IMG/VR virus record: IMGVR_UViG_3300042358_000005
Location: 54,935-118,934 of that record
Source of the DNA: a virus
Taxonomy: Duplodnaviria > Caudoviricetes
Strand: one strand, 5' to 3'
Length of the DNA: 64,000 nucleotides
Part shown: one piece after another, positions 1 to 64,000 of the stretch
Layout of the letters: each line of letters begins with the position of its first letter
Position numbering within the stretch: position 1 is the first letter of the stretch
Translations under genes and position numbers: made by a program
The notes under the pieces: generated by a model
Told to the model about the DNA's origin: nothing
The model's input: the letters and a program-made list of their open reading frames with translations, nothing else
The model's database searches: none

Positions 1-1
1 C

Positions 2-3000
2 AAAGAAATTAGTCAAAAAGAATTAGCTGATAAATTAAAAGTGTTATCAGTTAACTATATGATAGCTAATATTGAAATGCATAAACTTATTTATTCTGAT
101 CCTTATCAGTATTCAGATGAGTTGAAACGTATTAAAAACTTTAACTCTCCTAGACAAGCATTGTTATATGGATCTATTAAAGTTAATGCTGCATTGAATA
201 ATAAATACAATGAAGGATATGAAATAGATGATATAGGATATACAGACATGAACGTAGATCATTTTGTATCTACTGTAATGGAAGATGTGTTCTCTACAGA
301 TGAGCTTGATGAATATCTTAAACCATATGAAGAAACAGATGGTGGTGGATATATTACAGCAAAAGCTAATCGTGTATTTGCTCTTCGTTCTGGTCAATGG
401 AATGATAGTAAAGAACAACAATACAGATATGATGTTGCTTATGAAAAGACTGTAAAAGGAATTCCTCTTACAGCTGAAGAGAAAGCATTTGGTATTAAAA
501 AGGTTACTAGAGCATCTGGTGAAGAAGTTTATGTTGGAAAGAATCCTAACATGAAAAGTTTCTACACTCCTATTAAACCTATTGTATCAGGAAATAAAAA
601 TGATGGTAAAGATTACAATGATATTGTATTAGATAAGTTTGCATTAGTTCCACTTTCATTTAGAATACTACATGAAATGAATCCTGAGTCAAATGCTATC
701 AAGATGTATAATAAAATGCAAAGAGAGAATGTTGACTATGCTGTTTATGGAACAGGTAGAAAGGTAGGTACTGGTATAGCTACTCCTTTATATCTTCCTT
801 CAGGAGAATTTAACGAAGCTTCATTTGATGAATTAAATAATATTCCATTCTCTATAATGGGTGTACAAACTGAGGTGCCTTCTAAAGACACTCCATTAGT
901 AACACAAGGATCACAGATTACAAAACTTGCTACAATGGACTTCTTAGAAGCTGGTGTGCCAATTGATTTTGAAATTAAAGATGCTAAAGGAAATATTATT
1001 ACAGACTTCAATGAACGTTTTGCTAAATGGACTTCTTTTAAAACAGAAGCAGAAAAAGAGAAAGTTTCTCTATTATATAAAGAGATTGCTAACAATCAAA
1101 AATTATTAGAAGCTAAAATAGAACAAGGGTACAAAACTTTATTGAAGAAACTTGGTATTACACAAGGTGTTAATAAAAAAGGTGAACCTACTTTTACTAT
1201 ATTAAATAAAGACAAACTGGTTAATACATTAAGAGATGAAATCTTGAAGAGAGAAGTGAATGATAATATCATTGATGCTCTTGAAGGATTTAAAGATGGA
1301 GATGTTGTGCTAGAAGCTACACCTGCATATCAACAAATCAGAAACATTCTATATTCTATAGCTGATAAAAATGTTGTACGTCCTAAAATATCTGGTGGTC
1401 AAAAAGTACAGATTTCTTCCACATTATTTGAATCTACTCGTATTGAAGGAAAAGAATTTAAAGATAAGAATGGAGTTACTAAATACCGTTATTTATCTGA
1501 CATTCTTAACTTCTATAAGAATGAAGATGGTAAACGTGTATGTGAGATAATGGTAGCTAGATGGTTTGATAATGCTCAAACTAAAAAGATGACTGATACA
1601 GAGCTTCTTAATTATTTAAATAATACAAAAGAAGGAAAAAGTATATTAGCTGGTATTGGGTATCGTATCCCTACACAGAAACAAAACTCTATTGATAGCT
1701 TTGTTATCAAACAATTCTTACCAAAAGATTTTGGTGATAGTGTTGTTATTCCTTCAGCTCTTGTTAAAAAGGTTGGATCGGATTTTGATATTGATAAGTT
1801 GTCAATCTATTTAAAGAATACATTCACTAATAAACAAGGTGACCTTACAAATATTCCTTATTTTGGAATTGGACAACAAGCCATTGATAAGTTTATCAAA
1901 ATGTATGATGATGGTGAATTAAATGGTTACATTAATTCTAAAAAAGATGCTTTGCCAGTTGGAGAAGCTGAAGATAGATTAATGGAAAGTATGTTTGCTG
2001 AAAATTACTCTATTCAGAAAGATGATATTATAAATGAGTTATATCAAAAATCTCTTGAGAATGCATACATTCAATCATTGCAAAACTTAGTTAGTCATGA
2101 ATTAAACTTTGATAACTTAGTTAAGCCTAACTCTGCAGATGAGATGAAAGATCTTTCTATTGACATTAATAAAGAGATGGGTAATCCAGAGATTGACTAT
2201 GGTGCTGTAGGTAATATGTTAAGTAGAGGATTTATGTCTTCTCTAAGACAAGCATTTGTATCTGGTAAGTATGCAATTGGTATTGCTGCAACTGGTCAAA
2301 CTAACCATGCAGATAATCAACGTACTGCAACATATATTGACTTTGATAAATTAAAAGATGTAGATCCTGTAGATAGAGAAATCTTAGGAGGTAATCCAAA
2401 ATCAAATATATTTGCTAGAGATCCAAATGTTAATTTTGAAGCTTACAACTCTATTGTTATTGATGGTGTAAATAGACCTACATTAGCAATGGTTAAAAAC
2501 CAAGCTGGTAAATATATATCCGATATTATTGGACAATTCATTGATGGATATGTGGATATCTCTAAAGGTCCTTGGATCATGAGACTTGGTGCTACACCAA
2601 ATGTAACATCATCATGGTTATTCTTAATCAAATTAGGTGTACCTGCTGATACTGTTGCATATTTTATGAACCAACCTATTGTTAAAGATTACTTACGTAC
2701 ATTAGAGAACAAAGGATATACATGGTTATTCAATGATCGTATAATGATAGATACATTAGATGTATACTCTTCAGGTATTCCTTTGAATCAACAGCCTACT
2801 ATTTCTGGTATTCCTTCTGAAGAAGAGTTGTTCAAGATGCTTAAGTATAACAAAGTAGGTATAAAAACTCAAATGAGTGACATACAAAAACTTCAACAAC
2901 AATACATACTAAAAGAATTCATAAAGTATTCTAAAATGTCTTCTCAGTTGTTTGATGTAGTACAAGGTTCTAATATAGATACTGCTACAATCAATGATCC

Positions 3001-4447
3001 ATATTTAGTATTCAAAAAAATGCTTCAATTAGAGAAGGCTAGAAAGTCTATCATCTCTTCTGTGGATAATTTATTGAATAGTTCATTTAAAGGAGTTCTT
3101 AAGAATACTATATTCAATGTAAGAGATGCATTCGCTGAGATTCTTATATCTGATAAACCTAATGTAAGAACTGTAATGCAAGATGTCCTAACACCATATG
3201 TAAAATTAAGTGATAGAGACTTTGTTAAAGTGAGTCAGAAAGCAGTGAATGATCTATTTGATTGGGCTGTACAAACTAACACAGGAGTTAATGTTAATAT
3301 ATCAAATATATTATTGGGTAAAGATGATAAGAAAAGTGCTGCTCAACAAATTATAGATTTCAAAGATTCTATTCTAGGAAATAAATATAAAGGCATTAGT
3401 GCAAAACCTGAGCATCCATTATTTGATAATATCATTCTTAATTCAATCAAGATGGAAGCTGGTACCAAAGAAGGTAAAGCTGATAACTTATATATTGCAG
3501 GAAGAGATAACAAAGTGTATGATCAAAACTTAATCATATATGGATTTGATGAACTAAGAGCAAACTTAGGAAATGAAGGAAAAGATTTATATGGTAAACT
3601 TGTTAGACTTGCTGTATTACAATCAGGTGTTACTAATTCTCCAATAGCATTCACTAACCTTCTTCCTTATAATGATTTCAAAAATATCTATAATGAAACC
3701 TTGTCTGGTTTGGAAAATATGCCTAACTTAGCTGACTTCAATAAATTACATGTGTTTGAAAGAAACAACTGGAATAATTCTACTATTATGCCATTCATGA
3801 GAGTGAGGATGACGTTAGGTAAAAACTATGAAGGGAAAGCTAATCTATATGATGCTAATGCATATTTTACAGATGTGAATTTAAAGACAGCAATTAAAGA
3901 GGGAAGACTTCCTAAAGTTGTAGGTATAAGCCCTTATGGTGATGGAAGAAATGATTTTCTTACATATAGCTGGGAAGAGAGTATTCCTTATGCTGAAAGA
4001 GTTGCAAGAAAGAAAAGTGGAGATCGTTCTCATATACACAAAGTACTAATGCAAAAAGTATATACAACAGATGATAAAGGTAATCGTATACCATTAATTC
4101 AAGTATCTACAGGAAAAGACGGAAGAACTTATACAAAACATATATTTAAAGCTATCAATGCTTGGGGTGATTCATTCAGAGCTCAAGAGTTTTATGACTA
4201 TGAAAGATCTTCTGTATTAGATAATGATTACGATAAAGTACAAAAAGTAACAGATATACAAGGTAAACAAATTGAATCAGGAGAAGTGACAGATGATGAA
4301 GTGGTAAGAATCTTTAGAAACGAAGTTGCTGGAGAAACACAAGTTGCTCAACCTGAATTATCTGTAAGTGAAAAACCTGAAGAATTAACCCAAGAAGAAT
4401 GGGATGGTCTATCAGATGAAGAAAAAAATAAAATAAAAGAATGTTAA
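2..4447 (+). CDS. Virion (ejected) DNA-dependent RNA polymerase, crAss-like; 5'-truncated by window edge
   Basis: GYRIPTQ (~1660) and catalytic GSDFDIDK (DFDIDK at 1781-1798), typical of crAss-like/phi14:2 virion RNAPs. The frame is open from position 2, so the real start lies upstream of the window. Confidence 0.88.
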   Translation, partial: KEISQKELADKLKVLSVNYMIANIEMHKLIYSDPYQYSDELKRIKNFNSPRQALLYGSIKVNAALNNKYNEGYEIDDIGYTDMNVDHFVSTVMEDVFSTDELDEYLKPYEETDGGGYITAKANRVFALRSGQWNDSKEQQYRYDVAYEKTVKGIPLTAEEKAFGIKKVTRASGEEVYVGKNPNMKSFYTPIKPIVSGNKNDGKDYNDIVLDKFALVPLSFRILHEMNPESNAIKMYNKMQRENVDYAVYGTGRKVGTGIATPLYLPSGEFNEASFDELNNIPFSIMGVQTEVPSKDTPLVTQGSQITKLATMDFLEAGVPIDFEIKDAKGNIITDFNERFAKWTSFKTEAEKEKVSLLYKEIANNQKLLEAKIEQGYKTLLKKLGITQGVNKKGEPTFTILNKDKLVNTLRDEILKREVNDNIIDALEGFKDGDVVLEATPAYQQIRNILYSIADKNVVRPKISGGQKVQISSTLFESTRIEGKEFKDKNGVTKYRYLSDILNFYKNEDGKRVCEIMVARWFDNAQTKKMTDTELLNYLNNTKEGKSILAGIGYRIPTQKQNSIDSFVIKQFLPKDFGDSVVIPSALVKKVGSDFDIDKLSIYLKNTFTNKQGDLTNIPYFGIGQQAIDKFIKMYDDGELNGYINSKKDALPVGEAEDRLMESMFAENYSIQKDDIINELYQKSLENAYIQSLQNLVSHELNFDNLVKPNSADEMKDLSIDINKEMGNPEIDYGAVGNMLSRGFMSSLRQAFVSGKYAIGIAATGQTNHADNQRTATYIDFDKLKDVDPVDREILGGNPKSNIFARDPNVNFEAYNSIVIDGVNRPTLAMVKNQAGKYISDIIGQFIDGYVDISKGPWIMRLGATPNVTSSWLFLIKLGVPADTVAYFMNQPIVKDYLRTLENKGYTWLFNDRIMIDTLDVYSSGIPLNQQPTISGIPSEEELFKMLKYNKVGIKTQMSDIQKLQQQYILKEFIKYSKMSSQLFDVVQGSNIDTATINDPYLVFKKMLQLEKARKSIISSVDNLLNSSFKGVLKNTIFNVRDAFAEILISDKPNVRTVMQDVLTPYVKLSDRDFVKVSQKAVNDLFDWAVQTNTGVNVNISNILLGKDDKKSAAQQIIDFKDSILGNKYKGISAKPEHPLFDNIILNSIKMEAGTKEGKADNLYIAGRDNKVYDQNLIIYGFDELRANLGNEGKDLYGKLVRLAVLQSGVTNSPIAFTNLLPYNDFKNIYNETLSGLENMPNLADFNKLHVFERNNWNNSTIMPFMRVRMTLGKNYEGKANLYDANAYFTDVNLKTAIKEGRLPKVVGISPYGDGRNDFLTYSWEESIPYAERVARKKSGDRSHIHKVLMQKVYTTDDKGNRIPLIQVSTGKDGRTYTKHIFKAINAWGDSFRAQEFYDYERSSVLDNDYDKVQKVTDIQGKQIESGEVTDDEVVRIFRNEVAGETQVAQPELSVSEKPEELTQEEWDGLSDEEKNKIKEC

Positions 4448-4448
4448 T

Positions 4449-7400
4449 ATGGCACATTGTGTAAATAGAAGTTCTAAAGAGTTTAAAGCATTAGCTGAAC
4501 AATCTAACATCAATCCAATAGTTCTTGCTGCAAAGGTTTCTTTGTGGCAGGAAATTAATGGTTTAGATAACTTTCCAAAGATATCAGATATTGTTGTACC
4601 AAATGAAACTGCAAAACAAACTTTAGATATAATGAAAGTGGCTGCTACTAAAATGGGCATAGACTTTGTATCACTTGCAGATTATGCTAAAGCTAATCCA
4701 GCCATAGATATAACATCTGTAAATGGACTTGCGGATCTTCTTAAAGGAGTGATAGCTGTTGCACAAGGAATGGAAGAAGTTGCTACAACTGAAGAAATTG
4801 TTCACTTAGCTACAGCTATTCTTGAACAAACTAATCCACGACTTATAACACAACTTATTAGTAAGATAGATAGATTTAAAATCTACAATCGAACTTTTGA
4901 ATTATACAAGAACAATAAGGCCTATCAATTATCAAATGGTAAGCCAGACATTAGAAAGATTAAAAAGGAAGCTGTAGATAGACTTATAGCTGAGTTAATT
5001 GTATACAATACAGAAGGATCTACAGAGTTTCCTGAACTAATGGATGAAGAAACTCGGTCAATGATTAGACAATGGTGGGAAACTATTCTTGATTATATTA
5101 GAGGAGTGTATGGTAAATCTAATATTGATATATTCAAATCTACTGCTGCTCAAGTTGCAACAGGTGAAGTTGGAGGTACAGTTGCTGATATAAAACAAGC
5201 AGGTGTATTCTTTAATTTATCTGATGATGTTAAGACACAGATAGATAATTTCTATAACAATGTTGTAGAGCATAATGATAAACTTGAATTATTTCCTCAA
5301 ACAGTTGAGGATACAAGACATTATAAGTATGAAGGAGTTAGAGTGACTAAATCTGTAACAGAAAAAGTAAAAGAGAAGTTTGGTAAAATATTTACTAGAA
5401 CAGAAGCTCAGAAGCTTGTAGATGATCAAAAAAGAGACTGGGGATCTGAAGGACATAGATTTATAGAACAATATATTCTCAACAATCTTATAGATAAAGA
5501 TGGATATAAAAGAGCGGAGTTTGGTGTTGAACCAATCTCTTCTACACTTAATGGAGCATTACAAGTACAACTTGGAAAATTTGCACAAGGATTAATCAAT
5601 TCATATCCAGCAGGAACTAGATTCCTTATAGAAAAGAAAGTGGTTAATACTAAAGTGAAAGGAATGATTGCTTCTGCAGTGGATTTCAAAGCTATATATC
5701 CTATCAATAAGAAAGATGGTACCCAAGGCATGAAAATTGATAATCTTGACTGGAAGTTCACATCTATAGATAAAAACAAAGATGAAGATATTCCTTGGTA
5801 TAAAAGAAGAGAGTGGGTTCCTCAAATGGGTGAATACACACAAATAGATTATAATTATGGAGCTACAAGAGATCAGATAGGCAAAGCTAGGATGATTCCA
5901 TTCATAGTGAACTATGATAACACTGTACAATCAGATAAATCATCTCCTCTTATTCCAACAAGTCTTGAAATAGGTAAGCTTGATTCTTTAACAGAAACAA
6001 ACTTATACTTACTTCCTGTTCCTACATTAGCTGAATCTACAGGTAATCCACAAGTGGATGCTCTTATAACTTCATTACAGACACAGTATGAGAAAATGTT
6101 TAAGAAACATGGACCTGAAGAAACTGAGTTTGCTAGAAAACAACAATTGTCTCAACTTAGTAAAGCTATTCGTAACTTACATATCAAATTAAATTTTGAA
6201 CCATTATATAATGTTGCTAAAACCTTTTTAGAGAATGCTAAAACTGCAATTTCTGATTTCGAGAAATTAGATTATGCAAACTTAGATGAAGCAGAACTTA
6301 GTAAAGGATTAAAAGAATTATTAGAATACAGCAAGAGTGCTAATAAGTTTGCTTCTATGGATGAAGTATTTCTTTCTCAATACCCTAAAGCTGGTATGAC
6401 AGAAGAGAATAAAAGAACGCTTGATGGACTTGAAGATATTACTAAGAGTACACAAAGGATGCAAGATAAAATTCTTGACTTACAAAAAATATTTACAGCT
6501 AATATTGCTGTTAAACAAGGAATTGTTTCTGAAGAAAAGAAACTAACAGTAGTAGAAGCTGAAGCTGCTATAAATGGATTTGCTAAAACTTGGGCTGAGG
6601 GAACAAGACTGTCTGCTAAGATAGTTAAACTTGCTTCTAATTTAATTATGAATGCTAGCTCTATGGTTAATAGAGAAGCAGCTAAACAAATAAAACTATT
6701 TGGTAAGCTATTGATTCCATTAGAAGAATCAGCAAGTGCTCAAGGAAAGAATGCATTTGATTTAATAGCAACTATGACTCCATCTGGACCTGCATTAGTT
6801 AAGAAAATAGATAGAGAGTTCTTAGATAAATTAAAAGAAGCCAGAGAGAATAAGAATAAATCTTTTCTAATGGATAATATGAATATGACTGAGTTCAATG
6901 AACAAGCAAAAAGTTATATTGAAACTAATCTAAAAGTATTAGATAATACTAAGTATTCTTTAGATTTAGATGAGGATGCTCGCATGAGAGAACTTCAAAA
7001 GAAAAATCTTAGAAACTCTATTGATATTAATAAAGATTCATTTAATGGATACACTAATTATAACTTTATACAATTATCTAATCAAGCGATGATTGAAAAA
7101 GGTCATTATTCTAAAGAGTATCAACAAATGGCTAATAACCCAGCTGCATTAAATATGTGGGAGTTCTTAACAGCATTAAATCAAAAAGGTAAAGACTTAG
7201 GTTATCTTCAAAATAACTCTATATCATTCTTTCCATTGATAGAAGCTACTACATTAGAAAAGTTTGGAAAAACATCAGATGTTATTGCAGAAGCAGGAGA
7301 TTTCTTTAAAGGATTATATTCTACAAATATAAATGAAGAACAAAATCTTTCTAAAATAGATCCTGAAACAGGCAAGGTTAAGAAACAAATACCTAAATAT

Positions 7401-9185
7401 TTTACTAAGACTGATAAGACTTATAATCAATTGTCTACAGATCTTAATAAAGTGGGAAGTCTTTGGATCAAAGCATTATTAGATTATGAAAGTGCTATTA
7501 ATATGGAAGATACTCTTCAGACATTATTAGCTGTAGAGAACGCAAAAGGATCATTAACACTTGATGAAAATGGAACTGTTCAATTTGATTCTTCTAATGA
7601 ACCAATATTACAGAAAGAAAATAAAAATGCTGCTATCCTAGAAACTATTATTGATGATAGTTTATACAAACTAGAACAAGATCTTGGATCATTAGGTAAC
7701 ATTGGTATATCTACTATTACAGGAAAACTTAGTAAGACAGAAGAAGGTAAACAGAAAGCTGCTGTAAATATTAAAAAGACATTAAGAAATGCTGACACAT
7801 TAACAAGAGCACTTGCTGTAGGACTTAAACCTTTAATTTCTATAGCTAACTGGGCTGGTGGTCAGTTTCAATCTTATATCAACGCTGGTGGATTATATAC
7901 ATTCTGGGGAGATTTTGAAAAGAATAACCTAAAGGTATCAACTAATAAACTATCTCTTATAGAGAAAGGATTATTACATATGATGGTTCCGTTAACTGAA
8001 GATGTTGTTACAGAAGAAAGAAGAAAAATAGCTAAAGAACAAGGATTGATTAAATATCTTTCAACATGGTCATTCAGTGATATAATGATGTCAACCAATG
8101 CTTTCCCTGAGAAAAAATTACAACTTGCTAATGCATTAAGTATCATTGATAATTCAATGGTAATAAATGGTAAAGTGATAAATATAAGACAATATTTAGC
8201 TGCTCAAGATAGAGAAAGTAAATATGGTTTATCTGAATCAGAAAGAAAGAACTTAGAGGCTACATTTGAAGATAGAGTGAAAGCATTAAAAGAAACTTCT
8301 TCATTAACTAAGACAGCAATTGTAGAAGGTGATGAAATAGTTATTCCTGGAGTGAGTGATGAAGAGCTTGCTAAATTTAGAACTCAAATCATTGAATACG
8401 GCAGAAAGCTTAATGGTCAAATGAATCAAGATAATAAAGCTGGATATAGAAGAGATGCTATATTTAGTTCATTCATGATGTTTAAAACATGGATTCCTAA
8501 ATTAGTTGCTGAAAGAACTACAGACATTACAAAAAATGTTGAGGTTGGTAACTGGGAATATGGTAGAACAAGAGCATTCATTAAAACTTGGGCCCATTTA
8601 GGAACAAGAAACATAATGGCTATGCGAGATATAATCAATGGTACTGATGAAGGATTAAGAATTCTTGATGAAATGCTACAAGATAAAAGAGATGAGCATT
8701 ATAGAAAGACTGGTCAAGAGTTAGATATAACTAAAGAAGAATTCTATGATCTTATGAGAAGAGAATTAACTAATCAAATGAAAGAGTTAAAACTTTTAGT
8801 ATTAATTATGGCTACGTTGGTTGCTGCTAAAGCTGCTGAACCACCAGAAGATGCTACAGATCTTGAGAAGAATAGATATAAGTTATGGGCTAAGATGTTA
8901 AACAAAATATCTGATGAGGTAACCTTCTATTATAATCCTTTATCATTTGAAGCTATGACAAAAGGATCTATACTTCCATCATTAACATTAGTCACTAAAG
9001 TGGAGAGAGTGTTTATTCAATTTAATAAAGAATTTGGTGATGAACCAACTAAAGCATATCCTCAAAAAGCTATATTCAATTTAATTCCTGGTCTTTCTCA
9101 ATTCCAAACAGAAATTCTACCATATGTAGATCCTGAGTTAGCTAAATCGTGGGGAATAAGAGTTAGTGCTGAATCAAGAAGATAG
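4449..9185 (+). CDS. Large virion-internal/ejected protein with a PD-(D/E)XK-like domain and a degenerate zincin motif
   Basis: 1578 aa directly after the RNAP gene. Motifs GSEGH...IEKKV...AVD...LDWK...QMGEY, plus EEIVH at the position of a HExxH-like motif. Confidence 0.6.
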   Translation: MAHCVNRSSKEFKALAEQSNINPIVLAAKVSLWQEINGLDNFPKISDIVVPNETAKQTLDIMKVAATKMGIDFVSLADYAKANPAIDITSVNGLADLLKGVIAVAQGMEEVATTEEIVHLATAILEQTNPRLITQLISKIDRFKIYNRTFELYKNNKAYQLSNGKPDIRKIKKEAVDRLIAELIVYNTEGSTEFPELMDEETRSMIRQWWETILDYIRGVYGKSNIDIFKSTAAQVATGEVGGTVADIKQAGVFFNLSDDVKTQIDNFYNNVVEHNDKLELFPQTVEDTRHYKYEGVRVTKSVTEKVKEKFGKIFTRTEAQKLVDDQKRDWGSEGHRFIEQYILNNLIDKDGYKRAEFGVEPISSTLNGALQVQLGKFAQGLINSYPAGTRFLIEKKVVNTKVKGMIASAVDFKAIYPINKKDGTQGMKIDNLDWKFTSIDKNKDEDIPWYKRREWVPQMGEYTQIDYNYGATRDQIGKARMIPFIVNYDNTVQSDKSSPLIPTSLEIGKLDSLTETNLYLLPVPTLAESTGNPQVDALITSLQTQYEKMFKKHGPEETEFARKQQLSQLSKAIRNLHIKLNFEPLYNVAKTFLENAKTAISDFEKLDYANLDEAELSKGLKELLEYSKSANKFASMDEVFLSQYPKAGMTEENKRTLDGLEDITKSTQRMQDKILDLQKIFTANIAVKQGIVSEEKKLTVVEAEAAINGFAKTWAEGTRLSAKIVKLASNLIMNASSMVNREAAKQIKLFGKLLIPLEESASAQGKNAFDLIATMTPSGPALVKKIDREFLDKLKEARENKNKSFLMDNMNMTEFNEQAKSYIETNLKVLDNTKYSLDLDEDARMRELQKKNLRNSIDINKDSFNGYTNYNFIQLSNQAMIEKGHYSKEYQQMANNPAALNMWEFLTALNQKGKDLGYLQNNSISFFPLIEATTLEKFGKTSDVIAEAGDFFKGLYSTNINEEQNLSKIDPETGKVKKQIPKYFTKTDKTYNQLSTDLNKVGSLWIKALLDYESAINMEDTLQTLLAVENAKGSLTLDENGTVQFDSSNEPILQKENKNAAILETIIDDSLYKLEQDLGSLGNIGISTITGKLSKTEEGKQKAAVNIKKTLRNADTLTRALAVGLKPLISIANWAGGQFQSYINAGGLYTFWGDFEKNNLKVSTNKLSLIEKGLLHMMVPLTEDVVTEERRKIAKEQGLIKYLSTWSFSDIMMSTNAFPEKKLQLANALSIIDNSMVINGKVINIRQYLAAQDRESKYGLSESERKNLEATFEDRVKALKETSSLTKTAIVEGDEIVIPGVSDEELAKFRTQIIEYGRKLNGQMNQDNKAGYRRDAIFSSFMMFKTWIPKLVAERTTDITKNVEVGNWEYGRTRAFIKTWAHLGTRNIMAMRDIINGTDEGLRILDEMLQDKRDEHYRKTGQELDITKEEFYDLMRRELTNQMKELKLLVLIMATLVAAKAAEPPEDATDLEKNRYKLWAKMLNKISDEVTFYYNPLSFEAMTKGSILPSLTLVTKVERVFIQFNKEFGDEPTKAYPQKAIFNLIPGLSQFQTEILPYVDPELAKSWGIRVSAESRR

Positions 9186-9195
9186 TAGATAGAAC

Positions 9196-9260
9196 GCTAT
9201 ATTATACCAGTTATTTACCATACATCCTTTTAATATACATATTTAATAATTAACTTTGCT
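9196..9260 (+). promoter_or_regulatory. Putative late promoter: GCTATATTAT...TAACTTTG (Bacteroidota -7 element)
   Basis: TAACTTTG at 9251 just upstream of ATG 9264. The same architecture and spacing occur at 23236-23300. Confidence 0.5.
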
Positions 9261-9263
9261 TAC

Positions 9264-9656
9264 ATGAGAACAGCTGCAATTTGCCCAACATGTGCTGTGT
9301 ACGAGAATGCTAAATGCATTGTCTACAATGGCCCTTATCTTACTAATATAAAAGTGAATCCTTTAGAGGATCTTGAATCTATATTATCTAAGATAAATAC
9401 TAATTTAGTACCATTATCTGGTACAACTGCTCCTAGTAGCTCTGCTACATATTTAGGACAAACTTATTTGAATACAACAAGATATATGTTATACTTTGCT
9501 AAGTCTGTAGGGACTGGAGCAGCTGACTGGAGTCTTGTATTAACAACCCCTGCTACAGGTACACCTGAGTTAGCTAACAATGCTGCTGCTCTATTTGCTG
9601 GCTTAGTTGCTGGTCAGATCTACCGTACAGGAGATCTTCTTAAAATCGTTCACTAA
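9264..9656 (+). CDS. Small putative structural/fibre-associated protein
   Basis: The N-terminal Cys motif (ICPTC...AKCIVYNGPYL) resembles the N-terminus of the downstream fibre (ICAANPC...ASCVFYEGPNL). Confidence 0.55.
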   Translation: MRTAAICPTCAVYENAKCIVYNGPYLTNIKVNPLEDLESILSKINTNLVPLSGTTAPSSSATYLGQTYLNTTRYMLYFAKSVGTGAADWSLVLTTPATGTPELANNAAALFAGLVAGQIYRTGDLLKIVH

Positions 9657-9668
9657 TAATCCAATCCA

Positions 9669-12600
9669 ATGAGTGTAATTTGTGCTGCTAATCCTTGCCC
9701 AATATTATTAAGTGCATCCTGTGTATTCTACGAAGGACCTAACTTAATATGTACTGGTATAAATACTAACGAAACCCTTGAATCTGCATTAAAGAAAATT
9801 AATGATAGACTGTGTTCAGGTGCTGGTGCTGATGGAACTAGTGGTACTTCTGGTACCAGTGGAACGTCAGGTACCTCAGGCACTAGTGGAACATCCGCAA
9901 CTTCAGGCACTTCTGGTACCACTGGTACTAGTGGTAGTTCTGGTACTAGTGGTAGTTCTGGAACCTCAGGAACTACTGGAACCAGTGGTACATCTGCTAC
10001 ATCTGGAACTGCTGGAACTTCAGGAGTGCAAGGTGATAGATATAGAACAGTCTCTACAGATTGTTTTACATTAGGTAACTCAGGAACACTTATTGTTGAT
10101 ATAGGATTGTCATACACTCCTGGTCAATCAATTGTTATTGCATACAATGCATTTAATTATCAAGAATCTGTTGTTTTAACATACAATCCTTTTACAGGAG
10201 ATTTAACTTTCACTGCCCCTACATTAGTAGTTGGTGCTGGAAACTATTGTATATGGGATATAAACCTAGATGGAGCAACAGGAGGAGATGGATCTTCTGG
10301 TACTAGTGGAACAAGTGCTACAGCTGGTACAAGCGGTACAACAGGAACTAGTGGTACAACAGGAACTAGTGGTTCTAGTGGAACTTCTGGAAGCTCAGGT
10401 ACATCGGGTACTAGTGGCACATCTGGTAGTTCTGGTACTACTGGAACTTCAGGAACAACAGGAACAAGTGGCTCTGCAGGATCAAGTGGGTCAAGTGGAT
10501 TAAATGGATCTTCTGGAGCTGCTATAGCTAACTGGTTTGCAAGTTATTCTGATAATGGGAATCAACCTATAATAGCTGCAAATACACCTACACCAGTTAC
10601 ATACAATACAACAGAAATAGCAAATGGTATTATTCTAGATGTTAGTCAACAGATTAGATATCCACATGCTAACATATATGAATTTGGATATTCTCTACAA
10701 GTAGAAAAAACTGGTGGCCCAAGTACAGATATAGAGATATGGATTAGAAAGAATGGTAATAACATTGTTAGAACAGATTCTTATTTAAGTATTACAGCTG
10801 ATGGTGTAATACAACTACCATATGTATCTTTTATATTAGAACTATTAGCTAATGATTATTTAGAAATTATATTTTCTTCTACAAGTCAATATGTTCAATT
10901 AACAGCTAAGGCTGCTAAAACTTCTCCATACGCTGCACCAGCAGCACCTTCTGTTATTGTTAATACAAAACAAATAGGTGTAGGTGTAGGTAGTACATCA
11001 GGAACCTCTGGTACTAGTGCCACATCAGGTACTACAGGAACATCAGGTACCTCTGCAACATCAGGTACGTCTGCTACAAGTGGAACTGCTGGAACTAGTG
11101 GAACCTCTGCAACAAGTGGTACTTCAGGTACATCAGGAACTAATGGTTCTGCAGGAACTTCTGGTACTTCTGGAACGTCAGGTACTAGTGGTAGCTCAGG
11201 AACATCAGGAGTAGATGGTACATCAGGTACAAGTGGAATAGATGGATCTAATGGTACGTCAGGTACATCTGGTACAAGCGGTAGTTCTGGATCTTCATCA
11301 ACTAGTGGTACTAGTGGAACAAGTGGAACTACAGGTACATCAGGAAGTTCTGGAAGCTCAGGAAGTTCTGGAACAAGTGGAACTAGCGGTACTAATGGAT
11401 CAGCTGGAACCTCTGGTACATCTGCTACTAGTGGGACTTCTGGTACATCGGGTACCAGTGGGACTTCTGGAACATCAGCCACAAGTGGAACTAGTGGTAC
11501 TAGTGCAACTAGTGGGTCTTCAGGAAGCTCTGGATCCTCTGCTACATCTGGTACATCTGGATATTCTGGAGATAAATATGCTACATCATCTACTACATGT
11601 TACACTATACAAGCACCTCCTGGTACAGGTACTATTACTGTTGATACAGGGCTTGCTTATACATTAGGACAAAGTATAATTATAACTTATTCAGGTGATG
11701 CTTTACAACACAATGAAGCTATCGTTACAGGATATGATCCATTAACTGGTATATTAAACTTTCAAGTGACTGGTCAAACTGGTTCAGGATTATATTGCTC
11801 ATGGTTTGTTAATTTAGATGGTGCAACAGGTGGTGATGGATCAAATGGTACATCAGGTTCTAGTGGTTCTTCAGCTACAAGTGGCACATCTGGAACAACA
11901 GGAACCTCAGGTACTACAGGTACATCAGGATCTAGTGGAACAACTGGTACATCTGGAACAACTGGTACGTCTGGTACGTCTGGTACTAGTGGTACTACAG
12001 GTAGTTCTGGATCATCAGGTATTGATGGTACATCAGGAACTACAGGTACATCTGGTACATCTGCTACTAATGGTACAGGTGGAACTAGTGGAACAAGTGG
12101 AAGCTCTGGTTCTTCTTCTACATCTGGTACATCAGGATCTTCTTCTACGTCTGGTTCTTCAGGTTCTAGTGGAACAAATGGAACAGGTGGAACATCAGGA
12201 TCTAGTGGATCTTCTGGTAGTAGCGCAACTTCAGGTACATCAGGTACATCAGCAATTAATGGAACAGATGGAACTTCTGGAACATCAGGGTCTAGTGGTA
12301 CAGCTGGTACATCTGGAAGTACAGGAACAAGCGGAACTTCAGGAAGTAGTGGTTCTAGTGCAACATCAGGAACATCAGGTACCACAGGTACGTCTGGTTC
12401 AAGTGGAATTAATGGTTCTAATGGAACCTCTGGAACCTCTGGAACCTCTGGTGCAAGTGGTTTAGGATATACAAATCCTGTTGCTGGTCCAACATCTGGA
12501 ACTTGGGTAACAGATTGTTCTTTAGTAGGAACAAATATTTCTTTTTATATATCTGGATCAGAATTAGGTGCATACACTGTAGGTAATTTTGTAAATCTAA

Positions 12601-15600
12601 TTGATACTACATCAGGTAGTACATTCTATTATTATGGTAGAATAACTTTAATACAATTTGCTGGAGGATTTGGATGGGCAATATATGTTGATGTATTAGA
12701 TTGTGGTGGGGTACCAGTTGGATCTCCATCAGGAAATTGGCAAATGCTACTTACAGGAACTGAAGGTTCTTCAGGATCTAGTGGTACATCTGGATCTAGT
12801 GGTACATCTGGAACTAGTGGTATTAATGGTACTAATGGAAGTTCAGGAACTAGTGGTACAACTGGAACATCAGGGTCATCAGGTATCAATATAGGTTCTA
12901 GTGCGGTTATTATATTAGGTGCTGGTGTATGTTCTTCTGTAAGAGATGGAGTTGGTAATACTTCTACTGGTGCGTTTAGTGCTTCTTTAGGAGGTCAAAA
13001 TAATAATGCAACTAATAGTTGTGCGACAATAGCTGGTGGATGTACAAATAATGCAACTGGTCAAGTATCAACAATTGGTGGTGGTCAAAATAACACTGCT
13101 TCTAATTATCAATCAACAGTTGGAGGTGGTAAATCTAACATTGCTTCTGGAGAAAAATCAACAGTTAGTGGTGGTCAATCTAACACTGCTAATGGTAATT
13201 TTGCAACAGTAAGTGGAGGTTTAAGTAATGTAAGTTCTTATGTAGGTACTGTTAGTGGAGGTGTTAACAACAATTCTAGTGCTTATTCTTCAACAATTGG
13301 GGGTGGTAAACAAAACACTGCTTCTGGAGATACATCAATAATAGCTGGTGGTGGTTGTAATACTGCTTCTGGTGGTCGTTCAACAATTGGTGGTGGTTAT
13401 CGAAATGTCGCTTGTAATATTTATTCAACAGTTGCTGGTGGTAATAGTAACTTTGCTTCTGGTAGTCGTTCATTTATTGGTGGTGGTTTTTCAAATACTG
13501 CTTCTAATAGTTATTCAACAATTACTGGTGGTAATGGTAATATTGCTTCTGGTATTCGTGCAACAATTGGTGGAGGACAAGAAAATTCTGCTTCTAATTC
13601 TTGTTCAACAGTCAGTGGTGGTCTTTTTAACATTGCTTCTGGTTTTAATTCATTTGTAGGTGGTGGTAAAGGAAATGTTGCTTCTAGTGATTGTTCAACA
13701 GTTAGTGGTGGTTATAAAAACTGTGCAACTCAGAATTATTCAACAATTGGAGGTGGTAGATATAATTTTATTTCAACTCGTTTGTCAACAATTGGTGGTG
13801 GATGTTCTAATAGATTAGCTGGTAATCATTGTTTTGGTACTATCGGTGGTGGATATTGTAATTTTGTAAAAGGACAATATGGTAGTTATAATAGTAAAGC
13901 ATCAACTATTAGTGGAGGAAGAAATAATTATACCTGTGGTTCATATATTAGCATTAGTGGTGGATTACGAAATTGTGCAACTGGTGCTTGTTCAACTATT
14001 GGTGGTGGTAAATGTAATGTTACAAGTTACGCTGGTTCAACAATAAGTGGTGGTTCTTATAATATTGCTTCTAATAGTTATTCAACAGTTGGAGGAGGAT
14101 ATTGTAACACTGCATCTGGTAATGATTCAATAGTAGGAGGTGGTAATAGTAATACTGCTTCTGCTTGTAGTTCAACAATTGGTGGTGGTCGTAGCAATAC
14201 TGCTACTAATTATTTTGCCACAATTGGTGGTGGTCAACAAAACATTGCTTCTGGTCTTTATTCAGCAGTTGGTGGAGGTCAAGCTAATACTGCTTCTGGT
14301 TCTCGTTCAACAATTGGTGGTGGTGTTGCTAACACTGCTTCTGGTTATCGTTCAACAATAGGGGGTGGTTATAGTAATACTGCTTCTGCTTATCATTCAA
14401 CAATTGGTGGGGGTAAAACTAATACTGCTTCTGGCATCCGTTCAACAGTTAGTGGTGGATATAGTAATATTGCTTATAATTTTAGTTCAACAGTTGGAGG
14501 TGGTCAATATAATAATGCTTCTGGTATAGGTTCAACAGTAAGTGGTGGCGGAGTGAATTATTATAATTTTAGTTATTATAGTGCTGGTAATAGTGCTTTT
14601 GGAAATTCTTCAACAATTGGCGGTGGTCTTTTTAATATTGCTTCTGGATGTAGTTCTTTTATTGGTGGTGGTTGTAGCAACACTGCTTCTGCTAATAGTT
14701 CAACAATAAGTGGTGGTCAAAGCAACACTTCTTCTAGTAATTTTTCAACAGTTGGTGGTGGTGTAATTAACACTGCTTCTAATCCTTATTCAACAGTTAG
14801 TGGTGGTTTACAAAACACTGCTTCTGGTAATTCTTCAACAGTAGGTGGTGGTAGAAATAATATTGCATCTGGTATTCAATCAGCAATTGGTGGGGGTTGT
14901 CAAAATACTGCTTCTGCAACTTATTCAACTGTTGGTGGTGGTAAATATAATACTAACAATAGTCAGTATTCTACAATTTCTGGTGGTTGTGGTAATATAA
15001 TTCCAAATACACAAAATAATAGAAACACTATTGGTGGTGGAGTTTGTAATGTAATGATAGCTAATACAAGTGGTGCTACAATTAGTGGTGGTAGAGCTAA
15101 TACTATAAGTAGTGGTAGTGGTAGTTGTTATATGACTATTAGTGGTGGTTGTTGTAATACTATTACTTCTGGTACTGCATCAACTATTGGAGGTGGGAAA
15201 TGTAATACTACTTCGGCTTTTAGTGCAACAGTTAGTGGTGGATATAGTAATACTGCTTCTGCTGGTCGTGCAACAGTTGGAGGTGGTAGTAATAATGTTG
15301 CTTCTGTTTATTGGGCAACAGTTGGAGGTGGTAATGCAAACAATGCTTGTGGTCAATCTTCAACAATAGGCGGTGGAACTTCTAATATTGCTTCTAGTAA
15401 TTATTCAATAGTTGGTGGTGGTTATTCTAATGATGCTACTAATTCTTTTGCAATAGTTGGTGGTGGTAATGCAAACACTGCTTCTGGTAGTCGTTCTACA
15501 ATAAGTGGTGGTCAATCAAATACTGCTTCTTCTTCTTATTCAACAATAGGAGGTGGTTTAAATAATATTGGTTCTGGTTGTTTCTCAACAATTAGTGGAG

Positions 15601-16568
15601 GTCAAGGCAATACTGCTTCTGGTACTCTTTCAAATACTGGAGGTGGTTTTTGCAACATTGCTTCTGGTAGTCTTTCAACAATTGGTGGTGGTCAATGTAA
15701 CAGAAATTGTTCTGACTATTCAATAATTGGCGGTGGTGTAAGTAATTGTACAGATTACGGATGTTTGAATACCATTAGTGGTGGTATGACAAATAGAATG
15801 ATTCATAATACCAATAGTATTATTGGGGGAGGTCAGAATAACTCAATTTGTGGAAATATTGCTAATTCTTCTTATACTCGTGGTAATTCTATTTTGGGAG
15901 GTTATAATAACGCTATAAACAATATAAGTTACGCTACGGAATCTCAAAATAATACAATAACTGGCGGAATATCCAATAGTATATTTGCATATAATTCTGC
16001 ATATACCTGTTCTAATTTTATTGGTGGTGGTAAGAGTAATGCAATTTGTTCTTCAAGTAGTGATAAAGCCAGTTATAATTCTATTATAGGTGGTAGAAGT
16101 AATAATATAACTGGTTTTTGTAACTCACATATTATTGGTAGTTACCTTTCTGTAACTGCCAATGACACAACATTTGTTCAAGCATTATCAAAAACAAGTG
16201 GTACGTTTAGAATTAAGCACCCAGAACCTATAAAAAACAAAACGCATTACTTACAACACTCGTTTGTTGAATCGCCTACTGCTGGAGATAATATTTATAG
16301 ATATGTTGTTAAAGTAGTAGATGGTGTTGCTGAAATTGAATTGCCAGAGTATTTCAAATTCCTAAATGAAAACACTCAAATTTGGGTAACGCCCAAAGAA
16401 GGTTTTGGAATTGCTTATGGAAAAGTAGATGAAAATTTAAAAAAAGTAACTATATTTGCTAACGAGGATTTAGAATATAACGTTCTTATCATAGGAACAA
16501 GAAAAGATAAAGATGCTATTGAAAATTGGAATGGTATTGAAATATTACAAAATAAAATAAATAAATAA
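9669..16568 (+). CDS. Giant repetitive fibre/spike protein: Gly-X-Y (GTS/GSS) tracts, C1q/BclA-like domain, 15-aa beta-helix repeats, C-terminal fibre domain
   Basis: 2299 aa with long (GTS)n runs, dozens of GGGxxNxASGxxSTI repeats and a C-terminal KTSGTFRIKHP...LQHSFVESP domain; lies in the virion gene block. Confidence 0.8.
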   Translation: MSVICAANPCPILLSASCVFYEGPNLICTGINTNETLESALKKINDRLCSGAGADGTSGTSGTSGTSGTSGTSGTSATSGTSGTTGTSGSSGTSGSSGTSGTTGTSGTSATSGTAGTSGVQGDRYRTVSTDCFTLGNSGTLIVDIGLSYTPGQSIVIAYNAFNYQESVVLTYNPFTGDLTFTAPTLVVGAGNYCIWDINLDGATGGDGSSGTSGTSATAGTSGTTGTSGTTGTSGSSGTSGSSGTSGTSGTSGSSGTTGTSGTTGTSGSAGSSGSSGLNGSSGAAIANWFASYSDNGNQPIIAANTPTPVTYNTTEIANGIILDVSQQIRYPHANIYEFGYSLQVEKTGGPSTDIEIWIRKNGNNIVRTDSYLSITADGVIQLPYVSFILELLANDYLEIIFSSTSQYVQLTAKAAKTSPYAAPAAPSVIVNTKQIGVGVGSTSGTSGTSATSGTTGTSGTSATSGTSATSGTAGTSGTSATSGTSGTSGTNGSAGTSGTSGTSGTSGSSGTSGVDGTSGTSGIDGSNGTSGTSGTSGSSGSSSTSGTSGTSGTTGTSGSSGSSGSSGTSGTSGTNGSAGTSGTSATSGTSGTSGTSGTSGTSATSGTSGTSATSGSSGSSGSSATSGTSGYSGDKYATSSTTCYTIQAPPGTGTITVDTGLAYTLGQSIIITYSGDALQHNEAIVTGYDPLTGILNFQVTGQTGSGLYCSWFVNLDGATGGDGSNGTSGSSGSSATSGTSGTTGTSGTTGTSGSSGTTGTSGTTGTSGTSGTSGTTGSSGSSGIDGTSGTTGTSGTSATNGTGGTSGTSGSSGSSSTSGTSGSSSTSGSSGSSGTNGTGGTSGSSGSSGSSATSGTSGTSAINGTDGTSGTSGSSGTAGTSGSTGTSGTSGSSGSSATSGTSGTTGTSGSSGINGSNGTSGTSGTSGASGLGYTNPVAGPTSGTWVTDCSLVGTNISFYISGSELGAYTVGNFVNLIDTTSGSTFYYYGRITLIQFAGGFGWAIYVDVLDCGGVPVGSPSGNWQMLLTGTEGSSGSSGTSGSSGTSGTSGINGTNGSSGTSGTTGTSGSSGINIGSSAVIILGAGVCSSVRDGVGNTSTGAFSASLGGQNNNATNSCATIAGGCTNNATGQVSTIGGGQNNTASNYQSTVGGGKSNIASGEKSTVSGGQSNTANGNFATVSGGLSNVSSYVGTVSGGVNNNSSAYSSTIGGGKQNTASGDTSIIAGGGCNTASGGRSTIGGGYRNVACNIYSTVAGGNSNFASGSRSFIGGGFSNTASNSYSTITGGNGNIASGIRATIGGGQENSASNSCSTVSGGLFNIASGFNSFVGGGKGNVASSDCSTVSGGYKNCATQNYSTIGGGRYNFISTRLSTIGGGCSNRLAGNHCFGTIGGGYCNFVKGQYGSYNSKASTISGGRNNYTCGSYISISGGLRNCATGACSTIGGGKCNVTSYAGSTISGGSYNIASNSYSTVGGGYCNTASGNDSIVGGGNSNTASACSSTIGGGRSNTATNYFATIGGGQQNIASGLYSAVGGGQANTASGSRSTIGGGVANTASGYRSTIGGGYSNTASAYHSTIGGGKTNTASGIRSTVSGGYSNIAYNFSSTVGGGQYNNASGIGSTVSGGGVNYYNFSYYSAGNSAFGNSSTIGGGLFNIASGCSSFIGGGCSNTASANSSTISGGQSNTSSSNFSTVGGGVINTASNPYSTVSGGLQNTASGNSSTVGGGRNNIASGIQSAIGGGCQNTASATYSTVGGGKYNTNNSQYSTISGGCGNIIPNTQNNRNTIGGGVCNVMIANTSGATISGGRANTISSGSGSCYMTISGGCCNTITSGTASTIGGGKCNTTSAFSATVSGGYSNTASAGRATVGGGSNNVASVYWATVGGGNANNACGQSSTIGGGTSNIASSNYSIVGGGYSNDATNSFAIVGGGNANTASGSRSTISGGQSNTASSSYSTIGGGLNNIGSGCFSTISGGQGNTASGTLSNTGGGFCNIASGSLSTIGGGQCNRNCSDYSIIGGGVSNCTDYGCLNTISGGMTNRMIHNTNSIIGGGQNNSICGNIANSSYTRGNSILGGYNNAINNISYATESQNNTITGGISNSIFAYNSAYTCSNFIGGGKSNAICSSSSDKASYNSIIGGRSNNITGFCNSHIIGSYLSVTANDTTFVQALSKTSGTFRIKHPEPIKNKTHYLQHSFVESPTAGDNIYRYVVKVVDGVAEIELPEYFKFLNENTQIWVTPKEGFGIAYGKVDENLKKVTIFANEDLEYNVLIIGTRKDKDAIENWNGIEILQNKINK
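9831..12890 (+). repeat. Gly-Thr-Ser / Gly-Ser-Ser triplet repeat tracts, interrupted by globular domains
   Basis: Degenerate 9-nt coding repeats (ggtacttct/ggaacatca etc.) with Gly at every third codon. Confidence 0.9.
12960..16140 (+). repeat. ~45-nt (15-aa) coding repeat, consensus GGGxxNxASGxxSTI
   Basis: tcaacaattggtggtggt...aatactgcttctggt units recur throughout the C-terminal half of the fibre. Confidence 0.9.
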
Positions 16569-16573
16569 ATAAA

Positions 16574-16900
16574 ATGGAAAATTTCACAATTCACATCTTC
16601 GGTTACGGAGAAACACAAATCAATTCAAAAGATTTGTCAGTAAAAGTATCAACTGATACATTAACAACAGTAACGCCTTTAGTGGCTGGAATATTTGCTA
16701 AAAAACCAGCAGATAATCCAACTGTAATTACAGACTTTCACGCTATTAACCTATTTGGTTATAACGATGTTCGTTGGACTGCAAAAGATAGCTTTAACGT
16801 AAAAGATGATGCTGACTTAAAACCACTTATCGATGCTTTAATTGCTGAATTGCAAAAAGCAAAAGACACAACTACTACCACAACTACAATATTGGTATAG
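16574..16900 (+). CDS. Small hypothetical protein with C-terminal poly-Thr tail
   Basis: 108 aa ending KDTTTTTTTILV; follows the fibre gene. Confidence 0.75.
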   Translation: MENFTIHIFGYGETQINSKDLSVKVSTDTLTTVTPLVAGIFAKKPADNPTVITDFHAINLFGYNDVRWTAKDSFNVKDDADLKPLIDALIAELQKAKDTTTTTTTILV

Positions 16901-16917
16901 TGTTCTAGATTTATTAA

Positions 16918-16954
16918 GAAAAAGGTAAGATTTTTATTAGTCTTACCTTTTTTT
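16918..16954 (+). terminator. Rho-independent terminator
   Basis: AAAAGGTAAGA-loop-TCTTACCTTTT stem followed by a T run. Confidence 0.8.
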
Positions 16955-16957
16955 GTT

Positions 16958-16965
16958 TATCTTTG
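16958..16965 (+). promoter_or_regulatory. Bacteroidota sigma70-type -7 promoter element (TATCTTTG) for the sulfation operon
   Basis: TAnnTTTG about 20 nt upstream of ATG 16985. Confidence 0.55.
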
Positions 16966-16984
16966 TATATAAAATCAATTAGTT

Positions 16985-17806
16985 ATGAAGAAAAGAATTT
17001 TATTTAACTCCTCTCTTCCTAGAGCAGGATCAACTCTTCTGCAAAATATTATTGCAGATAACCCAGACTTTCATTGTACACCTACATCAGGATTCTTAGA
17101 TCTTATATTAGGTGCAAAGCAAAGTTATAATAACTCATCAGAAGTAAAAGCACAAGATGCTGAACTAATGAAGAATGCTTTTGTAGGGTTTTGTCATAAT
17201 GCTATGGATGGATATTTTAATGCTCTAACAGATAAACCTATTGTCTTAGATAAGAATAGAGGTTGGGGAATACATATTAATCTAGCTAGTGAGTTCATGG
17301 TGTCTCCTAAAGTGGTATGTATGATTAGAGATGTAAGAGCTGTATATTCTTCTATGGAGAAAAACTTTCGTAAGAATCCTACACAAGAGAATCATGTTCA
17401 AAATCCTAATCAATTAGTAGGTACTACTCTTCAAAAGAGAATTAACATATGGGCTGATGGACCACCAGTAGGTATATCTATGGATAGACTAAAAGATGTA
17501 TTTGATCAGGGAATAGATAAGAAGATATTATTTATTCGTTATGAAGATTTAATGGACTTTCCTGAACAAGAGATGAGACGCTTCTATGAGTATATGGAAC
17601 TTCCATATTATGAAGGACACAACTTTGAAACTGTTACACAGCATACACATGAAAATGATGCTATACATGGAATATATGGTGATCATAAACTAAGAACAAA
17701 GTTTGAAAGAAAGCCTGATGATTTTGAAGAAATCTTAGGATTTGAAATATGTCAATCAATTAAAAACACTTATCCTTGGTTCTTTACCAAATTTGGATAC
17801 GTATAA
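16985..17806 (+). CDS. PAPS-dependent sulfotransferase (Sulfotransfer_3-like)
   Basis: 5'-PSB motif SSLPRAGSTLLQN, 3'-PB motif IRDVRAVYSS, and RYEDL. Confidence 0.9.
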   Translation: MKKRILFNSSLPRAGSTLLQNIIADNPDFHCTPTSGFLDLILGAKQSYNNSSEVKAQDAELMKNAFVGFCHNAMDGYFNALTDKPIVLDKNRGWGIHINLASEFMVSPKVVCMIRDVRAVYSSMEKNFRKNPTQENHVQNPNQLVGTTLQKRINIWADGPPVGISMDRLKDVFDQGIDKKILFIRYEDLMDFPEQEMRRFYEYMELPYYEGHNFETVTQHTHENDAIHGIYGDHKLRTKFERKPDDFEEILGFEICQSIKNTYPWFFTKFGYV

Positions 17807-17816
17807 ATCAACCAAT

Positions 17817-18686
17817 ATGAATATAATATTTGATATATCAGGAGGCTTAGGAAAGAATGTTCTTTCTACAGCTGTATTAAAAGCTATTAAGACTAAACAT
17901 CCTAAAGCAAACGTAATTGTTCTTACATCTTATCCAGATGTGTTTATTGGTAATCCAAATGTAAACAAGGTGATAGTTCATGGAACCACATTAGGTCTTT
18001 ATAAAGATTACATAATGGGTAAGGACACAAAGATTTTTATTACAGATCCTTATACATGCTCTGATTACTTAACAGAATCAAAACATCTAATTGAAATATG
18101 GTGTAAACTATGTGAGGTGCCATATAATAATGAATTACCTGAGCTTTTTATATCTAAAACAGAAATAGAATACTTTGCTCCATTCTATAAATTAGATAAA
18201 CCTATTCTTGCTATACAACCTAATGGTGGTCCTCAAGATCAACCATTAAAATATAGTTGGACAAGAGACATTCCTTCTCCAGTAATTAATGATGTAATAC
18301 AACATTACAAAAAGAAATATACAATTGTACACATTAAACGTGATGATCAACCAATCTACGATGATACAGTAGGAGCTCTTGATTCATTTAGAAGTATAGC
18401 TGTTCTATTATCATTATCAGAAAGAAGACTTCTTATTGATTCATCAGCTATGCATATTGCTATAGCTCTAGGACTTCCAAGTGTTGTATGTTGGATAGGA
18501 ACAAATTCAAAGGTGTTTGGATATGAAATGAATACTAATATAGATGCTAATGCTCCAGACAAAGAATTAAACTTAGATCATCCATATTTACAAAGACTTC
18601 CATTGTTTGAAGATATCTCTAGATGTCCATATACAGAACTAGGAAGTATATTCAATAGCGAAGACATAATTAAAGCATTGAAATAA
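17817..18686 (+). CDS. GT-B glycosyltransferase, GT9 (ADP-heptose transferase-like)
   Basis: GGLGKNV N-terminal loop and IDSSAMHIAIALG motif. Start reassigned to ATG 17817 to avoid a long overlap. Confidence 0.8.
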   Translation: MNIIFDISGGLGKNVLSTAVLKAIKTKHPKANVIVLTSYPDVFIGNPNVNKVIVHGTTLGLYKDYIMGKDTKIFITDPYTCSDYLTESKHLIEIWCKLCEVPYNNELPELFISKTEIEYFAPFYKLDKPILAIQPNGGPQDQPLKYSWTRDIPSPVINDVIQHYKKKYTIVHIKRDDQPIYDDTVGALDSFRSIAVLLSLSERRLLIDSSAMHIAIALGLPSVVCWIGTNSKVFGYEMNTNIDANAPDKELNLDHPYLQRLPLFEDISRCPYTELGSIFNSEDIIKALK

Positions 18687-19126
18687 TGGCAGTATATTGG
18701 TTTACAGGACAGCCTTCACATGGTAAAACAGTTTTGGCTAAATTGCTAAAAGAAGAACTACAGAAATACGATAGAGTTTTTCATATAGATGGTGATGATC
18801 TTAGAGCTCTTACATTAAACAAAGACTTCTCTGAACAAGGAAGAATAGATAATGTCAAAGGTGCACAAAAAATAGCACATTATTTACATAATAAAGATTA
18901 TACAGTGGTAGTTTCACTCATTGCTCCATATAGATGGCAGAGAGAAGAACTAAAAACTATGCTTGGTGCAGATCTTGTAGAACTATATGTTCATACAACA
19001 GAACCAAGAGAAAGAGATCATTTTAGTGTAAAAGATTATGAAGCTCCCTTAGAGAACTTTATAGATGTAGACACTACAGATGATACACCAGAAGAATCAT
19101 TTGCTAAAATTTTAAAACTAATATAA
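18686..19126 (+). CDS. cysC: Adenylylsulfate (APS) kinase
   Basis: VYWFTGQPSHGKT P-loop, IDGDDLR, FSEQGRIDNV, LIAPY and YEAP motifs. Confidence 0.9.
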   Translation: MAVYWFTGQPSHGKTVLAKLLKEELQKYDRVFHIDGDDLRALTLNKDFSEQGRIDNVKGAQKIAHYLHNKDYTVVVSLIAPYRWQREELKTMLGADLVELYVHTTEPRERDHFSVKDYEAPLENFIDVDTTDDTPEESFAKILKLI

Positions 19127-19557
19127 TGGGATGGAGTAAAAAAGTGCATGTAGAATCTTCTATGCAACCAAAAGATTCACAATATGCAATGTTTGTAGGA
19201 AGATGGCAACCTTTACATGAAGGTCATGTAAAACTTTTTCAACAAGCAGTATTAGAGGGTAAAAATCTTTTAATATGTGTAAGAGATGGAGAGGTTAATG
19301 ATAAAAACCCTTATACGTCAAAACAAGTAAAAAAAGCAATAAAGGGCATGAGTAAAAATTGGTGGACAGAGGATATTTTACCTTTAATAGATAAATTAAA
19401 ACCAAAAGTAAAAGTAATAATAATACCTGATATTTGCTCGGTTGAATTTGGAAGAGGTGTTGGTTATGATATAATAGAGCATATACCGCCTACAGAGATA
19501 GCAGAGATATCAGCTACAAAGGTTAGAGAACAAATGCGTAAAGATGGTGAGTTATGA
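19126..19557 (+). CDS. HIGH-class (cytidylyltransferase-like) nucleotidyltransferase; possible ATP sulfurylase
   Basis: GRWQPLHEGH and C-terminal ISATKVR motifs; translationally coupled to cysC. Confidence 0.8.
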   Translation: MGWSKKVHVESSMQPKDSQYAMFVGRWQPLHEGHVKLFQQAVLEGKNLLICVRDGEVNDKNPYTSKQVKKAIKGMSKNWWTEDILPLIDKLKPKVKVIIIPDICSVEFGRGVGYDIIEHIPPTEIAEISATKVREQMRKDGEL

Positions 19558-19763
19558 ATGTAGAAAAGAAAAGACACATAGCAAAAACTGTAAGCTATAG
19601 ACTAATAAGTACATTGATTGGATTTGCACTTATGTTAGTTATAACAGGATCAGTAAAGATGGGAGCTGCATTTGGTGTAGCAGAATTACTCTACAAACCT
19701 ATACAATATTATATACATGAAAGAATATGGTATCGCTGGATTAAATATGGATTAATAAAATAA
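19554..19763 (+). CDS. DUF2061-like small membrane protein
   Basis: RHIAKTVSYR...YYIHERIW signature. Confidence 0.8.
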   Translation: MNVEKKRHIAKTVSYRLISTLIGFALMLVITGSVKMGAAFGVAELLYKPIQYYIHERIWYRWIKYGLIK

Positions 19764-19790
19764 AAAAAACCCTCTATATGAGGGTTTTTA
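19763..19790. terminator. Bidirectional terminator between convergent genes
   Basis: AAAAAACCCTC-TATAT-GAGGGTTTTTT. Confidence 0.8.
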
Positions 19791-22700
19791 TTTGGTCTAT
19801 CACCATTTGTGGTGTTATACTCTTCTGACATTCGAACTGTCTCTCTGTACCTTCATGCACTGGACACCAATTATAATTTCCTTTATCAAACTTATATTGT
19901 GGATCATTCCAACATCCATGACACACACTTGTATTCACTGGTCTTAAACATTCAAACTCGTGATGCTTATCAGTGAAGTTAGAGATCATTATCACTTCTT
20001 TACCAAGGCCCCAAGCTAACCAGCTAAGCCCACTAGATAGTCCTATAAAGAACTTGCTTTCATCAATAACACGCATAGTGTTAGTCATTGAGGTGTCAAG
20101 TAATCCTTGACAGTTGTCAAATGGATTCTTTTCTAATGATGTATTAATCACTTTATATCCTTGCTCATGCAAGTAGTTAATCACCTCTTGCCAAGCTTCT
20201 CTTGTCCAGAACTTACATCCTGCTGTACTATTAGTTGCAATAGTTATATACATACCTTGCTCATGTGATTTTTTATATGCAAGTCTTGGTTTGATTTCTT
20301 TATAAGGAAGACCTAGAATATTTGTAGCTGTCTGCTGTAATGGTATAGTGTTAGGAAGAACAGGTTCTTTGTTCTCATTATAGAACCAACCAATTTTGTA
20401 CATAGCATATATATTATTGACAGCTGTTCCTGGAGCTACAAACTCTAGCATTGGATATTCTTTTTCAAACAAGAAGTTTTTGAATGTACTAACAATCACT
20501 TCACAGTTGTGTAAACATCTAAACTCTTCTACATATGGTATCCAAGCTATTGTATCTCCTAAAGAAGAACTATCAAAAGCTATGTACACTCTTCTATTCT
20601 CTAGCTGTACGAACTTATCGTATACTTTCTCTCCATCTTTATACACAACGGTTCTCCACTTAGTATAATACTCTCTAGCAAGTTTTATCCAGTGGTTACA
20701 TTTGATTACATCGCTATGAACTAATTGCTCACCATCATAAAACTCTACACGAAAGTCACTAGTAGATGTACCAGTTATCTCTAAGAATGGTTGTCCAACA
20801 AAGTTTTGTGTTATATTATAATCTTTTATCTCATTTTTGTGTGGAATAACAGACATTACATTTTTATACAGGTTTGCATGAATTTTTCCGAAAACTTCAG
20901 ACGTATTATCTGTAGGAACATCATATTTCATTAGTAGTCCCAGTATTGGAGAGTTTAAATCTACACTCTCTGCTATATAATTAGTATACATATCTTTATA
21001 TTGTGGAAGATTTTTAGCTATTATAGGTAGGCCATAACTTACAGCTTCTTTAAGTACAATAGGATTACATTCCCATGTGCTGTTAAACATAAACACATCA
21101 GCAGCTAACATAAAATGATGAATATCATTTCGTTCTCCCCATATCTTTACATTAAAAGGTAGATCTTTCATAAGAGGTTCCCAGTAGTCTTTGAAGTTAC
21201 CAGCTTGGTTACCTATGAAGTGAAACATCACCTTAGGATATTTACGAGCAATAGCTAATCCTTCAGCTTGATTCTTACCAGGAGTCCAAAGTCCTACATT
21301 TATAACATGTCTACCACCAAGGCTCATACCTAAAAGTTCTTTATACTGTCTCTTTAATGTCTTAGATACTGGTTCTTTGTCTATAGGATATTCAATCACT
21401 TCTTTATATCCATCAAGACTGGCAAATGTATCTACATGATAGGGAGTACAGAATGCATATGCATCTGGTGTAAACATCTTAGTCTCTGGTACAAAAGATA
21501 CATCATGACATGTTTCTACTATTCTATACTTTCTACTAGGAGAATATAGTTTAGTGATCATCTCTCTATCCATTCTCTCAGACATTTCATCTATATGGAT
21601 AACATCTGGTTGCCATCCATCTATTATATCAAACAGTTTCATTTTATCTTCCCATAGTGTATGGAAGTGTGGATCTACAATATCCATGATTTGATTTCTT
21701 TGTACAACATAATCAATACCATGACATTGATATTCTACAACAAAAATCTCTATATCTGTATTAGCTTGTAATGCCTCTATTCTTTTAAGAAGAAACTGAG
21801 GCATACCACCTGTAGATAGATGAGGTGCAAGGAACATCACTCTCATAGGTTTAGACATCTTAGACATCATTTTAGACATTGCTATAGGATCTTTCTCTCC
21901 ATGTAAGAAGAATAAGTCTTGCTCACTAACTGGTAACTTAAACCATGATTCTATATACTTGCCCCAATTGTCTTCTTCATATATCTTATCTAACTTATCA
22001 AGGCCAGCATTAGTATATATATAAGGAAGACCTTCTAAGAATCTATGTTTCCATAATAATACATTCACTATTGTCTCTTCGTGATAAGGAGCATAATATT
22101 GAGGATTCTTTAACACCTCTGGGTGATTACACATCCAACTCCATTCATCTAAAAATGGTATACTGTTATGACCAGCTACAAAGTAACCAGTTTGTCTATA
22201 CTTATCTCTAATGTTTTGATGTACACCAAACAACTGGCATGCTGGATATTCTAATGTCTTAACTAGTTCAGTGCTTCCTCTTCCATTAATAAATAGATAG
22301 TCATATATACCCTCTGTGAAATACGGAAATTCCGAATTTATAGGATGATAGTTGAATATTCTATCTACATACTTAGTAGCTATAGAATCAGAATCTACAT
22401 AACATACTCTCTTAGCAAAGTTCTCAAGAGCATGTTTAACTACAAGAGGTCTTTGTATTAATAGATTGTATATTCTAGAATCAGTTCTATCTATATAAGT
22501 GTTCTTAGGTAAGTCTTCAATATCAGATTGCCAATATATAGTCTTTGCTCCAGGAACCTCACTGTGACAATCTAACATGTATACTAAAACAGGAATCTTA
22601 CTCATCTTGTTAAGACTTTCTACAGCAGCACATACAACACTGTAATAAGATGCATTTGCATATAATACGTACATTTTCTCCTCTTTTATACGTGTATGCG

Positions 22701-23187
22701 TATAATAGCCATAATATTGATTTCTATATATACAACTAAGTTCAGGATATCTTTCACCCATTATAGGATGTGTAAGGTCTGGTTGGTGATGAGTTTCATG
22801 TATATTCCCCTCATGTTCTCCTTGTTCCATTTCATATGGAATAGCCACCATACATTCTTTAGTGGATACAATGTTTCTGATTAACTTTACAGCATCATCT
22901 GTAGGAATATGTTCTAACACATCTCCCATGATTATAAAGTCATAATCACTAGTATCAAATGTGGTGATATCTCCTACATAAACATTATCATATTTAGCTC
23001 TAAGTCCATACTTTTCTATGTACGGTTCATAGATTTCTACAGCATCAATTCTATATCCTAATGAACGTAATAATTCTGAATAAGTCCCTATTCCAGGGCC
23101 TACATCTAGTATTCTTTTACTAGTTGGAACGTTTTGAATGAACCATTCTTTCACTTCTTCTTTGAAGTAGGTAAAACTGTAAGGCAT
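19774..23187 (-). CDS. Four-domain fusion: SAM methyltransferase + GT-A glycosyltransferase + GT4 glycosyltransferase + Aah/TibC-like autotransporter O-heptosyltransferase
   Basis: ILDVGPGIG...DVLEH; YVDSD; PHLSTGGMP...KNQ...ECNP...EAVSYG; SLGDTIAW...FIGLSSGLSWLAW...CHGCWN...WCP...FECQKSI (iron-finger Cys pattern). Confidence 0.85.
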   Translation of the reverse strand: MPYSFTYFKEEVKEWFIQNVPTSKRILDVGPGIGTYSELLRSLGYRIDAVEIYEPYIEKYGLRAKYDNVYVGDITTFDTSDYDFIIMGDVLEHIPTDDAVKLIRNIVSTKECMVAIPYEMEQGEHEGNIHETHHQPDLTHPIMGERYPELSCIYRNQYYGYYTHTRIKEEKMYVLYANASYYSVVCAAVESLNKMSKIPVLVYMLDCHSEVPGAKTIYWQSDIEDLPKNTYIDRTDSRIYNLLIQRPLVVKHALENFAKRVCYVDSDSIATKYVDRIFNYHPINSEFPYFTEGIYDYLFINGRGSTELVKTLEYPACQLFGVHQNIRDKYRQTGYFVAGHNSIPFLDEWSWMCNHPEVLKNPQYYAPYHEETIVNVLLWKHRFLEGLPYIYTNAGLDKLDKIYEEDNWGKYIESWFKLPVSEQDLFFLHGEKDPIAMSKMMSKMSKPMRVMFLAPHLSTGGMPQFLLKRIEALQANTDIEIFVVEYQCHGIDYVVQRNQIMDIVDPHFHTLWEDKMKLFDIIDGWQPDVIHIDEMSERMDREMITKLYSPSRKYRIVETCHDVSFVPETKMFTPDAYAFCTPYHVDTFASLDGYKEVIEYPIDKEPVSKTLKRQYKELLGMSLGGRHVINVGLWTPGKNQAEGLAIARKYPKVMFHFIGNQAGNFKDYWEPLMKDLPFNVKIWGERNDIHHFMLAADVFMFNSTWECNPIVLKEAVSYGLPIIAKNLPQYKDMYTNYIAESVDLNSPILGLLMKYDVPTDNTSEVFGKIHANLYKNVMSVIPHKNEIKDYNITQNFVGQPFLEITGTSTSDFRVEFYDGEQLVHSDVIKCNHWIKLAREYYTKWRTVVYKDGEKVYDKFVQLENRRVYIAFDSSSLGDTIAWIPYVEEFRCLHNCEVIVSTFKNFLFEKEYPMLEFVAPGTAVNNIYAMYKIGWFYNENKEPVLPNTIPLQQTATNILGLPYKEIKPRLAYKKSHEQGMYITIATNSTAGCKFWTREAWQEVINYLHEQGYKVINTSLEKNPFDNCQGLLDTSMTNTMRVIDESKFFIGLSSGLSWLAWGLGKEVIMISNFTDKHHEFECLRPVNTSVCHGCWNDPQYKFDKGNYNWCPVHEGTERQFECQKSITPQMVIDQIKTLI

Positions 23188-23206
23188 AGTGTTGATTTTA
23201 GAAATT

Positions 23207-23214
23207 CAAATGTA
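23207..23214 (-). promoter_or_regulatory. -7 promoter element TACATTTG for the inverted glycosyltransferase fusion
   Basis: caaatgta on the + strand, 20 nt upstream of the - strand ATG. Confidence 0.55.
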
Positions 23215-23235
23215 CAAAAAATATATTTATCTTAT

Positions 23236-23300
23236 GCTATATTATGATGAAAATCTATTTCATACCCTTCGTTATTCCAAATATAAATTTTATATTTGCT
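23236..23300 (+). promoter_or_regulatory. Putative late promoter for the lysis block (GCTATATTAT...TATATTTG)
   Basis: Same motif pair and 59-nt spacing as at 9196-9260. Confidence 0.5.
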
Positions 23301-23385
23301 ATATATAAAATGGTACAATCATTGCATCATTGCACTTACCATCTTAAAGTGTATAACTATGCTATAATAACACCCACACTCCCTT

Positions 23386-23706
23386 ATGGAAAACGCATTT
23401 GAACAACAAGTAGAAAAAGAATTAAAAAGCATGGATCAACGACTATATGATCTAGAGGAGAAGATGACTTCTATAGACACTAAACTAACACAAGTTGTAG
23501 ACGCTATCTTAGGTAATGCACTAACAAAAACAGGGGGATTTATTGCTGACTTAACTGAGCTAAAGGCCAAGATAAAAGATTTAGAAGATAAGATACAGAA
23601 ACAAGAAGAGTTCAAAAAGAAATTTACTTGGACCGTAGGTATCATATTAGGTATTGGTGTACTACTTCAATACCTATCTACACTTTATAGAAATATAACA
23701 ACATGA
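23386..23706 (+). CDS. Coiled-coil protein with C-terminal TM helix (holin/antiholin-like)
   Basis: Heptad-rich body, hydrophobic WTVGIILGIGVLL, and position in the lysis block. Confidence 0.55.
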   Translation: MENAFEQQVEKELKSMDQRLYDLEEKMTSIDTKLTQVVDAILGNALTKTGGFIADLTELKAKIKDLEDKIQKQEEFKKKFTWTVGIILGIGVLLQYLSTLYRNITT

Positions 23707-23906
23707 GTACAAAAGAGAAGGTTGATATTTTTTTAAACAAATGGGTAAGCAGAAAGCTTACAGTGTTTGCTGTAGGTTCTGTTGGCCTTTTCTCTGGAAA
23801 ATTAACATCATCTGATTGGGTTATAATTGCAGCAACATATATTGCTATTGAAGGAGCAACAACTATTGTAGAAAAATTAATGAAAGCTAGAGGAGGTATA
23901 TCATGA
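23703..23906 (+). CDS. Putative holin
   Basis: 67 aa, two hydrophobic segments, SRKL motif, coupled to the endolysin. Confidence 0.65.
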   Translation: MSTKEKVDIFLNKWVSRKLTVFAVGSVGLFSGKLTSSDWVIIAATYIAIEGATTIVEKLMKARGGIS

Positions 23907-24298
23907 TATTAGAACTTAAAAGAAAGATATTCACAGATGATTCCACAATAGGAGAAATATCTATTGATGGTGTATTTATATGTTATACATTAGAGGATAA
24001 AGTGAGAGAGACTAAGATAAAGAACATAACAGCTATCCCTTATGGAAAATATGAATTAGCAGTTACATTCTCTAATCGTTTTAAACAGTACATGCCTCTA
24101 TTACTTAATGTACCAGGATTTGAAGGTGTACGTATACACAGTGGTAATAAATCTACTGAAACAGAAGGATGTATTCTTGTAGGTGGTACTAGATCATTAA
24201 ACTTTATTGGCAAGTCTAGAGTGACATATAAAGCTTTATTTGATAAGATAAAGAGTGCAAAAAAAACAGAGAAGGTCTTTTTAAACATTACGCAATAA
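23903..24298 (+). CDS. Putative endolysin, DUF5675 (L,D-transpeptidase-like fold)
   Basis: STIGE...CYTLED...TAIPYGKY...IHSGN...TEGCILVG. Confidence 0.8.
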   Translation: MILELKRKIFTDDSTIGEISIDGVFICYTLEDKVRETKIKNITAIPYGKYELAVTFSNRFKQYMPLLLNVPGFEGVRIHSGNKSTETEGCILVGGTRSLNFIGKSRVTYKALFDKIKSAKKTEKVFLNITQ

Positions 24299-24612
24299 TG
24301 ATACAATATTTAAAAGATCAGTACTTGGCGGTGATCATCACCGTTATCTGGCTATTCTTTACACTACATACTCAACAAAAGACTGCTCTTCTATTAGAAC
24401 AAACTAAGAAATTAGAAGCTAAAATATTAGTTCTTGAAGAAAAAGATCATGAGTCTAGTATAATTATTGATAGCTTATCTAGAGTGGATACACTCATAGT
24501 TAATAGAATCAAAATCATCAAACAAAAAGAATATGTACAAATTAGGATTATTGATAGTTTGCCTGTTAGTGGGCTTCAAAAGTACTTCACAGATCGTTAC
24601 TCAGAAAAATGA
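24298..24612 (+). CDS. Putative inner-membrane spanin-like protein
   Basis: N-terminal TM segment plus coiled coil, immediately after the endolysin. Confidence 0.55.
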   Translation: MIQYLKDQYLAVIITVIWLFFTLHTQQKTALLLEQTKKLEAKILVLEEKDHESSIIIDSLSRVDTLIVNRIKIIKQKEYVQIRIIDSLPVSGLQKYFTDRYSEK

Positions 24613-25009
24613 TTCTATCGTTACCCTTAGTGAAACTGTTTCTAGGAAGGTTGTTTCTGATCTTGTACGTTATGATTTTGCTAAGAATATTATCAAAGAG
24701 CAAGAGATAAGAATAAAGAACTACCAGAACAAAGAGATTGAGTTTAAGAACAAACTAGATATAAAAGATTCCATCATATTCTATCAGAAGAGTATTATTG
24801 ATATTCATAAAGAGATTATCAAGAGTAAAAAACCTTTAGAGATACATGGATATGTAGGTGTACAATCAATTCAATTCAAATTGGTAGAACCTATATTATA
24901 TACAAACTTAATGTTTGAGTTTCCTAAGTTCAGTATAGGAGCTCAATACTACGTACAACCTAACAATCCTAGTGGATATGGGATTGTTCTAGAATATAAC
25001 TTATTTTAA
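24533..25009 (+). CDS. Putative outer-membrane spanin-like protein
   Basis: Signal peptide, coiled coil and C-terminal amphipathic beta strands ending in F; overlaps the previous gene. Confidence 0.5.
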   Translation: MYKLGLLIVCLLVGFKSTSQIVTQKNDSIVTLSETVSRKVVSDLVRYDFAKNIIKEQEIRIKNYQNKEIEFKNKLDIKDSIIFYQKSIIDIHKEIIKSKKPLEIHGYVGVQSIQFKLVEPILYTNLMFEFPKFSIGAQYYVQPNNPSGYGIVLEYNLF

Positions 25010-25010
25010 C

Positions 25011-25145
25011 ATGGCAAAACAAACCAACTCTTCAGAAAAAGAAGTAAAAATTAAAGTGAGCAGACCTGGTGTGCATGCTAAAGCTCAGACATCTAAACTT
25101 AAATCTTCTAAGAATTACAAGAAGCTTTATAATGGACAAGGATAA
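25011..25145 (+). CDS. Small basic protein (44 aa, ends KKLYNGQG); absent from ORF track
   Basis: MAKQTNSSEKEVKIKVSRPGVHAKAQTSKLKSSKNYKKLYNGQG fills the gap between neighbouring genes. Confidence 0.6.
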   Translation: MAKQTNSSEKEVKIKVSRPGVHAKAQTSKLKSSKNYKKLYNGQG

Positions 25146-25146
25146 A

Positions 25147-25296
25147 ATGGATTGGGAATTAACATTCGCTCTCTATTGGCCTCACGATAGATTTGCTATA
25201 GGATGGGATATCCTACATGCTGATGAAACATATAATTACAGCACATACATATTGTATTTAGGAATACTTACAATAACATTAGACATAAATAATTAA
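25147..25296 (+). CDS. Small hypothetical protein
   Basis: MDWELTFALYWPHDRF...; start reassigned to follow the previous stop. Confidence 0.5.
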   Translation: MDWELTFALYWPHDRFAIGWDILHADETYNYSTYILYLGILTITLDINN

Positions 25297-25404
25297 TCTA
25301 GTTAGACTTGCTCTAACTATTTTTGTTATTTTATTTTGGTGAAAATCAGATACTAATGGTGAAAAAAACTTATTTTTGTATATTAATTAATAAAATTTAA
25401 AATC

Positions 25405-25572
25405 ATGGCAATACCATCAAGAGGAATAGGCTGGAGTACTACAGATAACCTATTATGGCAGATATCTAAGCAATTAGAACGTCTTATTAGTGTTACAGGT
25501 GCTGGAAACACGTACACTACAACTACTACTACTACTGTAGCACCTACTACCACTACCACTACAACAGTGTAA
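25405..25572 (+). CDS. 55-aa protein with mucin-like poly-Thr tail; absent from ORF track
   Basis: MAIPSRGIGWSTTDNLLWQISKQLERLISVTGAGNTYTTTTTTTVAPTTTTTTTV, preceded by a TATTTTTG element at 25371. Confidence 0.8.
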   Translation: MAIPSRGIGWSTTDNLLWQISKQLERLISVTGAGNTYTTTTTTTVAPTTTTTTTV

Positions 25573-25598
25573 AGAATTAAAACAAAACCAACTACATT

Positions 25599-26615
25599 AT
25601 GAAAGATTTAAAATTTATCCAGGCTTGTCCTAGTGATATTTATTACACATGGCAAGTGCACATGTGGTTAGAGAGCTTAAGAGAGATAGGTCATTCTGAC
25701 AAAGCTATATCAGTAATCTTCACTCCTAAAGGGAGAGAGAATAAAGACAAGTGGAAACAGATAGAAGATCTATATCCAGAAGCAGAGTTTCATTACTATG
25801 CTGATGAGGATAATTTAAATCGATTGTTAGGAATTTATATTCCTGTACTTAGACCATATGTTCTTTGGAAACATTTTAAAGCACATCCAGAACTAAGTGA
25901 AAAAGCTATCTTCTATTGTGACTCTGATATTCTTTTCATGAAGGATTTCAATCTAGATAAGTTCTTAGAAGATGATGTTAACTACTTATCTGATACAAAC
26001 AGCTATATCAATGCTAAATATTTTGATAGCAAGGTGCACCAAGTGTTACCAGAGAAGCTAGAAGAATATAAGAATAGGGATATCCTTGCAGAGATTGCAA
26101 GTGTGGTAGGAATAAGTAGAGAAGTGTGCGAAGCTAATAATGATCATTCAGGAGGAGCTCAATATCTATTAAAAAATGTAGATGGTGACTTCTGGAGTAA
26201 GGTGATGAATGATTGTATTCTTATAAGAAGTTATTTACAAACTGTGAATAGAGAATTCTTTAAAGATGAGAACTCAGGGTTTCAAAGTTGGTGTGCAGAT
26301 ATGTGGGCTGTCTTATGGAACATCTGGTTAAGAGATCAAGAAACAAAAGTGGTGCCTGAATTAGCATTTGCTTGGGCTACAGATCCTCTTATTAAATTAG
26401 ATACACATACAATCTTTCATAATGCAGGAATAGTTTCTGAGACAGGAAATGGATACCCAGCTTTCTACAAAGGAAAGTATCACATGGGAACTGATCCAAC
26501 AAAAGATCCTAACTTAGATATGATTCTTAATGATGAGAATTCAAAAAAATATTGCACATGGTTCTATGCAAATAAATTAAATGAACTAAAACAAAAACAT
26601 AACCTAAACTATTAA
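25599..26615 (+). CDS. GT-A glycosyltransferase resembling peptidyl-Ser galactosyltransferase / Hyp arabinosyltransferase (GT96/GT95-like)
   Basis: YYTWQ...YIPVLRPY...IFYCDSDILF (DxD)...GGAQY...SWCADMWA...FHNAG motif order. Confidence 0.6.
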   Translation: MKDLKFIQACPSDIYYTWQVHMWLESLREIGHSDKAISVIFTPKGRENKDKWKQIEDLYPEAEFHYYADEDNLNRLLGIYIPVLRPYVLWKHFKAHPELSEKAIFYCDSDILFMKDFNLDKFLEDDVNYLSDTNSYINAKYFDSKVHQVLPEKLEEYKNRDILAEIASVVGISREVCEANNDHSGGAQYLLKNVDGDFWSKVMNDCILIRSYLQTVNREFFKDENSGFQSWCADMWAVLWNIWLRDQETKVVPELAFAWATDPLIKLDTHTIFHNAGIVSETGNGYPAFYKGKYHMGTDPTKDPNLDMILNDENSKKYCTWFYANKLNELKQKHNLNY

Positions 26616-26631
26616 CCCTAAATTTTAAACA

Positions 26632-26838
26632 ATGGGAAGCATTAATTCAAGACCTTTAAAGGCTTTTGTTAGATTCGATGGATCTGGCAGAATAGTTGCA
26701 GGAAGTTTGATTCTAAGAAAGAACAAACCTAAAGTTGGTAAATGGAAAGAGATTCCAGCATATGAGTGCTGTAATCCTACAACCACTTCAACCACCACTG
26801 CTGTATTAACAACAACAACAACCACCTCACCTAGATAA
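26632..26838 (+). CDS. Small protein with poly-Thr tail (paralog 1)
   Basis: LKAFVRFDGSGR...KPKVGKWKEI..ECCN followed by PTTTSTTTAVLTTTTTTSPR. Confidence 0.8.
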   Translation: MGSINSRPLKAFVRFDGSGRIVAGSLILRKNKPKVGKWKEIPAYECCNPTTTSTTTAVLTTTTTTSPR

Positions 26839-26840
26839 TC

Positions 26841-27062
26841 ATGGCAAGAAGTAATAACAATAATAAGCTTAAAGCTTTTGTACGTTTTGATGGTTCAGGA
26901 CGTGTAGTATCAAGTAGTTTAATTGTACAAGCATTTAAACCGAAGGTTGGTAATTGGAAAGAAATAGATGCTAAGGAATGTTGTAATTATGTTCCAACAA
27001 CAACAACTACCACTACAGTAGCACCAACAACTACAACCACCACTACAGTTACTCCAGGGTAA
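26841..27062 (+). CDS. Small protein with poly-Thr tail (paralog 2)
   Basis: Same head domain as paralog 1, followed by PTTTTTTTVAPTTTTTTTVTPG. Confidence 0.8.
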   Translation: MARSNNNNKLKAFVRFDGSGRVVSSSLIVQAFKPKVGNWKEIDAKECCNYVPTTTTTTTVAPTTTTTTTVTPG

Positions 27063-27079
27063 TTTAAAAACTAAATAAC

Positions 27080-27496
27080 ATGGCACTAAAATCACTATTT
27101 CCAGATGATATGATTAGCAAAGGGCCTAGTAGTGAGCTTTCATTAGATAGCATTGCTGCTAAGCTTACTTACTTTCATGAGCAACTACATTTGTTGCACT
27201 GGCAGACAAGCTCTTACGCAGAGCATATGGCACTAGGAGGATTGTACGATTATGTACATGATTTCAAAGATGGGTTGGTTGAGAAGATTATGGGATATAC
27301 AGGTAAAAGACCTGGAGCTTATAAGATAGAACCTCTTGGAGCAGCTAATGCTTCTTCTGTTGTTTCTGAGCTAATGAGCTTTGCTTCATCTCTAAAAGCA
27401 TATGGTGAGAAGAATAGCTTCCACGATGTATGTAATCTTGCAGACTCTCTATCAGGAGAAGCAGCTAAAACTAAATATCTTTTAACATTGTCATAA
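27080..27496 (+). CDS. Ferritin/Dps-like protein (DUF5856-like)
   Basis: QLHLLHWQT.SYAEH.ALG.LYD...D.LVE...KYLLTL. Confidence 0.75.
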   Translation: MALKSLFPDDMISKGPSSELSLDSIAAKLTYFHEQLHLLHWQTSSYAEHMALGGLYDYVHDFKDGLVEKIMGYTGKRPGAYKIEPLGAANASSVVSELMSFASSLKAYGEKNSFHDVCNLADSLSGEAAKTKYLLTLS

Positions 27497-27780
27497 TGGA
27501 GATAAACAGAAAACATTTTCCAAGAGTGATGCAAGATAATGATGAAACATTCCTTGCACATCTGGAAGGTGTTATTTCTTCTGTTGATGAACTTTGTAGC
27601 TTAGAGATAACAAAAAGTTTAGAATCATACAAATTTAGAATAGCTTGTAGCTTACCTAAATATAACAACATGTTAATAGAAGAGATTCTTAAGTTTTGTA
27701 ACATGTTTAGAATAAGACTTGACATGAGTAAGAGTATAAAAACATCAAGTGTAATAACATTTGAAATAAATCTAAATTAA
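27496..27780 (+). CDS. Hypothetical protein
   Basis: 94-aa ORF coupled to both neighbours. Confidence 0.65.
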   Translation: MEINRKHFPRVMQDNDETFLAHLEGVISSVDELCSLEITKSLESYKFRIACSLPKYNNMLIEEILKFCNMFRIRLDMSKSIKTSSVITFEINLN

Positions 27781-27781
27781 T

Positions 27782-29014
27782 ATGCCAACATTTATAAAAC
27801 CAGGATTCTGGAAAGAAACATGCAATCCTTGTAATGGTTACAAAGGATGGTTAAACCTTGATCAATTCTCTGGTCAATCAGGAACAAATGGAACAAGTGG
27901 TACTAGCGGTGTATCAGGTGAACAGGGTGTTCAAGGAATTCAAGGGATACAGGGAATACAGGGAATACAAGGAGTTACAGGTTCTAGTGGTACTAATGGT
28001 ACATCAGGACTAACTGGAGACAGATATCAAACTACATCTACAACAACTTTTGAATTAGGAGTGAGTACAACTCTTACTGTTGAAACAGGATTATCTTATT
28101 CAGTAGCACAAGATGTAATTATATCATTTAATGTTAATAATCATCAAGTGTGTTCTGTAGTTAGTTATGATCCTATAGTAGGGACATTGGTTATTGGACC
28201 TCCTATATCAGTAACTGGATCAGGTACATATAGTGTATGGGGAGTAAATCTAAATGGTGCAGCTGGAGGAGATGGTACAAACGGAACCTCTGGTACAAGT
28301 GGTCTTTCAGGATCTAATGGAACCAGTGGAACTAGTGGTATACAAGGAATACAAGGTGTACAAGGAATTCAAGGAATTCAAGGAGTTAATGGTACCAATG
28401 GTACTTCTGGCACTAGTGGATTAACTGGAACTAACGGAACATCTGGTATCAATGGTAGCAATGGTACAAGTGGATCTTCAGGAGTGAGTAATGCTACAGC
28501 ATCTTACGGTTTATTTGCTCAAACAGCTGATAGCACACCTGTAACTGCCACTGCAGTAGAAACAACAGTAATAGGATCAGGAGTTGGTACATTATCTGTT
28601 CCTGCAAATGCATTCTCTATTGGAGATTCTTTTCTTTGTTCTTTAGATGGTTTAATTTCTTGTACAAGTGCATCAACTGTACGCATTCGAGTAAAAACAG
28701 TAGGAGGAACACTTCTTGCAGATACTGGAATAATTGATTTGGCTGCTGCAACTAATAAAGCTTGGATAATGAACTTATATTTTACAGTAAGAACATTAGG
28801 AATAGCTACTGTTGCATCAATTTCATCTGGAGGATTGTTCTCTTATATTAGAAATGGGGGAACTCAATTTGAAGGATATAATTTAAGTACAGTTAATAGC
28901 ACTACATTTGATACCACTATTAACAATACATTAGTAATCACAGCACAGTGGGATACAGCTGATGTAGACAATTCAATATTGTCACGAAACTTCACACTAA
29001 CAAAAGTCTATTAA
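27782..29014 (+). CDS. Collagen-like fibre/decoration protein (GIQ and GTS triplets)
   Basis: Gly-X-Y tracts plus the GDRY...NLxGAxGGDG domain shared with the 2299-aa fibre. Confidence 0.75.
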   Translation: MPTFIKPGFWKETCNPCNGYKGWLNLDQFSGQSGTNGTSGTSGVSGEQGVQGIQGIQGIQGIQGVTGSSGTNGTSGLTGDRYQTTSTTTFELGVSTTLTVETGLSYSVAQDVIISFNVNNHQVCSVVSYDPIVGTLVIGPPISVTGSGTYSVWGVNLNGAAGGDGTNGTSGTSGLSGSNGTSGTSGIQGIQGVQGIQGIQGVNGTNGTSGTSGLTGTNGTSGINGSNGTSGSSGVSNATASYGLFAQTADSTPVTATAVETTVIGSGVGTLSVPANAFSIGDSFLCSLDGLISCTSASTVRIRVKTVGGTLLADTGIIDLAAATNKAWIMNLYFTVRTLGIATVASISSGGLFSYIRNGGTQFEGYNLSTVNSTTFDTTINNTLVITAQWDTADVDNSILSRNFTLTKVY

Positions 29015-29076
29015 ATTTGGATTTGTAACTTATTTAATCTACATTTGTTACATAAATCAATTAAATAATTTACATT

Positions 29077-29313
29077 ATGGCACAGTATGATCCTGCAAAA
29101 AGGTACACCTGGACTCCTGAAGACACATTTGAAATCTCAGGACAAGACTTCGGTCTAATTCTTAACACTGTTAGATCTTATCTATCATCAGAAGAAGCAG
29201 CACGTTTTCAATTGATGATGAAAGCTAACGAGGTTATTGAAAAATTAATGATAGCTGGCGTTGAAGCTGATATCATTAAAGAAGTTGAAGCAGAAGCTCC
29301 AGTAGCAGAATAA
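29077..29313 (+). CDS. Hypothetical acidic protein
   Basis: 78-aa ORF preceded by TACATTTG at 29040. Confidence 0.65.
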   Translation: MAQYDPAKRYTWTPEDTFEISGQDFGLILNTVRSYLSSEEAARFQLMMKANEVIEKLMIAGVEADIIKEVEAEAPVAE

Positions 29314-29368
29314 CAACATACCTGTTGGGAGACGAATAACAGGTGATTTCAAACAAAAGCTCTTCTCT

Positions 29369-29572
29369 ATGAGAATATATGAACCAAAGAATAGAATAGA
29401 TGTTACAACACCCAAGGGAGATGGGATAATTCTTTTTGTGACTGATTATGGTCATGAGACAGACACCATCTATACAATTATTATAAATGAAACAGGAGAA
29501 ATGTGGCAATACACCCATTCTCAATTAATAGTTAAACCCAATATAACATTTAAACGCTATGGCAACAATTAA
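29369..29572 (+). CDS. Hypothetical protein
   Basis: 67-aa ORF in the operon. Confidence 0.55.
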   Translation: MRIYEPKNRIDVTTPKGDGIILFVTDYGHETDTIYTIIINETGEMWQYTHSQLIVKPNITFKRYGNN

Positions 29573-29981
29573 AAAAGCACAAGGTGGTGTAACAGCTACA
29601 AAAGATAGTACAGCTTATTTTAGTAATAAAGCTGATAAGTTATCAGCTTCTATGAAAAAGAAAAATTTAAAGGGAGATTTTAGAGGAGGATCATCAGATT
29701 TAAAAGGTGCTCTTCAAGCTTTAAAAGATGAATATAGACAAGGTAATAAAGGAAAATCTGGTTATGATAAAAATGGCTATCGTTTGAAAAATGGTGGATC
29801 TTTATCTGGACTTAAAGCCTCCAACAAAAGAGTTGGTCCTGTAGATCCTAATGGAGCATTCACAAAGGTTCAAGAAAGAACATTAGCTGGTGCTAAAGGT
29901 AAAGCTAAGCTTGTAAAAGATAAACAACTTGGTGCTACAAAGATGACAGCTAAAGCTGGAAAGAAAATCTCTAAGAAATAA
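29559..29981 (+). CDS. Lys/Gly-rich basic protein (putative DNA-condensing core protein)
   Basis: MATIKKAQGG, KNGG and AKAGKK motifs; very basic. Confidence 0.65.
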   Translation: MATIKKAQGGVTATKDSTAYFSNKADKLSASMKKKNLKGDFRGGSSDLKGALQALKDEYRQGNKGKSGYDKNGYRLKNGGSLSGLKASNKRVGPVDPNGAFTKVQERTLAGAKGKAKLVKDKQLGATKMTAKAGKKISKK

Positions 29982-30145
29982 TGGCTACCACTGATAAAAA
30001 GTGGATGCAAAAAGTTTCAGCTTCTATCAAAAAACGTGGTACTGCTGGTAAATGTACACCAATCACTAAACCTGGTTGTACAGGAAAAGCTAAAGCTCTT
30101 GCTAAAACTTTTAAAAAGATTGCTAAATCTAATAAGAAGAAATAA
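29981..30145 (+). CDS. 54-aa basic protein; absent from ORF track
   Basis: MATTDKKWMQKVSASIKKRGTAGKCTPITKPGCTGKAKALAKTFKKIAKSNKKK; TAATG-coupled on both sides. Confidence 0.75.
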   Translation: MATTDKKWMQKVSASIKKRGTAGKCTPITKPGCTGKAKALAKTFKKIAKSNKKK

Positions 30146-30420
30146 TGTCTAAGCTAAATCCACAGAACGCTACAGCTTATGTAGGCCCTGGTGTTTTACG
30201 CAAAGGAGGAAAAATCACTCCTGTTCCAAATGGTCCTCTTATTAAGAAGAAAGGTCCATTTAAAGGAAGCACATTAAAATCTGGTGGTATGTTAAAACGT
30301 AAAGATGGATCTACATCTAGACGTGGTTTATGGGATAATATAAGAGCTAATAAAGGATCTGGAAAGAAACCTACAGCAGCTATGTTAAAACAAGAAAAGA
30401 AAATTAAAGCTAAGAAATAA
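30145..30420 (+). CDS. Lys-rich basic protein
   Basis: RKGG and KSGG motifs, GLWDNIRA. Confidence 0.65.
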   Translation: MSKLNPQNATAYVGPGVLRKGGKITPVPNGPLIKKKGPFKGSTLKSGGMLKRKDGSTSRRGLWDNIRANKGSGKKPTAAMLKQEKKIKAKK

Positions 30421-30698
30421 TGGCAACAGCAGCATGGACTAGAAAAGAAGGAAAGAATCCTTCTGGTGGTTTAAACAAAAAGGGAGTGGCTTCTTATAGA
30501 GCTGCTAATCCTGGTAGTAAACTAAAGACAGCTGTAACTACTAAACCTTCTAAACTTAAACCTGGAAGTAAAGCTGCAGGAAGACGTAAGTCATTTTGTA
30601 GTAGAATGTCAGGTATGAAAAAGAAGCTTACCAGTGCTAAGACAGCAAAAGACCCTCAATCAAGAATCAATAAGTCACTTCGTAAGTGGAATTGCTAA
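30420..30698 (+). CDS. Basic phage protein (DUF6321-like)
   Basis: WTRKEGKNPSGGLN.KG...RRKSFCSRM.G...SLRKWNC. Confidence 0.7.
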   Translation: MATAAWTRKEGKNPSGGLNKKGVASYRAANPGSKLKTAVTTKPSKLKPGSKAAGRRKSFCSRMSGMKKKLTSAKTAKDPQSRINKSLRKWNC

Positions 30699-30716
30699 CA
30701 ATCAAAATAATATATA

Positions 30717-31178
30717 ATGGCAACAATAAAAAAAGCTCAAGCAGGAATCACTGCTAAAAAACCTGTAGTTAAAGTGGTGGAAAAGAAAACCACTGTAACA
30801 GCAAAAAAACCTAAGACTGTTTCTGAGAGAATTGGAGATTTGACATTAAGAGATGTTAAAAATTCTGCTGAAGATGCTCTTAATCTTTCCACTCTTGGTG
30901 GATATGGAGTTGCAAAGAAAAAAGTTAAAGAATTAACTGGTATGAAATCTGGTGGTAAAATGAAAAAAGCTAAGTCTGGTGGTTCATTCCCTGATCTTAA
31001 TAAAGATGGAAAGATTACAAAAGCTGATGTTCTTAAAGGACGTGGTGTTATAGCTAAGAAAGGTGTTAAAATGAAAAAAGCTCAGACTGGTGATAAATTA
31101 TATCCTACATCTGGTATAGGTAAAAATGTACCAGCTAAGAGTGGTAAGTTAATGAAAAAGTGTAAAGGTGGCTGCTAG
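30717..31178 (+). CDS. Lys-rich basic protein with EF-hand/dockerin-like loop
   Basis: MATIKKAQAG start shared with the 29559 ORF, repeated AKxGG, and PDLNKDGKITKAD. Confidence 0.65.
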   Translation: MATIKKAQAGITAKKPVVKVVEKKTTVTAKKPKTVSERIGDLTLRDVKNSAEDALNLSTLGGYGVAKKKVKELTGMKSGGKMKKAKSGGSFPDLNKDGKITKADVLKGRGVIAKKGVKMKKAQTGDKLYPTSGIGKNVPAKSGKLMKKCKGGC

Positions 31179-31185
31179 TAAATCT

Positions 31186-31335
31186 ATGACAGCTGGTAAA
31201 GCTAAGAAGAGTGGTAAGCCTAGAATGGCTCCTAAGGTAGCTCCTCCTAACCCAATCAATGGGAATTACATGAAGGAAGCTGGAGATCAAGGTACAAAGA
31301 GACCTTTACTTAAGAAGAAGAAAATATCAAAATAA
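31186..31335 (+). CDS. 49-aa basic protein; absent from ORF track
   Basis: MTAGKAKKSGKPRMAPKVAPPNPINGNYMKEAGDQGTKRPLLKKKKISK, ending at the terminator. Confidence 0.65.
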   Translation: MTAGKAKKSGKPRMAPKVAPPNPINGNYMKEAGDQGTKRPLLKKKKISK

Positions 31336-31363
31336 AGAAAGCCCCTTAATTGGGGCTTTTTTT
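31336..31363. terminator. Bidirectional terminator at the convergence of the two genome arms
   Basis: AAAGCCCC-TTAATT-GGGGCTTT with flanking A and T runs; the coding strand switches here. Confidence 0.9.
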
Positions 31364-32012
31364 ATCTAACTGTGTATTGATTTGAGTAAACATTACCTTC
31401 TAATAACTTGTATCTTGTACCAAACTTATGTAATAGATATGGAAGACTGAGTTGATCTTGAACAGACCATATGCAATTGTGATAGAACCACTCTTTCATT
31501 AAATTGTATTGTCTGTTAGCTATAACATTCTTAGAATATATGAATGTTCCACATTCAAAAAGAACATTATCTATCCAGTGTACATTTTTAGAATAGTGCT
31601 CTACTTGCTCTTTCATTCTTTCTCCATCATACCTATCAATAAGATATTGATTATCTGTAGCAATTAAACTAATGACATGGTCTAGCTCTTGTTTAACAGA
31701 ACTTCTTCCTGAATGTTTAAAGAAACATGCATCTGTGTCAATACATACATCTACCATTCTCTCTATAGCTGATTCATCTGATATTGAAAAACCAGCATCC
31801 ATCCATATGTAATAGTCATAACTTGGATGATCTTCCCAAACTATCATTTTAGGTATTTTACCACGTAATCTGGGAAACATAGCTTTTTGTCTTGGAGATT
31901 CTATTTGATCATCTATTCTATTAAATACTATTTCATACTTATCAGATTTTTGATCTACCCATCTAGAATATAATCCACTTCCAAATGAAGCTGTTGTTAC
32001 TAATACTCTCAT
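31362..32012 (-). CDS. Glycosyltransferase, DUF616/TOD1-MUCI70-like
   Basis: YIWMDA...FKHSGR...SVQDQLSLPYLL. Confidence 0.7.
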   Translation of the reverse strand: MRVLVTTASFGSGLYSRWVDQKSDKYEIVFNRIDDQIESPRQKAMFPRLRGKIPKMIVWEDHPSYDYYIWMDAGFSISDESAIERMVDVCIDTDACFFKHSGRSSVKQELDHVISLIATDNQYLIDRYDGERMKEQVEHYSKNVHWIDNVLFECGTFIYSKNVIANRQYNLMKEWFYHNCIWSVQDQLSLPYLLHKFGTRYKLLEGNVYSNQYTVR

Positions 32013-32761
32013 TGTTTATTTATAAAATCTTTTAACATTTGCGCATAGTCTTTGTTCCAATGAGGATTCAAATGAACATCTCCTGTAGGGATAAGATTTT
32101 TTTGTCTTAAGCTTTCTATATATTCACTATGTCTTTGTATTATGTTAGGCTTATCTGCAGTGTCTGTACCTTGTCCAGATTGATGATAACCACGTCCACC
32201 CCACATATAGAACCAAGAACATTCTTCATTAGGAGGAGCAGCTAAAACCATTCCTTGTCTTCCTAGATTCTGTAGAGATATAGCTAATGTCATATCTCCT
32301 CCAGCATTCTGTATTGGACTTTTACCTATTTTTTCCCAAGCTTTCTTGCTATATACAATACCTGAATTACCAAGGCCCATTATTTTGGTTATATTAGGTT
32401 CATTATAGAACACACCTCTTTCCCAATGTAATATATTAGCATCAGGTCTCCAAAACTTAGCTATGTTAGAGAGGTGATTGCTTAGTGCTACATCATCATC
32501 ATCCCATACAGCAATAAGATCTCCAGAACAATGCTCTATAGCATAGTTTTCTTTATCCCCAATTGTAGGGAATGTTTCATCCATATTATAAATTTTTATT
32601 TCTGGATGATCATATACTAACTTTTGTAGAGGGTAGTCATTAACTATAATAAGTTCTTTCTTACCTGGATACTCTTGTAGGAGGAAACTTTGTATAGCTT
32701 CCTCCAGAGTATCTACTCTTCCATAAGTGATGCATTTGCAACTAATGAAAGGATATTCCAT
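32009..32761 (-). CDS. GT2-family glycosyltransferase
   Basis: ISCKCITYGR...SFLLQEY...ELIIVND...WDDDD; start reassigned to MEYPF. Confidence 0.85.
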   Translation of the reverse strand: MEYPFISCKCITYGRVDTLEEAIQSFLLQEYPGKKELIIVNDYPLQKLVYDHPEIKIYNMDETFPTIGDKENYAIEHCSGDLIAVWDDDDVALSNHLSNIAKFWRPDANILHWERGVFYNEPNITKIMGLGNSGIVYSKKAWEKIGKSPIQNAGGDMTLAISLQNLGRQGMVLAAPPNEECSWFYMWGGRGYHQSGQGTDTADKPNIIQRHSEYIESLRQKNLIPTGDVHLNPHWNKDYAQMLKDFINKQ

Positions 32762-32762
32762 A

Positions 32763-33044
32763 TTACCAGATTTGAATAATGTCAAATGGAGAAACTAACA
32801 ATACAGTTTCTTCTTCTGATAGAGGGATTAATGGAGCTTTTGATAAAGCTGCTGGATCTACAAGAACAAAATCACCCACCTTCACTTCCATGTTAGCTGT
32901 ACCAACACTATGAACTTTAAGTTTGTTCATCTTCTTCAACATTTCTTTCTCTAAAGATTCTTTTGTATTCTCATCTACGATAAGTTTGCTTTCTTCTTTC
33001 TTTGGTATCTCTAAGTAGATACGGTTTCCTAATAATCTTGCCAT
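32763..33044 (-). CDS. groES: GroES-like co-chaperonin
   Basis: LLGNRIYL...VHSVG...VKVGDFVLV...DII pattern; 93 aa. Confidence 0.65.
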   Translation of the reverse strand: MARLLGNRIYLEIPKKEESKLIVDENTKESLEKEMLKKMNKLKVHSVGTANMEVKVGDFVLVDPAALSKAPLIPLSEEETVLLVSPFDIIQIW

Positions 33045-33046
33045 GG

Positions 33047-33322
33047 CTATTTGTATTCTGTTAAGTTAAAAAATCTTGCTGCGTCCTCTACATTCAATAG
33101 AATTTCTGATTGAACTGTTTCTCTAACACTCTTATATCCCTTCATCTTGTTAGTCCTGATGTCGATATCTGGTTGTTGTGTTACTCTCTCATTGAAATCA
33201 TCTAAGATTACAATTAGACTCTCATCTTCATTAGTTAAGGTTCTAATAACCTTATTAAGATTTAAAGAAGCTTTGAACTCCTTCTCAGCTATTACAGCTG
33301 TGTAAATAAATTGATTGTTCAT
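33047..33322 (-). CDS. Hypothetical protein
   Basis: 91-aa ORF in the operon. Confidence 0.65.
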   Translation of the reverse strand: MNNQFIYTAVIAEKEFKASLNLNKVIRTLTNEDESLIVILDDFNERVTQQPDIDIRTNKMKGYKSVRETVQSEILLNVEDAARFFNLTEYK

Positions 33323-33339
33323 ATTGGTTGTTTTAATTA

Positions 33340-33600
33340 TTAAATTTCTTTTGAGAACTTTAGATCAGTAAGAATATCTTCATACATCTTCAATGGCATA
33401 TTACCAGATTGTCTATGTACTTCTTTACCATCTTTTAGAAACACCATAGTAGGAACACTTCTGATTCCATACTTTCTAGCTGTTTCTTGATCTTTCTCTA
33501 TATCAATGTTGGTTATTCCTTCAACATCTTTTAGTGTGTTTGCTAACACTCTACAAGGCCCACACCATGAGGCACTAAATTTTAATACTTCTACATTCAT
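33340..33600 (-). CDS. trxA: Thioredoxin
   Basis: WCGPC active site and cis-Pro motif SVPT. Confidence 0.95.
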   Translation of the reverse strand: MNVEVLKFSASWCGPCRVLANTLKDVEGITNIDIEKDQETARKYGIRSVPTMVFLKDGKEVHRQSGNMPLKMYEDILTDLKFSKEI

Positions 33601-33705
33601 TTTTTAAATTTAAAATATTTACTATGTTCTTTTTTTCTGGATTTGTATTTTATTACATTTCCTTTACTATCTTTTGTAAATTGATCTATCACTTTATTGA
33701 GACCA

Positions 33706-34101
33706 TCAAAGTATAGAATACTTATTTTTGAGACTATCACGTCTTTTATTAACTTCATCATATCTATACATATCATTTTCTACGTTAGAATGTTCTTCAA
33801 GTGTCAAAAGTATAATATTTTCTTCATCTAAACAAGCTTCAGGATATTTTTCTTTAGCTAGTATATGATGAAAGTATGTACTCATAGGTTCAGATCCTAG
33901 ATAGTCACCACTCACTTCTGAATGGTGACTTCTCTTTTTCCATATGTCAAGAAACATCTCTCTTTGTATGATATATCCATCACTAACCACCTTTTTGGTA
34001 GTTAATGATGGTTTTATACCACTTTGTTGTAGTTGTTTTCTTGGTTTATGTTGGAAACAATATTCCTTATCAGAATTCTTTCCACATGTCTTACACTTCA
34101 T
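33706..34101 (-). CDS. HNH-like nuclease with N-terminal CxxC...CxxH motif
   Basis: SEVSG...FHHIL.K..YPE...ENIILLT.EEH. Confidence 0.55.
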   Translation of the reverse strand: MKCKTCGKNSDKEYCFQHKPRKQLQQSGIKPSLTTKKVVSDGYIIQREMFLDIWKKRSHHSEVSGDYLGSEPMSTYFHHILAKEKYPEACLDEENIILLTLEEHSNVENDMYRYDEVNKRRDSLKNKYSIL

Positions 34102-34421
34102 TACTTATCTGTAAAGTTTTTATTTAAATCATGTGATGATGATCTATCTCCTGGTGGATCATTAAGAATAAAATTGAAAGGATTAACACCTCCTACATAA
34201 GATGATTCAGATGTAGGTGTCCAATTTAACTTAGAAGGTGTACAATCACAACTTCCTCTCCATGGAGCATTTATCTTCTTACATCTAGTACATTCCCAAG
34301 CTAAAGAGACTGGACTTATACATGTACACATCTTTGGTGCAGCTGTACTATTCCAACTGAAAGGATGTGATTTATATCCTTGGCACTTGGTGCATAACTG
34401 AGGGTAGTCAAAACTAAGCAT
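34101..34421 (-). CDS. Cys-rich hypothetical protein
   Basis: CTKC...CTC and WECTRC...CDC. Confidence 0.55.
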   Translation of the reverse strand: MLSFDYPQLCTKCQGYKSHPFSWNSTAAPKMCTCISPVSLAWECTRCKKINAPWRGSCDCTPSKLNWTPTSESSYVGGVNPFNFILNDPPGDRSSSHDLNKNFTDK

Positions 34422-34722
34422 TGTCTTTCACAAATTGACCATCTACCATCTTACCTGTACGCTTAGATATTACATTGTATGCACTATTCAAACATTCTGT
34501 CAAGCTTAATCCTTGCATCTCTGCTTGTATAATGATTGTAACTAGTATATCACCCAGAGCATCAATTATCTCTTCTCTATCATCATTTTCGATAGCTGTG
34601 ATTAATTCATCTGTTTCTTCCCAAGTCTTCATTGCTTGTGCTCTTGGTGTTCCATTCTCTAGGATACCTTTCTGTGTTGCCCATGCTATAACAAGAGCTT
34701 CTAATTCATTGTAACTTTTCAT
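34414..34722 (-). CDS. MazG-like nucleotide pyrophosphohydrolase
   Basis: WA...EETDEL...DALGDILV...AYNVISKRTGK. Confidence 0.85.
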   Translation of the reverse strand: MKSYNELEALVIAWATQKGILENGTPRAQAMKTWEETDELITAIENDDREEIIDALGDILVTIIIQAEMQGLSLTECLNSAYNVISKRTGKMVDGQFVKDNA

Positions 34723-35033
34723 AATCTGTCTTTTAAACTTGCTTCACATAAAATCAAGTAGTTAATTAAATCTCCTATTTTTTCGTTAATATGTTCTTCT
34801 TTAGGAAAACTTCCTTTCTCTACATCATTAAGCATGTCCATGAAGGATACATAATGTTTAAGAGCAAATCCCCATAAAGCTTTTTCTCTAGTAGTATTAC
34901 CTAATCTAGCTGCTACATTGAAGTTGTGAAGAGGGTCATTCCCTCTTCTATACTCCTTACCTTTTTCAATTAATGTTTGTTGTATCTTCTGCACACGCTG
35001 TTGCACTAAGATGTCAAAATCTTGTTCTGTCAT
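34719..35033 (-). CDS. Nucleotide-modification-associated all-alpha protein (DUF1599/DUF6378-like)
   Basis: KGKEY...DPLHNF...IGDLINYLIL. Confidence 0.6.
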   Translation of the reverse strand: MTEQDFDILVQQRVQKIQQTLIEKGKEYRRGNDPLHNFNVAARLGNTTREKALWGFALKHYVSFMDMLNDVEKGSFPKEEHINEKIGDLINYLILCEASLKDRL

Positions 35034-35042
35034 TATATATAT

Positions 35043-36128
35043 TTAAAGTTGTGATTTATCAAATAAGTTAACTTGTTCTGGTTCAGAAACTACATCCTCT
35101 TCCACTTCTATTTCTTCTATAGGAAGATCAGACTCATTGATCTTAGCAATAATCTTTTCTCTTAGCTCATCATAGAACTCTGGATTATCAACCACCAACT
35201 GTTTGAATTCTTCTAAATCATACTTAGTTCCATCTACAGTCATAGTTTTACCATACTTACGTCCTAGTTCAAACTCATTAAGAAGAGCCATCATCTCATC
35301 AAGTTTATCAATACCTTTACCATACACTATCTCAAATTCCGATTTGCGATATGGAGGAGACATTTTATTCTTAATAGCTTTCAACTTAGTAATATTACCA
35401 TAAGTTACATCACCATCTTTAGCTAAGCTTCTAGACACTTCTATTCTTACATCACTATAGAATTTCAAAGCATGACCACCTTGAGTTGTTGTTGGATTAC
35501 CAAACATAACACCAATCTTCTCTCTATACTGACTAATAACAATTACACATACATTATGTTGCGATAGAGCCCCTTTAAGCTTTGGATAAGCATTACTATT
35601 CAATAAAGCCTTTCTACCGATTGTAGAGTCTCCTACATCACCATCAAGCATCTTTTTAGGAATAAGAGATGAATCTGAATCTATGATAACAAGATCAATC
35701 TCTCCAGTGTTAATCATTTCCATTGCAATGTTGAATCCTTCTTCACCACATGATGGTTGAGAGATTAACATTTTAGTTGTATCTACACCTAATTTCTTGA
35801 AATAGCTCTTATCAACAGCATGCTCACCATCTATATATAGAACAGTTCCACCTGCTTTCTGGCATTCAGCTGCAGCATGTCCACATATTGTAGATTTACC
35901 TGTACCCTCCCAGCCCATAAGTTCATAGAGTTTCCCCTTTACAAATCCTCCTACACCAAGAGTGATGTGATCAAAACCAATACTTCCTGTACTGATTACA
36001 TCATAATCTCCTCCTGCTTTAGAATCTAATGCTAAAATTGAACCAACACCATACTTTTTATTTAGGTTGTCGATTGCTGTTAGAAACTTGCTATCAGTTT
36101 CTTTTGTCACTGCTTTTTTTACTGCCAT
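35043..36128 (-). CDS. recA: RecA/UvsX recombinase
   Basis: ISTGS, GWEGTGKST, IDGEHA, SQYREKIGVMFGNP, GGHALKFYSDVR. Confidence 0.95.
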   Translation of the reverse strand: MAVKKAVTKETDSKFLTAIDNLNKKYGVGSILALDSKAGGDYDVISTGSIGFDHITLGVGGFVKGKLYELMGWEGTGKSTICGHAAAECQKAGGTVLYIDGEHAVDKSYFKKLGVDTTKMLISQPSCGEEGFNIAMEMINTGEIDLVIIDSDSSLIPKKMLDGDVGDSTIGRKALLNSNAYPKLKGALSQHNVCVIVISQYREKIGVMFGNPTTTQGGHALKFYSDVRIEVSRSLAKDGDVTYGNITKLKAIKNKMSPPYRKSEFEIVYGKGIDKLDEMMALLNEFELGRKYGKTMTVDGTKYDLEEFKQLVVDNPEFYDELREKIIAKINESDLPIEEIEVEEDVVSEPEQVNLFDKSQL

Positions 36129-36348
36129 TTTTATTGATTTTTAATTGTTTAAAGATAGTTAATTTTTTTGTAAATGTCAAGTTTTTTCCATCATTTACTG
36201 GACAAAATGTTGTCTAATTATGTCATATATAGCACATTATAGCTAATATGTTATACAGTGTGTAAGAAATCCTTACATACCATAATAGGTATTCTTGGTG
36301 AAAAATAGGTATTTCTAATCTGTTTTGGTGAAAAATGAGTTGAGGATA

Positions 36349-36379
36349 AAAAAGCCCCAGATTTCTCTAGGGCCTTCTC
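36349..36379 (-). terminator. Putative terminator
   Basis: Minus strand GGCCCTAG...CTGGGGC followed by TTTTT. Confidence 0.55.
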
Positions 36380-36464
36380 AACAATTAAAAAACAGAACAG
36401 AACTTTTTATTCACTTGTTCTAAGTGATGTATTTCCTTTTTCATTTTTATCATAAGGACAATGT

Positions 36465-36761
36465 CTACATTGACTTCCGCAACATGGGCCTCTTTTTTCC
36501 AGATATTCTTTTGTGAAATGGACTCTCCCATCTTCTAAGTAATAATCCCTGTCTATTGTAAATTTTCTTTTTTCTTCGTCCATCTTCTTTATTCATTTTA
36601 GAGGGAACATCTATTTCTCCCTCGTTAAATAATTTTATTACACTTGGTAGCTCTATATGAAATAGCTCTGATATGAACTCAGCTGATAGTTCTGGATACT
36701 TCTCTTTATATTCGTATATTAAGAGTTTAGTCTTTAGTGTCAACTTTCTTATATAAGGCAT
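36465..36761 (-). CDS. Hypothetical, possibly HTH-type protein
   Basis: YPELSAEFISELFHI..PSV segment; 98 aa. Confidence 0.45.
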   Translation of the reverse strand: MPYIRKLTLKTKLLIYEYKEKYPELSAEFISELFHIELPSVIKLFNEGEIDVPSKMNKEDGRRKKKIYNRQGLLLRRWESPFHKRISGKKRPMLRKSM

Positions 36762-36987
36762 TGGTGAATTGTTTTAAAAGTTCTCTCTCATCCTCAAAGA
36801 CATATCTGTATTTTATATCCTTGTACTCCTCCATAATAAAAGGATTCTGTAACTTTCTCCAGAAGTTCTTAGTATCATCAGTTTCTACAGCTAAAATAAT
36901 ATGAGCATCAGTGTATCCACAAACACGTCCTTGATACTTTGGATGTACAATTAACATGTTCTTATACTTATTAAATACTGTTTCCAT
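36727..36987 (-). CDS. Hypothetical protein
   Basis: ORF in a tightly packed operon. Confidence 0.6.
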   Translation of the reverse strand: METVFNKYKNMLIVHPKYQGRVCGYTDAHIILAVETDDTKNFWRKLQNPFIMEEYKDIKYRYVFEDERELLKQFTNALYKKVDTKD

Positions 36988-37297
36988 TCTTATCTAGGTT
37001 TAAACTTAATAATCTATTCTCTACCTCGTATTCCACTTTTAGAATGAAGTTGATCTTCTCTTCAAGTTCTTGCTCTAGAATTCTTCCTGCAAATGGCATA
37101 AGCTCTTGGAGATTTGTTCTCACTCTTGTTAATCCATGTTGTGTAGTGATTTCACTATATAGGAATCCAGGAATCTGTGTAAGGTCATTGAATATCTCAT
37201 CAACATATGCAATTACAGATGGAATCTCTAATAACATACCAGATTCATGATCTTGATAGTCTTTATATTTTTCATTAAATTCTTTTGTTGTTCTCAT
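36971..37297 (-). CDS. Hypothetical protein
   Basis: ORF in the operon. Confidence 0.6.
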   Translation of the reverse strand: MRTTKEFNEKYKDYQDHESGMLLEIPSVIAYVDEIFNDLTQIPGFLYSEITTQHGLTRVRTNLQELMPFAGRILEQELEEKINFILKVEYEVENRLLSLNLDKNGNSI

Positions 37298-37346
37298 GGT
37301 TTTATAATTTTAGGGAGACAAATATACATCATCTCCCTGGTTATTC

Positions 37347-37730
37347 CTAATTAATTTCTTCTTCTTTTAGAGATAGTTTATTCTCTAATATTTCAAATGC
37401 AGCTTCTATAGCAAATAGCTCTGACTCTTTTCTTGTCTTCCAAGAATTAGTTGTTGCTTGTCTACCAATTATAACTGTAAATTCTTTACTAGGATATAAT
37501 AAAGTTTCTATCACTATATCATTCTCATCAAATACATCAAATAGCATTCTTGGATTGGCATCTATTAGTATTGCCATTTTCTCATTTTCTAACCCTTGTT
37601 TAAGTATATAGTCTTTGAAGTCTTGATCTATTGATTCATCATTCAATGAAGTGATCATTCTTTCTAAAAACCAATCTTTCATCACCTTAGCAGCAAATGG
37701 GTATTTTTCTAAAAGAGTTATTCCTTCCAT
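37347..37730 (-). CDS. Hypothetical protein
   Basis: ORF in the operon. Confidence 0.6.
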   Translation of the reverse strand: MEGITLLEKYPFAAKVMKDWFLERMITSLNDESIDQDFKDYILKQGLENEKMAILIDANPRMLFDVFDENDIVIETLLYPSKEFTVIIGRQATTNSWKTRKESELFAIEAAFEILENKLSLKEEEIN

Positions 37731-37731
37731 A

Positions 37732-37935
37732 TTATTTTATTGTTAATTGTTTATTCAAAGCTACTCCTGCATCTAACCACCAGATTCTTTCAAAATCATA
37801 TTCAGTTAGTGGTTCTTTGTCTTTACATGCTTGATATTTGATATCATACATTAAACTGGCTAAATGACAAAACTCTGCAGCTTTATCACTTCCTACTTCT
37901 TCTATAATCGCTTCTAAGATGTCTCTATTGCACAT
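37732..37935 (-). CDS. Hypothetical protein
   Basis: ORF in the operon. Confidence 0.55.
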   Translation of the reverse strand: MCNRDILEAIIEEVGSDKAAEFCHLASLMYDIKYQACKDKEPLTEYDFERIWWLDAGVALNKQLTIK

Positions 37936-38495
37936 TGTTCTTTTATTTTATTAAGTTCTAAAATTTCTTTTTGTTCACTCCAACCTTCCCACACTTCAAA
38001 ATCTTGTCCAACTGTATCTTCAAGGTGTATTCCAAGTTTTTCTTCCCAGAAGTCTACAAGATCTTCAGCTTTGTTAAAGATTCTGTATTGTAAAGATATC
38101 TCATCCTTGTGTAGTCCATTTCTAACTATCTTTATTATTTTTGGGAATAATTTTTGAAAATCTGTAGATGTCTTAGAATATTTACCTTGTTTGATTAGTT
38201 GAAAATCCTTCTTATATTTTTCATTAAGTTGATAAACCACTACAACAAATCCATCTTCATAATCATAATCTTCTATAATTGTTTTGGTTCTTTCATATTC
38301 ATTATCTAAAAACTCTCTAAATTTATTTAGATCAGTAGGTTTAAATAACAAATATATAGAGTCTTTGTAATCATCTCCCTCTTTTCTTGCATCTTTAATA
38401 TATGCATTAATGAATCCATTTCCTCTAAGAGCATCTTTAGGTACCTTGAGGGTAGGTACCATAAAAATGCTAGTTATATTCTTTTTTATTTCCAT
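37914..38495 (-). CDS. Hypothetical protein adjacent to the exonuclease
   Basis: 193-aa ORF coupled to the nuclease gene. Confidence 0.65.
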   Translation of the reverse strand: MEIKKNITSIFMVPTLKVPKDALRGNGFINAYIKDARKEGDDYKDSIYLLFKPTDLNKFREFLDNEYERTKTIIEDYDYEDGFVVVVYQLNEKYKKDFQLIKQGKYSKTSTDFQKLFPKIIKIVRNGLHKDEISLQYRIFNKAEDLVDFWEEKLGIHLEDTVGQDFEVWEGWSEQKEILELNKIKEQCAIETS

Positions 38496-38496
38496 G

Positions 38497-39549
38497 TTAG
38501 CCTTTAATGTTTACTACTCCGTTAGATAAATAATTCTTGTGGCTTATGTTCCATGTGTTTGTAGATACACACCATTTCAATGCTGCAATCAAACTTCCTA
38601 CACCAGGATAAGTTCTTCCTTTGTGTACAAATCCGTGATATGCATCTTCCATATCATCAATATCTAATATATAGATCAATGGTTGATAGTAATTGGTGCT
38701 GTCACACACAATGAATTGTAAATAGTTTACTTGATATCCATAATAAGGACTATCTGGATTATTTGCTAGATGTATCATTGCATGAAAATACAAATAAGCT
38801 TGGATGTACGCTCTTCTGTACAAGTAATATTCTTCATAGAAGTTTTCTACAGACCATGTGCATTTAAGATCATATGGTTGAATAGTCTTTTCTTTGTGAT
38901 CTATCACCACTTTATCAAGCATAGATTTAAATGGATGTCCATCTATCTCATATCCTTCCACTTGCATCTGATCTATAATTTCATATCTAGAACTATTTAC
39001 AAGATTAACAATTGGTGCTGTTGTACTATTGATTCTAAGTTGTTCTACAATTTTCTCAGCAATAGATATCTCCATTGTATTCACTACAGTTAGATTTTGA
39101 GTTCTAACCTTCCTGATTTCATTATAATAGATTTCTGCATCACTTCCTATAAACTTACTTACAACTGCTTCATACTTAATCTTGAATCCAGAATCTCTAT
39201 ATGCAGCTTCTAACAATTCATTCATAGGTGTTTTAACTATACCAGATTCATCTGTAGCATCTCTTGTATTTCTATACAATGCTTCAACAAAATCTAACAT
39301 AAGTCCTGTTGGTGTAGATGCACAAGATGACATATAGAACTTCTCATCAAATAAATGAGGTTCCATAAGTAGGGTTTCAACTATTCTACCCATATTAGCT
39401 GCTGAGCTATCTTTATCTTCTACTTTCTCTTTGAGGAAATATTTCTTATAATACTTTTTTCTATCTTGAGAAAAATCTTTTAGGCTACTGGATGAATCCA
39501 TAAGCACTGCTCTGTATTGAGCTTCTGTTTTTGCTGTTCCTTTTATCAT
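38497..39549 (-). CDS. PD-(D/E)XK exonuclease (RecE/DUF3799-like)
   Basis: SSSSLK...GRIVE...FKSMLD...PYDLK...YIQAYLY. Confidence 0.8.
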   Translation of the reverse strand: MIKGTAKTEAQYRAVLMDSSSSLKDFSQDRKKYYKKYFLKEKVEDKDSSAANMGRIVETLLMEPHLFDEKFYMSSCASTPTGLMLDFVEALYRNTRDATDESGIVKTPMNELLEAAYRDSGFKIKYEAVVSKFIGSDAEIYYNEIRKVRTQNLTVVNTMEISIAEKIVEQLRINSTTAPIVNLVNSSRYEIIDQMQVEGYEIDGHPFKSMLDKVVIDHKEKTIQPYDLKCTWSVENFYEEYYLYRRAYIQAYLYFHAMIHLANNPDSPYYGYQVNYLQFIVCDSTNYYQPLIYILDIDDMEDAYHGFVHKGRTYPGVGSLIAALKWCVSTNTWNISHKNYLSNGVVNIKG

Positions 39550-39711
39550 ATTATTTATAGATTAATATTGCACTATATTTGTAAATCTCTTTTGGATGAG
39601 GTACATGTACTAAAGACATTGATACAACTGTCTTCACTATCTTCTTATCTATTAGTTGCTGTAACTCTTTATTTATATTGAAGAGTTTCTCATCTTCCCA
39701 TGTCCATGTAT

Positions 39712-39942
39712 TCATAATGTTTGTTTAAATGCTTCAATTATTTGTGGATACAAAGCTCGTATCTCCCTTGGTACTCTAGCAAAGAACCATCTCACCTCTA
39801 GTTCATATTCTTCTCCTCCATTATCTAATCCTTGAGGATGTATTAACCAGAAGTAATGAAACTTACCATTGTGTTCTATGTGCCCTTCATGCCACACCTC
39901 ACTAAATGCAGGTGTCTTATTGATTGTGATTGCGTTAGTCAT
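39712..39942 (-). CDS. Hypothetical protein
   Basis: 76-aa ORF. Confidence 0.55.
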   Translation of the reverse strand: MTNAITINKTPAFSEVWHEGHIEHNGKFHYFWLIHPQGLDNGGEEYELEVRWFFARVPREIRALYPQIIEAFKQTL

Positions 39943-40342
39943 TTATTGTTATTTTATTTTTTATACGATGTAATACTTCTTTATCTAATATGTCTTCCAT
40001 CCATGGTTCAATTCTTCCTCCCATGTCTATAAGAATATTAATGATGTGATCATTTGACATATCTGCCACTGATTTATATGATAAAGGGCTTCTGCCATCT
40101 TTACCTCTACCACCCCAATGTGCAGCACTTCTATTCATCATATGATCATCTGATAGATATATTGTAGAACTATTATCTACTAATGAAAGATCTTTTCCTC
40201 CATATCGTTGATAAGCTGTTCCACCATCTATCATTGTTTCATTTTCACATCCACATGTTTTATAATCATGTCTGTTATATGATGTAAGAACATCTCCACA
40301 GCTTTTACACTGTACCCTATTCAGTATTATTTGTTTTTCCAT
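39935..40342 (-). CDS. Zinc-ribbon phage protein
   Basis: NRVQCKSCGD..S...HDY..CGC....IDGG. Confidence 0.65.
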   Translation of the reverse strand: MEKQIILNRVQCKSCGDVLTSYNRHDYKTCGCENETMIDGGTAYQRYGGKDLSLVDNSSTIYLSDDHMMNRSAAHWGGRGKDGRSPLSYKSVADMSNDHIINILIDMGGRIEPWMEDILDKEVLHRIKNKITIND

Positions 40343-40462
40343 TTATCATTCTTTTTAAATGTTTATACATTCTATTTCCAAAACAATAAGGACATGGTCC
40401 ATTGTTTCTACATTGATGACTAACAGCTTTAGCTCCTGTCTTCTTCTGTTTTATTGTTCTGC

Positions 40463-40885
40463 TCATCGATCACATTCTACTTGTGCCTCAGGAAATTCCT
40501 TTAATGTCTTAAGGTATTCTTCTATCCAAGGTACAAAGTTATGATACATTCCCCAACCATTTGGGCTGTTAAACTTCTCATAATGTTTTGGTCTAGCCTT
40601 CATATCTTTGAGTCCTTTTTCGATTATTTCGATTATTTCATTTGCTTTTACTGGATTAGCTTCTTCAAATGCATATTCTGCATCATAATCATCTTCAGGA
40701 ATGTTATATCCTTCTTTTAATTGATAAGGTCTCCACAGTGCTTCATATATTCCTGCTTCTGCTGCCATCTCTCCAAGATTATGTGTAATGTTTGCACTAT
40801 ACACTTCTTCTTGTTTTGGTTCTAATGTTTCACCACCATCATAACTTACATGATAGTTTCTATATAATGTTACATCTAAGCTCAT
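40463..40885 (-). CDS. Hypothetical phage protein
   Basis: MSLDV...NITHNL..MA...PNGWG. Confidence 0.65.
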   Translation of the reverse strand: MSLDVTLYRNYHVSYDGGETLEPKQEEVYSANITHNLGEMAAEAGIYEALWRPYQLKEGYNIPEDDYDAEYAFEEANPVKANEIIEIIEKGLKDMKARPKHYEKFNSPNGWGMYHNFVPWIEEYLKTLKEFPEAQVECDR

Positions 40886-41042
40886 GATTAATATAATTTA
40901 ATCCTAAAGCCCCATCTTGATGAAGCCATATATTGTTCAAAATAATAATCTTGCCAGTAATATACCATTTTACCTGCTACTTTATCATAGAATGGTGTTC
41001 TTGTTAATTTGACCATAGTCCATCTACTTATAAGATTTTTTA

Positions 41043-41429
41043 TCATAGTTTCTTTTTAGATTGTTTTTCTTTTAATGTTTTCTTATCATGACATGTAGTA
41101 CATAACACCTGAAGGTTATCTTGTTCACAGAACAATCTCTCCACAAATCCTGGTAGGTCTTGTGCAGAATTAAGACTTCCTGCTGGGCAAATATGATCTA
41201 CATTGATATTCTTTTCAGTAGTCCAAGTTTTGCACTTCTTACATTGGTATTCGTATTTTTGTCTTCTACTAACACCTTTGTAATCTCTACGTGCATTTAG
41301 TTTACACACTGATATAGGCTTCCACCATCTACTCTTCTGTCTCAAAGCACTTCTTATGAAGCTCCAGAAGGCTGCCTCACTCATTGTACCACTACATCTT
41401 GTCTTTGGGACTAACACTCTCTTTGCCAT
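41043..41429 (-). CDS. HNH endonuclease
   Basis: YQCKKC...VDHICP...NLQVLCTTCHDKK. Confidence 0.85.
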   Translation of the reverse strand: MAKRVLVPKTRCSGTMSEAAFWSFIRSALRQKSRWWKPISVCKLNARRDYKGVSRRQKYEYQCKKCKTWTTEKNINVDHICPAGSLNSAQDLPGFVERLFCEQDNLQVLCTTCHDKKTLKEKQSKKKL

Positions 41430-41491
41430 ACGTTTATAATTAAGTTATGTCGCAAATATAGGAAATACTTGCGACAAAACTATATTAATTA

Positions 41492-43006
41492 TTACTTAAT
41501 TGTAACTACACGATCAACAATTTTAGCTTTCATATCATTAAGATTGCTAACAATTGTGTTAATCTCTGAAGCTGAAATAGCTGGCATGTTGAATTCATAC
41601 TTCTTAGACTCAGTAGCAAATCCTTCTTTAGCTTTCTCTGCAAGAGATTCTAATTCACGAATAGCATAGTCTTCATCTAATTGTAATGTATCAAACATTC
41701 CATCATGTAAGATTCTTGTAGCTTCTTCTCTTGGAACAGTCATAATTGGAAGATATTCATAACATCTACCCTTATGTTGACCAATACCAACCACCTTCAT
41801 AGGATTGATAAGAACAATAACAGATTGATCTCCACAACCTACATAGTGAATCTGATCAGCAGTGAAGTGTAATCCTGCAGCAGCACAATCTTGTGTACTC
41901 CAGTTACATTTCTCCATAGGCATGCTAGTCACTTGTCCAATTCTAATGTCAAATGTTTTGGTCCAATCATCAGTGAATCTATTCTCTTCTCTATTAGGAA
42001 GATCTAAATACAATTCTGTTAATCCACCAATTTTTTGACCATGGTCTACAGGAACTTCTACAGTGTATTCATATTCCTCTACTTCTCCTGATCCACCACA
42101 TACATCACAATCTTCCCATTCATCTTCCCAATCATACCAACCGCCTGCACCATTACACTCTTCACAATCATTAGATGTATGAGTTTCAGTTGTTGTAAGA
42201 GCAGAATCATGTACAAGTTTGTACTCTCCATCTTGTAAGAAAATAGTGTAGTTGTCTGGATTCTTCTTCCATACAGCTTTCACTTTGTTATATGCATTAC
42301 TAATGAAATGTACAAGCTCTGGTGATCCATGTAATGTTACAACATTTCTCAATGCTACAACAAATCCTTGTTTAGTGATTCTAAAGCTATTCTCATTCAA
42401 GAATCTGTATAGCTCATGTGCCACTTCAGCTCTTGGGTTTAAACAACACCACATGAAGAAGTTCTTCAATGCTACATAGGTATCATTTTGATTTAAATAT
42501 TCCTGAAATGGAACATCAGATGGTTCATTAGCTGCTATATCTACCACTTCAATAAACTTCTCAACTAACAATTGAGGAAGACTTCTAGATGTACCAGTTA
42601 GGTAAACTGTTGTGCCCTCTACAGTAAAATCAGGAAGAACAGAAAGTGATTCTATTCCCTGTTGTAAAGCTTTAATTCTAGCTGCTTCAGCTTCTATTGC
42701 TTTTTGATCAGCTACCACTTGATGAGAAGCCATTACAGCAAGAATCTCATATTCATCTCTTGCATGAAGTATAGCATAATAATCTTCTTCTGTAGCAGAA
42801 GGCTTACTTAATACAGATCCATCAGTTAACACTACAGTTAATGTGTCATTTACCAGTTTAATACCAATATATGGTTTTTCATATATCTTCTGTTCTTTAA
42901 CAGCTGGCTCTTCTATAAGATTCTCTATCTTATTAGCAATCACTCTGTCTATTGAATTCTCTACTCTGTTCTTGAACCAGTCAAGACTTAAAAATTTGTG
43001 TTCCAT
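41492..43006 (-). CDS. rIIB: rIIB-like protein with an inserted CxxCxGxG zinc finger
   Basis: NP.......LYRFL...IT..G...CAAAGLH...INPMKVV...KGRCYEY; directly downstream of rIIA. Confidence 0.7.
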   Translation of the reverse strand: MEHKFLSLDWFKNRVENSIDRVIANKIENLIEEPAVKEQKIYEKPYIGIKLVNDTLTVVLTDGSVLSKPSATEEDYYAILHARDEYEILAVMASHQVVADQKAIEAEAARIKALQQGIESLSVLPDFTVEGTTVYLTGTSRSLPQLLVEKFIEVVDIAANEPSDVPFQEYLNQNDTYVALKNFFMWCCLNPRAEVAHELYRFLNENSFRITKQGFVVALRNVVTLHGSPELVHFISNAYNKVKAVWKKNPDNYTIFLQDGEYKLVHDSALTTTETHTSNDCEECNGAGGWYDWEDEWEDCDVCGGSGEVEEYEYTVEVPVDHGQKIGGLTELYLDLPNREENRFTDDWTKTFDIRIGQVTSMPMEKCNWSTQDCAAAGLHFTADQIHYVGCGDQSVIVLINPMKVVGIGQHKGRCYEYLPIMTVPREEATRILHDGMFDTLQLDEDYAIRELESLAEKAKEGFATESKKYEFNMPAISASEINTIVSNLNDMKAKIVDRVVTIK

Positions 43007-43039
43007 TTTTATTTATTTAATTAATTGTTACTTGTTAAA

Positions 43040-43061
43040 GAGAGGGACACGAATGTCCCTC
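43040..43061 (-). terminator. Intergenic hairpin (terminator/processing site) between rIIA and rIIB
   Basis: AGAGGGACA-CGAA-TGTCCCTCT. Confidence 0.55.
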
Positions 43062-43068
43062 TGTTAAA

Positions 43069-45366
43069 TTATGCTAATTGCTCTATTGTTTCTTCTGTAA
43101 GTACTTCATCGTTAATTCTGATGTTATAGTGCTTTAAATCCACTCTATGCTTGTAATATTTGAATAAATCAATCATCACATTGATCATTGGATCTTCAGA
43201 ACTAGTGTAACCCAATCTTCCACATACAGGATTCAAGAATGTAAGCTTTTCAAATATAGCTAACATCTCTAAATACTCTGCATGAATCTGTGGATCAAAC
43301 AATCTGTGTTCTAATGCCACTTCTAACATTGCTTTTCTTAACTCAGTATTTGTCTCCACATAGTTTGTTGTTCTATATGTAGATAATCTCTGAAGCTTAT
43401 CAGCTAAATCAGAAGATACATGTCTTACAGCATCGATCTTGTCAAATGTGCTTCTATAAAGACAAATCATCTCATTGATCAGTATTGATGTGATTATTCT
43501 CTTGAATGGTGCTGTTTTCCCCTCCATAAATTTCTCGTATGATATTAAATTGTGTATGTCTAATTGCTCAACCACTTTAAGTTCTCTATCAGAAAATGTA
43601 ATCACTTCCATCTTCTGTTTTTGCATTATTCCATATAAAGGATCAAGTTTTAAGAAGTCTTCATGCTTAGCATAAACTTTTAATCCTTTACCCTTATGAA
43701 GATCTTCTAACTTATAGATTTGAGAATCAAACTTACACTTTCTTCCATCATTCCATCTAGATAGGTCAACACCTTTCTTACATATCACTTCTCCTTGAAG
43801 CTTCAGTCTCTTAGTACTAGCTAGGCCAGCTTTAGCCACCTTTGCTTTCTTCTTACTATCAATGAATGCTTGAGGAACTTCAAGAGCATCAAGATCATTG
43901 AAGTTTTCTTCAATCATAGACATAATGTATTGATACTCTTTAATAGCATCTCTCCATTTAGATTTTGGAAGATTCTTAAGATTTAGTAAATGATAGTAAG
44001 TCTTAAGATCAAACTTAGAAGGAATTCCTAATGTCATAGGTTTTGCTCTCTTCACCATAAAGTTATAATCACTCTCTTTACATGTAGCTCTCAAATAATC
44101 CTTCTTGATTTGAGGAATTCTATCATTATACACCCACACATTAGCTTGTCCATTACATACACTTTCTAAGTTATATCCATAAACATAATGCTTGTCTACA
44201 TCCTGCATTCTCTTATATCTCAAAGCGAATTTATTAGGAAATGCATCTACAAGAATGTTCTGCTTGTATGTTTTATACAAAGAAGGAAAGTTTATTATTT
44301 TTACTCCTTCTATTTCTGGTATAATTGGTTTAACAGTGGCATATTTAATGAATTCATCAATTTTACGTCTGGTTCCTCCAGACATTTCAATGAAGTGACC
44401 ATTCTTTTCAAGATGATTGATAATAGATTTGATATCATTACCATCAGTTAAAGCTTTGTTATAAGTCTCAACATAATAGTCTGCCACTTGACTAAGCTTT
44501 TTCATAATGATAACCTTGGCCTCCTGTGTATATCTCAATGATTCTCTATTTGGTGTTGGATATAATCCATCACTCAATGAAAATCTAAGACCTATAGGAA
44601 AACTAATTCTATCAATAGCAAGTTTCTCAAAGTCTAAAGGATAATACACATTGTCTAAACATATGTGTAAGTTTTGATCTGTAGACAATTCAGAGAACTG
44701 AAAATGTGGATGTCTACTAATAACAAAATCATTACTGATAGATTTATCTTCTGGTACATCAAAGTATACACTTTCAAAATAACAAAGTTGTTCTTTGATT
44801 TTCTTCTTGAACTGCCATACATCATTATACTTAACAGGAATAATGATTTTTACACCATTAGCCTCTGTTGTTTCTTTCTCATATAAAAGATCGATAGTGT
44901 TAGTATCTTCTCCTTCATACATCATGTACTTACGTTCCATTCCATCTTTTCTACATACAAAATAGAAACTAGAGCTATAGGCAAGAGGAGCTTTGAAACC
45001 AAGGCCCATCATTCCTAACTCTGTTGTAGATTCTCTCTTGGTAGACTTACCATACTTACTAATAATGTTACGTACATCATCAGCATCTAGGCCTATACCA
45101 AAATCTTCTACACAGAACTCATAGTTGTTTGCTGCAGATGCTTTCAATGAAACTACAATTGGTGTGTCCACACCAGCTCTTCTATGGCTATCTAATGCAT
45201 TACTTGCACATTCTCTGATAGCAGAGCCTATATCATCAGAATATAAATTCTTACTTAACATCTGCATCAATATCTGAGCAGAATCTAAGTCTAGGGACAT
45301 TCCAATTGACTCTTGTGTTTGTCCTTCTGTTAGGACGTGTGCTTCTGTCTGTTTTTCTAATATCAT
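43069..45366 (-). CDS. rIIA: rIIA-like protein (GHKL ATPase N-terminus)
   Basis: LYSD....IRE..SNALDSH, EDFGIGL, YGKSTK, GMMGLGFKAP.AY, TPNRESL; start reassigned to MILEK. Confidence 0.85.
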   Translation of the reverse strand: MILEKQTEAHVLTEGQTQESIGMSLDLDSAQILMQMLSKNLYSDDIGSAIRECASNALDSHRRAGVDTPIVVSLKASAANNYEFCVEDFGIGLDADDVRNIISKYGKSTKRESTTELGMMGLGFKAPLAYSSSFYFVCRKDGMERKYMMYEGEDTNTIDLLYEKETTEANGVKIIIPVKYNDVWQFKKKIKEQLCYFESVYFDVPEDKSISNDFVISRHPHFQFSELSTDQNLHICLDNVYYPLDFEKLAIDRISFPIGLRFSLSDGLYPTPNRESLRYTQEAKVIIMKKLSQVADYYVETYNKALTDGNDIKSIINHLEKNGHFIEMSGGTRRKIDEFIKYATVKPIIPEIEGVKIINFPSLYKTYKQNILVDAFPNKFALRYKRMQDVDKHYVYGYNLESVCNGQANVWVYNDRIPQIKKDYLRATCKESDYNFMVKRAKPMTLGIPSKFDLKTYYHLLNLKNLPKSKWRDAIKEYQYIMSMIEENFNDLDALEVPQAFIDSKKKAKVAKAGLASTKRLKLQGEVICKKGVDLSRWNDGRKCKFDSQIYKLEDLHKGKGLKVYAKHEDFLKLDPLYGIMQKQKMEVITFSDRELKVVEQLDIHNLISYEKFMEGKTAPFKRIITSILINEMICLYRSTFDKIDAVRHVSSDLADKLQRLSTYRTTNYVETNTELRKAMLEVALEHRLFDPQIHAEYLEMLAIFEKLTFLNPVCGRLGYTSSEDPMINVMIDLFKYYKHRVDLKHYNIRINDEVLTEETIEQLA

Positions 45367-45377
45367 TTTTTCTAGTT

Positions 45378-45635
45378 TTAAATTGCTGTTCTTTTTATCA
45401 ACCAAAGACCTCTATAATTAAGATCTAGGTATATTGTTCTTATCACTGCATTGTCATTTAAATCATATGTATTTAAGACTTCCACTTTAGTACTACTAAA
45501 ATGTCCACCCCAACTTCTATTCTTAGCTGCAACAAGAGGTCTTATAATTCTTATTCTTCTAAGATCACTACCACATCCATAAATAACTTCATCACCTACA
45601 AGTAGGTTGTCAACTTTAATAATTTGATTTTCCAT
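45378..45635 (-). CDS. Hypothetical protein
   Basis: 85-aa ORF. Confidence 0.55.
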   Translation of the reverse strand: MENQIIKVDNLLVGDEVIYGCGSDLRRIRIIRPLVAAKNRSWGGHFSSTKVEVLNTYDLNDNAVIRTIYLDLNYRGLWLIKRTAI

Positions 45636-45647
45636 AATTTTAATTGT

Positions 45648-46367
45648 TTAAAAGGGCACGTCAACATCTATCCATTGAACGCTAAACCCATTGTTTTCTT
45701 CTAATAATCTATTCACCTTTACAAATACACCTTCTGTATCCCATTCTGCTCCTTTATAAGCTGCAGATGCTGGATGACTAAGCTCAAATACATGAGCAAA
45801 TATACCTGTGTATTTTTTATACTTAGCTGCATCTTTACCTAAGAAGATAAATGGAACACCAAGATCATTAAGCACCTCTTCAAAGAGATATTTAATAAAT
45901 GGTTCCCATATATCCATATGAGATCCTGCTTTGTTAATCTCTACAGTTAGAGATGCATTCAACATTAACACTCCTTGGTGTGCTAGATAACTTACATCTG
46001 GATGTTTTATTATACTTAGATTCAATCCATCATAAAACTCTCTTTCAATAGCTCCATAATATTGATCTAGTGAAGGTTGTAATTGTTCTGTAATAGAACA
46101 TCCCATAAGTAATCCATCTGCAACAGGAGCATCATTCTTAAGTGTGTGATATGGGGCCATGCCCACCATCACTGCTTTTAGTTCACTCAATGGTGTCTCA
46201 AAGAAACATCTCCAAACATGCATAGATAAAGGAGCAACTCTTTTGCCTCTCTTACTCTCTGCTTTTAGATATGCATATATCTTATCACACTCTTCACTCT
46301 CAATAAATGGCTTAAGCTTAGCATGCCAAGATGGGTGAAACTGATGTTTAAAATTTTGCCAATTCAT
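45648..46367 (-). CDS. ung: Uracil-DNA glycosylase (family 1)
   Basis: VGMAPYH, ADGL, QGVLMLNASLT, GSH, SHPAS. Confidence 0.9.
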   Translation of the reverse strand: MNWQNFKHQFHPSWHAKLKPFIESEECDKIYAYLKAESKRGKRVAPLSMHVWRCFFETPLSELKAVMVGMAPYHTLKNDAPVADGLLMGCSITEQLQPSLDQYYGAIEREFYDGLNLSIIKHPDVSYLAHQGVLMLNASLTVEINKAGSHMDIWEPFIKYLFEEVLNDLGVPFIFLGKDAAKYKKYTGIFAHVFELSHPASAAYKGAEWDTEGVFVKVNRLLEENNGFSVQWIDVDVPF

Positions 46368-46530
46368 AATGTTAATGATATTTTTCTGTGAAAGAATCTT
46401 GTAAGAATAGCTTCTAAGTTCTCTACACTGATTACTTCTAATTCTTGATTACGTGTTGTGGTTAACCATTCAACATTTTCCATAATCTCTTCTTCTAGTG
46501 TCTCTAATTCTTTGTCTGAACATCTCATAA

Positions 46531-46926
46531 TTAATAGTCTAAAATTCCTGAATCTCTAATTGCTTCATAAAGCTCTTCTTTCTGTGCTGGGAACAATGCT
46601 GTTGTGTCTATAAAATCTTTCAACCATTTCTTTCTTGTAGAAATGTCTAAAATATTTGCACCACTCAATGCTTTTTCCACTCTTCCAGATAGCTCTGCTA
46701 TCACTGTAGCCCCTTTCTTAAAATGCTCTTCCTCATCTTCATGTCTCACAGCAATTAATTTATTAGTATAAGCTTCAATGTGTGGAAGTGTTGATCTAAG
46801 AGATTGTTTAGCTCTTTGTGTAAACAAACCATTCTGATCCATTGTCTCAAACCTCTCTAGTAGTGTAACAGAGAGCACTAAGCTCTCTATCACTACATCA
46901 CTAAGTTGTTCTGATGTTAATTTCAT
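46531..46926 (-). CDS. Hypothetical protein
   Basis: 131-aa ORF. Confidence 0.6.
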   Translation of the reverse strand: MKLTSEQLSDVVIESLVLSVTLLERFETMDQNGLFTQRAKQSLRSTLPHIEAYTNKLIAVRHEDEEEHFKKGATVIAELSGRVEKALSGANILDISTRKKWLKDFIDTTALFPAQKEELYEAIRDSGILDY

Positions 46927-47927
46927 ATTAATTCTCTTTGTGTTAAATATTTCTCTATTGTCTTTAATCCATGTATGCGTGCTAAATCAGCCCAATCTTT
47001 AATTCCTTCTCCTAGATAGATTCTGGGAACATTACAATACTCAAATCCAAACTTATCAGTTATTATTTGAGAATTCTTTACACCAGTCTCATCACTATCG
47101 AAACTTAAGATTTGTCTTTCAGAATTTTCTTTCAGATATTCAACATTCTCCTCAGAGAAGCATCCACTTCCTTCATTCTGCACTGCACAGCAACACGGAA
47201 ATACTTTTTTCATCACCATGTAATCCTTCTTACTCTTATTGATGAATGCTACATCACAATCTTTGATGTCATCTAATCCATCCATCATGGTAATAGGTAC
47301 ATTATTAGGCATCCACTTATTCTTTTTATCTGCAAATGGTCTATATATCTTCCAATGTCCTTCATATAGATAACCAAATCTCAACTCTGTATCCTTTAAA
47401 GGAAACTTTTGTTTGTTGAGAAATACAGTGTCTATAGAATATACATTATTAGCTCTAAGATCATCTATGTCTTGATAATACCCATTCCAATATGCTAACT
47501 CTTCGTGTGTAAATTTTCTTGTCTTCACTTGAATGAAGAACTCACGTTTAGATGTAGATGTTGGTTGAGCATAATTAGCAACAATCCTCTCATAATTCTT
47601 TGTAGAGGATACAGATACAATCCCTAGATCAAAATCTCTATCAATCATTAACAATGCTTCACGCAATGATGGTAGGTTGAACATAGCTATAACAAAATCA
47701 AAGCAGCCACCTCTTCTGGTGGAATCTGCAAAATCATGATATCTCAATATTCCTCCTTGATATCCTATAATGAATGATGGATTCTTTTCATTTCTAAAGG
47801 GCGAATAAGTAACAACATTTATTTTCCAATTCTGATGTGGCATATACATCTTATAGACATCATAATCAGATATCTTATCCAGTATACTATCAGGTGTTAA
47901 GTGTATTCTTTTTTTCCCTTGTATCAT
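46923..47927 (-). CDS. DNA primase (Zn-finger-like N-terminus + TOPRIM)
   Basis: SPFRNEKNPSF...DF....GGCFDFV, SKKD, FDSDETG, KDWAD; start reassigned to MIQGK. Confidence 0.85.
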   Translation of the reverse strand: MIQGKKRIHLTPDSILDKISDYDVYKMYMPHQNWKINVVTYSPFRNEKNPSFIIGYQGGILRYHDFADSTRRGGCFDFVIAMFNLPSLREALLMIDRDFDLGIVSVSSTKNYERIVANYAQPTSTSKREFFIQVKTRKFTHEELAYWNGYYQDIDDLRANNVYSIDTVFLNKQKFPLKDTELRFGYLYEGHWKIYRPFADKKNKWMPNNVPITMMDGLDDIKDCDVAFINKSKKDYMVMKKVFPCCCAVQNEGSGCFSEENVEYLKENSERQILSFDSDETGVKNSQIITDKFGFEYCNVPRIYLGEGIKDWADLARIHGLKTIEKYLTQRELI

Positions 47928-47988
47928 AGCTCTAAAATAAAAAACCCTCACCATTTCTGATGAGGGCTCTTATCAACAATTAATTGAA

Positions 47989-48861
47989 TTAATAATCGTC
48001 CCCATCATCAGAAATAAATGCATCAGAGGCAACTAGGTTGTCATCAGCATTATAATCCTGCAGGTCCTTTAAGATGTAATAGTCTTTACAACCATATTCA
48101 CCTATAACATTTACAACAAATTTCTCATGTGCTTTCAAGTCACGAGGTTTCTTATTCTTAAGAGATTCTTGTATTCTTCTGTCTCCATAATCAACAAGTC
48201 TAAATTGTTTCAATGCATATCCACCTAAGAAAGCCTTATTGTAAATACCTTGATATTCTTTAGATTCTCCATCTCTTTCTTTAACAATCACTGTTGCTAA
48301 AGCAAGGATAGATTTACACCATTCTCCATCAATTTGGTCTTTAAGATCTTTTACATTACCTCTCATCAACTTCTTCCATTCTAATTGTAGAACAGTTTCA
48401 GCATCACGATAATCTAATTCAGATAACCAAGTTCTCATGAAGTTATAAAGATCTTCTTCACCTGTATATGCCACTCTGAAATCTCTTCCTTTTGTGAACC
48501 ATTCAGCTAAGTCATTCTCATCTGCAGCCCAAGAACACATACCAATAGAATTGATATATTGTTTCTTAGTTTGGTCTTTATTCTCACGTTCTTTATCCTC
48601 TAAGAAGAATGAAGTTTTAAACTTATCTTCAGAGTTAACTTTTTGCAACCAGATATCAACACGAACATAACTGTTCCCATCTTTAGTCTCACCTAAATAC
48701 TCAGCAGCTTTGCTGTCTTCTTTAAGCTCCATTCCAAGTTTGTCTTTAAACTCTTCTAATGTTGGATTGATTGCAATCACGTTTGCTTCAAACAAACCTA
48801 CTTTTTTACTGAAATCTCCACCACCTGTGTTTTCTCTTTTCTTTCCTCCGATACTACTCAT
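47989..48861 (-). CDS. Putative single-stranded DNA-binding protein
   Basis: VIAINPT.EE motif, acidic C-terminal tail DDGDDY, between ATPase and primase as in crAss-like genomes. Confidence 0.6.
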   Translation of the reverse strand: MSSIGGKKRENTGGGDFSKKVGLFEANVIAINPTLEEFKDKLGMELKEDSKAAEYLGETKDGNSYVRVDIWLQKVNSEDKFKTSFFLEDKERENKDQTKKQYINSIGMCSWAADENDLAEWFTKGRDFRVAYTGEEDLYNFMRTWLSELDYRDAETVLQLEWKKLMRGNVKDLKDQIDGEWCKSILALATVIVKERDGESKEYQGIYNKAFLGGYALKQFRLVDYGDRRIQESLKNKKPRDLKAHEKFVVNVIGEYGCKDYYILKDLQDYNADDNLVASDAFISDDGDDY

Positions 48862-48879
48862 AATTTTAATTTAATTTAG

Positions 48880-49554
48880 TTAAGCGTTATAATAATTTGT
48901 TAAACTGTTTGCTACCAATTGAAGATCATTTGGTATTTTAATCTCTGGGAACATTCCATCAGGACTTTTAGCTGGATACTTTCTGTAACGATTGGTTACA
49001 AATTGATAATTAGCTGTTCCATCTTTGTTCTCTTCTACAAGTGTGTATAAACACACAGTTAATAATCCTTCAAGCAAGACTTGATTGTCAATTAACTTAC
49101 CTGCAGTTTTGATCTTATATCCTATAACATCTGATCCATCCATTATTTCTTCTGGGTGAGTTAGATAGAATACAGTGACATCATCTCTCAATTGTCTAGC
49201 AGTTCTGAATAAATCCACCATGTCTTTAGCCATAATGCTAAATTTGGTAAATCCTACCTCTGTAGCTTTTGCCACCATATTGAATCCCATAATGTAATTA
49301 GAGTCTTCAATGATGATGTTCTTAATGTGAGGAGCTTTCTCTGAAATAGTTCTTAGCAATCGAGATATCTCATTTGCATCTTCTACTTCTTTGTAATTTT
49401 TGTTTTCAACATTGTAAATCTTTTCACTTCCCTTGAAAGGAAGCTCTTTCTTTGCAACATTGATAATGTACGTTTCTTCTGGATTCAGGTGCTTAATTGC
49501 TGTACTCTTTCCAGTACCAGTTGCACCAACAATCCCAACTAATTTGCTTGCCAT
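48880..49554 (-). CDS. AAA_24 / Sak4-like ATPase
   Basis: GATGTGKST, IIIED, KTAGKLID, AKSP.GMF. Confidence 0.85.
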   Translation of the reverse strand: MASKLVGIVGATGTGKSTAIKHLNPEETYIINVAKKELPFKGSEKIYNVENKNYKEVEDANEISRLLRTISEKAPHIKNIIIEDSNYIMGFNMVAKATEVGFTKFSIMAKDMVDLFRTARQLRDDVTVFYLTHPEEIMDGSDVIGYKIKTAGKLIDNQVLLEGLLTVCLYTLVEENKDGTANYQFVTNRYRKYPAKSPDGMFPEIKIPNDLQLVANSLTNYYNA

Positions 49555-49628
49555 TGTTTTTTTGATTTAATTATTAATATTTAGTTTTATTGTATAAAGA
49601 TACAACATATTCTCAACAAAGTCAAGCA

Positions 49629-50705
49629 TTATATGTATTTTATTTTGTTTTTATCGAAGAATTCTAATGCTTTCGATAACCATTTAAGCTCTACAAGTTC
49701 ATTGCTACTGATAATATATATATGAGCCTTTTTATCTGGTGTAGCATACTCCATAGCCATACATCTATTTATCTTTTGAGCTAAGTTTTCAGCATTACTA
49801 TCAAAATAGTTAATGATCACCTTGTCAAGAGGTTTGTATGTAACACCTGTATTACCAATCTTTACAACAGCTAGATGATTACCTGCTCCTTCAGCAAAGT
49901 CTTCAAAGATTTGTTTCTCTTTAGACTTATTGTGATAGGAAGGAATTCCTAGATTATCTGCTACAGCAGTGGTACCACAGAATACTAACACTCTCTCATC
50001 TTTATGTGCAGCCAAAAGTTGCTTTGTAGCATTAGTTTTGGCTAAGGATGATTGAATAAGTCTCATTCTAGCAAGACGCATAAACATTGTATCTGATCCA
50101 CTGTTCTGAAGCTTATTAATTACCCATGATAGTGCATCATATTGCTTCTTTTCAGTCTTTTGTTTAGTCTTATACTGATTATATACAACATTGTCTAAGG
50201 GCACTCTGATAACATGTATCTCATAATCTACAATAACTCCCTCTTCAATTGCTTTTTCAATTGGGTATGTAGCTATTACATGTAGATCAAGTTCTTCCTC
50301 TATAGTTCGTTCTGTCCAACTGGATAATGTACCAGTAAGACCAAGAATCTGCCCATTAACATCAAACAGGTCCTTACACACTTCTATCTGAGCAGCACTC
50401 AGTAGATGTATCTCATCAATGATAACAACATCAAAGCTTAATTCAGAATACTTCTTTAGTGATAGATGGGTGGTATATGTGACAATGCTGTCATCAAACC
50501 CAAGATCAGCAAAATCAGCTTGCCAAGAATCTTTAATCTTATTATCTGGATAGGCAATCAATATGCTCTCAGGTTTTAGTTTCTCTAGAGCTATAATACT
50601 AGTTCTAATCTTTCCAAACCTTGGACACAAATTCAATATACCAAACTTCCCATGCTTCAGCCATACATCAGCAAACTCTTTCTGCCTTTTGTCTCTTATT
50701 GTCAT
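49629..50705 (-). CDS. SF2 helicase
   Basis: PRFGK, IIDEIH, GLTGT, QKINR. Confidence 0.85.
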   Translation of the reverse strand: MTIRDKRQKEFADVWLKHGKFGILNLCPRFGKIRTSIIALEKLKPESILIAYPDNKIKDSWQADFADLGFDDSIVTYTTHLSLKKYSELSFDVVIIDEIHLLSAAQIEVCKDLFDVNGQILGLTGTLSSWTERTIEEELDLHVIATYPIEKAIEEGVIVDYEIHVIRVPLDNVVYNQYKTKQKTEKKQYDALSWVINKLQNSGSDTMFMRLARMRLIQSSLAKTNATKQLLAAHKDERVLVFCGTTAVADNLGIPSYHNKSKEKQIFEDFAEGAGNHLAVVKIGNTGVTYKPLDKVIINYFDSNAENLAQKINRCMAMEYATPDKKAHIYIISSNELVELKWLSKALEFFDKNKIKYI

Positions 50706-51769
50706 TCTCTTAGGAAATATGATTTGTTAGTAATTGATTCATAGTCTGAATCTGTGATATCTTTCTTTCTAGGCAGCTCCTTAAATAAACCTAGTTCACC
50801 TAGGAATGCTAGTCCAATTCTCACATCATCTTCACCATATGAATTCTTGATTAGTCTCAAGCTTCTGAAATATTTAGCACCAAATTGATCTTTTAATTTA
50901 TCTAGGTCATATCCACTTGGATCTGCCACTTTATATCTCATAGGATCAAATAAGGCCATAACTACATCAGCATCATTCTGTGTGCTTGAGCTATCTGCAA
51001 AATCTTCTAGCTGAGGTTCTACATCACCATTCTTTAATCTTGATGGATTAGAAATAGATCTATTGAACTGACTGACCACCACTGGTGAATAACCATAGAA
51101 ATCTCTGGCATATCTCAATTCATCACTCATCTTATCAATAGCATCTTTCTTAGTTGGTTGAGCTGTTGTTGTTTTAAGAAGACCAATGTGATCTACTACC
51201 ACCATGGTGATTTGTGTTGGATCATTAGGAACATATATTTTATTCCATTTGTCCAACTGTTCTATTCTACCATTAGCTTCAGCATAAGTCTTTAGCTCTT
51301 TAGCTATACCTACAGGATTCTCTGGACCATCAATGATTGTAACTATTTCACTTAGCTGATCTACATAGTCTTTATAATATAAAAACAAATCATGCTCATC
51401 TTTAGTCATTTTCTCATTCCAACCCAGAATTTTACCTACAGGAATAATGATTCCCTGGTCTAGAAATATCTTACGAGATACCCACTTGGCCATCTTGTAA
51501 GTTCTACTTCTCTCCATGGACCTATACCACACCTTCACCTTGATACCTGAAGCTATTCCTTCTTTGGACATAGCCCAATCAACAGGATTAAGCACAAATG
51601 CATCATCAATGAAAGATGTCTTACCAGAACCAGTGTTACCACCTATCAAATAATACATCCCCTTACGAATACCTACATATCTAGTCAACCTATCAAAGCC
51701 CATTGGTATCCCTCTATTGAAGTCACCTAGGCCCTTGTTAACTTCTGCATTTAATAATTCAAAACTCAT
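50702..51769 (-). CDS. dnaB: DnaB-like replicative helicase
   Basis: GNTGSGKT, SME, VVDHIGL, SQFNR, DADVV, IKNSYG. Confidence 0.9.
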   Translation of the reverse strand: MSFELLNAEVNKGLGDFNRGIPMGFDRLTRYVGIRKGMYYLIGGNTGSGKTSFIDDAFVLNPVDWAMSKEGIASGIKVKVWYRSMERSRTYKMAKWVSRKIFLDQGIIIPVGKILGWNEKMTKDEHDLFLYYKDYVDQLSEIVTIIDGPENPVGIAKELKTYAEANGRIEQLDKWNKIYVPNDPTQITMVVVDHIGLLKTTTAQPTKKDAIDKMSDELRYARDFYGYSPVVVSQFNRSISNPSRLKNGDVEPQLEDFADSSSTQNDADVVMALFDPMRYKVADPSGYDLDKLKDQFGAKYFRSLRLIKNSYGEDDVRIGLAFLGELGLFKELPRKKDITDSDYESITNKSYFLRE

Positions 51770-51932
51770 GATCTGTATTTTTAGTTGGGTAACGATGTAT
51801 TTTTGATCTAGGACTATCCTTGATAGCTTCTTTTAAAGAATCATATTCCTTGAATCCTCCTTTTGGCTCATAACCACATTCATCCTCATAGAGATAGATA
51901 TCTGGTACGTCATTAAATATAATAACTCTCAT
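51759..51932 (-). CDS. Small hypothetical protein (57 aa); absent from ORF track
   Basis: MRVIIFNDVPDIYLYEDECG... fills the gap and overlaps both neighbours. Confidence 0.5.
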   Translation of the reverse strand: MRVIIFNDVPDIYLYEDECGYEPKGGFKEYDSLKEAIKDSPRSKIHRYPTKNTDHEF

Positions 51933-52558
51933 ATATCTGTACCTCCTTGTGGTTTATCTGGAGCAATGTCCACTTTAGTTCCTTCATTGATTAATTCAAT
52001 ATAAGCATCAAATCCTCTTTGATGTAAATAAGGTTCACTGCCCTGCATGTATGTAAGTGCATTTCTATTACCAGCTATAGAGCTTTCTTTCTTTTGTAAG
52101 ATTTCGAAATTGAGAGCAGCTAACAATTGTGCAGCTGTATATTCTCCTTCAAGGATGATTTTGTCAAACTTAAGTCTACACTCATCTTTATTCTTACGTA
52201 AAGCTCTAGTACCTTTGAAAGATTTTCCCTTATACTCAAAGGAATCAGTTCCTGGGTATGTCTTCCACCATTCTTCAAAGTCTGTAGTGGCAGGCTTTCT
52301 CTTTATAATTCTAGCACCAGTCTTACTGTCTATAAATGTCAAAAGATCTTTACCTATTGTTGTGAGCTTGTCATCATTCTCTGTTATCAGCCCTTTTCTT
52401 ATTAAAGACTGATAGACAGAAGCAATCTTCATACTGTCCTTATACAAGGGAGATATGTCATATTGTTCGTCTATCAGCTTTAGTAGATATATTATATCAA
52501 GATTGTAACTTCGTTTGATGAGCTCCTCGAACTGTTGAGGATTTATATTTAGCTTCAT
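51929..52558 (-). CDS. Putative replication initiator/helicase-loader-associated protein
   Basis: wHTH-like N-terminus and FEEWWKTYP motif; upstream of dnaB. Confidence 0.5.
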   Translation of the reverse strand: MKLNINPQQFEELIKRSYNLDIIYLLKLIDEQYDISPLYKDSMKIASVYQSLIRKGLITENDDKLTTIGKDLLTFIDSKTGARIIKRKPATTDFEEWWKTYPGTDSFEYKGKSFKGTRALRKNKDECRLKFDKIILEGEYTAAQLLAALNFEILQKKESSIAGNRNALTYMQGSEPYLHQRGFDAYIELINEGTKVDIAPDKPQGGTDI

Positions 52559-52715
52559 CTGTTATTATTGGTTTTACGATTTTAATTATTGCAGGCTTTC
52601 TATTTTTAGAACTCTGCTCTTCTTCCCATTTTTGCCATGAAGCTTCAATATCTTTTTCTCTCTCCATGGCATAAATGTGATCGTTAGGATACTCATAATC
52701 CTCAGACCAATTCAT
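52497..52715 (-). CDS. Hypothetical protein
   Basis: 72-aa ORF. Confidence 0.5.
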   Translation of the reverse strand: MNWSEDYEYPNDHIYAMEREKDIEASWQKWEEEQSSKNRKPAIIKIVKPIITDEAKYKSSTVRGAHQTKLQS

Positions 52716-52978
52716 TACTCAGTAACTTTTCTTGGTCTTCCAACAGGTCTTTTTTCAGTTGGTGCATTTTCTGAGACAACTGGTTTCTTTTTCTTGTTAT
52801 AATACTTTTTCTTTTTTCTTTTAGGTTTCTCTGTATCAGCAACAACAAATGTTATCTTTCTGGGTTGAAAAGTAGAAGGTTGTTCTTCTTTAATTTCTTG
52901 TGCATTTCTAGTTGCATAAATAATCACTGCTATTGATATAATAGCTACTACTGGTAAAATAATAAATAATTCGTTCAT
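52715..52978 (-). CDS. Membrane-anchored basic protein with AT-hook-like motif
   Basis: N-terminal TM segment; C-terminal KRPVGRPRK. Confidence 0.55.
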   Translation of the reverse strand: MNELFIILPVVAIISIAVIIYATRNAQEIKEEQPSTFQPRKITFVVADTEKPKRKKKKYYNKKKKPVVSENAPTEKRPVGRPRKVTE

Positions 52979-52997
52979 AATTGTTAAGTTTTAATTG

Positions 52998-53690
52998 TTA
53001 ATTAATTAAGTATTGGTGACCTTCTTCATTGACAAGAAGAAGTTTATCACCTTTGTTTACATTTCCTATATACTCAACTCCTTCTATTGTTTGTGTAAAA
53101 GCAAACAGTGGTTGTAAATTGGTATAATGAAAACATTTCTTTTGTTCCTCATTATCAAGTAGATTAAAAGAAGAGCAAGGAATAGCATGATCTATGTGCC
53201 AATATTCTCCATAGTTATCCCAATTCATTGTAGGAAGAAACTTAGATTCCAAATAACTTTTTAGCTCTATGATAGAACAACCTAATAAATCTAAAGTTTT
53301 TTTACTTTTGATTGTTCCTTTAGAAGTAACAGCTATGTATAATCTATTTCTAAGTCTTTTTTTAATTTTAAAGTGTATATCATTATTAATTCTAATTTTT
53401 TCTTTTTCACTTAGAATCTTTCTATTTTTTGTATGATACTCTTTAGACTTAGCGTACTGTTTTTCTTTATTATCATCTTTTTCAATCCATTTTTTACCAT
53501 ACGATTTAGCTTTTTCTGGATTATTTTTATACCAGTTTTTATTTCTTTCGTTAAGTATTTCTTTATTAGCTTGATAATGATTTTTAGAAAATTCTTTTAA
53601 ATATGCTTTCCTACATTCTTTACATTTACTACGTGATCTAAACTCCGTAGATGGTTTTGTTAAACCACAAATATTACAAGTACAATCCAT
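52998..53690 (-). CDS. HNH/EndoVII-type homing-like endonuclease
   Basis: CNIC...CKEC N-terminus and MNWDNYGEYWHIDH..PC.SF...CFHYTNLQPL. Confidence 0.8.
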   Translation of the reverse strand: MDCTCNICGLTKPSTEFRSRSKCKECRKAYLKEFSKNHYQANKEILNERNKNWYKNNPEKAKSYGKKWIEKDDNKEKQYAKSKEYHTKNRKILSEKEKIRINNDIHFKIKKRLRNRLYIAVTSKGTIKSKKTLDLLGCSIIELKSYLESKFLPTMNWDNYGEYWHIDHAIPCSSFNLLDNEEQKKCFHYTNLQPLFAFTQTIEGVEYIGNVNKGDKLLLVNEEGHQYLIN

Positions 53691-53752
53691 TATATTATAT
53701 TTTGTTTATTAAAAAACAAAGATACAATAAAATAATCAAACCAACTAATTAT

Positions 53753-54010
53753 TTATGTTTTAATTCTTAAACCGAACTGAAGGTCAAACCATCCAAATGT
53801 TTGTTCAGCTCTTGATTTGTTAAATTTAAAGATTTTTTTTAATAGAGGAATAGCATATGCTTTGAATTCCTCATGTTGTTCTGGTGTCATGGTATTGGTA
53901 TGATACCACATTGGATCACCACTCACGTCTAGTACTGTCTTACCAATCATGTTTAGCTGATATTCAACTAGATGATTAGAGATGTTCGTACGATTGATTT
54001 TAGCTTTCAT
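53753..54010 (-). CDS. Hypothetical protein
   Basis: 85-aa ORF coupled to polB. Confidence 0.6.
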   Translation of the reverse strand: MKAKINRTNISNHLVEYQLNMIGKTVLDVSGDPMWYHTNTMTPEQHEEFKAYAIPLLKKIFKFNKSRAEQTFGWFDLQFGLRIKT

Positions 54011-55968
54011 TAGAAAAGATTTAATTGATTAGGGATGTACACTGTTTTGATTCTTCTACCTTCAGTAGCTATTTTTGTTACTAACCTATTGGCTTTCTCA
54101 ATGTAATACTCATAGTTTACATTATCAACTTTACTACCTTTTGGTAAGAAATTACAAACTTTACACACCCATTCACCTGCTTCTATCTGACTTACTGCAG
54201 CAGCTCTGGTTTGACACTCTGGATTCTTAATCTTAAAGATCTTGTCTCCAGTATTAGACACATAATAGCGTATGAGTTTATCATACACTGTTTTTTCACC
54301 TGTGGATCTATTGGTTCCTTCATAATGAAAGCTCCTACTTGCTTTCTGTCTTATACAGAAATCATACAAATTAGTATGTGCACGAATAGTTTCCTCTACA
54401 GGTGTACCATCAACAAAATAACGTTCAAGAGCTATAGGGACAACCCTTGCACTCTTGTTCTTATGGAGCTCAAAGTCAGTAAGGAAATCACCTTTCTTCT
54501 TAATCTCTCCATTGGTCATAATTGCTAAATAGTCATTCACTGTACTAAAGATAATCTTTGAATAATCAGTTCTCTCTAACTCATATTGAGTGAGGTTACT
54601 CCATGCTTCATTAAGACTATGCATTAATGGAATTAGGTCTTTCTTAATTCTGATAGTTACACCATCTGTATTAGCAGAGATCACATGTATGCCATTCAAT
54701 TCATATTGTTCAATAAGCATCATTAGACTAAGTTCACCAGTTATTGTGGTGAACATAGTTAACTGCCTATCAAATATCCATGATTGCATATCAGATGACT
54801 TACCATATACAGAGTTAACTGCAAGTTTAAGTGCTCCAACAATTCCTTTAATCTTCTTGTCCTTCTTAGCGAATGGTTTAAGCTCCAATCTCTTCTCAAA
54901 CATCTGTTTGTATCCCCTAAGGAATTCTTTACCTAAATGAGCAGGAAACTGCCCATTATTGATGATGATAGCAGGATAATAAGAACTAACATCCCAATCG
55001 ATTATCTCGTACTCTTCATCAGCCTCAAACACTTTAGGTTTGTTCTCGGTGTGAAGACCACCTTTCATAAAAGAATATATATTTCCATGGAAATCTATAT
55101 GCTCTTTGAAATCATCTTGAAGACCTAGTACGGTCTTCTTCATTTTCTTTAAGAACTCAGTTAGCTGAGGTGTCTCAAACACAACATACTTAGCAATGCA
55201 ATTCTTAAGATCTATATTCTTTCTGAAATATCCTTTTCTAGGAAGTTCTCTATACTCAATTCCTTTCTCTGAGCAATAATACTTCTTGATCATTTCATCC
55301 CCTATCTTACTATCTGAATAGTTCATACATGGAATACCAAACTCAGCTTCAATATCTTGTCTCAGCTCAACTTGGTTGTTTCCTTTGTACAATGGATGAT
55401 CACAATCACCCAGGGTTATCTTATAGAATTCATAAGTTGCATCCACATCATTATAACAATAGTCAATGGTCATTTCAACCTCTTCTTTTGTCATATCAAC
55501 CTTAGTATGGTGTATAGGCATCTCTTCAATGTTCTCAAGATCCATCTCAAACTCTAATCTCTTTAAGCTTACCATACGATTCTTATTGTTGTAGTGCATC
55601 AAAGCAAATAAGTCTATTATTTTAAAACTTAAATCACTTTCTCTATATTTTGGAAAAACTTCATAATTAGCATCATGTATTGTATCTTGAGCAACTTGTG
55701 AAATTCTTGCACATATTTCAAGACCAGATAATTCATGCCATTTATCATAATTCCTAAGAATATGCTCAATCACTTGACTATCGAATCTTAATCCATTATA
55801 TGTTACAAAATAATGATCGTTCTTTTCTTCAAAGTATCCTGCCATACGATCTATTGTGTTTTTCCATCTACTAACTTCAAACTTACGATACTTGTTAGTT
55901 TGAGGATCATAACAAACACATAAAAAGTATTCTGCCATTGTTTCTATATCTGTTACTATAACATTCAT
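54010..55968 (-). CDS. polB: Family B DNA polymerase
   Basis: Exonuclease motifs DIE / YNGLRFD / YCYND; polymerase motifs DVSSYYP, KLAVNSVYGK, NTDG. Confidence 0.95.
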   Translation of the reverse strand: MNVIVTDIETMAEYFLCVCYDPQTNKYRKFEVSRWKNTIDRMAGYFEEKNDHYFVTYNGLRFDSQVIEHILRNYDKWHELSGLEICARISQVAQDTIHDANYEVFPKYRESDLSFKIIDLFALMHYNNKNRMVSLKRLEFEMDLENIEEMPIHHTKVDMTKEEVEMTIDYCYNDVDATYEFYKITLGDCDHPLYKGNNQVELRQDIEAEFGIPCMNYSDSKIGDEMIKKYYCSEKGIEYRELPRKGYFRKNIDLKNCIAKYVVFETPQLTEFLKKMKKTVLGLQDDFKEHIDFHGNIYSFMKGGLHTENKPKVFEADEEYEIIDWDVSSYYPAIIINNGQFPAHLGKEFLRGYKQMFEKRLELKPFAKKDKKIKGIVGALKLAVNSVYGKSSDMQSWIFDRQLTMFTTITGELSLMMLIEQYELNGIHVISANTDGVTIRIKKDLIPLMHSLNEAWSNLTQYELERTDYSKIIFSTVNDYLAIMTNGEIKKKGDFLTDFELHKNKSARVVPIALERYFVDGTPVEETIRAHTNLYDFCIRQKASRSFHYEGTNRSTGEKTVYDKLIRYYVSNTGDKIFKIKNPECQTRAAAVSQIEAGEWVCKVCNFLPKGSKVDNVNYEYYIEKANRLVTKIATEGRRIKTVYIPNQLNLF

Positions 55969-56714
55969 TTTTGTATTTTTAATGTTCTTAAATATGTACT
56001 TCTTCCTATAGAAGTTGTAATTGATGCAATGTTAACGTTTAATATATCTGTCAAAGGTCTAGAATCTATTGTTCCAATTAATCTATTAAAACAATCATAA
56101 ACTTTATATTTACCATTGCTTAGTTTGATTTGATCAAATATATTATTCCAATAAGCTTTTACATCTTCTACTGATTCATCTTCATCAAGAAATATAAACT
56201 TACTAGATTCTGAATCAATTAAGTTCTTTTTAAAAAACTTCACGTTCATCTTTCTATGAATGTTAGGAGCTACAGTATTGAAATGTTCAGCACACTTATA
56301 TAAATCAGTAAAGCTTTGATAAAACTCTCCATAAATAGTATAAACCATCACTTTTCTTTTAGGTGCAGAATTACTCATTCTTATTTTAGTTTCATTTGAA
56401 ACTGCACGCTTTCCTTCAGGACATGTAGGGTCAATGTTATAGCCATGATTTCTGTTGTGAGTGTCTAATAGATTACACCAATAGTTTTCTTGTGAATAAA
56501 TATGTTCAGGGTTACACTCTTCGAGTGTTTCAAATATAAAGTTATGTTCTCCATGTTTATTAAAAGAACTTTGTAGATGGGTATTATGATGTATACCTGC
56601 TCTAAGTTTCCATTTATGCATACATAATCTATTATATAGATCTATAGTTGCACCAATGTAACTTTTATTTGTAACTAAGTTTTGAATAATGTAAACTCCT
56701 GAACTCTTTCTCAT
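55965..56714 (-). CDS. GIY-YIG homing endonuclease
   Basis: SGVYII.N....YIG...R...H.N..LQ...E...GYN plus a NUMOD-like tail. Confidence 0.88.
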   Translation of the reverse strand: MRKSSGVYIIQNLVTNKSYIGATIDLYNRLCMHKWKLRAGIHHNTHLQSSFNKHGEHNFIFETLEECNPEHIYSQENYWCNLLDTHNRNHGYNIDPTCPEGKRAVSNETKIRMSNSAPKRKVMVYTIYGEFYQSFTDLYKCAEHFNTVAPNIHRKMNVKFFKKNLIDSESSKFIFLDEDESVEDVKAYWNNIFDQIKLSNGKYKVYDCFNRLIGTIDSRPLTDILNVNIASITTSIGRSTYLRTLKIQK

Positions 56715-56786
56715 AATGATATTATCTTAATGATGTAAATGTACACAACATATTTGAAACTACCAAATAAACTTATTAACAATCTT

Positions 56787-57122
56787 TTATATCTTATTTT
56801 TTAAAAAGTTATTTATTTGGTCAAACAACCAACCTGTTAAATATGCCTCAGGTTCATCATTGTATCTATCTACCTCCATTGCGCAGTCTATGTATATAGA
56901 GTTCTTTAAATGCACTATTTCGTGTGCTATATTACTTAGATGAGTTGCGTCTGTAAACCCTATGATATAATGTCTATACTTACTTTCGTCTTTTAATGTA
57001 ACTGCTCCAAAATTAGATAGAGACTTTGTCTTATATTTTTTCTCAACATAAGACAAGTCTTTATCCAATATGATGGTTAACTTACAACAGTATATTGGTA
57101 TATTTATTGTGGTCTTTTCCAT
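56787..57122 (-). CDS. Small zincin-like metallopeptidase
   Basis: AHEIVH...DEPEAY; start set at the junction-repeat ATG (MEKTT). Confidence 0.7.
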   Translation of the reverse strand: MEKTTINIPIYCCKLTIILDKDLSYVEKKYKTKSLSNFGAVTLKDESKYRHYIIGFTDATHLSNIAHEIVHLKNSIYIDCAMEVDRYNDEPEAYLTGWLFDQINNFLKNKI

Positions 57123-57136
57123 AATCTTATTTGTTT

Positions 57137-57265
57137 TTAAATTAAAAATATTAAAAAAATTGTAAACCAAATAATCATTGGTTCTAATAACCCACCAAAC
57201 CAAAACCTATCGTAATATTCATAAAACTCATTTAACTGGTTTTTGATTTTTTTTAATGTTTTCAT
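57137..57265 (-). CDS. 42-aa peptide with C-terminal TM; absent from ORF track
   Basis: MKTLKKIKNQLNEFYEYYDRFWFGGLLEPMIIWFTIFLIFLI; starts and stops within junction repeats. Confidence 0.65.
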   Translation of the reverse strand: MKTLKKIKNQLNEFYEYYDRFWFGGLLEPMIIWFTIFLIFLI

Positions 57266-57269
57266 AATC

Positions 57270-57878
57270 TTATTTGTTTTTAAATTTAACAAACCAATCA
57301 TTAAAAGTAACTTCTATTCCATATTTATTTTCACAACAATAACCATAATAAAATGCTTTTTTCATATCTTGCTCACTATAACTTCTTTGTTTTTCTATAT
57401 CTAACTCATTAGCTATAAAATCAATTTCATCTTGTTTAGGTTCTTCTTTTGTAGGAATTTGTCTGTTATTTAATTTACAATAAATTAAATTCCACTCATC
57501 AATCATTTGTTTAGTTGCCTTTAAAAGATGAATTTCGTAATGTGAAAACATCAATGCAGTACTTCCTCTCGTAATAGGATTATCTTGGTTTACTTGTTTA
57601 CATTGTTTTATAATATAAACTTCTTCATAAGTAGGATTTTTCACAAACCATTCTAAAAACTCATCATCAATAGCTTGTACACCATCATCGATTAAGTCTT
57701 GGTCTGTTGTTAGGATGATTTTTTTATCAGTTTTAAAACTATTTGCTAACATACCATAAAGTTTTGTTTTAGTTTTAGTAATTGAATTATCTTCTTTGAA
57801 ATAACACCAATCTCCTTCTTTAATTTCTTCATCAGAAGTGATGTAGATTTTTTCTTGTAATACGTGTACGTTTTTCAT
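57270..57878 (-). CDS. Mosaic hypothetical protein (cassette)
   Basis: IYITSDEEIKEGDW...KIILTTD.DL..DGVQ.I.DEFLEWF...EEPKQ...RSYSEQD...FKNK. Confidence 0.75.
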   Translation of the reverse strand: MKNVHVLQEKIYITSDEEIKEGDWCYFKEDNSITKTKTKLYGMLANSFKTDKKIILTTDQDLIDDGVQAIDDEFLEWFVKNPTYEEVYIIKQCKQVNQDNPITRGSTALMFSHYEIHLLKATKQMIDEWNLIYCKLNNRQIPTKEEPKQDEIDFIANELDIEKQRSYSEQDMKKAFYYGYCCENKYGIEVTFNDWFVKFKNK

Positions 57879-57882
57879 AATC

Positions 57883-58086
57883 TTATTTGTTTTTAAATTG
57901 TTCGTTGTAGTATTGTTCTGCTTCTAACCATTCTGATTCAAGTGGTTTTTTAACTCTTGCATCAATAATCTGTTGCTTTTCCATTTCTTTGGCTTCTATT
58001 AGAATAGCTCTAATTAGAATTTGATTTCCGCTTGGAATTAAGTTTGCCAATCTATTTACTGCAAACTCTACTGCTGATTGTTTCAT
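57883..58086 (-). CDS. MKQxAVE / AKEMEKQQ family cassette protein
   Basis: MKQSAVEF...AKEMEKQQIIDA...AEQYYNEQFKNK; start set at the repeat ATG. Confidence 0.75.
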   Translation of the reverse strand: MKQSAVEFAVNRLANLIPSGNQILIRAILIEAKEMEKQQIIDARVKKPLESEWLEAEQYYNEQFKNK

Positions 58087-58119
58087 AATCTTATTTCTTT
58101 TTATATGTTTTATCAAATA

Positions 58120-58698
58120 GTTACTGGCTATGTTGCGAAACCTGATACCAAGTTTGAAAAATATTATCCGAAAAGATATTTATTTCAATTCCTAGTAATT
58201 TTAATCGTTTCACGCATTCCATTAAATGATTCCAGTCAGCATGAAAGTTTGGGAAATATTCTCTTTTTATAACTTGATTTCCTTCTTTCAAAACCCATCC
58301 ATTTGGGTATTTTTCTTTTTGTTCATTAAGCCATTTTTCTGCAATTACTTTTTGGCTTACAGTATCGTTATATCCGCAAGATTTAGGATGAAAACAAGAG
58401 CTTTCATCAGTTCCTACCATCCATTCAATTTCAGGTTCAAATCCTAAAAATTTTCCAATTTGGATATTTTTATCAATAATAGTTTTATAGCCATTTGATT
58501 CTTCAAATTCTCTAATAATTTTGTGGTCTAAATACATATTTTGTTTGTGGATTAAAAAACACAGCCAGTAACATATGCTACACAATAGCTGGGTTTAGGT
58601 TTAAATTTAAAGTTGGTTTTGCACCTTTTTAATATGTCATTATCCGAAGTCTGGGTGTGTGCTTGCCACAGCCATCGTGTAGCATCCGCCGTTATAGC
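58120..58698. mobile_element. Integron-like gene cassette with attC-like site
   Basis: GTTACTGGCTATGTT (58120-58134) is inverted relative to AACACAGCCAGTAAC (58558-58572). It is followed by a 17-bp inner IR (58575-58591 / 58669-58685) and GTTATAGC (58691-58698). Confidence 0.6.
58121..58537 (-). CDS. Hypothetical protein carried on the attC-like cassette
   Basis: MYLDHK...IGKFLG...FHADWNHLMEC; the stop TAA lies in GTAAC of the terminal IR. Confidence 0.7.
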   Translation of the reverse strand: MYLDHKIIREFEESNGYKTIIDKNIQIGKFLGFEPEIEWMVGTDESSCFHPKSCGYNDTVSQKVIAEKWLNEQKEKYPNGWVLKEGNQVIKREYFPNFHADWNHLMECVKRLKLLGIEINIFSDNIFQTWYQVSQHSQ

Positions 58699-58704
58699 TT
58701 ATGG

Positions 58705-59088
58705 CTATATTTCGTTTTCATCAGGAACTAATCTCAAATCAGAATCTAAAAACCACCATTTTTTCTGACTATAAATATCATTCATTTTAGAAACAAATTC
58801 TTCAATAATATCTGTTTTTTCTTTAAAACATAATTCCATATCGTGAGTATCATCATCAGGGTTTCCTTCTGTATCGTAATATCTATCAATAAGCCATTCA
58901 ATTACTTCTTCAGATGATATTGAAGCGGAATTAGATTCTTTGTTTGCTACACATAAATAACCGTGATGCGGTTCAAAATCTTCTTCCTCTAAATTGTCAA
59001 TGTTTTTTAATCCTTGCATTTCTAAATCTTCATATCCACAAAAAGTATAACCTTGTTTTAATGCTTCTTTTACTGTGATTGTATTCAT
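58705..59088 (-). CDS. Acidic hypothetical cassette protein
   Basis: Starts at the repeat ATG and ends next to the attC-like site. Confidence 0.7.
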   Translation of the reverse strand: MNTITVKEALKQGYTFCGYEDLEMQGLKNIDNLEEEDFEPHHGYLCVANKESNSASISSEEVIEWLIDRYYDTEGNPDDDTHDMELCFKEKTDIIEEFVSKMNDIYSQKKWWFLDSDLRLVPDENEI

Positions 59089-59102
59089 AATCTTATTTGT
59101 TT

Positions 59103-59231
59103 TTAAATTCTACAATCATTACATTCATCATTATCATCTAAGTCTGTATGAATATTACAATAACTTCCACAAGAAGGACATCTATCTTTGTGTTCAAACT
59201 CTGAACTCGGTTGACTATTTTTTGTTTTCAT
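59103..59231 (-). CDS. 42-aa CxxC...CxxC zinc-ribbon peptide; absent from ORF track
   Basis: MKTKNSQPSSEFEHKDRCPSCGSYCNIHTDLDDNDECNDCRI; stop lies inside the junction repeat. Confidence 0.6.
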   Translation of the reverse strand: MKTKNSQPSSEFEHKDRCPSCGSYCNIHTDLDDNDECNDCRI

Positions 59232-59676
59232 CTTTTACTATTATAAAGTTATTTATTTTCATCCATTTTAAAAACTGTGATACAGTCCAATCATCATTTG
59301 ATAGTTCTTGATGCTCTCCTTCTTCTTCAAACTGATTTATAAATCCTTGCAGATAATTGTACTTTTCAAGTGTTTCTTGTTTAGGTTCTTGTGGTCCACA
59401 GTCACAATATGTTGTATGACCACAATAGCATTTTGTTTGTTCTTCCATAACTTTTTTATTATTTAATCCTTTTATAAATGTATAACCTGTAGCAGTTGGT
59501 TTAAATCTTCTTTTATTCCATCCTTCAAAAATAGTTTCTACTAATGGATTCCATTGGCTTTCCCATACATTACCTGTTGTATTTTTAAGATGATTATATA
59601 TTTCTAAACAATCTTCTGCATCTTGTTTATATTCTGTTTTTAATTGCACTTGCAATCTATCCATTAATTTACCCAT
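59215..59676 (-). CDS. Mosaic hypothetical cassette protein (possibly two fused units)
   Basis: Internal MEEQTKCYCGHTTYCDCGP and EPKQE modules. Confidence 0.65.
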   Translation of the reverse strand: MGKLMDRLQVQLKTEYKQDAEDCLEIYNHLKNTTGNVWESQWNPLVETIFEGWNKRRFKPTATGYTFIKGLNNKKVMEEQTKCYCGHTTYCDCGPQEPKQETLEKYNYLQGFINQFEEEGEHQELSNDDWTVSQFLKWMKINNFIIVKDENKK

Positions 59677-59708
59677 AATTCTTATTTGTTTTTAAATTAT
59701 TACGTCTT

Positions 59709-59906
59709 TCATTGTCTTGTTGTGTTTTTATGATCTCTCCAATCTAACCAAAATCCTATTCCTACAATAATGTTCATACCAAATGAGGCAATAATTTCTG
59801 TTATGTCTTCATAGATATTAATAGATAGGTGGATATGTCCTACCATCCAAAAAGGCATAGCAAGATTATTTGATATCCACCTAACTAAATAATTTATAAA
59901 TTTCAT
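59709..59906 (-). CDS. Small membrane protein
   Basis: Two hydrophobic segments; TATCTTTG element at 59913-59920 upstream. Confidence 0.55.
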   Translation of the reverse strand: MKFINYLVRWISNNLAMPFWMVGHIHLSINIYEDITEIIASFGMNIIVGIGFWLDWRDHKNTTRQ

Positions 59907-59960
59907 AGCCTGCAAAGATAAGCAAAAATGTTAGAGATGCAAAATACACCTCTAACTTTT

Positions 59961-60431
59961 TTAGTTATTATAATAATATCTAACGTGATCAGAATATATT
60001 ACCACTCTACTTGGTGTACCAATGAATGATATATTTCCTGTAGGCACCTCAATACATATTTCAGCAGGTTCTTGTTGTGGTCCATCCCATATTTTTGAGA
60101 ATTCTTCTATTGTTAATTCTTCTTTACCAACAATAACATCATCTTGTTTTGCAAGAATAACTTCTTCCTTATCATTCACATCCCATAACTGTGGAGGAAT
60201 AACAGCAGTGTTTTCTTTCTTAGCTTTCTTAACACGAGGTCTCTTTGTTGGACCAACATAATCATTCTTGATTTTTCTTGTCTGTTTGGCTAGTTGAATA
60301 GCTTTGTAATAAATACCTGAAGGTGGTCTTCCCCATGTCTTAGATAACTCATCAGCAATAATGATAGCTGGTTTACCTGTTCTAATTTCTTGCTTGATCT
60401 CATTGATCTGCTTAGGTGTGTAATGTTTCAT
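59961..60431 (-). CDS. Hypothetical protein with N-terminal HTH/SANT-like segment
   Basis: HYTPKQI...IADELS...GRP.SGI. Confidence 0.55.
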   Translation of the reverse strand: MKHYTPKQINEIKQEIRTGKPAIIIADELSKTWGRPPSGIYYKAIQLAKQTRKIKNDYVGPTKRPRVKKAKKENTAVIPPQLWDVNDKEEVILAKQDDVIVGKEELTIEEFSKIWDGPQQEPAEICIEVPTGNISFIGTPSRVVIYSDHVRYYYNN

Positions 60432-60676
60432 AACTTTTTCAATTTGGTTTCTATAAATGTTCTAATTAACTCTCGGTTCATGTGCTTAGCACATTTTTTA
60501 TTAAATTCATCCTTAAGTATATCTTCGTACTTAGTCTTAGATATTTTATACTTAACTCCATTCTTGTGTTTTGGATCATTAGATTCCATTGTAATAGCTC
60601 TAGTCTTGATTGTTTCAATCACTGAATAAGCTATACATCTTTCATCTTTGAACCTTTTCTCTGTTAATACTTCCAT
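60428..60676 (-). CDS. Hypothetical protein
   Basis: Start set at MEVLTE. Confidence 0.55.
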   Translation of the reverse strand: MEVLTEKRFKDERCIAYSVIETIKTRAITMESNDPKHKNGVKYKISKTKYEDILKDEFNKKCAKHMNRELIRTFIETKLKKL

Positions 60677-60678
60677 AG

Positions 60679-61128
60679 TTAGTCTTCTTCTAATCCATCG
60701 TTTAATGTTACATCCCAATCATTAATATCTTCTTGATCAAGACTTAATACCACTTTATCCTCCATTATTACAGGAGTTTCTGTTTCTTCATCTATTTCTA
60801 TTGCTAGATAACCTTCCCATGCTCTTAGCACTAGATTAATATCATCTAGTGTGATGTCTCTTAGTTCATCTGTGTCTTCTCCTTCATCCCACCATCCAAT
60901 CTCTTCATCTGTAGCAAGAACATTACCATCTTCATCAATAATTAATAGTTCTACTGGTGCACCATGTTTAGCCATAAATTCATCTATGTCTTCAGGAATC
61001 TCTTCAAGTTGCCATAGTTCAACATATGGTTCAACAACACCAATAAATATCCTATTGACAAAGAGCATACCCTCCTCTAATTCAAGAGGAAGATAGCTTT
61101 TTAATACAATTTCTGCTGATGACCACAT
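60679..61128 (-). CDS. Highly acidic hypothetical protein
   Basis: 149 aa, Asp/Glu-rich. Confidence 0.65.
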   Translation of the reverse strand: MWSSAEIVLKSYLPLELEEGMLFVNRIFIGVVEPYVELWQLEEIPEDIDEFMAKHGAPVELLIIDEDGNVLATDEEIGWWDEGEDTDELRDITLDDINLVLRAWEGYLAIEIDEETETPVIMEDKVVLSLDQEDINDWDVTLNDGLEED

Positions 61129-61484
61129 TAGAAATCTCTTTTAGGTGCTGGTTCAGTGATTTGATACACACTATGTCCACTAGATAGTCTCAATAATATA
61201 TGAAGCTGTTCAGCTTCTAAATAGTCTATCTCTTTCTTTGAGTTAACACCAATGATTTCTATACCACTACCAGTATCTACTAGTTGCATAGCAACTGTCT
61301 TTCTAACATTATCAGCCCATTCAAAATCATCACTATAATATAGTGTATGAACTGTAGCTTCTTTTGTAGCTTCTAGTTTATGATAATCATATTCATGTGT
61401 ACCATTAATATACACTTCTTCTCTGTATAACACATCACTTGTGTTATCAATTACATCTTGTATTTCTTTCTTTAATGTTGCCAT
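61128..61484 (-). CDS. Hypothetical protein
   Basis: 118-aa ORF. Confidence 0.65.
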   Translation of the reverse strand: MATLKKEIQDVIDNTSDVLYREEVYINGTHEYDYHKLEATKEATVHTLYYSDDFEWADNVRKTVAMQLVDTGSGIEIIGVNSKKEIDYLEAEQLHILLRLSSGHSVYQITEPAPKRDF

Positions 61485-61489
61485 GTTAT

Positions 61490-61927
61490 TTATTTTTTAC
61501 GATTATTACGCATTAGTTCTCCCTTTGAATGTACACCTCTACTATATTTATTTACAATTATCTTATTAGTACCACTAGTGAAATTCTTTTCTTTTTTATC
61601 TAATCCTGTTAGTCTCTTTCTTTCAACTTCAGATAGTTCATTGTACTGATAGCTATCTAATAAATTCATTTGACCGTTTATATCTTTCCATTCTTCAGAT
61701 GTAACTTTTCCTGGCTTAGCTATTCTAAACTCAGAAGGTATGTTTAATTCATCAAGAAGATCATCAATAAAAGATATTCTATCACTATTGAAATAATAAT
61801 ACCTCAATAGTGATTTACCTCTACTGTGCTGAGAGTCTAATACATTCTGCACTGTAAGATCATGATACTGTCCAAACTTAAGAGTTGACTTTCTAGTCAA
61901 GGTTCTTAGTAGAGTTACATCAGACAT
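61490..61927 (-). CDS. Hypothetical protein
   Basis: LRTLTRKSTLKFGQY motif. Confidence 0.65.
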   Translation of the reverse strand: MSDVTLLRTLTRKSTLKFGQYHDLTVQNVLDSQHSRGKSLLRYYYFNSDRISFIDDLLDELNIPSEFRIAKPGKVTSEEWKDINGQMNLLDSYQYNELSEVERKRLTGLDKKEKNFTSGTNKIIVNKYSRGVHSKGELMRNNRKK

Positions 61928-61929
61928 TG

Positions 61930-62163
61930 TTAATAACCTGCTAGTTTAGATATTGCACCCTCTTGACTTAATACATAAGCAAGATCTGATTCTTGTTTAG
62001 GTGTAAGAGTTTTGATTGTAGATATCAAATTGATTCTACTGTATGTAATGTCTTCACCATAGATGTTTGTAACATTACTTCCAATCTCTTTTATTTTATT
62101 GTAATTAAACACTGTTACAGGTTCACCATCTGTGTCCTGCCATTTTCCATTTACTATTTTCAT
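61930..62163 (-). CDS. Hypothetical protein
   Basis: 77-aa ORF. Confidence 0.6.
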   Translation of the reverse strand: MKIVNGKWQDTDGEPVTVFNYNKIKEIGSNVTNIYGEDITYSRINLISTIKTLTPKQESDLAYVLSQEGAISKLAGY

Positions 62164-62168
62164 AACTT

Positions 62169-62408
62169 TTAGTCTTTTTGATTTTCTATAACTTTCTCTA
62201 TAATTTCATCATATATGGCATCACTAATCAAATCAATGATTTCATTACCATCTACTTGTACTGATTCTAATTCAAACTCAGCATAACTTCCTGGATATCC
62301 TTCCATGTTACCATCATACATTTCTCTTGGTTCTTCTGGATGATATGTACCACTCACTGTTAGATATACACCACCTACGGTGATACCTATTTCTATTTCT
62401 TTACCCAT
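62169..62408 (-). CDS. Acidic hypothetical protein
   Basis: 79 aa; starts at a junction-repeat ATG. Confidence 0.65.
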   Translation of the reverse strand: MGKEIEIGITVGGVYLTVSGTYHPEEPREMYDGNMEGYPGSYAEFELESVQVDGNEIIDLISDAIYDEIIEKVIENQKD

Positions 62409-62413
62409 AATTC

Positions 62414-62713
62414 TTATTTCTTTTTAAATTGTTCAAACCATTCTTTAGGGCTTAACGATTTTTTAATTAATAAACGATAGTTTGCATAATCATTCATATC
62501 CTCCTCACTATAACTTCTTTCTTGTTGCTTATTTTTGTAAATAGCTTTTAAAATATCTCTAACATCATCTGGACTAAAGTTATTCTTGTCTTGTTCTTGT
62601 TGTTGAAGTTCTCTCCCACTTATAAAGTCAGTAAGCCATCTTACTTTATCATTACCATTAATATCTGTTCTTGATATAAGTTGGGCTAATTTTTCAATAT
62701 CTACTGTTGTCAT
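62414..62713 (-). CDS. Mosaic cassette protein
   Basis: MTTVDIE...ERSYSEED...EWFEQFKKK; start set at the repeat ATG. Confidence 0.7.
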   Translation of the reverse strand: MTTVDIEKLAQLISRTDINGNDKVRWLTDFISGRELQQQEQDKNNFSPDDVRDILKAIYKNKQQERSYSEEDMNDYANYRLLIKKSLSPKEWFEQFKKK

Positions 62714-62717
62714 AATC

Positions 62718-62945
62718 TTATTTGTTTTTAAATTGTTGTAAAACACTATTCTGTTTTTGTTCATAATCAATTCCTTCAAAAATTCCTTTAAGTCTTGCAT
62801 CAAAAATATGTTGCTTTTCCATTTCTTTTGCTTGTTCACATATTTCAAATCTTTGAAAATGAAATTCTGCTTTTGATATTTCATCATTAAAAAGTTTTGA
62901 TACTAATATTCCAATTTGTTCTGTTTGAAATTCTACTGCTGTCAT
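62718..62945 (-). CDS. TAVE / AKEMEKQ family cassette protein
   Basis: MTAVEF...EQAKEMEKQHIFDA...QQFKNK. Confidence 0.75.
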   Translation of the reverse strand: MTAVEFQTEQIGILVSKLFNDEISKAEFHFQRFEICEQAKEMEKQHIFDARLKGIFEGIDYEQKQNSVLQQFKNK

Positions 62946-62959
62946 AATCTTATTTGTTT

Positions 62960-63061
62960 TTAAATTATACCTTTATTAAAAAGTATTGTAATGATAATAC
63001 AAATTAAAATTCCAATAGAAACCCCATAAAAAAATGTACTAATTTTTTGTATTTTATTCAT
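62960..63061 (-). CDS. 33-aa single-TM peptide; absent from ORF track
   Basis: MNKIQKISTFFYGVSIGILICIIITILFNKGII, bounded by two repeats. Confidence 0.6.
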   Translation of the reverse strand: MNKIQKISTFFYGVSIGILICIIITILFNKGII

Positions 63062-63065
63062 AATC

Positions 63066-63290
63066 TTATTTGTTTTTAAATTGTTCGTTGTAGTATTGTT
63101 CTGCATAAAATCTATCAGACATAACTATTTTATCGCTTTCATATTTTCCATTTTTATAAGCATCAATTATCTGTTGCTTTTCCATTTCTTTGGCTTGTTC
63201 AAAACTAAATTGAACTACTTCAAGTAAATCTCCATCGTGTTCAAAATGTGATTTTAAATTGTTGTATAACCATTCTACTGCTGTTTTCAT
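63066..63290 (-). CDS. MKTAVEW / AKEMEKQQ family cassette protein
   Basis: MKTAVEWL...EQAKEMEKQQIIDA...AEQYYNEQFKNK. Confidence 0.75.
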   Translation of the reverse strand: MKTAVEWLYNNLKSHFEHDGDLLEVVQFSFEQAKEMEKQQIIDAYKNGKYESDKIVMSDRFYAEQYYNEQFKNK

Positions 63291-63301
63291 ATTATTTGTT
63301 T

Positions 63302-63442
63302 TTAAGTTTTTTTGCCTTTAACTCCAATCATCCATCCAAATACTATTGGAGCAAATCTTCCTAATGGTATGTGTAAAATTTCACTTGTATTCCAAATACA
63401 ACTACCTATAAACTGTAATAGTGTTTCTTCTTTCCAAATCAT
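63302..63442 (-). CDS. 46-aa hydrophobic peptide; absent from ORF track
   Basis: MIWKEETLLQFIGSCIWNTSEILHIPLGRFAPIVFGWMIGVKGKKT, bounded by two repeats. Confidence 0.6.
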   Translation of the reverse strand: MIWKEETLLQFIGSCIWNTSEILHIPLGRFAPIVFGWMIGVKGKKT

Positions 63443-63576
63443 ATCTTATTTGTTTTAAAATTAATTTTCATCTTTAAAAAACATTAATATTTTATTTGTT
63501 ATGGCACAATAAATGTAAGTTCCAAAACCTTTAATTCCGAAACCATAGTCAAAATATACTCTTTGTCCTTTCATAA

Positions 63577-63660
63577 CTAATCCTTATTCCAATACCAAGC
63601 AAACCAAACTATAAATAATATAATTCCTATTGCTATTCCAATAATAATACCTAATACCAT
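63577..63660 (-). CDS. 27-aa single-TM peptide; absent from ORF track
   Basis: MVLGIIIGIAIGIIIFIVWFAWYWNKD; starts at the repeat ATG. Confidence 0.55.
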   Translation of the reverse strand: MVLGIIIGIAIGIILFIVWFAWYWNKD

Positions 63661-63663
63661 ATC

Positions 63664-63891
63664 TTATTTGTTTTTAAATATTTCTAATAATTCAGAATAA
63701 CTACATTCATCATTTTTTGAATAAAAATCTTCTGTTAAGTTTTCTAACCATTTGCCAAACTCAATAGCAAATTTATCTTGTTGTTGCTTTTCCATTTCTT
63801 TGGCTTGTTCAATAATTTCACCGTAAGTTAATTTAGATGATAAGATGTTTCTAAGTTGTTCTTCTAACCATTCTACTGCTGTTTGTTTCAT
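63664..63891 (-). CDS. MKQTAVEW / AKEMEKQQ family cassette protein
   Basis: MKQTAVEWL...EQAKEMEKQQ...IFKNK. Confidence 0.75.
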   Translation of the reverse strand: MKQTAVEWLEEQLRNILSSKLTYGEIIEQAKEMEKQQQDKFAIEFGKWLENLTEDFYSKNDECSYSELLEIFKNK

Positions 63892-63902
63892 AATCTTATT
63901 TT

Positions 63903-63986
63903 TTATTTTAAAAGGTTTACTAAAATCATTACTACTAAAGATGTTAAAAGTCCAAGTATGTAACCATAGATTAATTTATTTTCCAT
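63903..63986 (-). CDS. 27-aa single-TM peptide; absent from ORF track
   Basis: MENKLIYGYILGLLTSLVVMILVNLLK, bounded by two repeats. Confidence 0.55.
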   Translation of the reverse strand: MENKLIYGYILGLLTSLVVMILVNLLK

Positions 63987-64000
63987 AATCTTATTTGTTT

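Follow-up and report, generated by a model that had tools for sequence, protein, structure and literature searches.

Predicted modification of fibre and tail proteins by three enzyme modules encoded in a lake phage related to crAss-like phages

What do glycosyltransferases and a sulfotransferase modify when their genes lie among the tail-fibre genes of a phage? The question is raised by the region from 9.7 to 32.8 kb of the window, the 64,000-nucleotide stretch of DNA analyzed here, which derives from a 119-kb lake phage related to the crAss-like phages. The initial annotation had read this region as a single system, which would lay a sulfated and methylated glycan shield over the virion. All the enzyme domains and Ser/Thr-rich ORFs on which that reading drew were recovered in place: seven glycosyltransferase-type domains, a methyltransferase, a sulfotransferase, an APS kinase and six Ser/Thr-rich ORFs of virion type. 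Membrane segments are absent from all enzymes of the region, indicating that they are soluble. At the DNA level, the region had no match among 50,697 phage records, and searches with Pfam and PHROG gave no family for two giant ORFs at 2-9185 or for the small ORFs at 24298-25009 and 29559-30420.

We found that the enzymes constitute not one system but three modules with separate distributions, namely a heptosyltransferase module, a poly-Thr module and a sulfation cassette. We consider it probable that these cytoplasmic enzymes act on fibre and tail proteins of the phage itself, modifying them while virions are assembled or earlier. Virion proteins are the best reading of the target in light of the family memberships, folds, synteny and co-variation presented here, from which we also infer the acceptors, the sugars, the order of the steps and the biological benefit. 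A lack of correlation between enzyme and substrate genes across genomes had been named beforehand as the outcome that would speak against such a target. The two prove to be correlated, with the GT-A enzyme tracking poly-Thr tails and the sulfation cassette tracking a fibre domain of 15-residue repeats, though the loci behind these counts are related and the counts are hence not independent events. Candidates for modification are fibres, linkers within tail proteins and small tail-anchored proteins. Neither a particle-wide shield nor the suggested mimicry of SusCD substrates found support.

The first module centers on a 1137-aa four-domain protein (19774-23187, minus strand), whose gene adjoins that for a giant collagen-like fibre. 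Its SAM methyltransferase domain (residues 1-125; 22813..23187, minus strand; Pfam Methyltransf_23/11/25) is missing in the shorter relatives, which occur as forms of about 990, 700 and 380 aa. The following domain (residues 131-470; 21778..22797, minus strand) showed no significant relation in hhalign comparisons to the 338-aa enzyme, the GT2, the GT4 or the sulfotransferase of the region. Its fold was settled by fold search, after hhalign had given nothing: the AlphaFold model (pLDDT 87; 87.1 before rounding) adopts a GT-A fold, matching UGGT and the GT6 ABO transferases in Foldseek (E ~1e-7, best 9e-8; TM 0.4-0.6, as over the GT-A model of the 338-aa enzyme), and its DxD motif is invariant (D135 and D137 in segment numbering). 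A GT4 domain of the GT-B fold (residues ~480-790; 20818..21750, minus strand; Pfam Glycos_transf_1, E 2.6e-10), matched in 19 of the 22 relatives scanned, precedes a C-terminal protein O-heptosyltransferase domain of the TibC/Aah type (BAHT; residues 827-1137; 19777..20709, minus strand). The latter matches TIGR04414 with 259 bits (E 6.5e-77), passing the NCBIfam equivalog cut-off of 200, and the TibC structure PDB 4RB4 with an E-value of 7.6e-50; lipopolysaccharide heptosyltransferases match it far worse (E 2e-5).

The residues shown to be essential in TibC (PMC4358343) are largely retained in this domain. In TibC, Asp110 is the catalytic base and Thr226, Lys230, Arg286 and Trp305 contact the donor, with Arg286 reading the adenine (PMC4358343). 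The phage domain keeps the equivalents of Asp110, Thr226, Lys230 and Trp305, and thus three of the four sugar-nucleotide contacts; the position of Arg286 is occupied by Thr, with an Arg two residues downstream, and that of Pro300 by Ser, as in Aah. All four iron-finger cysteines of TibC (C339, C342, C358 and C370) align to cysteines of the phage domain, C1089, C1092, C1108 and C1120, which are invariant in 22 relatives. TibC itself has an N-terminal beta-barrel and assembles into a dodecameric ring; the alignment with it begins at its residue 59-61, and the family PF21129 (TibC_1st) was matched in one relative.

BAHTs are cytoplasmic protein O-glycosyltransferases, whose acceptor serines lie within repetitive beta-helices (PMC4358343). 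As in the TibC and Aah systems with their adhesins TibA and AIDA-I (PDB 4RAP/4RB4), the phage enzyme is cytoplasmic and its gene adjoins one for a surface protein that is long, repetitive and rich in Ser. The neighbor is a 2299-aa tail fibre (9669..16568, plus strand; Pfam Collagen 195 bits, PHROG tail-fibre families), our candidate acceptor, in which collagen-like blocks (G-T-S, G-S-S and G-T-T) are followed by 15-residue repeats and a globular C-terminus; it holds 33% Ser+Thr, at least 144 Gly-X-Y triplets and about 58 repeats. The gene for the 1137-aa protein adjoins such a Ser/Thr/Gly-rich fibre gene in all loci of its own lineage, and of the 17 loci inspected from more distant lineages, 10 place it beside giant repetitive ORFs rich in Ser/Thr. 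Genes for ADP-heptose synthesis are likewise found nearby in relatives: a full set, comprising an isomerase-like cupin, a PfkB kinase, a HAD phosphatase, an HldC-like transferase and an epimerase, is embedded in the sulfation cassette of some, and in distantly related phage lineages HldC-like and PfkB genes lie directly 3' of TibC-like genes that stand alone. The genome of the present phage has none of these ADP-heptose genes. We posit that the TibC-type domain starts O-glycosylation on serines of the repetitive giant fibre, probably using ADP-heptose that the phage would have to obtain from its host, and that the GT-A and GT4 domains lengthen the glycan, which the methyltransferase domain might then cap. 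Unlike TibC and Aah, the domain is phage-encoded and fused to GT4, GT-A and methyltransferase domains, a fusion that leads us to expect an oligosaccharide as product rather than single heptoses; moreover, its presumed acceptor is a tail fibre of collagen-like blocks and 15-residue repeats rather than an autotransporter with 19-residue repeats.

These enzymes could instead remodel glycans of the host envelope, such as lipopolysaccharide, capsule or exopolysaccharide, for instance to block superinfection or to keep progeny from adhering to debris. Indeed, loci for envelope polysaccharides typically encode sulfotransferases, ADP-heptose synthesis and domains of the GT2, GT4 and GT9 types, and sulfated capsules occur among marine bacteria. 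Nevertheless, we deem this alternative, which had also been considered in the initial annotation, to be unlikely, as the soluble enzymes are accompanied by no flippase, polymerase, ligase or Gtr-type gene, nor by other lipid-carrier machinery, among the ORFs of the region, the last domain of the 1137-aa protein is an equivalog of the protein-specific BAHTs, and co-variation links the enzymes to features of phage structural proteins. A further argument against it comes from the second module, whose GT-A enzyme has homologs encoded between the major tail protein and tail chaperone genes of Gram-positive phages.

The enzyme in question is a protein of 338 aa (25599..26615, plus strand), a candidate Thr-tail O-glycosyltransferase with a GT-A fold (AlphaFold pLDDT 96.8), an invariant DxD motif and glycogenin (GT8) as its best Foldseek match (E 3e-7); it has no match in Pfam or NCBIfam. 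An earlier labeling as GT95/GT96-like (HPAT/SERGT) was abandoned, given that no profile supports this kinship and that the sole link is an atlas neighbor cluster in which 10% of the members have PF23452. The family is large, comprising 2,676 relatives when clustered at 90% and 769 clusters when clustered at 50%; it is carried by phages of Bacteroidota, Firmicutes and Actinobacteria, and some members are fused to GT2, GT6, GT7C, GT29 or MT domains. Its candidate substrates in this region include a 55-aa protein (25405..25572, plus strand) with a conserved N-terminal module, whose relatives join the same head to a globular or collagen-like C-terminus, and two tandem paralogous mini-proteins (26632-26838 and 26841-27062, plus strand) with a conserved head ending in ECCN; all three terminate in T7-[AV]AP-T7 tails, that of the 55-aa protein reading T7-VAP-T7. 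A 108-aa ORF (16574..16900, plus strand), for which no Pfam or PHROG family was found, also ends in seven Thr, a run that its homologs in loci L004 and L039 lack. A second collagen-like fibre of 410 aa (27782..29014, plus strand; Pfam Collagen 71 bits, PHROG tail-fibre families) contains 27% Ser+Thr. Across the genome, ORFs of at least 100 aa contain 13 stretches of at least seven Thr, versus ~0.0004 expected and a shuffle mean of 0.01, and mixed codons encode these runs. One of the poly-Thr proteins is the crAss muzzle protein, while for six of the seven upstream poly-Thr structural proteins searches of Pfam and PHROG yielded no family.

Poly-Thr and collagen-like segments serve as linkers in many proteins, and the tract of the muzzle protein falls exactly between two domains; the Ser/Thr-rich tracts might thus be mere flexible or structural linkers, with the proximity of the enzymes reflecting shared late expression. 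This we regard as very unlikely: many tracts form C-terminal tails, where a linker would have nothing to join, and the tracts are nearly absent from ~400 kb of phage DNA without the GT-A enzyme. Poly-Thr ORFs were detected in 39 of 39 loci with the enzyme as against 13 of 41 without it, and in 1 of 22 distant loci. The association also recurs among cultured phages: in seven of seven unrelated groups, which differ in virion architecture, the GT-A homolog lies directly 3' of a gene whose product ends in a Thr-rich tail, major head and tail proteins among them; in phiFL2A it directly follows the major tail protein gene, and the nearby major head protein also ends in seven Thr. We accordingly favor modification of the tracts over a purely structural role and propose that the 338-aa enzyme starts O-glycosylation on poly-Thr tails and linkers of small fibre-like proteins and of tail proteins, the muzzle protein among them. 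The glycan begun there would probably be extended by the products of two further genes, coding for a GT2 glycosyltransferase (32009..32761, minus strand; PF00535 43.3 bits, E 4.8e-11) and a 216-aa TOD1/MUCI70 (DUF616)-like glycosyltransferase (31362..32012, minus strand; PF04765 22.5 bits, cut-off 21.4). These are paired in 16 of 31 loci, and in other phages the gene order runs from poly-Thr proteins through the GT-A enzyme and GT2(-MT) to the DUF616-like gene. In the present phage they belong to the leftward operon on the opposite strand and hence may be expressed at another time.

The third module is an accessory unit comprising genes for a sulfotransferase, a GT9-fold protein, an APS kinase, a small HxGH nucleotidyltransferase and a DUF2061 protein, which are gained and lost jointly across loci, with the orientation inverted in some. 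The soluble PAPS-dependent sulfotransferase (273 aa; 16985..17806, plus strand; PF13469 58.5 bits, cut-off 27, E 1.5e-15) has 5'-PSB (PRAGST) and 3'-PB (RDVR..S) motifs that are invariant in 13 homologs (P12, R13, G15, T17, R115, D116, R118 and S123). The 146-aa APS kinase (18686..19126, plus strand; PF01583 65.8 bits, cut-off 21.1, E 5.8e-18) keeps the P-loop and the DGDxxR, FSxxxRxxN and SxxxPY motifs when aligned to solved APS kinases, and of its 23 PDB matches, the first 22 are to APS kinases or to domains of this type; its score against TIGR00455, 65.4 bits, lies under the equivalog cut-off of 138.7 because the protein is short. Of the PAPS supply originally claimed for this phage, the APS kinase step is certain and nothing beyond it. 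For the sulfate-activating step the candidate is the 143-aa nucleotidyltransferase (19126..19557, plus strand; motifs GRWQPLHEGH and ISATKVR), which is paired with the kinase and in some relatives naturally fused to its ortholog. Its closest relatives are archaeal-type NMN adenylyltransferases, the sole PDB finds of the family profile, and its link to ATP sulfurylases consists of the superfamily motifs HxGH and ISxTxxR; PF01747 did not match it and scored 17-18 bits, under the cut-off of 24.3, for two homologs. The idea that it is a heptose-1-phosphate adenylyltransferase was set aside as first choice because the cassette of relatives has a separate HldC-like gene and because the gene tracks the APS kinase and not the GT9-fold gene. 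The gene for the small DUF2061 membrane protein (~67 aa; 19554..19757, plus strand; PF09834, E 1.7e-15) travels with the kinase-nucleotidyltransferase pair. The pair is comparable to PAPS synthase, an APS kinase-ATP sulfurylase fusion, in that a kinase is coupled, in some relatives N-to-C within one polypeptide, to a nucleotidyltransferase of the HxGH superfamily; unlike in PAPS synthase, the putative phage transferase has just 128-145 residues, is closest to NMN adenylyltransferases and falls below the Pfam ATP-sulfurylase threshold.

Regarding the target of sulfation, the model of the 15-residue repeat, with consensus (G/S)GGxxN(T/I)AS(G)xxST(V/I), matches 10 of 18 cassette-bearing loci and none of 62 cassette-free loci; a regular-expression version of the association gives a Fisher p of 7e-9, a significance overstated by the relatedness of the loci. 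At least one locus (L051) has the cassette and a fibre without the repeat. We suggest that the cassette makes PAPS and then sulfates the repeat domain of the fibre, on a sugar or directly on protein. As a tentative proposal, possible rather than probable, the phage would thereby sulfate its own tail fibre, making it the first sulfated phage particle, by means of the smallest known PAPS synthase, composed of the APS kinase and a ~130-145-residue relative of NMN adenylyltransferases recruited as ATP sulfurylase, with DUF2061 as third component.

The 289-aa GT9-fold protein of the cassette (17817..18686, plus strand) is related to the phage TibC-like domain (hhalign 95.8%, E 7e-9). A protein-atlas lead for it is PF01075, and its profile found no match among PDB sequences at E up to 1. 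The GT9 fold assigned in the initial annotation stands, yet an invariant Lys occupies the position of the family's N-terminal catalytic Asp (GD motif). The sulfotransferase invoked for a sulfated glycan is present, while its closest solved relatives are the protein-tyrosine sulfotransferases TPST1/2 (1.5e-11) and not carbohydrate sulfotransferases (~0.03). With Tyr frequent at positions 4, 11 and 12 of the repeat, the sulfotransferase might sulfate fibre side chains directly, be they Tyr or Ser/Thr, assisted by the GT9-fold protein as a non-catalytic acceptor-binding partner, so that the product would be a sulfated protein and not a glycan. We hold this to be improbable: the TPST similarity is confined to the PAPS-binding half (residues 5-123), and TPSTs prefer an acidic context, which the fibre lacks. 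Further, a GT-fold protein is always part of the cassette, as are ADP-heptose genes in some relatives, which fits the addition of a sugar that is then sulfated.

On the side of direct protein sulfation is the prediction by Iyer et al. 2010 (PMC2938197) that collagen-like or tail-collar proteins of bacteria are sulfated by products of operons combining a beta-hydroxylase, a sulfotransferase and a PAPS synthetase. The present phage shares with these operons a fibre or collagen-like protein as the predicted substrate of a co-encoded sulfotransferase with its own PAPS supply. Those operons are bacterial and hydroxylase-dependent, whereas here the genes are in a phage, with glycosyltransferases, no dioxygenase and a minimal kinase-nucleotidyltransferase pair for PAPS.

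Multi-domain viral glycosylation enzymes have a parallel among eukaryotic viruses, as chlorovirus PBCV-1 A064R and related giant-virus machinery are soluble, cytoplasmic proteins that unite several glycosyltransferase domains with a methyltransferase and have a structural protein as acceptor. They differ from the 1137-aa enzyme in their unrelated domains, in making N-linked capsid glycans and in the absence of sulfation. Among phages, glycosylated particles have to our knowledge been documented by measurement only for mycobacteriophages; Freeman et al. in 2023 (Cell Host Microbe; cited in PMC12619734) reportedly found virion glycosylation in Che8, Corndog and Myrna and little sign of it elsewhere. 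Both cases involve phage-encoded glycosyltransferases, with O-glycans reported on C-terminal tails of virion subunits in the mycobacteriophages and predicted for the present phage, and homologs of the 338-aa enzyme similarly lie beside capsid and tail-tube genes whose products have Thr-rich C-termini. The present phage differs in its enzyme families, its host phyla and its long homopolymeric Thr tags, and it adds fibres and small tail-anchored proteins as targets, along with methylation and sulfation genes. Our literature search on sulfated or glycosylated phage particles, poly-Thr phage tags and phage heptosyltransferases retrieved nothing relevant except citations of Freeman et al. and Iyer et al. 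2010.

The window points to glycosylation of phage particles that extends more widely than the mycobacteriophages. Genes for the TibC-type protein O-heptosyltransferase, an enzyme known from the adhesins of E. coli, are widespread among aquatic phages, occurring on at least 124 viral contigs. Several carriers have been cultured, among them Enterococcus phiFL1A, Lactobacillus Semele and Chryseobacterium MA9V-3 with the GT-A enzyme, which opens the question to direct tests. Should the predicted chemistry prove right, glycans and sulfate on the surface would influence how these phages adsorb, how stable they are, how they stick to mucus or particles and how antibodies recognize them, and neither sequence nor cryo-EM models would by themselves suffice to understand phage fibres.

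The window constitutes the right-hand 64 kb of a single phage contig of 118,934 bp with a G+C content of ~32%, whose terminase, portal and major head proteins match PHROG families. The terminase shows 40% identity to that of the Leptolyngbya phage Lbo-JY46, 31% to those of the Cellulophaga phages phi4:1 and phi17:2, and 25-30% to those of crAss-like phages. The region under consideration (9669-32761) spans the end of the rightward late (virion) block and the two genes that open the leftward one. Here the initial annotation had listed, within 23 kb, a set of glycosyltransferases (GTs), a methyltransferase, a sulfotransferase with a PAPS supply and six Ser/Thr-rich ORFs, and our domain and ORF analysis confirmed all of these elements as real, the PAPS supply with certainty only for its APS kinase step.

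The 2299-aa ORF (9669-16568, plus strand) is a tail fibre, matching Pfam Collagen with 195 bits as well as PHROG tail-fibre families. It contains at least 144 Gly-X-Y triplets, chiefly GTS, GSS and GTT, and after them some 58 copies of a 15-residue repeat in which two Ser are almost invariant. The first gene downstream codes for a 108-aa protein with a C-terminus of seven Thr, and a second collagen-like fibre lies beyond the 338-aa enzyme and its mini-genes, which are discussed below. Among the ORFs of at least 100 aa in this genome we observed 13 runs of seven or more Thr, as against ~0.0004 expected by chance. These runs use a mixture of ACA, ACT and ACC codons, which argues for selection on the protein rather than a DNA repeat. 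In sizeable ORFs of this genome they are all on the plus strand and within the virion block; the remaining matches are in short frames, most of which run antisense to the fibre gene.

Ahead of the fibre are ORFs of 4328 and 1578 aa (window 2-9185; genome 46395-64119) with no Pfam or PHROG family match. Further upstream is a 1735-aa homologue matching the crAss muzzle protein family (genome 32057-37264; 12057-17264 of L002, the upstream DNA of the same genome), in which a Thr/Ser tract immediately precedes the C-terminal Fib_succ_major domain, suggesting an appended binding module on a putative glycosylated stalk. Separately, four small co-oriented ORFs at 29559-31178 are extremely rich in Lys (20-24%) and, for the most part, in Gly (9-14%); they include one with DUF6321 and could code for packaged or DNA-binding proteins.

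The 338-aa protein (25599-26615, plus strand) belongs to no Pfam or NCBIfam family and no named PHROG, and has 2,676 relatives forming 769 clusters at 50% identity. Its structural model (pLDDT 96.8) adopts the GT-A fold, with glycogenin and the UGGT catalytic domain as closest matches; D108 and D110 are invariant, and longer relatives carry added GT2, GT6, GT7C, GT29 or methyltransferase domains. The gene is flanked by three mini-genes whose products have tails of the form T7-[AV]AP-T7. The heads of these mini-proteins are conserved. Their tails differ between phages, some having poly-Thr and others globular or collagen-like domains; anchored fibre modules whose distal parts can be exchanged show this pattern. 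Poly-Thr ORFs were present in all 39 loci with the enzyme, but in just 1 of 22 distant loci lacking it.

An independent check came from 77 cultured phage records with a homologue of this enzyme: in all seven unrelated groups inspected, the gene directly upstream ends in a Thr-rich tail. In Enterococcus phage phiFL2A this gene codes for the major tail protein, and the nearby major head protein also ends in seven Thr; Enterococcus phage nattely has a small poly-Thr ORF directly upstream and, further along, a major tail protein that likewise ends in Thr runs. Arcanobacterium phage TPWB06 has a small poly-Thr ORF overlapping the end of its Thr-tailed major tail protein gene. There are two Thr-tract ORFs each in Staphylococcus phage DH5 and Lactobacillus phage Semele, two Thr/Ser-tract ORFs in Chryseobacterium phage MA9V-3, and an Ig-domain protein with a C-terminal (PTTV[AK])n in Lactobacillus phage SAC12B. 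The phiFL2A homologue (L084 4001-4847) is unannotated, with the major tail protein gene on one side and the tail chaperone gene on the other. It matches in two pieces and hence may be disrupted in this phage; phiFL1A has an intact copy. Three Gram-positive phages have, directly ahead of the enzyme gene, a small ORF composed almost wholly of Thr runs (L090 3660-3926; L089 3719-3883; L088 3540-3926). Since the first of these overlaps, in a different frame, the end of the gene annotated as major tail protein, a frameshift might extend that protein into it.

Past the second collagen-like fibre lie the GT2 (32009-32761) and DUF616-like (31362-32012) genes, both on the minus strand; this pair is rarer than the 338-aa enzyme, being found in 31 loci. 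Another phage type displays the gene order poly-Thr proteins, GT-A enzyme, GT2-methyltransferase and DUF616-like gene, which ties the pair to the pathway of the GT-A enzyme and poly-Thr. At L097 8588-9994, in a phage of another type, the GT2 homologue continues into a C-terminal methyltransferase, mirroring the methyltransferase fusion of the 1137-aa enzyme.

That 1137-aa enzyme, encoded on the strand opposite to the fibre (19774-23187), combines methyltransferase, GT-A, GT4 and TibC-like domains. Residues 827-1137 score 259 bits on TIGR04414, the bacterial autotransporter heptosyltransferase (BAHT) family, against a cut-off of 200, and match TibC with an E-value of 7.6e-50. The residues essential in TibC are Cys339, 342, 358 and 370, Asp110, Thr226, Lys230, Arg286 and Trp305 (PMC4358343); sequence comparison recovered equivalents of all but Arg286, and the position of TibC Pro300 is Ser, as in Aah. 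We found the TibC-like domain in at least 124 viral contigs, as a stand-alone form of ~380 aa and as fusions of ~700, ~990 and ~1150 aa. Within this lineage the gene is in every case a neighbour of the fibre; of 17 loci inspected in more distant lineages, 10 have it beside giant repetitive ORFs rich in Ser, Thr and Gly, often with a period of 15. No ADP-heptose genes, including HldC-like and PfkB genes, were found in this genome, but in relatives such a gene set adjoins the TibC-like gene. In distant lineages HldC-like and PfkB genes lie directly 3' of the stand-alone form, and the cassette of relatives holds the full route, namely cupin isomerase, HAD phosphatase, HldC-like transferase, PfkB kinase and epimerase (L048 11413-14008; L038 14433-15233). 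One relative with an extended cassette carries an FkbM-type methyltransferase as well.

Between the fibre and the 1137-aa enzyme lies a sulfation cassette (16985-19757). Its sulfotransferase (16985-17806) has invariant PAPS-binding motifs, its nearest solved relatives being tyrosylprotein sulfotransferases (1.5e-11, PAPS-binding half only), and the kinase keeps every APS-kinase motif. The 289-aa GT9-fold protein shows kinship to the TibC-like domain (hhalign 95.8%), but where the catalytic Asp would be it has an invariant Lys. The 143-aa HxGH nucleotidyltransferase is always lost or kept together with the kinase; its type is fused to a kinase orthologue (57% identical) in natural proteins, and such a fusion also occurs in Stenotrophomonas phage DLP_6. 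Since its closest relatives by sequence are NMN adenylyltransferases and the ATP-sulfurylase profile does not recognize it, we propose it only tentatively as a possible sulfate-activating enzyme. A ~67-aa DUF2061 protein (19554-19757), the sole membrane protein of the region, overlaps the end of the nucleotidyltransferase gene and accompanies the kinase-transferase pair in most cassette-bearing loci.

Across 80 loci the cassette genes are jointly present or jointly absent, always between the fibre and the 1137-aa-type enzyme, and inverted in one sub-lineage. An HMM of the 15-residue repeat matched a fibre in 10 of the 18 cassette loci, which are related to one another and in the other eight of which the fibre mostly falls outside the DNA examined, as against none of the 62 others; cassette and repeat domain are thus exchanged as a unit. 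At least one locus (L051) has the cassette and a fibre without the repeat. Such joint exchange is what one would expect if the enzyme set acts on the repeat domain as its acceptor, albeit among related loci.

In the literature found, virion glycosylation surfaced only through citation of a mycobacteriophage study, and for phage particles our search turned up no account of sulfation, poly-Thr tags or BAHT-type enzymes. A few cyanophages have annotated sulfotransferases, and sulfation of collagen-like and tail-collar proteins was predicted in bacterial operons (Iyer et al. 2010; PMC2938197). The sequence of the present region points to no particular function, be it protection, adhesion or mimicry. 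Its enzymes might conceivably act on the host envelope; however, every one of them is soluble, the ORFs of the region revealed no lipid-carrier glycan machinery, one domain falls in a family defined by protein glycosylation, and two of the enzyme sets vary together with traits of structural proteins. Hence, the best reading of these sequences is that the enzymes are likely to modify proteins of the virion rather than the host envelope.

Follow-up and report, generated by a model that had tools for sequence, protein, structure and literature searches.

A phage GT-A glycosyltransferase family accompanied by poly-threonine tails, candidate O-glycosylation tags of virion proteins

Virion glycosylation has, to our knowledge, been measured only for a few mycobacteriophages, in which it alters antibody recognition. 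As summarized in PMC12619734 and PMC11256854, the capsid and tail-tube subunits of Che8, Rita, and other glycosylated mycobacteriophages bear glycans at their C-termini (Freeman et al. 2023, Cell Host Microbe 31:1216). This is the closest known system to the locus described here, which likewise combines a phage-encoded glycosyltransferase (GT) with Ser/Thr-rich candidate acceptor tracts on putative virion proteins. As far as those summaries describe the mycobacteriophage system, both have phage-encoded GTs and acceptor tracts (presumed acceptors, in the present case) at virion-protein C-termini, both must carry out the modification in the cytoplasm, and in both the glycans are proposed to shield the particle. 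The hosts differ, being Bacteroidota for the present phage and Firmicutes for cultured carriers of the same GT family. The tag also differs: it consists almost entirely of Thr, in a T7-x-AP-T7 design that recurs, and in the present phage it is encoded on small modular and fiber-like proteins and not on the major head protein. Mycobacteriophage GTs were absent among the best BFVD matches of the present enzyme.

The serine-rich repeat proteins of Gram-positive bacteria, with their enzymes GtfA/B, Gtf3, and GlyD/GlyE, offer a further comparison. Here too hydroxy-amino-acid-rich tracts are O-glycosylated in the cytoplasm (presumably so for the phage), dedicated GTs are encoded beside the substrate gene, and GT8-type enzymes participate. 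However, the serine-rich repeat system is bacterial, relies on accessory Sec export, is initiated by a GT-B pair, and modifies tracts of hundreds of residues, whereas the phage system is viral, has tags of 7–20 residues, and involves no export. The literature search, incomplete in coverage and therefore weak evidence of novelty, returned no paper pairing poly-Thr or Thr-rich tags with phage GTs outside actinobacteriophages.

The window, the whole stretch of DNA that was analyzed, comprises 64,000 nucleotides of the ~119 kb genome of a Bacteroidota phage from lake water (positions 54,935 to 118,934 of IMG/VR record IMGVR_UViG_3300042358_000005). Positions 25405–27062 hold four genes, all on the plus strand and separated, in order, by gaps of 26, 16, and 2 bp (Table 1). 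The ORF coordinates agree with a preliminary description in which a 338-aa gene follows a 55-aa ORF and precedes a tandem pair of paralogs, and the sequence motifs listed there (YYTWQ, RPY, DSD, GG, WCADMWA) are all present in the 338-aa protein.

Table 1. Features of the four-gene locus and of other putative tag-bearing or glycan-related genes (window positions)
Feature	Position	Strand	Assignment or basis
55-aa ORF, "U-head" stub	25405..25572	+	Candidate acceptor; head of ~35 aa, then T7-VAP-T7-V tail
338-aa GT-A fold glycosyltransferase, phrog_4417 family	25599..26615	+	Predicted fold, profile match
68-aa ORF, "D-head" stub 1	26632..26838	+	Candidate acceptor; Thr/Ser-rich tail
73-aa ORF, "D-head" stub 2, tandem paralog	26841..27062	+	Candidate acceptor; T7-VAP-T7-VTPG tail
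108-aa protein, C-terminus D-T7-ILV	16574..16900	+	Poly-Thr-tailed late protein
Sulfotransferase	16985..17806	+	Possible glycan sulfation, from context
APS kinase	18686-19126	+	Possible activated-sulfate supply, from context
Cytidylyltransferase-like nucleotidyltransferase	19126-19557	+	Possible activated-sulfate supply, from context
1137-aa fusion: methyltransferase + GT1/GT4-type + GT9-type domains	19774..23187	-	Probable further glycan-building enzyme, from context
TOD1/MUCI70-like GT-like protein	31362-32012	-	Putative, from context
GT2 glycosyltransferase	32009-32785	-	Putative, from context

All three small ORFs end in Thr runs, as had been described, and T7-VAP-T7 is common to the 55-aa and 73-aa ORFs despite the head of the former being unrelated to those of the 68-aa and 73-aa ORFs. 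The two latter heads are paralogous, with 32 identical residues over ~48, and represent a conserved module of ~47 aa with a Cys pair at its end; the 68-aa ORF terminates in T3-S-T3-AVL-T6-SPR. Runs of T5 or longer occur in 10 ORFs of the genome, most of them T7. At 7.4% Thr, chance would give only ~0.0004 T7 runs across the long ORFs of the whole genome, a number that the poly-Thr tails far exceed. The two T7-VAP-T7 stretches are identical at 41 of 51 nt, all differences are synonymous, and ACT, ACA, and ACC codons are mixed, which indicates selection on the protein sequence of the tail and rules out that it arose by microsatellite slippage or by recent copying of the DNA. Synonymous variation is present inside the poly-Thr tails. 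The pN/pS of the small ORFs is ~0.29 (82 and 40 distinct sequences), ruling out non-coding or decayed fragments; judged by this variation, the three are genes under selection.

Across relatives, two conserved N-terminal modules, the U-head and the D-head, are followed by poly-Thr and in some cases by a variable C-terminal domain, so that poly-Thr forms a linker as well as a tail. Compared with these relatives, the three small ORFs are "stubs": they belong to two modular families in which the head precedes a poly-Thr linker and, in some members, a distal domain that varies. Their heads are not arbitrary, each belonging to one of the two modules. Contigs from four RNA-library runs, mostly from relatives (85–95% identical), span the GT and the small ORFs; since DNA carry-over is possible and contigs cannot show transcripts, these are not counted as evidence of expression.

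The GT and poly-Thr ORFs are linked both statistically and across lineages. Of 80 related loci, with GTs 65–91% identical, 67 have a poly-Thr ORF no more than 500 bp away from the GT and 41 have one on both sides, and the density of poly-Thr ORFs falls from 1.75 per kb within 500 bp to at most 0.03 per kb beyond 2 kb. In the reverse direction, 49 IMG/VR records picked only for DNA encoding T7-[AV]-AP-T4 were compared with 49 control records. The GT family was found in 22 of the tag-selected records and in none of the controls, and, among records at least 90% complete, in 7/8 and 0/8, respectively; one tagged record, 96% complete, has no GT. The positive records span genomes of 33–274 kb and six GT clusters at 50% identity, although phages sharing tags may be related and the counts therefore overstate the number of independent events. 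GT homologs of ~30% identity adjoin poly-Thr-tailed proteins in the cultured phages phiFL1A, iLp84, 1706, phiCTP1, and Semele. Of these cultured carriers, phiFL1A infects Enterococcus, iLp84 and Semele infect Lactobacillus, 1706 infects Lactococcus, and phiCTP1 infects Clostridium, and the GT adjoins poly-Thr-tailed capsid and tail-tube proteins; in small Firmicutes siphophages, it lies inside the head-tail module beside the tagged genes. The tailed proteins of the cultured carriers are major capsid, major tail, portal, and small head-region proteins, with the holin of 1706 as the one exception. The earlier idea of an enzyme paired with a portable poly-Thr acceptor tag draws strong support from these comparisons of loci and phages.

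The 338-aa protein matches phrog_4417, a phage family of unknown function, over its full length (E 1.8e-55, residues 4–320 to profile positions 1–286 of 293), and its family comprises ~2,700 proteins in a 90%-clustered database. No Pfam model, Glyco_transf_8 included, matched it at E ≤ 1, and neither the protein nor its profile retrieved anything but noise from PDB sequences. Its predicted structure (pLDDT 96.9) has a GT-A (Rossmann-like) fold, in which D108-S-D110, the DxD motif, follows strand 103–107; the motif is invariant in two family alignments (A1 and A2). The predicted fold and the invariant DSD sustain the claim that this gene encodes a GT. The closest solved structures are GT-A enzymes of GT8, GT24, and GT6 type, the neighbors being glycogenin (top), LgtC, Skp1 galactosyltransferase, GlyE, PBCV-1 A64R, and WbbM. 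Several of these (glycogenin, Skp1 galactosyltransferase, GlyE, PBCV-1 A64R) act on proteins or protein-linked glycans, so the best matches are not unrelated GTs lacking peptide activity.

In the model, the protein is closest to the retaining GT8-type enzymes glycogenin, LgtC, Skp1 galactosyltransferase, and GlyE, a resemblance of predicted structure only and not of sequence membership. Identity to these and to the GT24 UGGT catalytic domain is ~10%; unlike them, the phage enzyme is ~80 residues longer, has family-specific insertions and motifs (YYTWQ, WCADMW), and presumably uses poly-Thr as acceptor. The phage enzyme may also be retaining. Features considered for GT8 retaining enzymes are a C-terminal His as third metal ligand and a Gln or Asp near the anomeric carbon; in alignments of the phage family, H274, Q229/Q188, and K291 are conserved in all or nearly all members. 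Neither the GT nor the small flanking proteins have a predicted transmembrane segment or signal peptide. Members of the family are found fused to GT2, GT6, GT7C, GT29, GT32-like, and methyltransferase domains, and BLASTP revealed no paralogy between the 338-aa GT and the 1137-aa multi-GT protein.

While the glycosyltransferase assignment and the idea of a portable tag find support, the plant-type label that the preliminary description attached to the enzyme does not. That label rested on an order of motifs similar to that of the plant and algal peptide O-glycosyltransferases GT95 (HPAT) and GT96 (SGT1), and it would make the phage protein a member or direct relative of these. The resemblance extends to function, if the phage GT modifies hydroxy-amino-acid runs in peptides as presumed, and to fold, GT95 being predicted to be GT-A-like (PMC8476585). 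There is also some overlap in the ESM-Atlas, where 22 of 30 named neighbors fall in clusters with 10–58% of members carrying the HPAT model PF23452, a lead only. However, PF23452 (gathering score 23.9 bits) does not match the 338-aa protein, for which the best structures are instead of GT8, GT24, and GT6 type, and it reaches threshold in none of 124 family representatives: the 61 of A1, scanned to E ≤ 1, gave two sub-cut-off matches (best E 0.012), and the 63 of A2 gave none at E ≤ 0.01. Ten bacterial homologs had no match at E ≤ 0.1, and none of 404 Bacteroidota genomes matched HPAT. For GT96, a novel fold distinct from GT-A is predicted (PMC8476585), which would not fit the model, and the plant GT95 enzymes reside in the Golgi as type-II membrane proteins and modify Hyp. 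Direct kinship with GT95 or GT96 is therefore very improbable.

The soluble, DxD-containing GT probably glycosylates the hydroxyls of poly-Thr tracts on virion-associated proteins, in the cytoplasm during late infection. It is the co-occurrence of GT and poly-Thr that points to this acceptor, and two other readings of the same genes have to be set against it. The enzyme could modify something other than protein, for instance host envelope polysaccharide or LPS, capsule, or phage DNA, with poly-Thr serving as the unglycosylated, flexible, hydrophilic linker common in Bacteroidota-associated proteins and proximity reflecting a shared variable late-gene region. GT8-type relatives include LgtC, which acts on lipo-oligosaccharide, as well as GlyE, which extends existing glycans; WbbM, a further structural relative, acts on O-antigen, and the fusion partners of the family are typical of polysaccharide synthesis. 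In relatives, poly-Thr often joins two domains instead of ending the protein, and 9 of 15 GT-homolog loci in Bacteroidota genome assemblies have no poly-Thr ORF within 6 kb, which suggests that some family members may use other acceptors. Nevertheless, a non-protein acceptor is unlikely here, given the 22/49 against 0/49 tag-selected and control records, the drop of ~60-fold or more in poly-Thr ORF density away from the GT, the siphophage GTs adjoining tagged capsid and tail-tube genes, and a soluble enzyme without a membrane anchor. With respect to DNA, a genome search whose controls worked detected no thymidylate-synthase-type hydroxymethylase. It is slightly less likely still that poly-Thr is O-glycosylated with the 338-aa GT adding only a second or later sugar, initiation being left to another enzyme, such as one from the host or the 1137-aa protein with its GT4-type domain, as GtfA/B precede GlyE/GlyD on serine-rich repeat proteins. 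Against such a role, the best structural match is glycogenin, which adds sugar directly to a protein hydroxyl. Moreover, three phages that bear tags have the homolog as their only annotated GT, over the whole genome in iLp84 and over the first 50 kb in 1706 and phiCTP1, suggesting that the family can initiate.

Glycosylation of poly-Thr by this enzyme would proceed as follows. Late in infection, the phage-specific phrog_4417 enzyme, soluble and metal-dependent through its DxD motif, would move sugar from a nucleotide-sugar to the Thr hydroxyls of T5–T9 tracts, often T7-x-AP-T7. Carriers in this phage would be the three flanking proteins, the 108-aa protein, and at least six virion-module proteins encoded outside the window. 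The N-terminal head of the flanking proteins probably docks on the particle and would be followed by the poly-Thr linker or tail and, in relatives, by the variable distal domain; the three stubs, head plus tag, would be little more than carriers of a glycan brush. Nearby GTs, the methyltransferase, and the sulfotransferase with APS kinase may extend or decorate the glycan, which could serve in shielding or adhesion. That the same GT family accompanies poly-Thr tails in many unrelated phages suggests that these viruses probably sugar-coat their particles.

It is tempting to generalize, tentatively and with the odds somewhat against it, that one widespread GT-A family of phages recognizes a minimal glyco-tag (T5–T9, often T7-x-AP-T7), independent of context and attachable to any virion protein, giving a mucin-like glycan coat in Bacteroidota and Firmicutes phages. 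The present locus would then be a hypervariable cassette recombining docking heads, tags, and distal domains, and the stubs glycan-display mini-mucins, possibly methylated or sulfated by the neighboring toolkit. If the family does glycosylate poly-Thr tags, glycosylated particles would be widespread among phages that infect lake Bacteroidota, lactic-acid bacteria, enterococci, staphylococci, and clostridia, and a function could be named for many phage proteins now listed as "hypothetical." It would also provide an O-glycosylation tag that is very short, can be encoded genetically, and needs just one soluble enzyme, of use in phage engineering and glyco-display, with a bearing on phage therapy and dairy phage biology via immune recognition, adsorption, and stability.

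The virion location of the tagged proteins is suggested by their module position and, for some, by matches to PHROG "virion structural protein" families. The 108-aa protein is kept together with its tail in relatives, ~8.3–8.8 kb upstream of the GT. One poly-Thr-tailed protein of 388 aa (genome 20389-21555) was considered as the major capsid protein, wrongly, the major head protein being encoded at genome 16751-18313. The 388-aa protein was also considered as a crAss auxiliary capsid protein on an Atlas score of 0.86, which PF25650 did not confirm; tblastn against cultured phages found nothing, and its AF2 model has a pLDDT of 37.7. Whereas the Firmicutes phages tag their major capsid protein, the major head protein of the lake phage carries no poly-Thr tag.

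All four ORFs placed at 25405-27062 in the preliminary description were recovered, as were every motif quoted for the 338-aa glycosyltransferase (GT) and the common tail on two unrelated heads. The cassette is tightly packed in a single orientation (see table) and belongs to a 118,934-bp IMG/VR virus record from lake-water metagenomes that is rated complete, with the window spanning bases 54935-118934. The 68-aa and 73-aa ORFs have paralogous heads; the 55-aa and 73-aa ORFs, whose heads are unrelated, share the tail T7-VAP-T7-V. At 7.4% Thr, chance alone would give about 0.0004 T7 runs across the long ORFs of the genome. Between the two T7-VAP-T7 tails 10 of 51 nucleotides are changed, always synonymously, and the Thr codons are a mixture of ACT, ACA and ACC. 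Regions upstream of the cassette ORFs are A-rich and lack Shine-Dalgarno sequences, as is usual for Bacteroidota.

Features of the cassette, its surroundings and the virion module
Feature	Position	Strand	Remarks
2299-aa protein	window 9669-16568		collagen-repeat (G-x-y), tail-fibre-like
108-aa protein	window 16574-16900		T5+ run
Sulfotransferase, 314-aa ORF, APS kinase, nucleotidyltransferase-like gene	window 16985-19557		consecutive; the 314-aa ORF is unassigned
Methyltransferase-GT4-GT9 fusion	window 19774-23187	-	glycan-related
Small membrane-like ORFs	window 23386-25009		between the large GT fusion and the cassette
DUF5675 protein	window 23903-24298		E 2e-33; inside the membrane-like run
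55-aa ORF	window 25405-25572	+	U-head stub
338-aa ORF, GT	window 25599-26615	+	phrog_4417
68-aa ORF	window 26632-26838	+	D-head stub
73-aa ORF	window 26841-27062	+	D-head stub
Dps/ferritin-like protein	window 27080-27496		DUF5856 / phrog_858 'starvation-inducible'; immediately after the cassette
410-aa protein	window 27782-29014		collagen-repeat (G-x-y), tail-fibre-like; shortly after the cassette
Major head protein	genome 16751-18313		no poly-Thr tag
388-aa protein	genome 20389-21555 (genome stretch L002:1389-2555)		poly-Thr-tailed; outside the window, 2 kb downstream of the major head protein
Four consecutive Cys-rich proteins (424, 735, 322, 161 aa)	genome 22323-28467 (L002:3323-9467)		outside the window

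Among 80 related IMG/VR loci in which the GT is 65-91% identical, a poly-Thr ORF lies within 500 bp of the GT in 67, and on both sides in 41. The density of such ORFs is 1.75 per kb within 500 bp and at most 0.03 per kb beyond 2 kb. They sort into two families: U-heads of ~35 residues upstream of the GT, including the 55-aa ORF, and D-heads of ~47 residues with a terminal Cys pair downstream, including the 68-aa and 73-aa ORFs. In both, poly-Thr comes after the head; the protein then either stops there (stubs, 44-90 aa) or continues into a C-terminal domain that varies, for a total length of 117-512 aa. Across 82 and 40 distinct sequences of the two heads pN/pS is ~0.29, with pS near saturation, indicating purifying selection on both and hence that the small ORFs are real genes. 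The three flanking ORFs are minimal members of head-linker-optional distal domain families, and the GT neighborhood is a hot spot whose modules vary among close relatives.

The 338-aa protein has no Pfam match but matches phrog_4417, a function-unknown family (E 1.8e-55). About 2,700 relatives are present in a 90%-clustered protein database, and the family comprises 769 cluster representatives at 50% identity. Asp108 and Asp110 of the DSD (DxD) motif, Tyr80, Tyr136, Gln229, His274 and Lys291 are invariant in an alignment of 61 representatives (A1), from which a very confident AlphaFold model was obtained (pLDDT 96.9, pTM 0.93). Foldseek and an exhaustive VIA-align search assign a GT-A fold to the model, the closest solved structures being retaining enzymes of the GT8 type and relatives: glycogenin (score 14.3), Skp1 alpha-galactosyltransferase (14.1), LgtC (13.9), the UGGT catalytic domain (13.3), WbbM (13.1), GlyE (12.6), LARGE1 (12.4) and the PBCV-1 capsid-glycosylating A64R (11.0). 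In a viral structure library, high scores were limited to family members, including Lactobacillus phage LP65 Orf49, followed by giant-virus GT8-like enzymes. The model justifies describing the protein as a GT-A enzyme, GT8-like among solved structures and in a separate family of its own; by analogy with that fold, its mechanism would be retaining. Neither a hydrophobic segment nor a signal peptide was found, which points to the cytoplasm as its site of action. A 274-kb jumbo-phage record (G044), which also contains a T7-x-AP-T4 pattern, encodes the GT domain within a 671-aa open frame, a domain fusion (G044:C1:252629-253570).

The fold and the strong association with poly-Thr bear out much of the earlier interpretation; its 'plant-type' GT95/GT96 label is not supported, given these GT8-type structural neighbors and the Pfam HPAT profile PF23452. 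The latter missed the GT in protein and six-frame searches, matched just two of the 61 A1 representatives (both sub-threshold), none of 63 in a second alignment (A2) at E<=0.01, and none of ten bacterial homologues at E<=0.1. In an ESM-Atlas look-up the GT falls close to clusters with HPAT in 10-58% of their members, which is no more than a lead. GT95 is predicted to be GT-A-like and GT96 to adopt a novel fold (PMC8476585). Distant kinship with GT95 is possible; true membership of GT95/GT96 is very unlikely.

Genome-wide, T5+ runs occur in ten ORFs: the three flanking ORFs and the 108-aa protein in the window, and six virion-module proteins outside it, some matching PHROG 'virion structural protein' families. 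One of these six, the 388-aa protein, is very abundant, with 3543 relatives, and strongly conserved, its 120 best matches being 83-97% identical; 117 of 120 homologues retain its bipartite poly-Thr tail, and resemblance to the crAss auxiliary capsid protein (Atlas) is a weak lead. The Cys-rich proteins, also part of this set and without any family match, consist of short modules joined by T5-T8 linkers, with up to eight T7 linkers per protein, and may be fibre or decoration proteins bearing multiple glyco-linkers.

We consider it likely that the GT O-glycosylates poly-Thr tracts of virion-associated proteins. It would add a sugar in the cytoplasm, either ahead of assembly or while assembly proceeds, and other enzymes would then lengthen the glycan. 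We infer the poly-Thr acceptor and the donor sugar; the U-head and D-head proteins would reside in the virion, and the glycosylated tracts might act as a shield, a hydration brush or in adhesion. A tblastn search found GT homologues, ~30% identical, in 77 records of cultured phages, with Enterococcus, Lactobacillus, Staphylococcus, Lactococcus, Clostridium, Arcanobacterium and Chryseobacterium as hosts. In phiFL1A the homologue lies directly 3' of the major tail protein gene, and both the major tail and major head proteins have terminal poly-Thr tails; in Semele two poly-Thr proteins precede it. In whole or nearly whole genomes (all of iLp84, the first 50 kb of 1706 and phiCTP1), poly-Thr tails are confined to capsid, tail-tube, portal and small head-region proteins and one holin, the homologue adjoins one tailed protein, and no second GT is annotated. 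Longer members of the family carry GT2, GT6, GT7C, GT29, GT32-like, methyltransferase or radical-SAM domains as fusion partners, which fits a role within multi-step glycan synthesis. That the GT extends a glycan rather than initiating it is quite unlikely.

A non-protein acceptor, with poly-Thr forming plain linkers, also seems improbable. Of 49 IMG/VR records selected solely for DNA encoding T7-[AV]-AP-T4, 22 contain the GT family, as against none of 49 controls selected for an unrelated pattern, although shared ancestry raises these record counts; the proportion is 7 of 8 for tagged records at least 90% complete. Clustering of twenty positive GTs, from genomes of 33-274 kb, gives 16 groups at 70% identity and 6 at 50%. 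One tagged record (G023, locus L112; 94.9 kb, 96% complete) lacks the GT family; its tag is either served by a different enzyme or left unglycosylated, making the record a useful natural contrast. Fifteen homologue-bearing genome assemblies are all from Bacteroidota (Cytophagales, Chitinophagaceae, Sphingobacteriaceae, Saprospiraceae), in keeping with the likely hosts, and 9 of the 15 loci have no poly-Thr ORF within 6 kb. Homologues 27-41% identical in isolates and MAGs of Chitinophaga, Sphingobacterium, Mucilaginibacter and related Bacteroidota (loci L284-L295) mostly lack poly-Thr ORFs nearby; they may belong to prophages or be cellular paralogs that use other acceptors. Separately, a role in DNA glycosylation is unsupported, because a search with working controls found no thymidylate-synthase-type hydroxymethylase in the genome.

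The closest known system to poly-Thr glycosylation by this GT is that of mycobacteriophages, whose capsid and tail-tube subunits are glycosylated at their C-termini (Freeman et al. 2023, as related in PMC12619734 and PMC11256854). In contrast, the present system, known from sequence and predicted structure, involves a different enzyme family, a near-pure poly-Thr tag, other tagged proteins and different hosts. The literature searched contained no description of the GT and poly-Thr pairing beyond actinobacteriophages.

Besides the methyltransferase-GT4-GT9 fusion, glycan-related genes of the window encode a sulfotransferase, an APS kinase, a nucleotidyltransferase-like protein, a GT2 and a TOD1/MUCI70-like protein. 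The sulfotransferase cluster suggests that the phage itself provides activated sulfate and that some acceptor, perhaps the virion glycan, becomes sulfated. The small membrane-like ORFs preceding the cassette may form a lysis or accessory module.

Follow-up and report, generated by a model that had tools for sequence, protein, structure and literature searches.

A short stop-start repeat at the junctions of exchanged accessory mini-genes in a lake-water phage of Flavobacterium type

The window, as the whole stretch of 64,000 nucleotides analysed here is called, belongs to the 118,934-bp genome of a lake-water phage of Flavobacterium type and carries an accessory array of small genes towards its end. 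A motif search of the window detected 15 copies of the junction repeat AATTTAAAAACAAATAAGATTATG, comprising seven exact 24-mers and eight variants, against 0.01 expected by shuffling. All are found on the minus strand and fall into two clusters (57120-59698 and 62406-64000), as the first-pass annotation had described. The features of the array are the following (asterisks mark stop codons).

56790..56815, minus strand: decayed repeat copy that has lost its ATG (..NNFLKNKI*), at the array's downstream end
57120..57143, minus strand: exact repeat; the upstream 42-aa gene stops in frame ..I*, and the ATG is that of a 111-aa HExxH gene
57263..57286, minus strand: exact repeat; end of the 202-aa gene (..KFKNK*) and ATG of the 42-aa gene
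57876..57899, minus strand: exact repeat; ATG of the 202-aa gene, where homology to locus L063 begins
57883..58086, minus strand: AVEWL-family mini-gene, with paralogs at 62718-62945, 63066-63290 and 63664-63891
58084..58107, minus strand: variant with three mismatches to the 24-mer; ATG of the 67-aa AVEWL-family gene
59086..59109, minus strand: exact repeat; ATG of a 127-aa gene
59674..59698, minus strand: variant with a 1-nt insertion (TAAGAATTATG); ATG of a 153-aa gene, upstream edge of cluster 1
59709..62408, minus strand: repeat-free block of nine genes between the two clusters, with a repeat copy on either side
59913..59943, minus strand: Bacteroidetes-type promoter, TTTG-N19-TATCTTTG, 6 nt before a 65-aa gene
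62406..62430, minus strand: indel variant (TAAGAATTATG; AAAAAG, insertion); end of a 99-aa gene (..EQFKKK*) and ATG of a 79-aa gene
62711..62734, minus strand: exact repeat, from the motif search
62943..62966, minus strand: exact repeat; the upstream gene stops in frame ..I*
63059..63082, minus strand: exact repeat, from the motif search
63288..63308, minus strand: indel variant (AACTTAAAAACAAATAATATG, TAATATG), from the variant search
63440..63462, minus strand: indel variant (TAAGATATG), bounding a 46-aa cassette together with the 63288 copy
63658..63680, minus strand: indel variant (TAAGATATG), from the variant search
63889..63912, minus strand: degenerate variant (TTTAAAATAAAAAATAAGATTATG), from the variant search
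63984..64000, minus strand: repeat core truncated where the window and the contig end; the identical 17-mer forms the other contig end (g1-17)

The ORF positions agree with the earlier description of each copy as ending in the ATG of the next gene and usually containing the previous stop. The 3' end of every copy (15/15) is the ATG of an ORF, and the upstream stop codon lies inside the repeat in one of two frames, ..FKNK* or ..I*. Copies are separated by 95-1002 bp, close to the unit length of about 95-1000 bp given before. When the complete genome was searched with up to four mismatches, the only further copy was that at g1-24, the opposite end of the contig, and none stood in front of any core or late gene, which bears out the same claim made from the window. 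The decayed copy sits at the end of the array with no gene after it; in locus L039, the homologue of the gene ending there is followed by an intact repeat and another gene. The downstream edge of cluster 2 is formed by the 62406..62430 copy.

The array is the least conserved region of the genome in comparison with the relatives G001-G003, and the ten array proteins scanned gave no Pfam hit passing the curated cut-off and matched no PHROG with a known function. Four cassettes are paralogs belonging to a single mini-gene family (AVEWL), so that the earlier description of the cassettes as unrelated small ORFs stands as to size and fails as to unrelatedness for these four. The AVEWL family has at least 762 clusters and a native tail ..YYNETFK.., with an FKNK end in 23 of the top 120 members. 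The 5' half of the repeat is likely to derive from the family tail, of the form ..YYNE(Q/T)FK...

These relationships raise the question of whether the repeat has any role of its own, since it could represent the C-terminal codons ..EQFKNK* and the spacer of a tandemly duplicated mini-gene family. The paralogy, the size and tail of the family, and the fact that FKNK* is the commonest reading of the upstream ORF (51 of 84 contexts) favour this origin. The remaining contexts have the I* frame (15), no upstream ORF (16) or in-frame read-through (2), and many unrelated ORFs precede the repeat. Given this mixture of FKNK*, I* and absent upstream ORFs, the conservation is at the DNA level and not at the peptide level. 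Synonymous and non-coding positions are invariant up to the ATG, in contrast with the paralogs' coding DNA, which is about 68-80% identical (BLAST), and homology with other phages begins exactly at the repeat. A mere by-product of duplication is considered very unlikely.

The repeat is by no means confined to this phage. An exact 22-mer of it was found at 85 IMG/VR loci, in phages of 58, 70, 110-120 and 308 kb. It is absent from all 185,579 prokaryote species genomes searched. Across 87 distinct IMG/VR contexts, the information content is at background outside about -24 to +6. An ATG follows within 9 nt after 154 of 162 distinct repeat cores, none of which lies on the opposite strand, and the distance from the TAA to the ATG varies from 0 to 6 nt. 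The relatives G001-G003 have just two to four copies apiece and therefore the repeat is not required for this type of genome.

Comparisons with other phages have revealed that homology changes at these same junctions. Against G001-G003, breakpoints occur at 59672-59693, 62408 and g1-10, each within a repeat copy. Homology to G001, G003, L050 and L039 begins or ends at the 59674..59698 copy, and that to G003, at 95%, stops at 62408 in the 62406..62430 copy. The 2712-bp match to L050 begins at the latter copy and spans one repeat copy to the next, while L014 shares the 46-aa cassette from repeat to repeat (63288 to 63440 copies); ungapped views likewise place the beginning or end of identity with other phages at the repeat. 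Endpoints of strong matches lay in the repeat in 23 of 78 cases, against 5.2% expected (p=6e-12), and neighbours were retained at 2/88 repeat junctions compared to 26/48 ordinary junctions (p=1e-12), or at 2/21 repeat junctions after removal of paralogs (p=5e-4), where the fetched IMG/VR loci are ones selected for containing the repeat and paralog matches inflate some counts. Within the repeat-free block, with its eight internal junctions, neighbours were retained in relatives in 25 of 41 cases.

Changes involving whole cassettes have also been detected. In a lake metagenome contig (run X6 contig 9), position 57119 runs on into 57263 without a mismatch, and exactly the 143-bp cassette between the 57120 and 57263 copies is missing; in L114 the 59086 copy is joined to the 62406 copy. 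Downstream of the 63984..64000 copy, the window's own contig, L113 and L114/L115 show 100% identity, and upstream of it they carry three unrelated sequences. Assembly chimeras at repeats are conceivable in metagenome contigs; a 27-bp repeat is shorter than the largest k-mers of such metagenome assemblers. The breakpoints in three relatives, the 85 IMG/VR loci, the metagenome contigs and the near-identical strains support the first-pass proposal that the repeats are crossover points, in the sense that insertion, deletion, replacement and re-joining of accessory genes take place at them.

Three genes of the window, whose presence had been reported correctly, are candidate drivers of this exchange.

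35043..36128, minus strand: RecA/UvsX-like recombinase
38497..39549, minus strand: exonuclease VIII-like protein
48880..49554, minus strand: Sak4-like ssDNA-annealing protein

That these proteins drive cassette exchange is plausible only; the genome has an endonuclease VII-like gene as well. The earlier statement that the window holds no integrase can be extended to the complete genome, where no match to tyrosine or serine recombinases (PF00589, PF00239) was obtained while positive controls matched. This result weighs against reading the array as an integron-like platform whose cassettes would be moved by a site-specific recombinase, with the repeat as an attC-like site. The resemblance lies in promoterless single-gene cassettes set in one orientation downstream of one promoter, and in gain and loss of whole cassettes, as with the one missing from the X6 contig. 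No IntI-type tyrosine recombinase adjoins the array, however, and the repeat, which is asymmetric and unstructured, lacks the R-box type core site of an attC and the imperfect palindrome by which an attC folds as single-stranded DNA. Other short conserved DNA modules within genes carry breakpoints too, which is what ordinary homology-driven exchange would produce, and exchange here has that appearance. The integron-like reading is largely refuted and is regarded as extremely improbable.

As to expression, the repeat carries A at -3, -6, -12 and -13 and no Shine-Dalgarno (SD) sequence. These four positions act as positive determinants in F. johnsoniae, and SD-less initiation regions of Bacteroidia share with the repeat these A residues, weak structure and the lack of an extra AUG (Baez et al., 2019; PMC6847099). 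The host regions differ in being just statistically A-rich, and the exact 22-mer is in no species genome searched. The repeat has no second AUG near the start; its 1-nt deletion variants (TAAGATATG) are without A-3 and A-6, which counts against such a signal. Folding of 60-nt junction RNAs gave 0 to -5.8 kcal/mol (z-scores -1.65 to +1.38), no better than shuffles, with neither hairpin nor inverted repeat in the motif. Other genes of the same phage show the same A trend, no SD-like G enrichment (G up to 11% from -20 to -1) and a weak start-site consensus only. The repeats thus occupy the position expected of a ribosome-loading signal in a Bacteroidia host, in line with the first-pass proposal, and a role in translation is suggested by position, composition and analogy; a search of RNA runs gave none containing the phage. 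Because a generic start signal needs no 24 invariant bases, and because the other genes show such a weak consensus, part of the conservation must come from exchange or homogenisation, or from a sequence-specific factor.

The promoter at 59913..59943, outside the repeat copies, is the sole intergenic one of host type that the array region has on this strand. Since it sits 6 nt before the 65-aa gene, cluster 1 is downstream of it on that strand; no other promoter of this type occurs between it and the repeat-joined genes of cluster 1, which may all be carried on a single transcript. Another reading makes each copy of the repeat itself a promoter, recognised by a phage-specific RNA polymerase or sigma factor and giving rise to leaderless transcripts, comparable to the 23-bp promoters of T7-type phages or to the promoter part of the PeSLs discussed below. 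Fixed length, exact repetition and one orientation before each early gene would fit such a promoter, and its exact placement at the ATG would agree with mRNAs that are leaderless. Against it, the repeat has no TTTG/TAnnTTTG element while a proper one is found upstream of cluster 1, none of the proteins scanned was recognisable as an RNA polymerase, upstream ORFs routinely end inside the repeat, and the repeat occurs in very different phages. The giant ORFs resemble tail fibres. This reading is held to be highly improbable.

A sequence-specific factor can also be envisaged as acting on the mRNA. T4 RegA binds a conserved AU-rich sequence over the AUG of many early mRNAs. In a comparable manner, a host or phage protein or RNA could bind the repeat as an operator and switch the early genes together, with recombination as a side effect. 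The exact conservation of 24-30 nt is far above the need of a generic start signal, the repeat is limited to one gene class and one orientation, and its absence from host genomes is shared with the Start-Associated Sequences (SASs) of mycobacteriophages, for which the same role has been proposed (PMC3203893). No phage factor has been identified and the genome holds no antisense element of 12 nt or more; the TAA-ATG spacing is not constant, and a phage factor would need to be shared across lineages of such different genome sizes. An operator is considered unlikely, although it is compatible with, and not exclusive of, the stop-start adaptor proposed below.

Similar elements have been described in other phages. 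SASs of Cluster K mycobacteriophages are 13 bp long (GGGATAGGAGCCC), contain an SD core and precede the start codon by 3-7 bp (Pope et al., 2011; PMC3203893), where the repeat runs into the ATG itself. Like the repeat, they are asymmetric, lie just upstream of start codons of non-structural genes only, in one orientation, and in some instances include the stop of the preceding gene; both may act in translation. The repeat differs from the SAS consensus in having no purine-rich SD core for 16S rRNA pairing; it is longer, crosses lineages and has breakpoints at it, whereas SASs belong to one phage cluster and no shuffling role is described. Lambdoid mosaics recombine at boundary sequences, short conserved stretches found where genes meet, which are not known to share a single invariant motif.

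PeSLs (promoter-early stem-loops) are short regulatory cassettes repeated in the hyperplastic regions of T4-type phages, and recombination takes place between their copies, yielding mini-circles when the copies are neighbours (Arbiol et al., 2010, PMC2839356; PMC4122927). The repeat corresponds to these in running from upstream stop to downstream start codon, in its concentration in hyperplastic regions ahead of ORFans, and in that indels and replacements between related phages end in it. PeSLs are longer and carry a sigma70-type promoter, a stem-loop terminator and a Shine-Dalgarno sequence, in contrast to the 24-30 nt repeat, in which neither a host-type early promoter nor a stable stem-loop is present. 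The repeat would act, if at all, in translation within an operon, and is preserved letter for letter across very different genome sizes. The first-pass suggestion of a new system is not upheld: integrase, hairpin and inverted repeat are all absent and the behaviour matches that of PeSLs. The best reading is of a stop-start joint which works like PeSLs and SASs and belongs to neither.

In phages of Flavobacteriia-type hosts, the repeat is probably a portable stop-start adaptor set between the cistrons of early accessory mini-genes, and doubles as a short stretch of homology at which ordinary recombination can act. Its RNA would form an unstructured leader with A at the four determinant positions and no other AUG, such an A-rich leader being the start-site signal of Bacteroidia without Shine-Dalgarno pairing. 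With UAA in two of the three frames, at distances of 5 and 17 nt from the AUG, it would close the upstream cistron; the next gene could be translated within a polycistronic early transcript and would not need its own promoter. Its 24-30 bp of DNA, in the same orientation at both cassette ends, mark where homology with other phages begins and ends, and the comparisons show deletion, replacement and re-joining of cassettes precisely there. The likely mechanism would be homology-dependent exchange via the phage RecA/UvsX, Sak4-like annealase and exonuclease, or alternatively replication slippage between close direct copies, with no involvement of a dedicated site-specific recombinase. Repeated exchange and selection on the start signal would prevent copies from diverging, both within a phage lineage and from one lineage to another, the 5' half having probably come from the coding tail ..E[Q/T]FKNK* of the very large mini-gene family.

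A bolder extension, which is possible and rather doubtful, would make the repeat the common plug standard of a gene commons, through which unrelated freshwater Flavobacteriia phages (58 to 308 kb) trade ready-to-express mini-genes in register, its invariance perhaps enforced by a factor or by a dedicated exchange process such as homing endonuclease breaks beside arrays. If true, this would constitute a promoter-less, integrase-less analogue of integrons at the translation level.

The 24-mer that joins the small accessory genes on the minus strand occurs in this genome as seven exact copies and one with three mismatches, while shuffled sequences lead to an expectation of 0.01. Once TAA-ATG length variants (1-3 nt) and a partial copy at the window end are counted, there are 15 copies in two clusters, as the first-pass annotation had claimed. 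All 15 lie on the minus strand and each is closed by the ATG of an ORF, and the claim that the previous gene stops within the repeat has likewise been borne out, in two frames: CAA TTT AAA AAC AAA TAA, which gives a protein end ..QFKNK, and ATT TAA, which gives ..I. The third frame stays open, in frame with the ATG. A genome-wide count (up to 4 mismatches, 119 kb) revealed no copy outside the clusters save at the opposite contig end (g1-24, in whole-genome positions). The description of the cassette ORFs as unrelated needs correction, as four cassettes are paralogous and form one mini-gene family, MK(Q)TAVEWL...EQAKEMEKQQ...YYNEQFKNK (the AVEWL family).

The window constitutes the final 64 kb of an IMG/VR record of 118,934 bp (CheckV completeness 100%, G+C about 31%). 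Among 83 non-array genes of at least 100 aa, 75% have an A at -3, and leaders are A-rich and devoid of Shine-Dalgarno sequences. Promoters of the TTTG-N19-TAnnTTTG type are present, several relatives have names or matches pointing to Flavobacteriia, and the phage DNA has been found in lake-water metagenomes (21 study codes listed, some with small shares). From these features taken together, the host very probably belongs to the freshwater Flavobacteriia/Bacteroidia. The public runs listed for this DNA included none of RNA. The following genes have been recognised in the window:

54010-55968, minus strand: DNA polymerase (protein scans)
minus-strand block: DnaB-like helicase and primase
48880-49554, minus strand: Sak4-like annealase
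38497-39549, minus strand: exonuclease VIII-like gene
35043-36128, minus strand: RecA/UvsX-like gene
52998-53690, minus strand: endonuclease VII-like gene
55965-56714, minus strand: GIY-YIG endonuclease, at the downstream end of the array
41492-45366, minus strand: adjacent rIIA-like (765 aa) and rIIB-like (504 aa) genes

None of the scanned proteins was recognised as an RNA polymerase. Giant virion-type ORFs of 4328, 1578 and 2299 aa lie at 9669-16568 and 1-9185 (plus strand). For the 2299-aa protein, the PHROG matches were collagen-like and tail-fibre ones, and no PHROG match was obtained for the 1578-aa and 4328-aa ORFs, the latter scanned over the C-terminal 1481 aa that lie within the window.

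Both contig ends carry the same 17-mer, the repeat core (window 63984-64000 and g1-17). Closure of the contig as a circle through this 17-bp overlap was considered and dropped, since the 120.6-kb contig L113 runs 973 bp past the contig end and has other cassettes there. Other metagenome contigs also start at the repeat or a few bases from it (L116 at 1-17, L036 at 6-27). Considering both observations, the repeat is probably where the record was broken, and not a point of closure. An HNH-like gene, recognised by eye from its H-N-N motif, lies past the contig end at 303-746 of L113.

Three related phage genomes (G001, G002 and G003; 110-117 kb, about 77% identity across 47-59% of genome length) show good conservation to either side of the array, while the array region itself aligns over 20-40% only. 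In its place they have their own, different cassettes, with 2-4 repeat copies or variants each. G001 is without the whole of cluster 1 (copies 57120-59698) and the GIY-YIG gene, and homology returns at 59693, within the copy at 59674-59698; in G003, homology of 95% stops at 59672 and 62408, both within repeat copies. Homology with the other contig end starts at g1-10. Among IMG/VR loci, with matches counted from 80 bp upwards and required to reach 50 bp or more into either side, the repeat junctions are spanned in no case but one, whereas ordinary junctions of the same region are spanned 1-6 times. Within 39 IMG/VR matches of at least 80% identity and at least 100 bp, 23 of 78 endpoints fall within the repeat ±5 nt, a zone comprising 5.2% of the query (p=6e-12), so that breakpoints are enriched at the repeat. 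A homolog of the neighbouring gene is kept at 2 of 88 repeat junctions, as against 26 of 48 ordinary ones; when the paralog family is left out, the figure for repeat junctions is 2 of 21 (p=5e-4). One locus (L050) has a 2712-bp match whose ends fall exactly on two successive repeat copies, and in ungapped views of four others (L039, L063, L014 and L026) identity falls from 91-97% to none at the repeat edge or inside it.

Near-identical strains exhibit the same behaviour. A 2182-bp contig from an independent lake metagenome (public run X6, record 9) matches 56700-57119 and then 57263-57663 with zero differences, and is without exactly the 143 bp between two copies, which constitute a 42-aa gene cassette. 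Contigs encoding a protein identical to one of the window are 100% identical to the window downstream of the contig-end copy, over 939 to 8935 bp, and upstream of it their sequences are wholly different: an AVEWL-type gene ending in ..LQQFKNK in L113, a 92-aa gene ending in ..EWFQQFKNK in L114 and L115 and, if the ends of the window's own contig abut, a 39-aa-type gene ending in ..PKPVNK there, while L116 begins at the repeat. L114 also goes from copy 62406 to copy 59086 by way of a 56-bp non-coding stretch, so that 3.3 kb are skipped. These strain contigs are short-read assemblies, so that some joins at the repeat could be chimeric; a 27-bp repeat is shorter than the largest k-mers of such assemblers. 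Breakpoints in relatives, IMG/VR loci and near-identical strains support the earlier claim that the repeats are crossover points for accessory genes, and comparative data of this kind directly establish the repeat as the preferred place of exchange.

Breakpoints have also been detected inside genes, at the codons of the CDCGP(Q/E)EPKQETLE linker and of EQAKEMEKQQ. As these are further short conserved DNA modules, exchange would be an ordinary homology-driven recombination or slippage process, with no dedicated site-specific system. No tyrosine or serine recombinase is encoded in the complete genome, which extends to its full length the earlier remark that the window has no integrase. The RecA/UvsX, Sak4-like and exonuclease genes would be plausible agents of the exchange, and homing endonucleases supplying the breaks can be put forward as a speculation. 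Homing endonuclease genes occur at or in arrays, with the GIY-YIG gene here and a GIY-YIG-like gene inside the array of G002 (23627-24355). The intragenic modules (59362-59400, 57440-57470 / 57959-57995, 63149-63207 and 63777-63820) are up to 100% conserved across contigs in surroundings of about 70% identity. In other phages, what follows KQETLE forms an independent gene beginning at the repeat (59382 joined to 62412; public runs X8, X9 and X10). Other short joints, with sides of 21-30 letters (e.g., 59110 to 63056 and 57856 to 59086), were discounted, being either ambiguous placements of the repeat or other organisms.

The repeat is widespread outside this genome. Its exact 22-mer TTTAAAAACAAATAAGATTATG was found in 85 stretches of IMG/VR contigs, and a search of 185,579 species genomes from bacteria and archaea gave none. 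Genome size varies among its carriers, with examples at about 58 kb (completeness 91%), at 70 kb (98%), between 110 and 124 kb, and at 308 kb (terminal repeats; 100%). A search performed without a positive control gave no match to the window's DNA polymerase in five other repeat-bearing genomes, so that evidence for distinct phages is taken from genome size and completeness only. Across 87 distinct contexts, high information content is confined to about -24 (AACAA) through +6 (AAA), with background values on either side; the repeat is therefore a discrete element of about 27-30 nt. At least two copies are present in 65 of the 85 loci, an ATG follows the core within 9 nt in 154 of 162 distinct occurrences, and none of the 162 has the core on the opposite strand. 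The ORFs upstream are very diverse across contexts and meet the repeat as follows:

Upstream ORFs at the repeat (84 contexts)
ending in ..FKNK and stop: 51
ending in ..I and stop: 15
no upstream ORF entering the repeat: 16
reading through in frame: 2

Conservation is at the DNA/RNA level and tied to start codons, more than that of a conserved peptide tail. The AVEWL family comprises at least 762 clusters, has no Pfam domain, and ends in FKNK in 23 of its 120 top members; the native tail ..YYNE(Q/T)FK.. of this family is the probable origin of the repeat's 5' half.

In Flavobacterium johnsoniae, initiation is favoured by A at -3, -6, -12 and -13, by low structure and by the absence of AUGs nearby (PMC6847099). 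The repeat has all of these, and closes two reading frames 5 and 17 nt ahead of the AUG. On these grounds, its most likely role is that of a portable stop-start adaptor in polycistronic series of early mini-genes. No hairpin was detected, with 60-nt junction RNAs folding at 0 to -5.8 kcal/mol, like shuffles, and nothing of 12 nt or longer was found in this genome as an antisense partner. The repeat has no host-type promoter element, the array's only intergenic one preceding cluster 1. A non-coding module of about 56 bp with a promoter-like TACGTTTA box has been observed directly before the repeat in two unrelated contexts (L114 2099-2154 and the middle copy of L046), which suggests a possible further role of the repeat as leader of a primary transcript.

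Functionally, the closest known elements are the PeSLs of T4-type phages, regulatory stop-to-start cassettes of hyperplastic regions which mediate modular shuffling (PMC2839356), and the Start-Associated Sequences of Cluster K mycobacteriophages, which are conserved, absent from the host and located at the starts of non-structural genes (PMC3203893). The repeat has no promoter, stem-loop or Shine-Dalgarno sequence, differs in sequence, and belongs to neither; nor is the array an integron. A literature search for the motif in Flavobacterium phages found no description. The label of a new system is not supported, the repeat being a new variant of mobile regulatory cassettes, similar in function to these elements. 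The mobile regulatory cassette is a known kind, and the repeat stands out by its reduction to a translation-level joint, by being exactly identical in unrelated phages and by not occurring in cellular genomes.

Early accessory genes of phages, among them genes for host take-over and anti-defence, turn over very fast, and their movement between phages is poorly understood. In T4-like phages such genes are moved by promoter-terminator cassettes (PeSLs), whereas here the shared element is a bare stop-start joint, which suits hosts without Shine-Dalgarno recognition, and the same sequence recurs across numerous different phages but in no bacterial genome. Should this be confirmed, the joint would offer a simple tag with which mobile mini-gene arrays can be located in metagenomes, a natural system for testing how Bacteroidia ribosomes choose and re-use start sites, and a candidate short adaptor for stacked gene expression in Flavobacterium and Bacteroides hosts.

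Additional aspects of the array concern its contents. Pfam and PHROGs scans of ten cassette proteins gave nothing useful, one match being to phrog_1365, of unknown function (E 4e-19). This match belongs to the last cassette (56787-57122, minus strand), whose 111-aa protein has a HEIVH (HExxH) motif and may be small metallopeptidase-like. When the array region was scanned for Rfam families (E up to 1) and tRNAs, matches were at chance level only. Megablast against deposited phage genomes returned a sole match, a 150-bp non-coding element of Flavobacterium psychrophilum phages. Cluster 1 contains an ORF-free stretch of 169 nt (58538-58706, minus strand) with an imperfect inverted repeat of about 19 bp around some 75 nt (MFE -39.6 kcal/mol, z -2.26); it is absent in the other fetched loci and has 83% identity to an intergenic region among small genes of F. 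psychrophilum phages FPSV-D15, D35 and D17. A second junction motif, (A)ATCCTTAATAA(C), has been observed 0-25 nt ahead of the ATG in several early genes of the minus strand, with sites upstream of the array and outside the window (g344-7234), in the 22592 region of G002, and at 52805-53110 and 55715-55861 of G003.

Follow-up and report, generated by a model that had tools for sequence, protein, structure and literature searches.

Between positions 57270 and 63891 of the window, the whole 64,000-nt stretch of phage DNA analysed here, short blocks of near-identical DNA recur inside small genes whose remaining parts resist alignment. The question is whether these genes are mosaics of exchanged segments or paralogs that drifted apart around common motifs. 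The four genes that carry the AKEMEKQ block, all on the minus strand, are paralogs within one family of ~70-aa phage proteins (Table 1); the first-pass annotation had called the genes otherwise dissimilar, which is true of their variable segments V1 and V2 but not of the genes as such. Very probably, they belong to a large helical family in which V1 and V2 have been moved independently via homologous recombination in the constant blocks.

Read 5' to 3', a gene of the family consists of C1, V1, C2, V2 and C3, followed by a conserved stop/start junction. C1 is M-KQ-TAVEWL, specified by the codons ATG-AAA-CAA-ACA-GCA-GTA-GAA-TGG-TTA, C2 is a 42-nt block encoding EQAKEMEKEQIIDA, and C3 comprises AEQYYNETFK plus the gene junction. 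The C-terminal half of p63b is divergent and ends in SYSELLEIFKNK. In agreement with the first-pass description of a small helical protein, the AlphaFold2 model of p63a is all-helical (pLDDT 83, helices 4-17 and 22-72); C2 and the other constant motifs are helical and Lys/Glu-rich.

At E<=0.001 the family comprises 9,979 cluster representatives (50% identity), and TAVEW-family members were found in at least 397-475 viral-contig stretches. Clustering at 50% identity thus breaks one family into thousands of pseudo-families, of which annotators should beware. The carriers are phages of Bacteroidota, mostly Flavobacteriia. A tblastn search of 50,697 GenBank phages with p63a gave no match; with a more consensus-like query member, relatives were matched in the cultured Elemovirus phages (host Flavobacterium sp. 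BAL314). The four paralogs and the neighbouring cassette proteins have no match above threshold in Pfam-A, PHROGs v4 or NCBIfam 20. A PDB sequence profile search with the family and Foldseek against the PDB (E<=0.001) were likewise negative, and the ESM Atlas neighbours are unnamed viral clusters only. The genes lie in an early/replication-side array whose neighbours are GIY-YIG and DNA polymerase genes rather than genes for tail fibres.

Table 1. Features of the cassette region and the candidate recombinase gene (window coordinates)
Feature	Position	Strand	Remarks
RecA homologue, phage-encoded, candidate recombinase for the exchanges	35043..36128	-	Pfam RecA, E 9e-86
22-nt gene-junction repeat TTTAAAAACAAATAAGATTATG	57120..57141	-	exact copies also at 57263, 57876, 59086, 62711, 62943, 63059
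202-aa cassette protein	57270..57878	-	EEPKQ linker; C-terminal module RSYSEQDM...WFVKFKNK
C3 block + junction, p58	57874..57921	-	48/48 identical to p63a copy
p58, 67 aa	57883..58086	-	MKQSAVEF, V1, C2 IEAKEMEKQQIIDA, V2, C3 AEQYYNEQFKNK
C2 block, p58	57968..57995	-	28 nt identical to 63169-63196
153-aa protein	59215..59676	-	second EPKQ copy (59375-59390) beside CYCGHTTYCDCGP module
99-aa cassette protein	62414..62713	-	C-terminal module RSYSEEDM...WFEQFKKK
p62, 75 aa	62718..62945	-	MTAVEF, long V1, C2 EQAKEMEKQHIFDA, V2, QQFKNK
C2 block, p62	62809..62828	-	20-nt exact core
C3 block (AEQYYNEQFKNK) + 22-nt junction, p63a	63057..63104	-	48/48 identical to 57874-57921
p63a, 74 aa, canonical member	63066..63290	-	C1, V1 type LYNNLKSHFEHDGDLLEVVQFSF, C2, V2 YKNGKYESDKIVMSDRFY, C3 AEQYYNEQFKNK
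C2 block, p63a	63172..63202	-	31 nt identical to 63782-63812; crossover site of natural p63b::p63a chimera
C1 block (TAVEWL), p63a	63267..63286	-	20 nt identical to 63865-63884 in p63b
p63b, 75 aa	63664..63891	-	C1 MKQTAVEWL, V1 LEEQLRNILSSKLTYGEII, C2 EQAKEMEKQQ
C2 block, p63b	63782..63812	-	exact-match search

An exact-match search recovered the AKEMEKQ, TAVEW, RSYSE and 48-bp blocks where the first-pass annotation had placed them: the AKEMEKQ 20-mer tgttgcttttccatttcttt at 57971, 62809, 63172 and 63782, ccattctactgctgttt (TAVEW) at 63270 and 63868, and ctcactataacttcttt (RSYSE) at 57372 and 62504. Chance levels were obtained by simulating the 7.3-kb region with a first-order Markov model. 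Repeated 20-mers are virtually absent from these simulations (mean 0.00, against 199 pairs observed), which puts AKEMEKQ, TAVEW and the AEQYYNEQFKNK/junction block far beyond chance. Shorter repeats did arise, in 4% of simulations for 17-mers, 11% for 16-mers and 62% for 14-mers. RSYSE is borderline at the DNA level and is backed by a common C-terminal protein module. EPKQ (ttgtttaggttctt) also stands at its two expected positions, 57432 and 59377, where the longest exact match is 16 nt. A 14-16-nt match is at chance level and not significant alone, and EPKQ was rejected as a DNA module; it may still be a short linker motif.

The conservation of the blocks extends to synonymous sites. Family-wide, usage of the Ala codon GCC in the constant blocks reaches 81% against a background of 10%; the corresponding figures are 82% and 27% for CAG, and 72-82% and about 40% for TAC-TAC-AAC. 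The C1 codons ACA GCA GTA are found in 88-97% of family genes (background about 40%), and the window paralogs share identical codons ~3 SD above expectation. RNA structure as the cause was ruled out by the mRNA fold (z = 0.11, i.e. no structure signal), by block-block duplexes devoid of complementarity (z -0.3 to 0.6) and by a search of Rfam, which returned no match. Sigma-70-like promoter matches number 36, versus 46.7 in shuffles, and thus show no enrichment. The synonymous conservation could stem from another DNA-level function, instead of or besides recombination. In that case the blocks might bind a protein, have a regulatory role, be the target of a nuclease or act as a signal in translation, and shuffling would be an incidental by-product instead of a selected means of diversification. 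The extremity of the synonymous conservation fits this proposal, as does the junction repeat, which is clearly a DNA/RNA-level element since it is read in more than one frame (FKNK-stop, but also ATT TAA). The negative RNA and promoter searches speak against it, and it leaves the reassortment described below unexplained, altering only its interpretation. We consider it unlikely.

Across the family, the reassortment of V1 and V2 types is almost free. Trees of such short segments would carry little information; among 446 non-redundant members, V1 similarity is uncorrelated with V2 similarity (r = 0.006), 226 of 293 V2-similar pairs have V1 segments no more than 30% identical, and four complete four-gamete quartets are present. 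A first four-gamete test on 222 sequences revealed no cycle, and the 446-member sample was needed. The first sample had given r(V1,V2) = 0.03 and 21 V2 types, each combined with 2-5 unrelated V1 types. Outside an over-sampled V1 class, V1 is unrelated in 28 of the 29 pairs with similar V2.

The same conclusion is reached at the DNA level, where a nucleotide identity of about 100% gives way to random levels in the space of a few bases at the constant blocks. Among family genes compared as DNA, 29 pairs have only V2 in common, 51 have only V1 and 17 have both; the switch in identity falls at the C2 edges. Natural chimeras of the window paralogs exist. The P0070 gene joins the 5' half of p63b to the 3' half of p63a, the switch falling within the shared C2 block, and the p63b 5' half recurs at 92-100% nucleotide identity in the chimeric gene L085:4415-4630. 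The p63a tract running from C2 through V2 and C3 to the junction (63056-63202) is found at 97-100% nucleotide identity behind three unrelated V1s, with 100% in the P0115 and P0026 genes. Similarly, a gene of L005 combines the 5' half of one L008 paralog with the 3' half of a second. The 3' 128 nt of p62 (62711-62838) are 98% identical to the fifth paralog of the near-identical strain L170, whose V1 differs; L170 carries five paralogs, the window four. This fifth copy is located just upstream of the L170 contig end. The constant-variable-constant-variable shuffling proposed in the first-pass annotation is thus borne out by reassortment, quartets, identity switches and chimeras alike.

Could the four genes nevertheless be ordinary diverged paralogs, in which the blocks are family motifs and the variable stretches diverged in place with no exchange? 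They are true paralogs, the blocks do match family-conserved residues, and the low GC content of the genome and its biased codons raise DNA identity at such residues. However, rare codons are shared far beyond codon-usage expectation, and neither the independence of V1 and V2, with its four-gamete quartets, nor the abrupt loss of identity at C2 is compatible with divergence in place. Rather than aligning as paralogs with congruent histories, the variable stretches are unequal in length, identical only at the level of shuffled sequence, and incongruent in descent. These observations already contradict simple divergence, which we hold to be very improbable.

All sequences compared, those of the relatives included, come from metagenomic contigs assembled from short reads, so assemblers might have fused paralogs or strains across repeated blocks. 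Junction repeats do break assembly graphs, as the IMG/VR record both begins and ends inside one. However, typical reads and final k-mers (k141 in the contig names) are longer than the 20-48-nt blocks, and assemblers handle repeats that fall below the length of their reads and k-mers. Moreover, the chimeras turn up repeatedly across samples and assemblers (P0070 in two samples, P0115 in two ENA assemblies, P0026 in four contigs) and the arrangement of the window itself is reproduced at 100% in five other contigs. An artefact of this kind is slightly harder still to credit. Targeted hypermutation of V1 and V2 by a diversity-generating retroelement would also leave hypervariable stretches between invariant flanks, but it is already contradicted and can practically be dismissed, as the 118.9-kb genome has no reverse transcriptase (RVT_1), the V segments are unequal in length and unalignable rather than point-mutated, and identical V segments occur in different contexts.

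Homologous recombination within the constant blocks is thus the reading that we favour. The blocks, kept near-identical in DNA down to synonymous sites, would offer 20-50 nt of homology for exchange in two forms: unequal exchange or gene conversion between paralogs of one genome, and exchange between co-infecting phages. Either form would shift V1 and V2 independently and so build a combinatorial repertoire. The engine is presumably RecA-type homologous recombination or template switching during replication. The phage encodes a RecA homologue, and RecT and ERF are absent from a whole-genome search. RecA normally favours homology longer than 20-50 nt.

V1 and V2 may set the binding specificity of the constant helical scaffold towards variable host targets; the first-pass annotation took the proteins for putative anti-defence or host-takeover effectors. 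A more far-reaching and tentative proposal is that the family forms a phage-borne combinatorial binder repertoire, with a constant helical scaffold, two specificity segments and block identity itself selected to provide recombination linkers. If so, populations could quickly re-deal V1 and V2 against variable host targets, for instance those of defence or takeover, and the family would do inside the cell, with early genes, what minicassette variation does for adhesins or pilins. In bacterial minicassette antigenic variation (Neisseria pilE/pilS and similar), short stretches of conserved DNA flank variable minicassettes, whose many copies undergo gene conversion and so yield combinatorial variants from an expression site and silent copies in cellular pathogens. 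The window family resembles these systems in having variable segments flanked by short conserved DNA blocks that are combined combinatorially. Unlike in Neisseria, all copies look expressed, and exchange is seen at the population level among phages.

Phage mosaicism is commonly described gene by gene. To our knowledge, few cases of intragenic exchange at conserved motifs are documented, T-even gp38 being the classic one. In the gp38 tail-fibre adhesins of T2/T6-type phages, conserved glycine-rich motifs stand between the hypervariable segments (HVSs) (PMC3157838; Tetart et al. 1998, J Mol Biol 282:543, cited therein). This conserved-motif/hypervariable-segment design is the closest analogue of the window family: both are small phage proteins composed of highly conserved motifs with several short hypervariable segments in between, and in both these motifs are points of recombination at which the segments, those of specificity in gp38, are swapped independently. 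However, there is no relation in sequence or fold, nor are glycine-rich motifs or a tail-fibre locus found. Whereas gp38 is a virion adhesin, the window proteins are ~70-aa, all-helical, early/replication-side proteins with two variable segments and three blocks, present in multiple, often tandem copies per genome. The family thus works like gp38 without being a member of that group. As a new and clear case of shuffling below the gene level, it extends the logic of intragenic exchange to a phage protein family that ranks among the larger ones lacking annotation, in aquatic Bacteroidota phages. It also provides a defined, testable system for short-homology phage recombination and for the binding partner of a diversified 70-aa early protein.

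The junction repeat overlaps stop and start codons, forms no stem-loop and is not an imperfect palindrome. Variants occur at 58084, 63657, 63889, 62411 and 59680, and a partial copy at the contig end (63979-64000). The FKNK stretch is the 3' part of this DNA-level repeat, not a protein module. An integron-type cassette array (IntI, attC) was rejected, since the genome has no match to the tyrosine recombinases of the Phage_integrase family and the junction lacks the palindrome. In T4-type phages, PeSL (promoter-early stem-loop) cassettes are intergenic promoter-plus-terminator units whose short conserved repeats, lying between small non-essential early genes, mediate whole-gene insertion, deletion and replacement (PMC2839356, PMC4122927). 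A gene-level indel between close strains, as expected of such repeats, is seen in L171, which is 100% identical to the window minus 59110-62411 (3.3 kb), both ends lying at junction copies. The window junction differs from PeSL in being a 22-nt stop/start overlap that shows neither stem-loop nor sigma-70 promoter signal, and exchange here also occurs inside genes.

Mosaicism is also apparent in the neighbouring cassette genes. The N-domain of the 202-aa protein (MKNVHVLQE...LEWFVKNP) is elsewhere fused to a TAVEW-family domain, and L088 contains the first ~120 nt of the gene for the 99-aa protein (96-100% identity) ahead of an unrelated 3' sequence. EPKQ/EPK-type linkers recur beside module boundaries in relatives.

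The four genes p58, p62, p63a and p63b (see Table) are mutual paralogs, and the family to which they belong is very large and wholly uncharacterised. Among word-sharing candidates, 762 are relatives of the 74-residue p63a product; many are full-length and show 60-75% identity to it. A profile built from 138 members retrieves 9,979 cluster representatives (clustering at 50% identity) at E<=0.001; tightening the cut-off to E<=1e-10 leaves 2,855. At least 397-475 family stretches lie in viral contigs. Pfam, PHROG, NCBIfam and the PDB hold no relatives; the ESM Atlas neighbours are viral clusters without names. Among cultured phages, Flavobacterium Elemovirus phages carry relatives, and there the gene adjoins the primase/helicase gene, and most matches in bacterial MAGs are from Bacteroidota. 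Two to six paralogs are present at 57 of 139 loci, frequently in tandem. Alignment reveals a fixed build: constant block C1, M(KQ)TAVEWL; variable segment V1 (14-30 residues); C2, EQAKEMEKEQIIDA; V2 (8-22 residues); and C3, AEQYYNETFK, followed by two residues and the stop. The small helical protein proposed in the first-pass annotation is borne out by an AlphaFold2 model with helices at 4-17 and 22-72 (mean pLDDT 83). A Foldseek search with the predicted structure gave no meaningful match.

That annotation had listed DNA blocks recurring in dissimilar genes, and exact-match searching confirms every motif position. The AKEMEKQ 20-mer is present in four copies, the tracts 57874-57921 and 63057-63104 agree at 48 of 48 bases, and the TAVEW 17-mer, the RSYSE 17-mer and the EPKQ match (maximally 16 nt) occur twice each. 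When the region was simulated as a Markov sequence, no run produced a repeated 20-mer, whereas 17-mers were repeated in 4% of runs, 16-mers in 11% and 14-mers in 62%. Hence EPKQ alone is no evidence; the other blocks, including the 48-nt tract, do count as evidence.

Chimeric genes are seen at the DNA level. A gene of another metagenomic contig (P0070, L085:4415-4630) is 92-100% identical to p63b in its 5' half and 97-100% identical to p63a in its 3' half, the two matches overlapping in a 31-nt block common to p63a and p63b. Deleting 610 bp between 63782 and 63172 would be expected to leave exactly this sequence. The p63a tract running from C2 through V2 and C3 to the junction recurs with 100% identity in two other members, P0115 and P0026, preceded by two other V1s, and this identity stops just past the junction ATG. 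Being bounded at both ends, the tract acts as a minicassette of ~130-145 nt. Similarly, a gene of contig L005 consists of the 5' half of paralog 1 and the 3' half of paralog 2 of contig L008. In L170, a contig from a near-identical strain (100% over 8.9 kb), a fifth paralog just past the window's contig end carries the last 128 nt of p62 behind another V1. Family-wide, 29 gene pairs share only V2 DNA, 51 only V1 DNA and 17 both, with identity changing at the boundaries of the 42-nt C2 segment. Assembly artefacts are an unlikely source of these chimeras, since the same ones are seen again in different samples and assemblers and the constant blocks are shorter than reads.

At the protein level, V1 and V2 identities are uncorrelated among 222 non-redundant members (r = 0.03), and unrelated V segments are no more alike than shuffled sequences. 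Each of 21 V2 types is found with 2-5 unrelated V1 types. When the over-sampled V1 class of p63a is left out, V1 is <=30% identical in 28 of 29 pairs whose V2s are >=60% identical, and similar V1s are joined to unrelated V2s in 10 of 11 pairs. Adding 150 cluster representatives yielded 446 combinations, with r = 0.006, unrelated V1s in 226 of 293 similar-V2 pairs and four complete four-gamete quartets. Tree-like divergence of paralogs cannot be the source of these combinations, as the quartets would then need independent origin of 15-20-residue segments. Thus the constant-variable shuffling proposed earlier holds, and the variable segments are most unlikely to be those of ordinary diverged paralogs.

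The mechanism that we infer, as the simplest reading, is that homologous recombination or template switching takes place at the constant blocks. Exchange between paralogs of one genome would yield deletion-type chimeras and duplicated 3' tracts; co-infecting phages would also exchange DNA at these blocks. A RecA gene is present in the phage (E 9e-86); no RecT, ERF, reverse transcriptase or tyrosine integrase was found in the genome.

The constant blocks are also conserved synonymously. In every pair of window paralogs, identical residues have identical codons ~3 SD above the codon-usage expectation, the shared codons including the rare GCC, AAG and TAC-TAC-AAC. Across 119 distinct genes from >80 contigs the choice is strikingly fixed: GCC for the Ala of AKEMEK (81%, background 10%), CAG and GAG for Gln and Glu in C2 (82% and 84%; 27% and 35%), TAC TAC AAC for YYN in C3 (72-82%; ~40%) and ACA GCA GTA for TAV in C1 (88-97%; ~40%). 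The most frequent V1 type is likewise conserved at the DNA level, though joined to many V2s. RNA structure was considered as the cause and rejected, as it fails to explain the pattern.

The 22-nt gene junction TTTAAAAACAAATAAGATTATG occurs in seven exact copies plus variants (0 expected) and supplies the FKNK-stop of one gene together with the ATG of the next. After 62960-63061 and 59103-59231 the stop is read in another frame (ATT TAA). The junction is therefore a DNA-level element, with the seeming FKNK module as its by-product.

Mosaicism extends beyond the TAVEW family. The first ~120 nt of the 99-aa protein's gene are 96-100% identical to a gene of contig L088, which continues differently past a QQQ run. 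The 99-aa and 202-aa proteins have in common a C-terminal module, RSYSE(E/Q)DM...WF.(Q/K)FK(K/N)K, that also terminates other phage proteins. In longer relatives the N-domain of the 202-aa protein is fused to a TAVEW domain; in others, two family members are joined head to tail via a read-through junction. At the gene level, contig L171 equals the window minus 59110-62411 (3.3 kb, 13 small genes), a segment ending on both sides at gene-junction copies. Both flanks are 100% identical, and a 56-nt AT-rich spacer (L171:2099-2154) takes its place. A cysteine-rich module, CYCGHTT(Y/R)CDCGP, is present in the 153-aa protein and in a 92-aa protein of another strain (L171:241-519), which couples it to a GAKWQ...YSKEEV...WFQQFKNK tail; these proteins are a further module-level mosaic.

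In its conserved-motif/hypervariable-segment design the family resembles the T-even gp38 adhesin (PMC3157838), and at the gene level the array resembles PeSL-mediated shuffling (PMC2839356). However, the family has no homology to either and a different genomic context, and the window's junction lacks the promoter/terminator structure of PeSL; hence it belongs to neither system. It is best filed as a variant of a known principle in a very large uncharacterised family. The anti-defence or host-takeover role suggested for it is a guess; the early-array position, multi-copy state and diversified segments would fit a putative arms-race role.

The source IMG/VR record (118,934 bp, complete per CheckV) ends with the window, its last 64 kb, whose GC content is mostly 26-35%, reaching 40% at 10-16 kb and standing at ~27% in the region of the repeated blocks. 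Tightly packed minus-strand small genes run from 64000 down to ~56700, with helicase, primase-like and RecA genes further downstream. The record's first and last bases both lie within the same 17-22-nt repeat; a gene-junction repeat is thus the point at which the assembly either broke or closes. The 120,626-bp L170 extends upstream with an HNH-motif 147-aa gene, the fifth paralog and other genes (L170:1-973). Gene content at this point differs in L171, which makes the junction a population-level breakpoint.

Table. Coordinates of features in and around the small-gene array
Feature	Position	Strand	Remark
p58	57883-58086	minus	family paralog
p62	62718-62945	minus	family paralog
p63a	63066-63290	minus	family paralog
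p63b	63664-63891	minus	family paralog
99-aa protein	62414-62713	minus	
202-aa protein	57270-57878	minus	
153-aa protein	59215-59676	minus	
Micro-protein slots	63903-63984, 63578-63661, 62960-63061, 57137-57265		
46-aa neighbour	63302-63442		
GIY-YIG endonuclease gene	55965-56714		the array runs into this gene
DNA polymerase gene	54010-55968		next after the endonuclease gene
Contig-end junction repeat	63979-64000 and genome positions 1-19		

Slots between the paralogs are taken up by hydrophobic micro-proteins, 27-42 aa long and with a single helix, and the 46-aa neighbour has a homologue in L088. Flavobacterium psychrophilum phages FPSV-D15, D35 and D17 match the 167-nt intergenic stretch 58538-58704 at 83% identity. 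This stretch, which has no Rfam match, forms a long and imperfect hairpin when folded (z = -2.7); a genome without integrase counts against its being an integron attC site. The sole strong intrinsic-terminator-like hairpin within the array (59930-59956, minus strand, 12 pairs and a T-run) may divide it into two transcription units.
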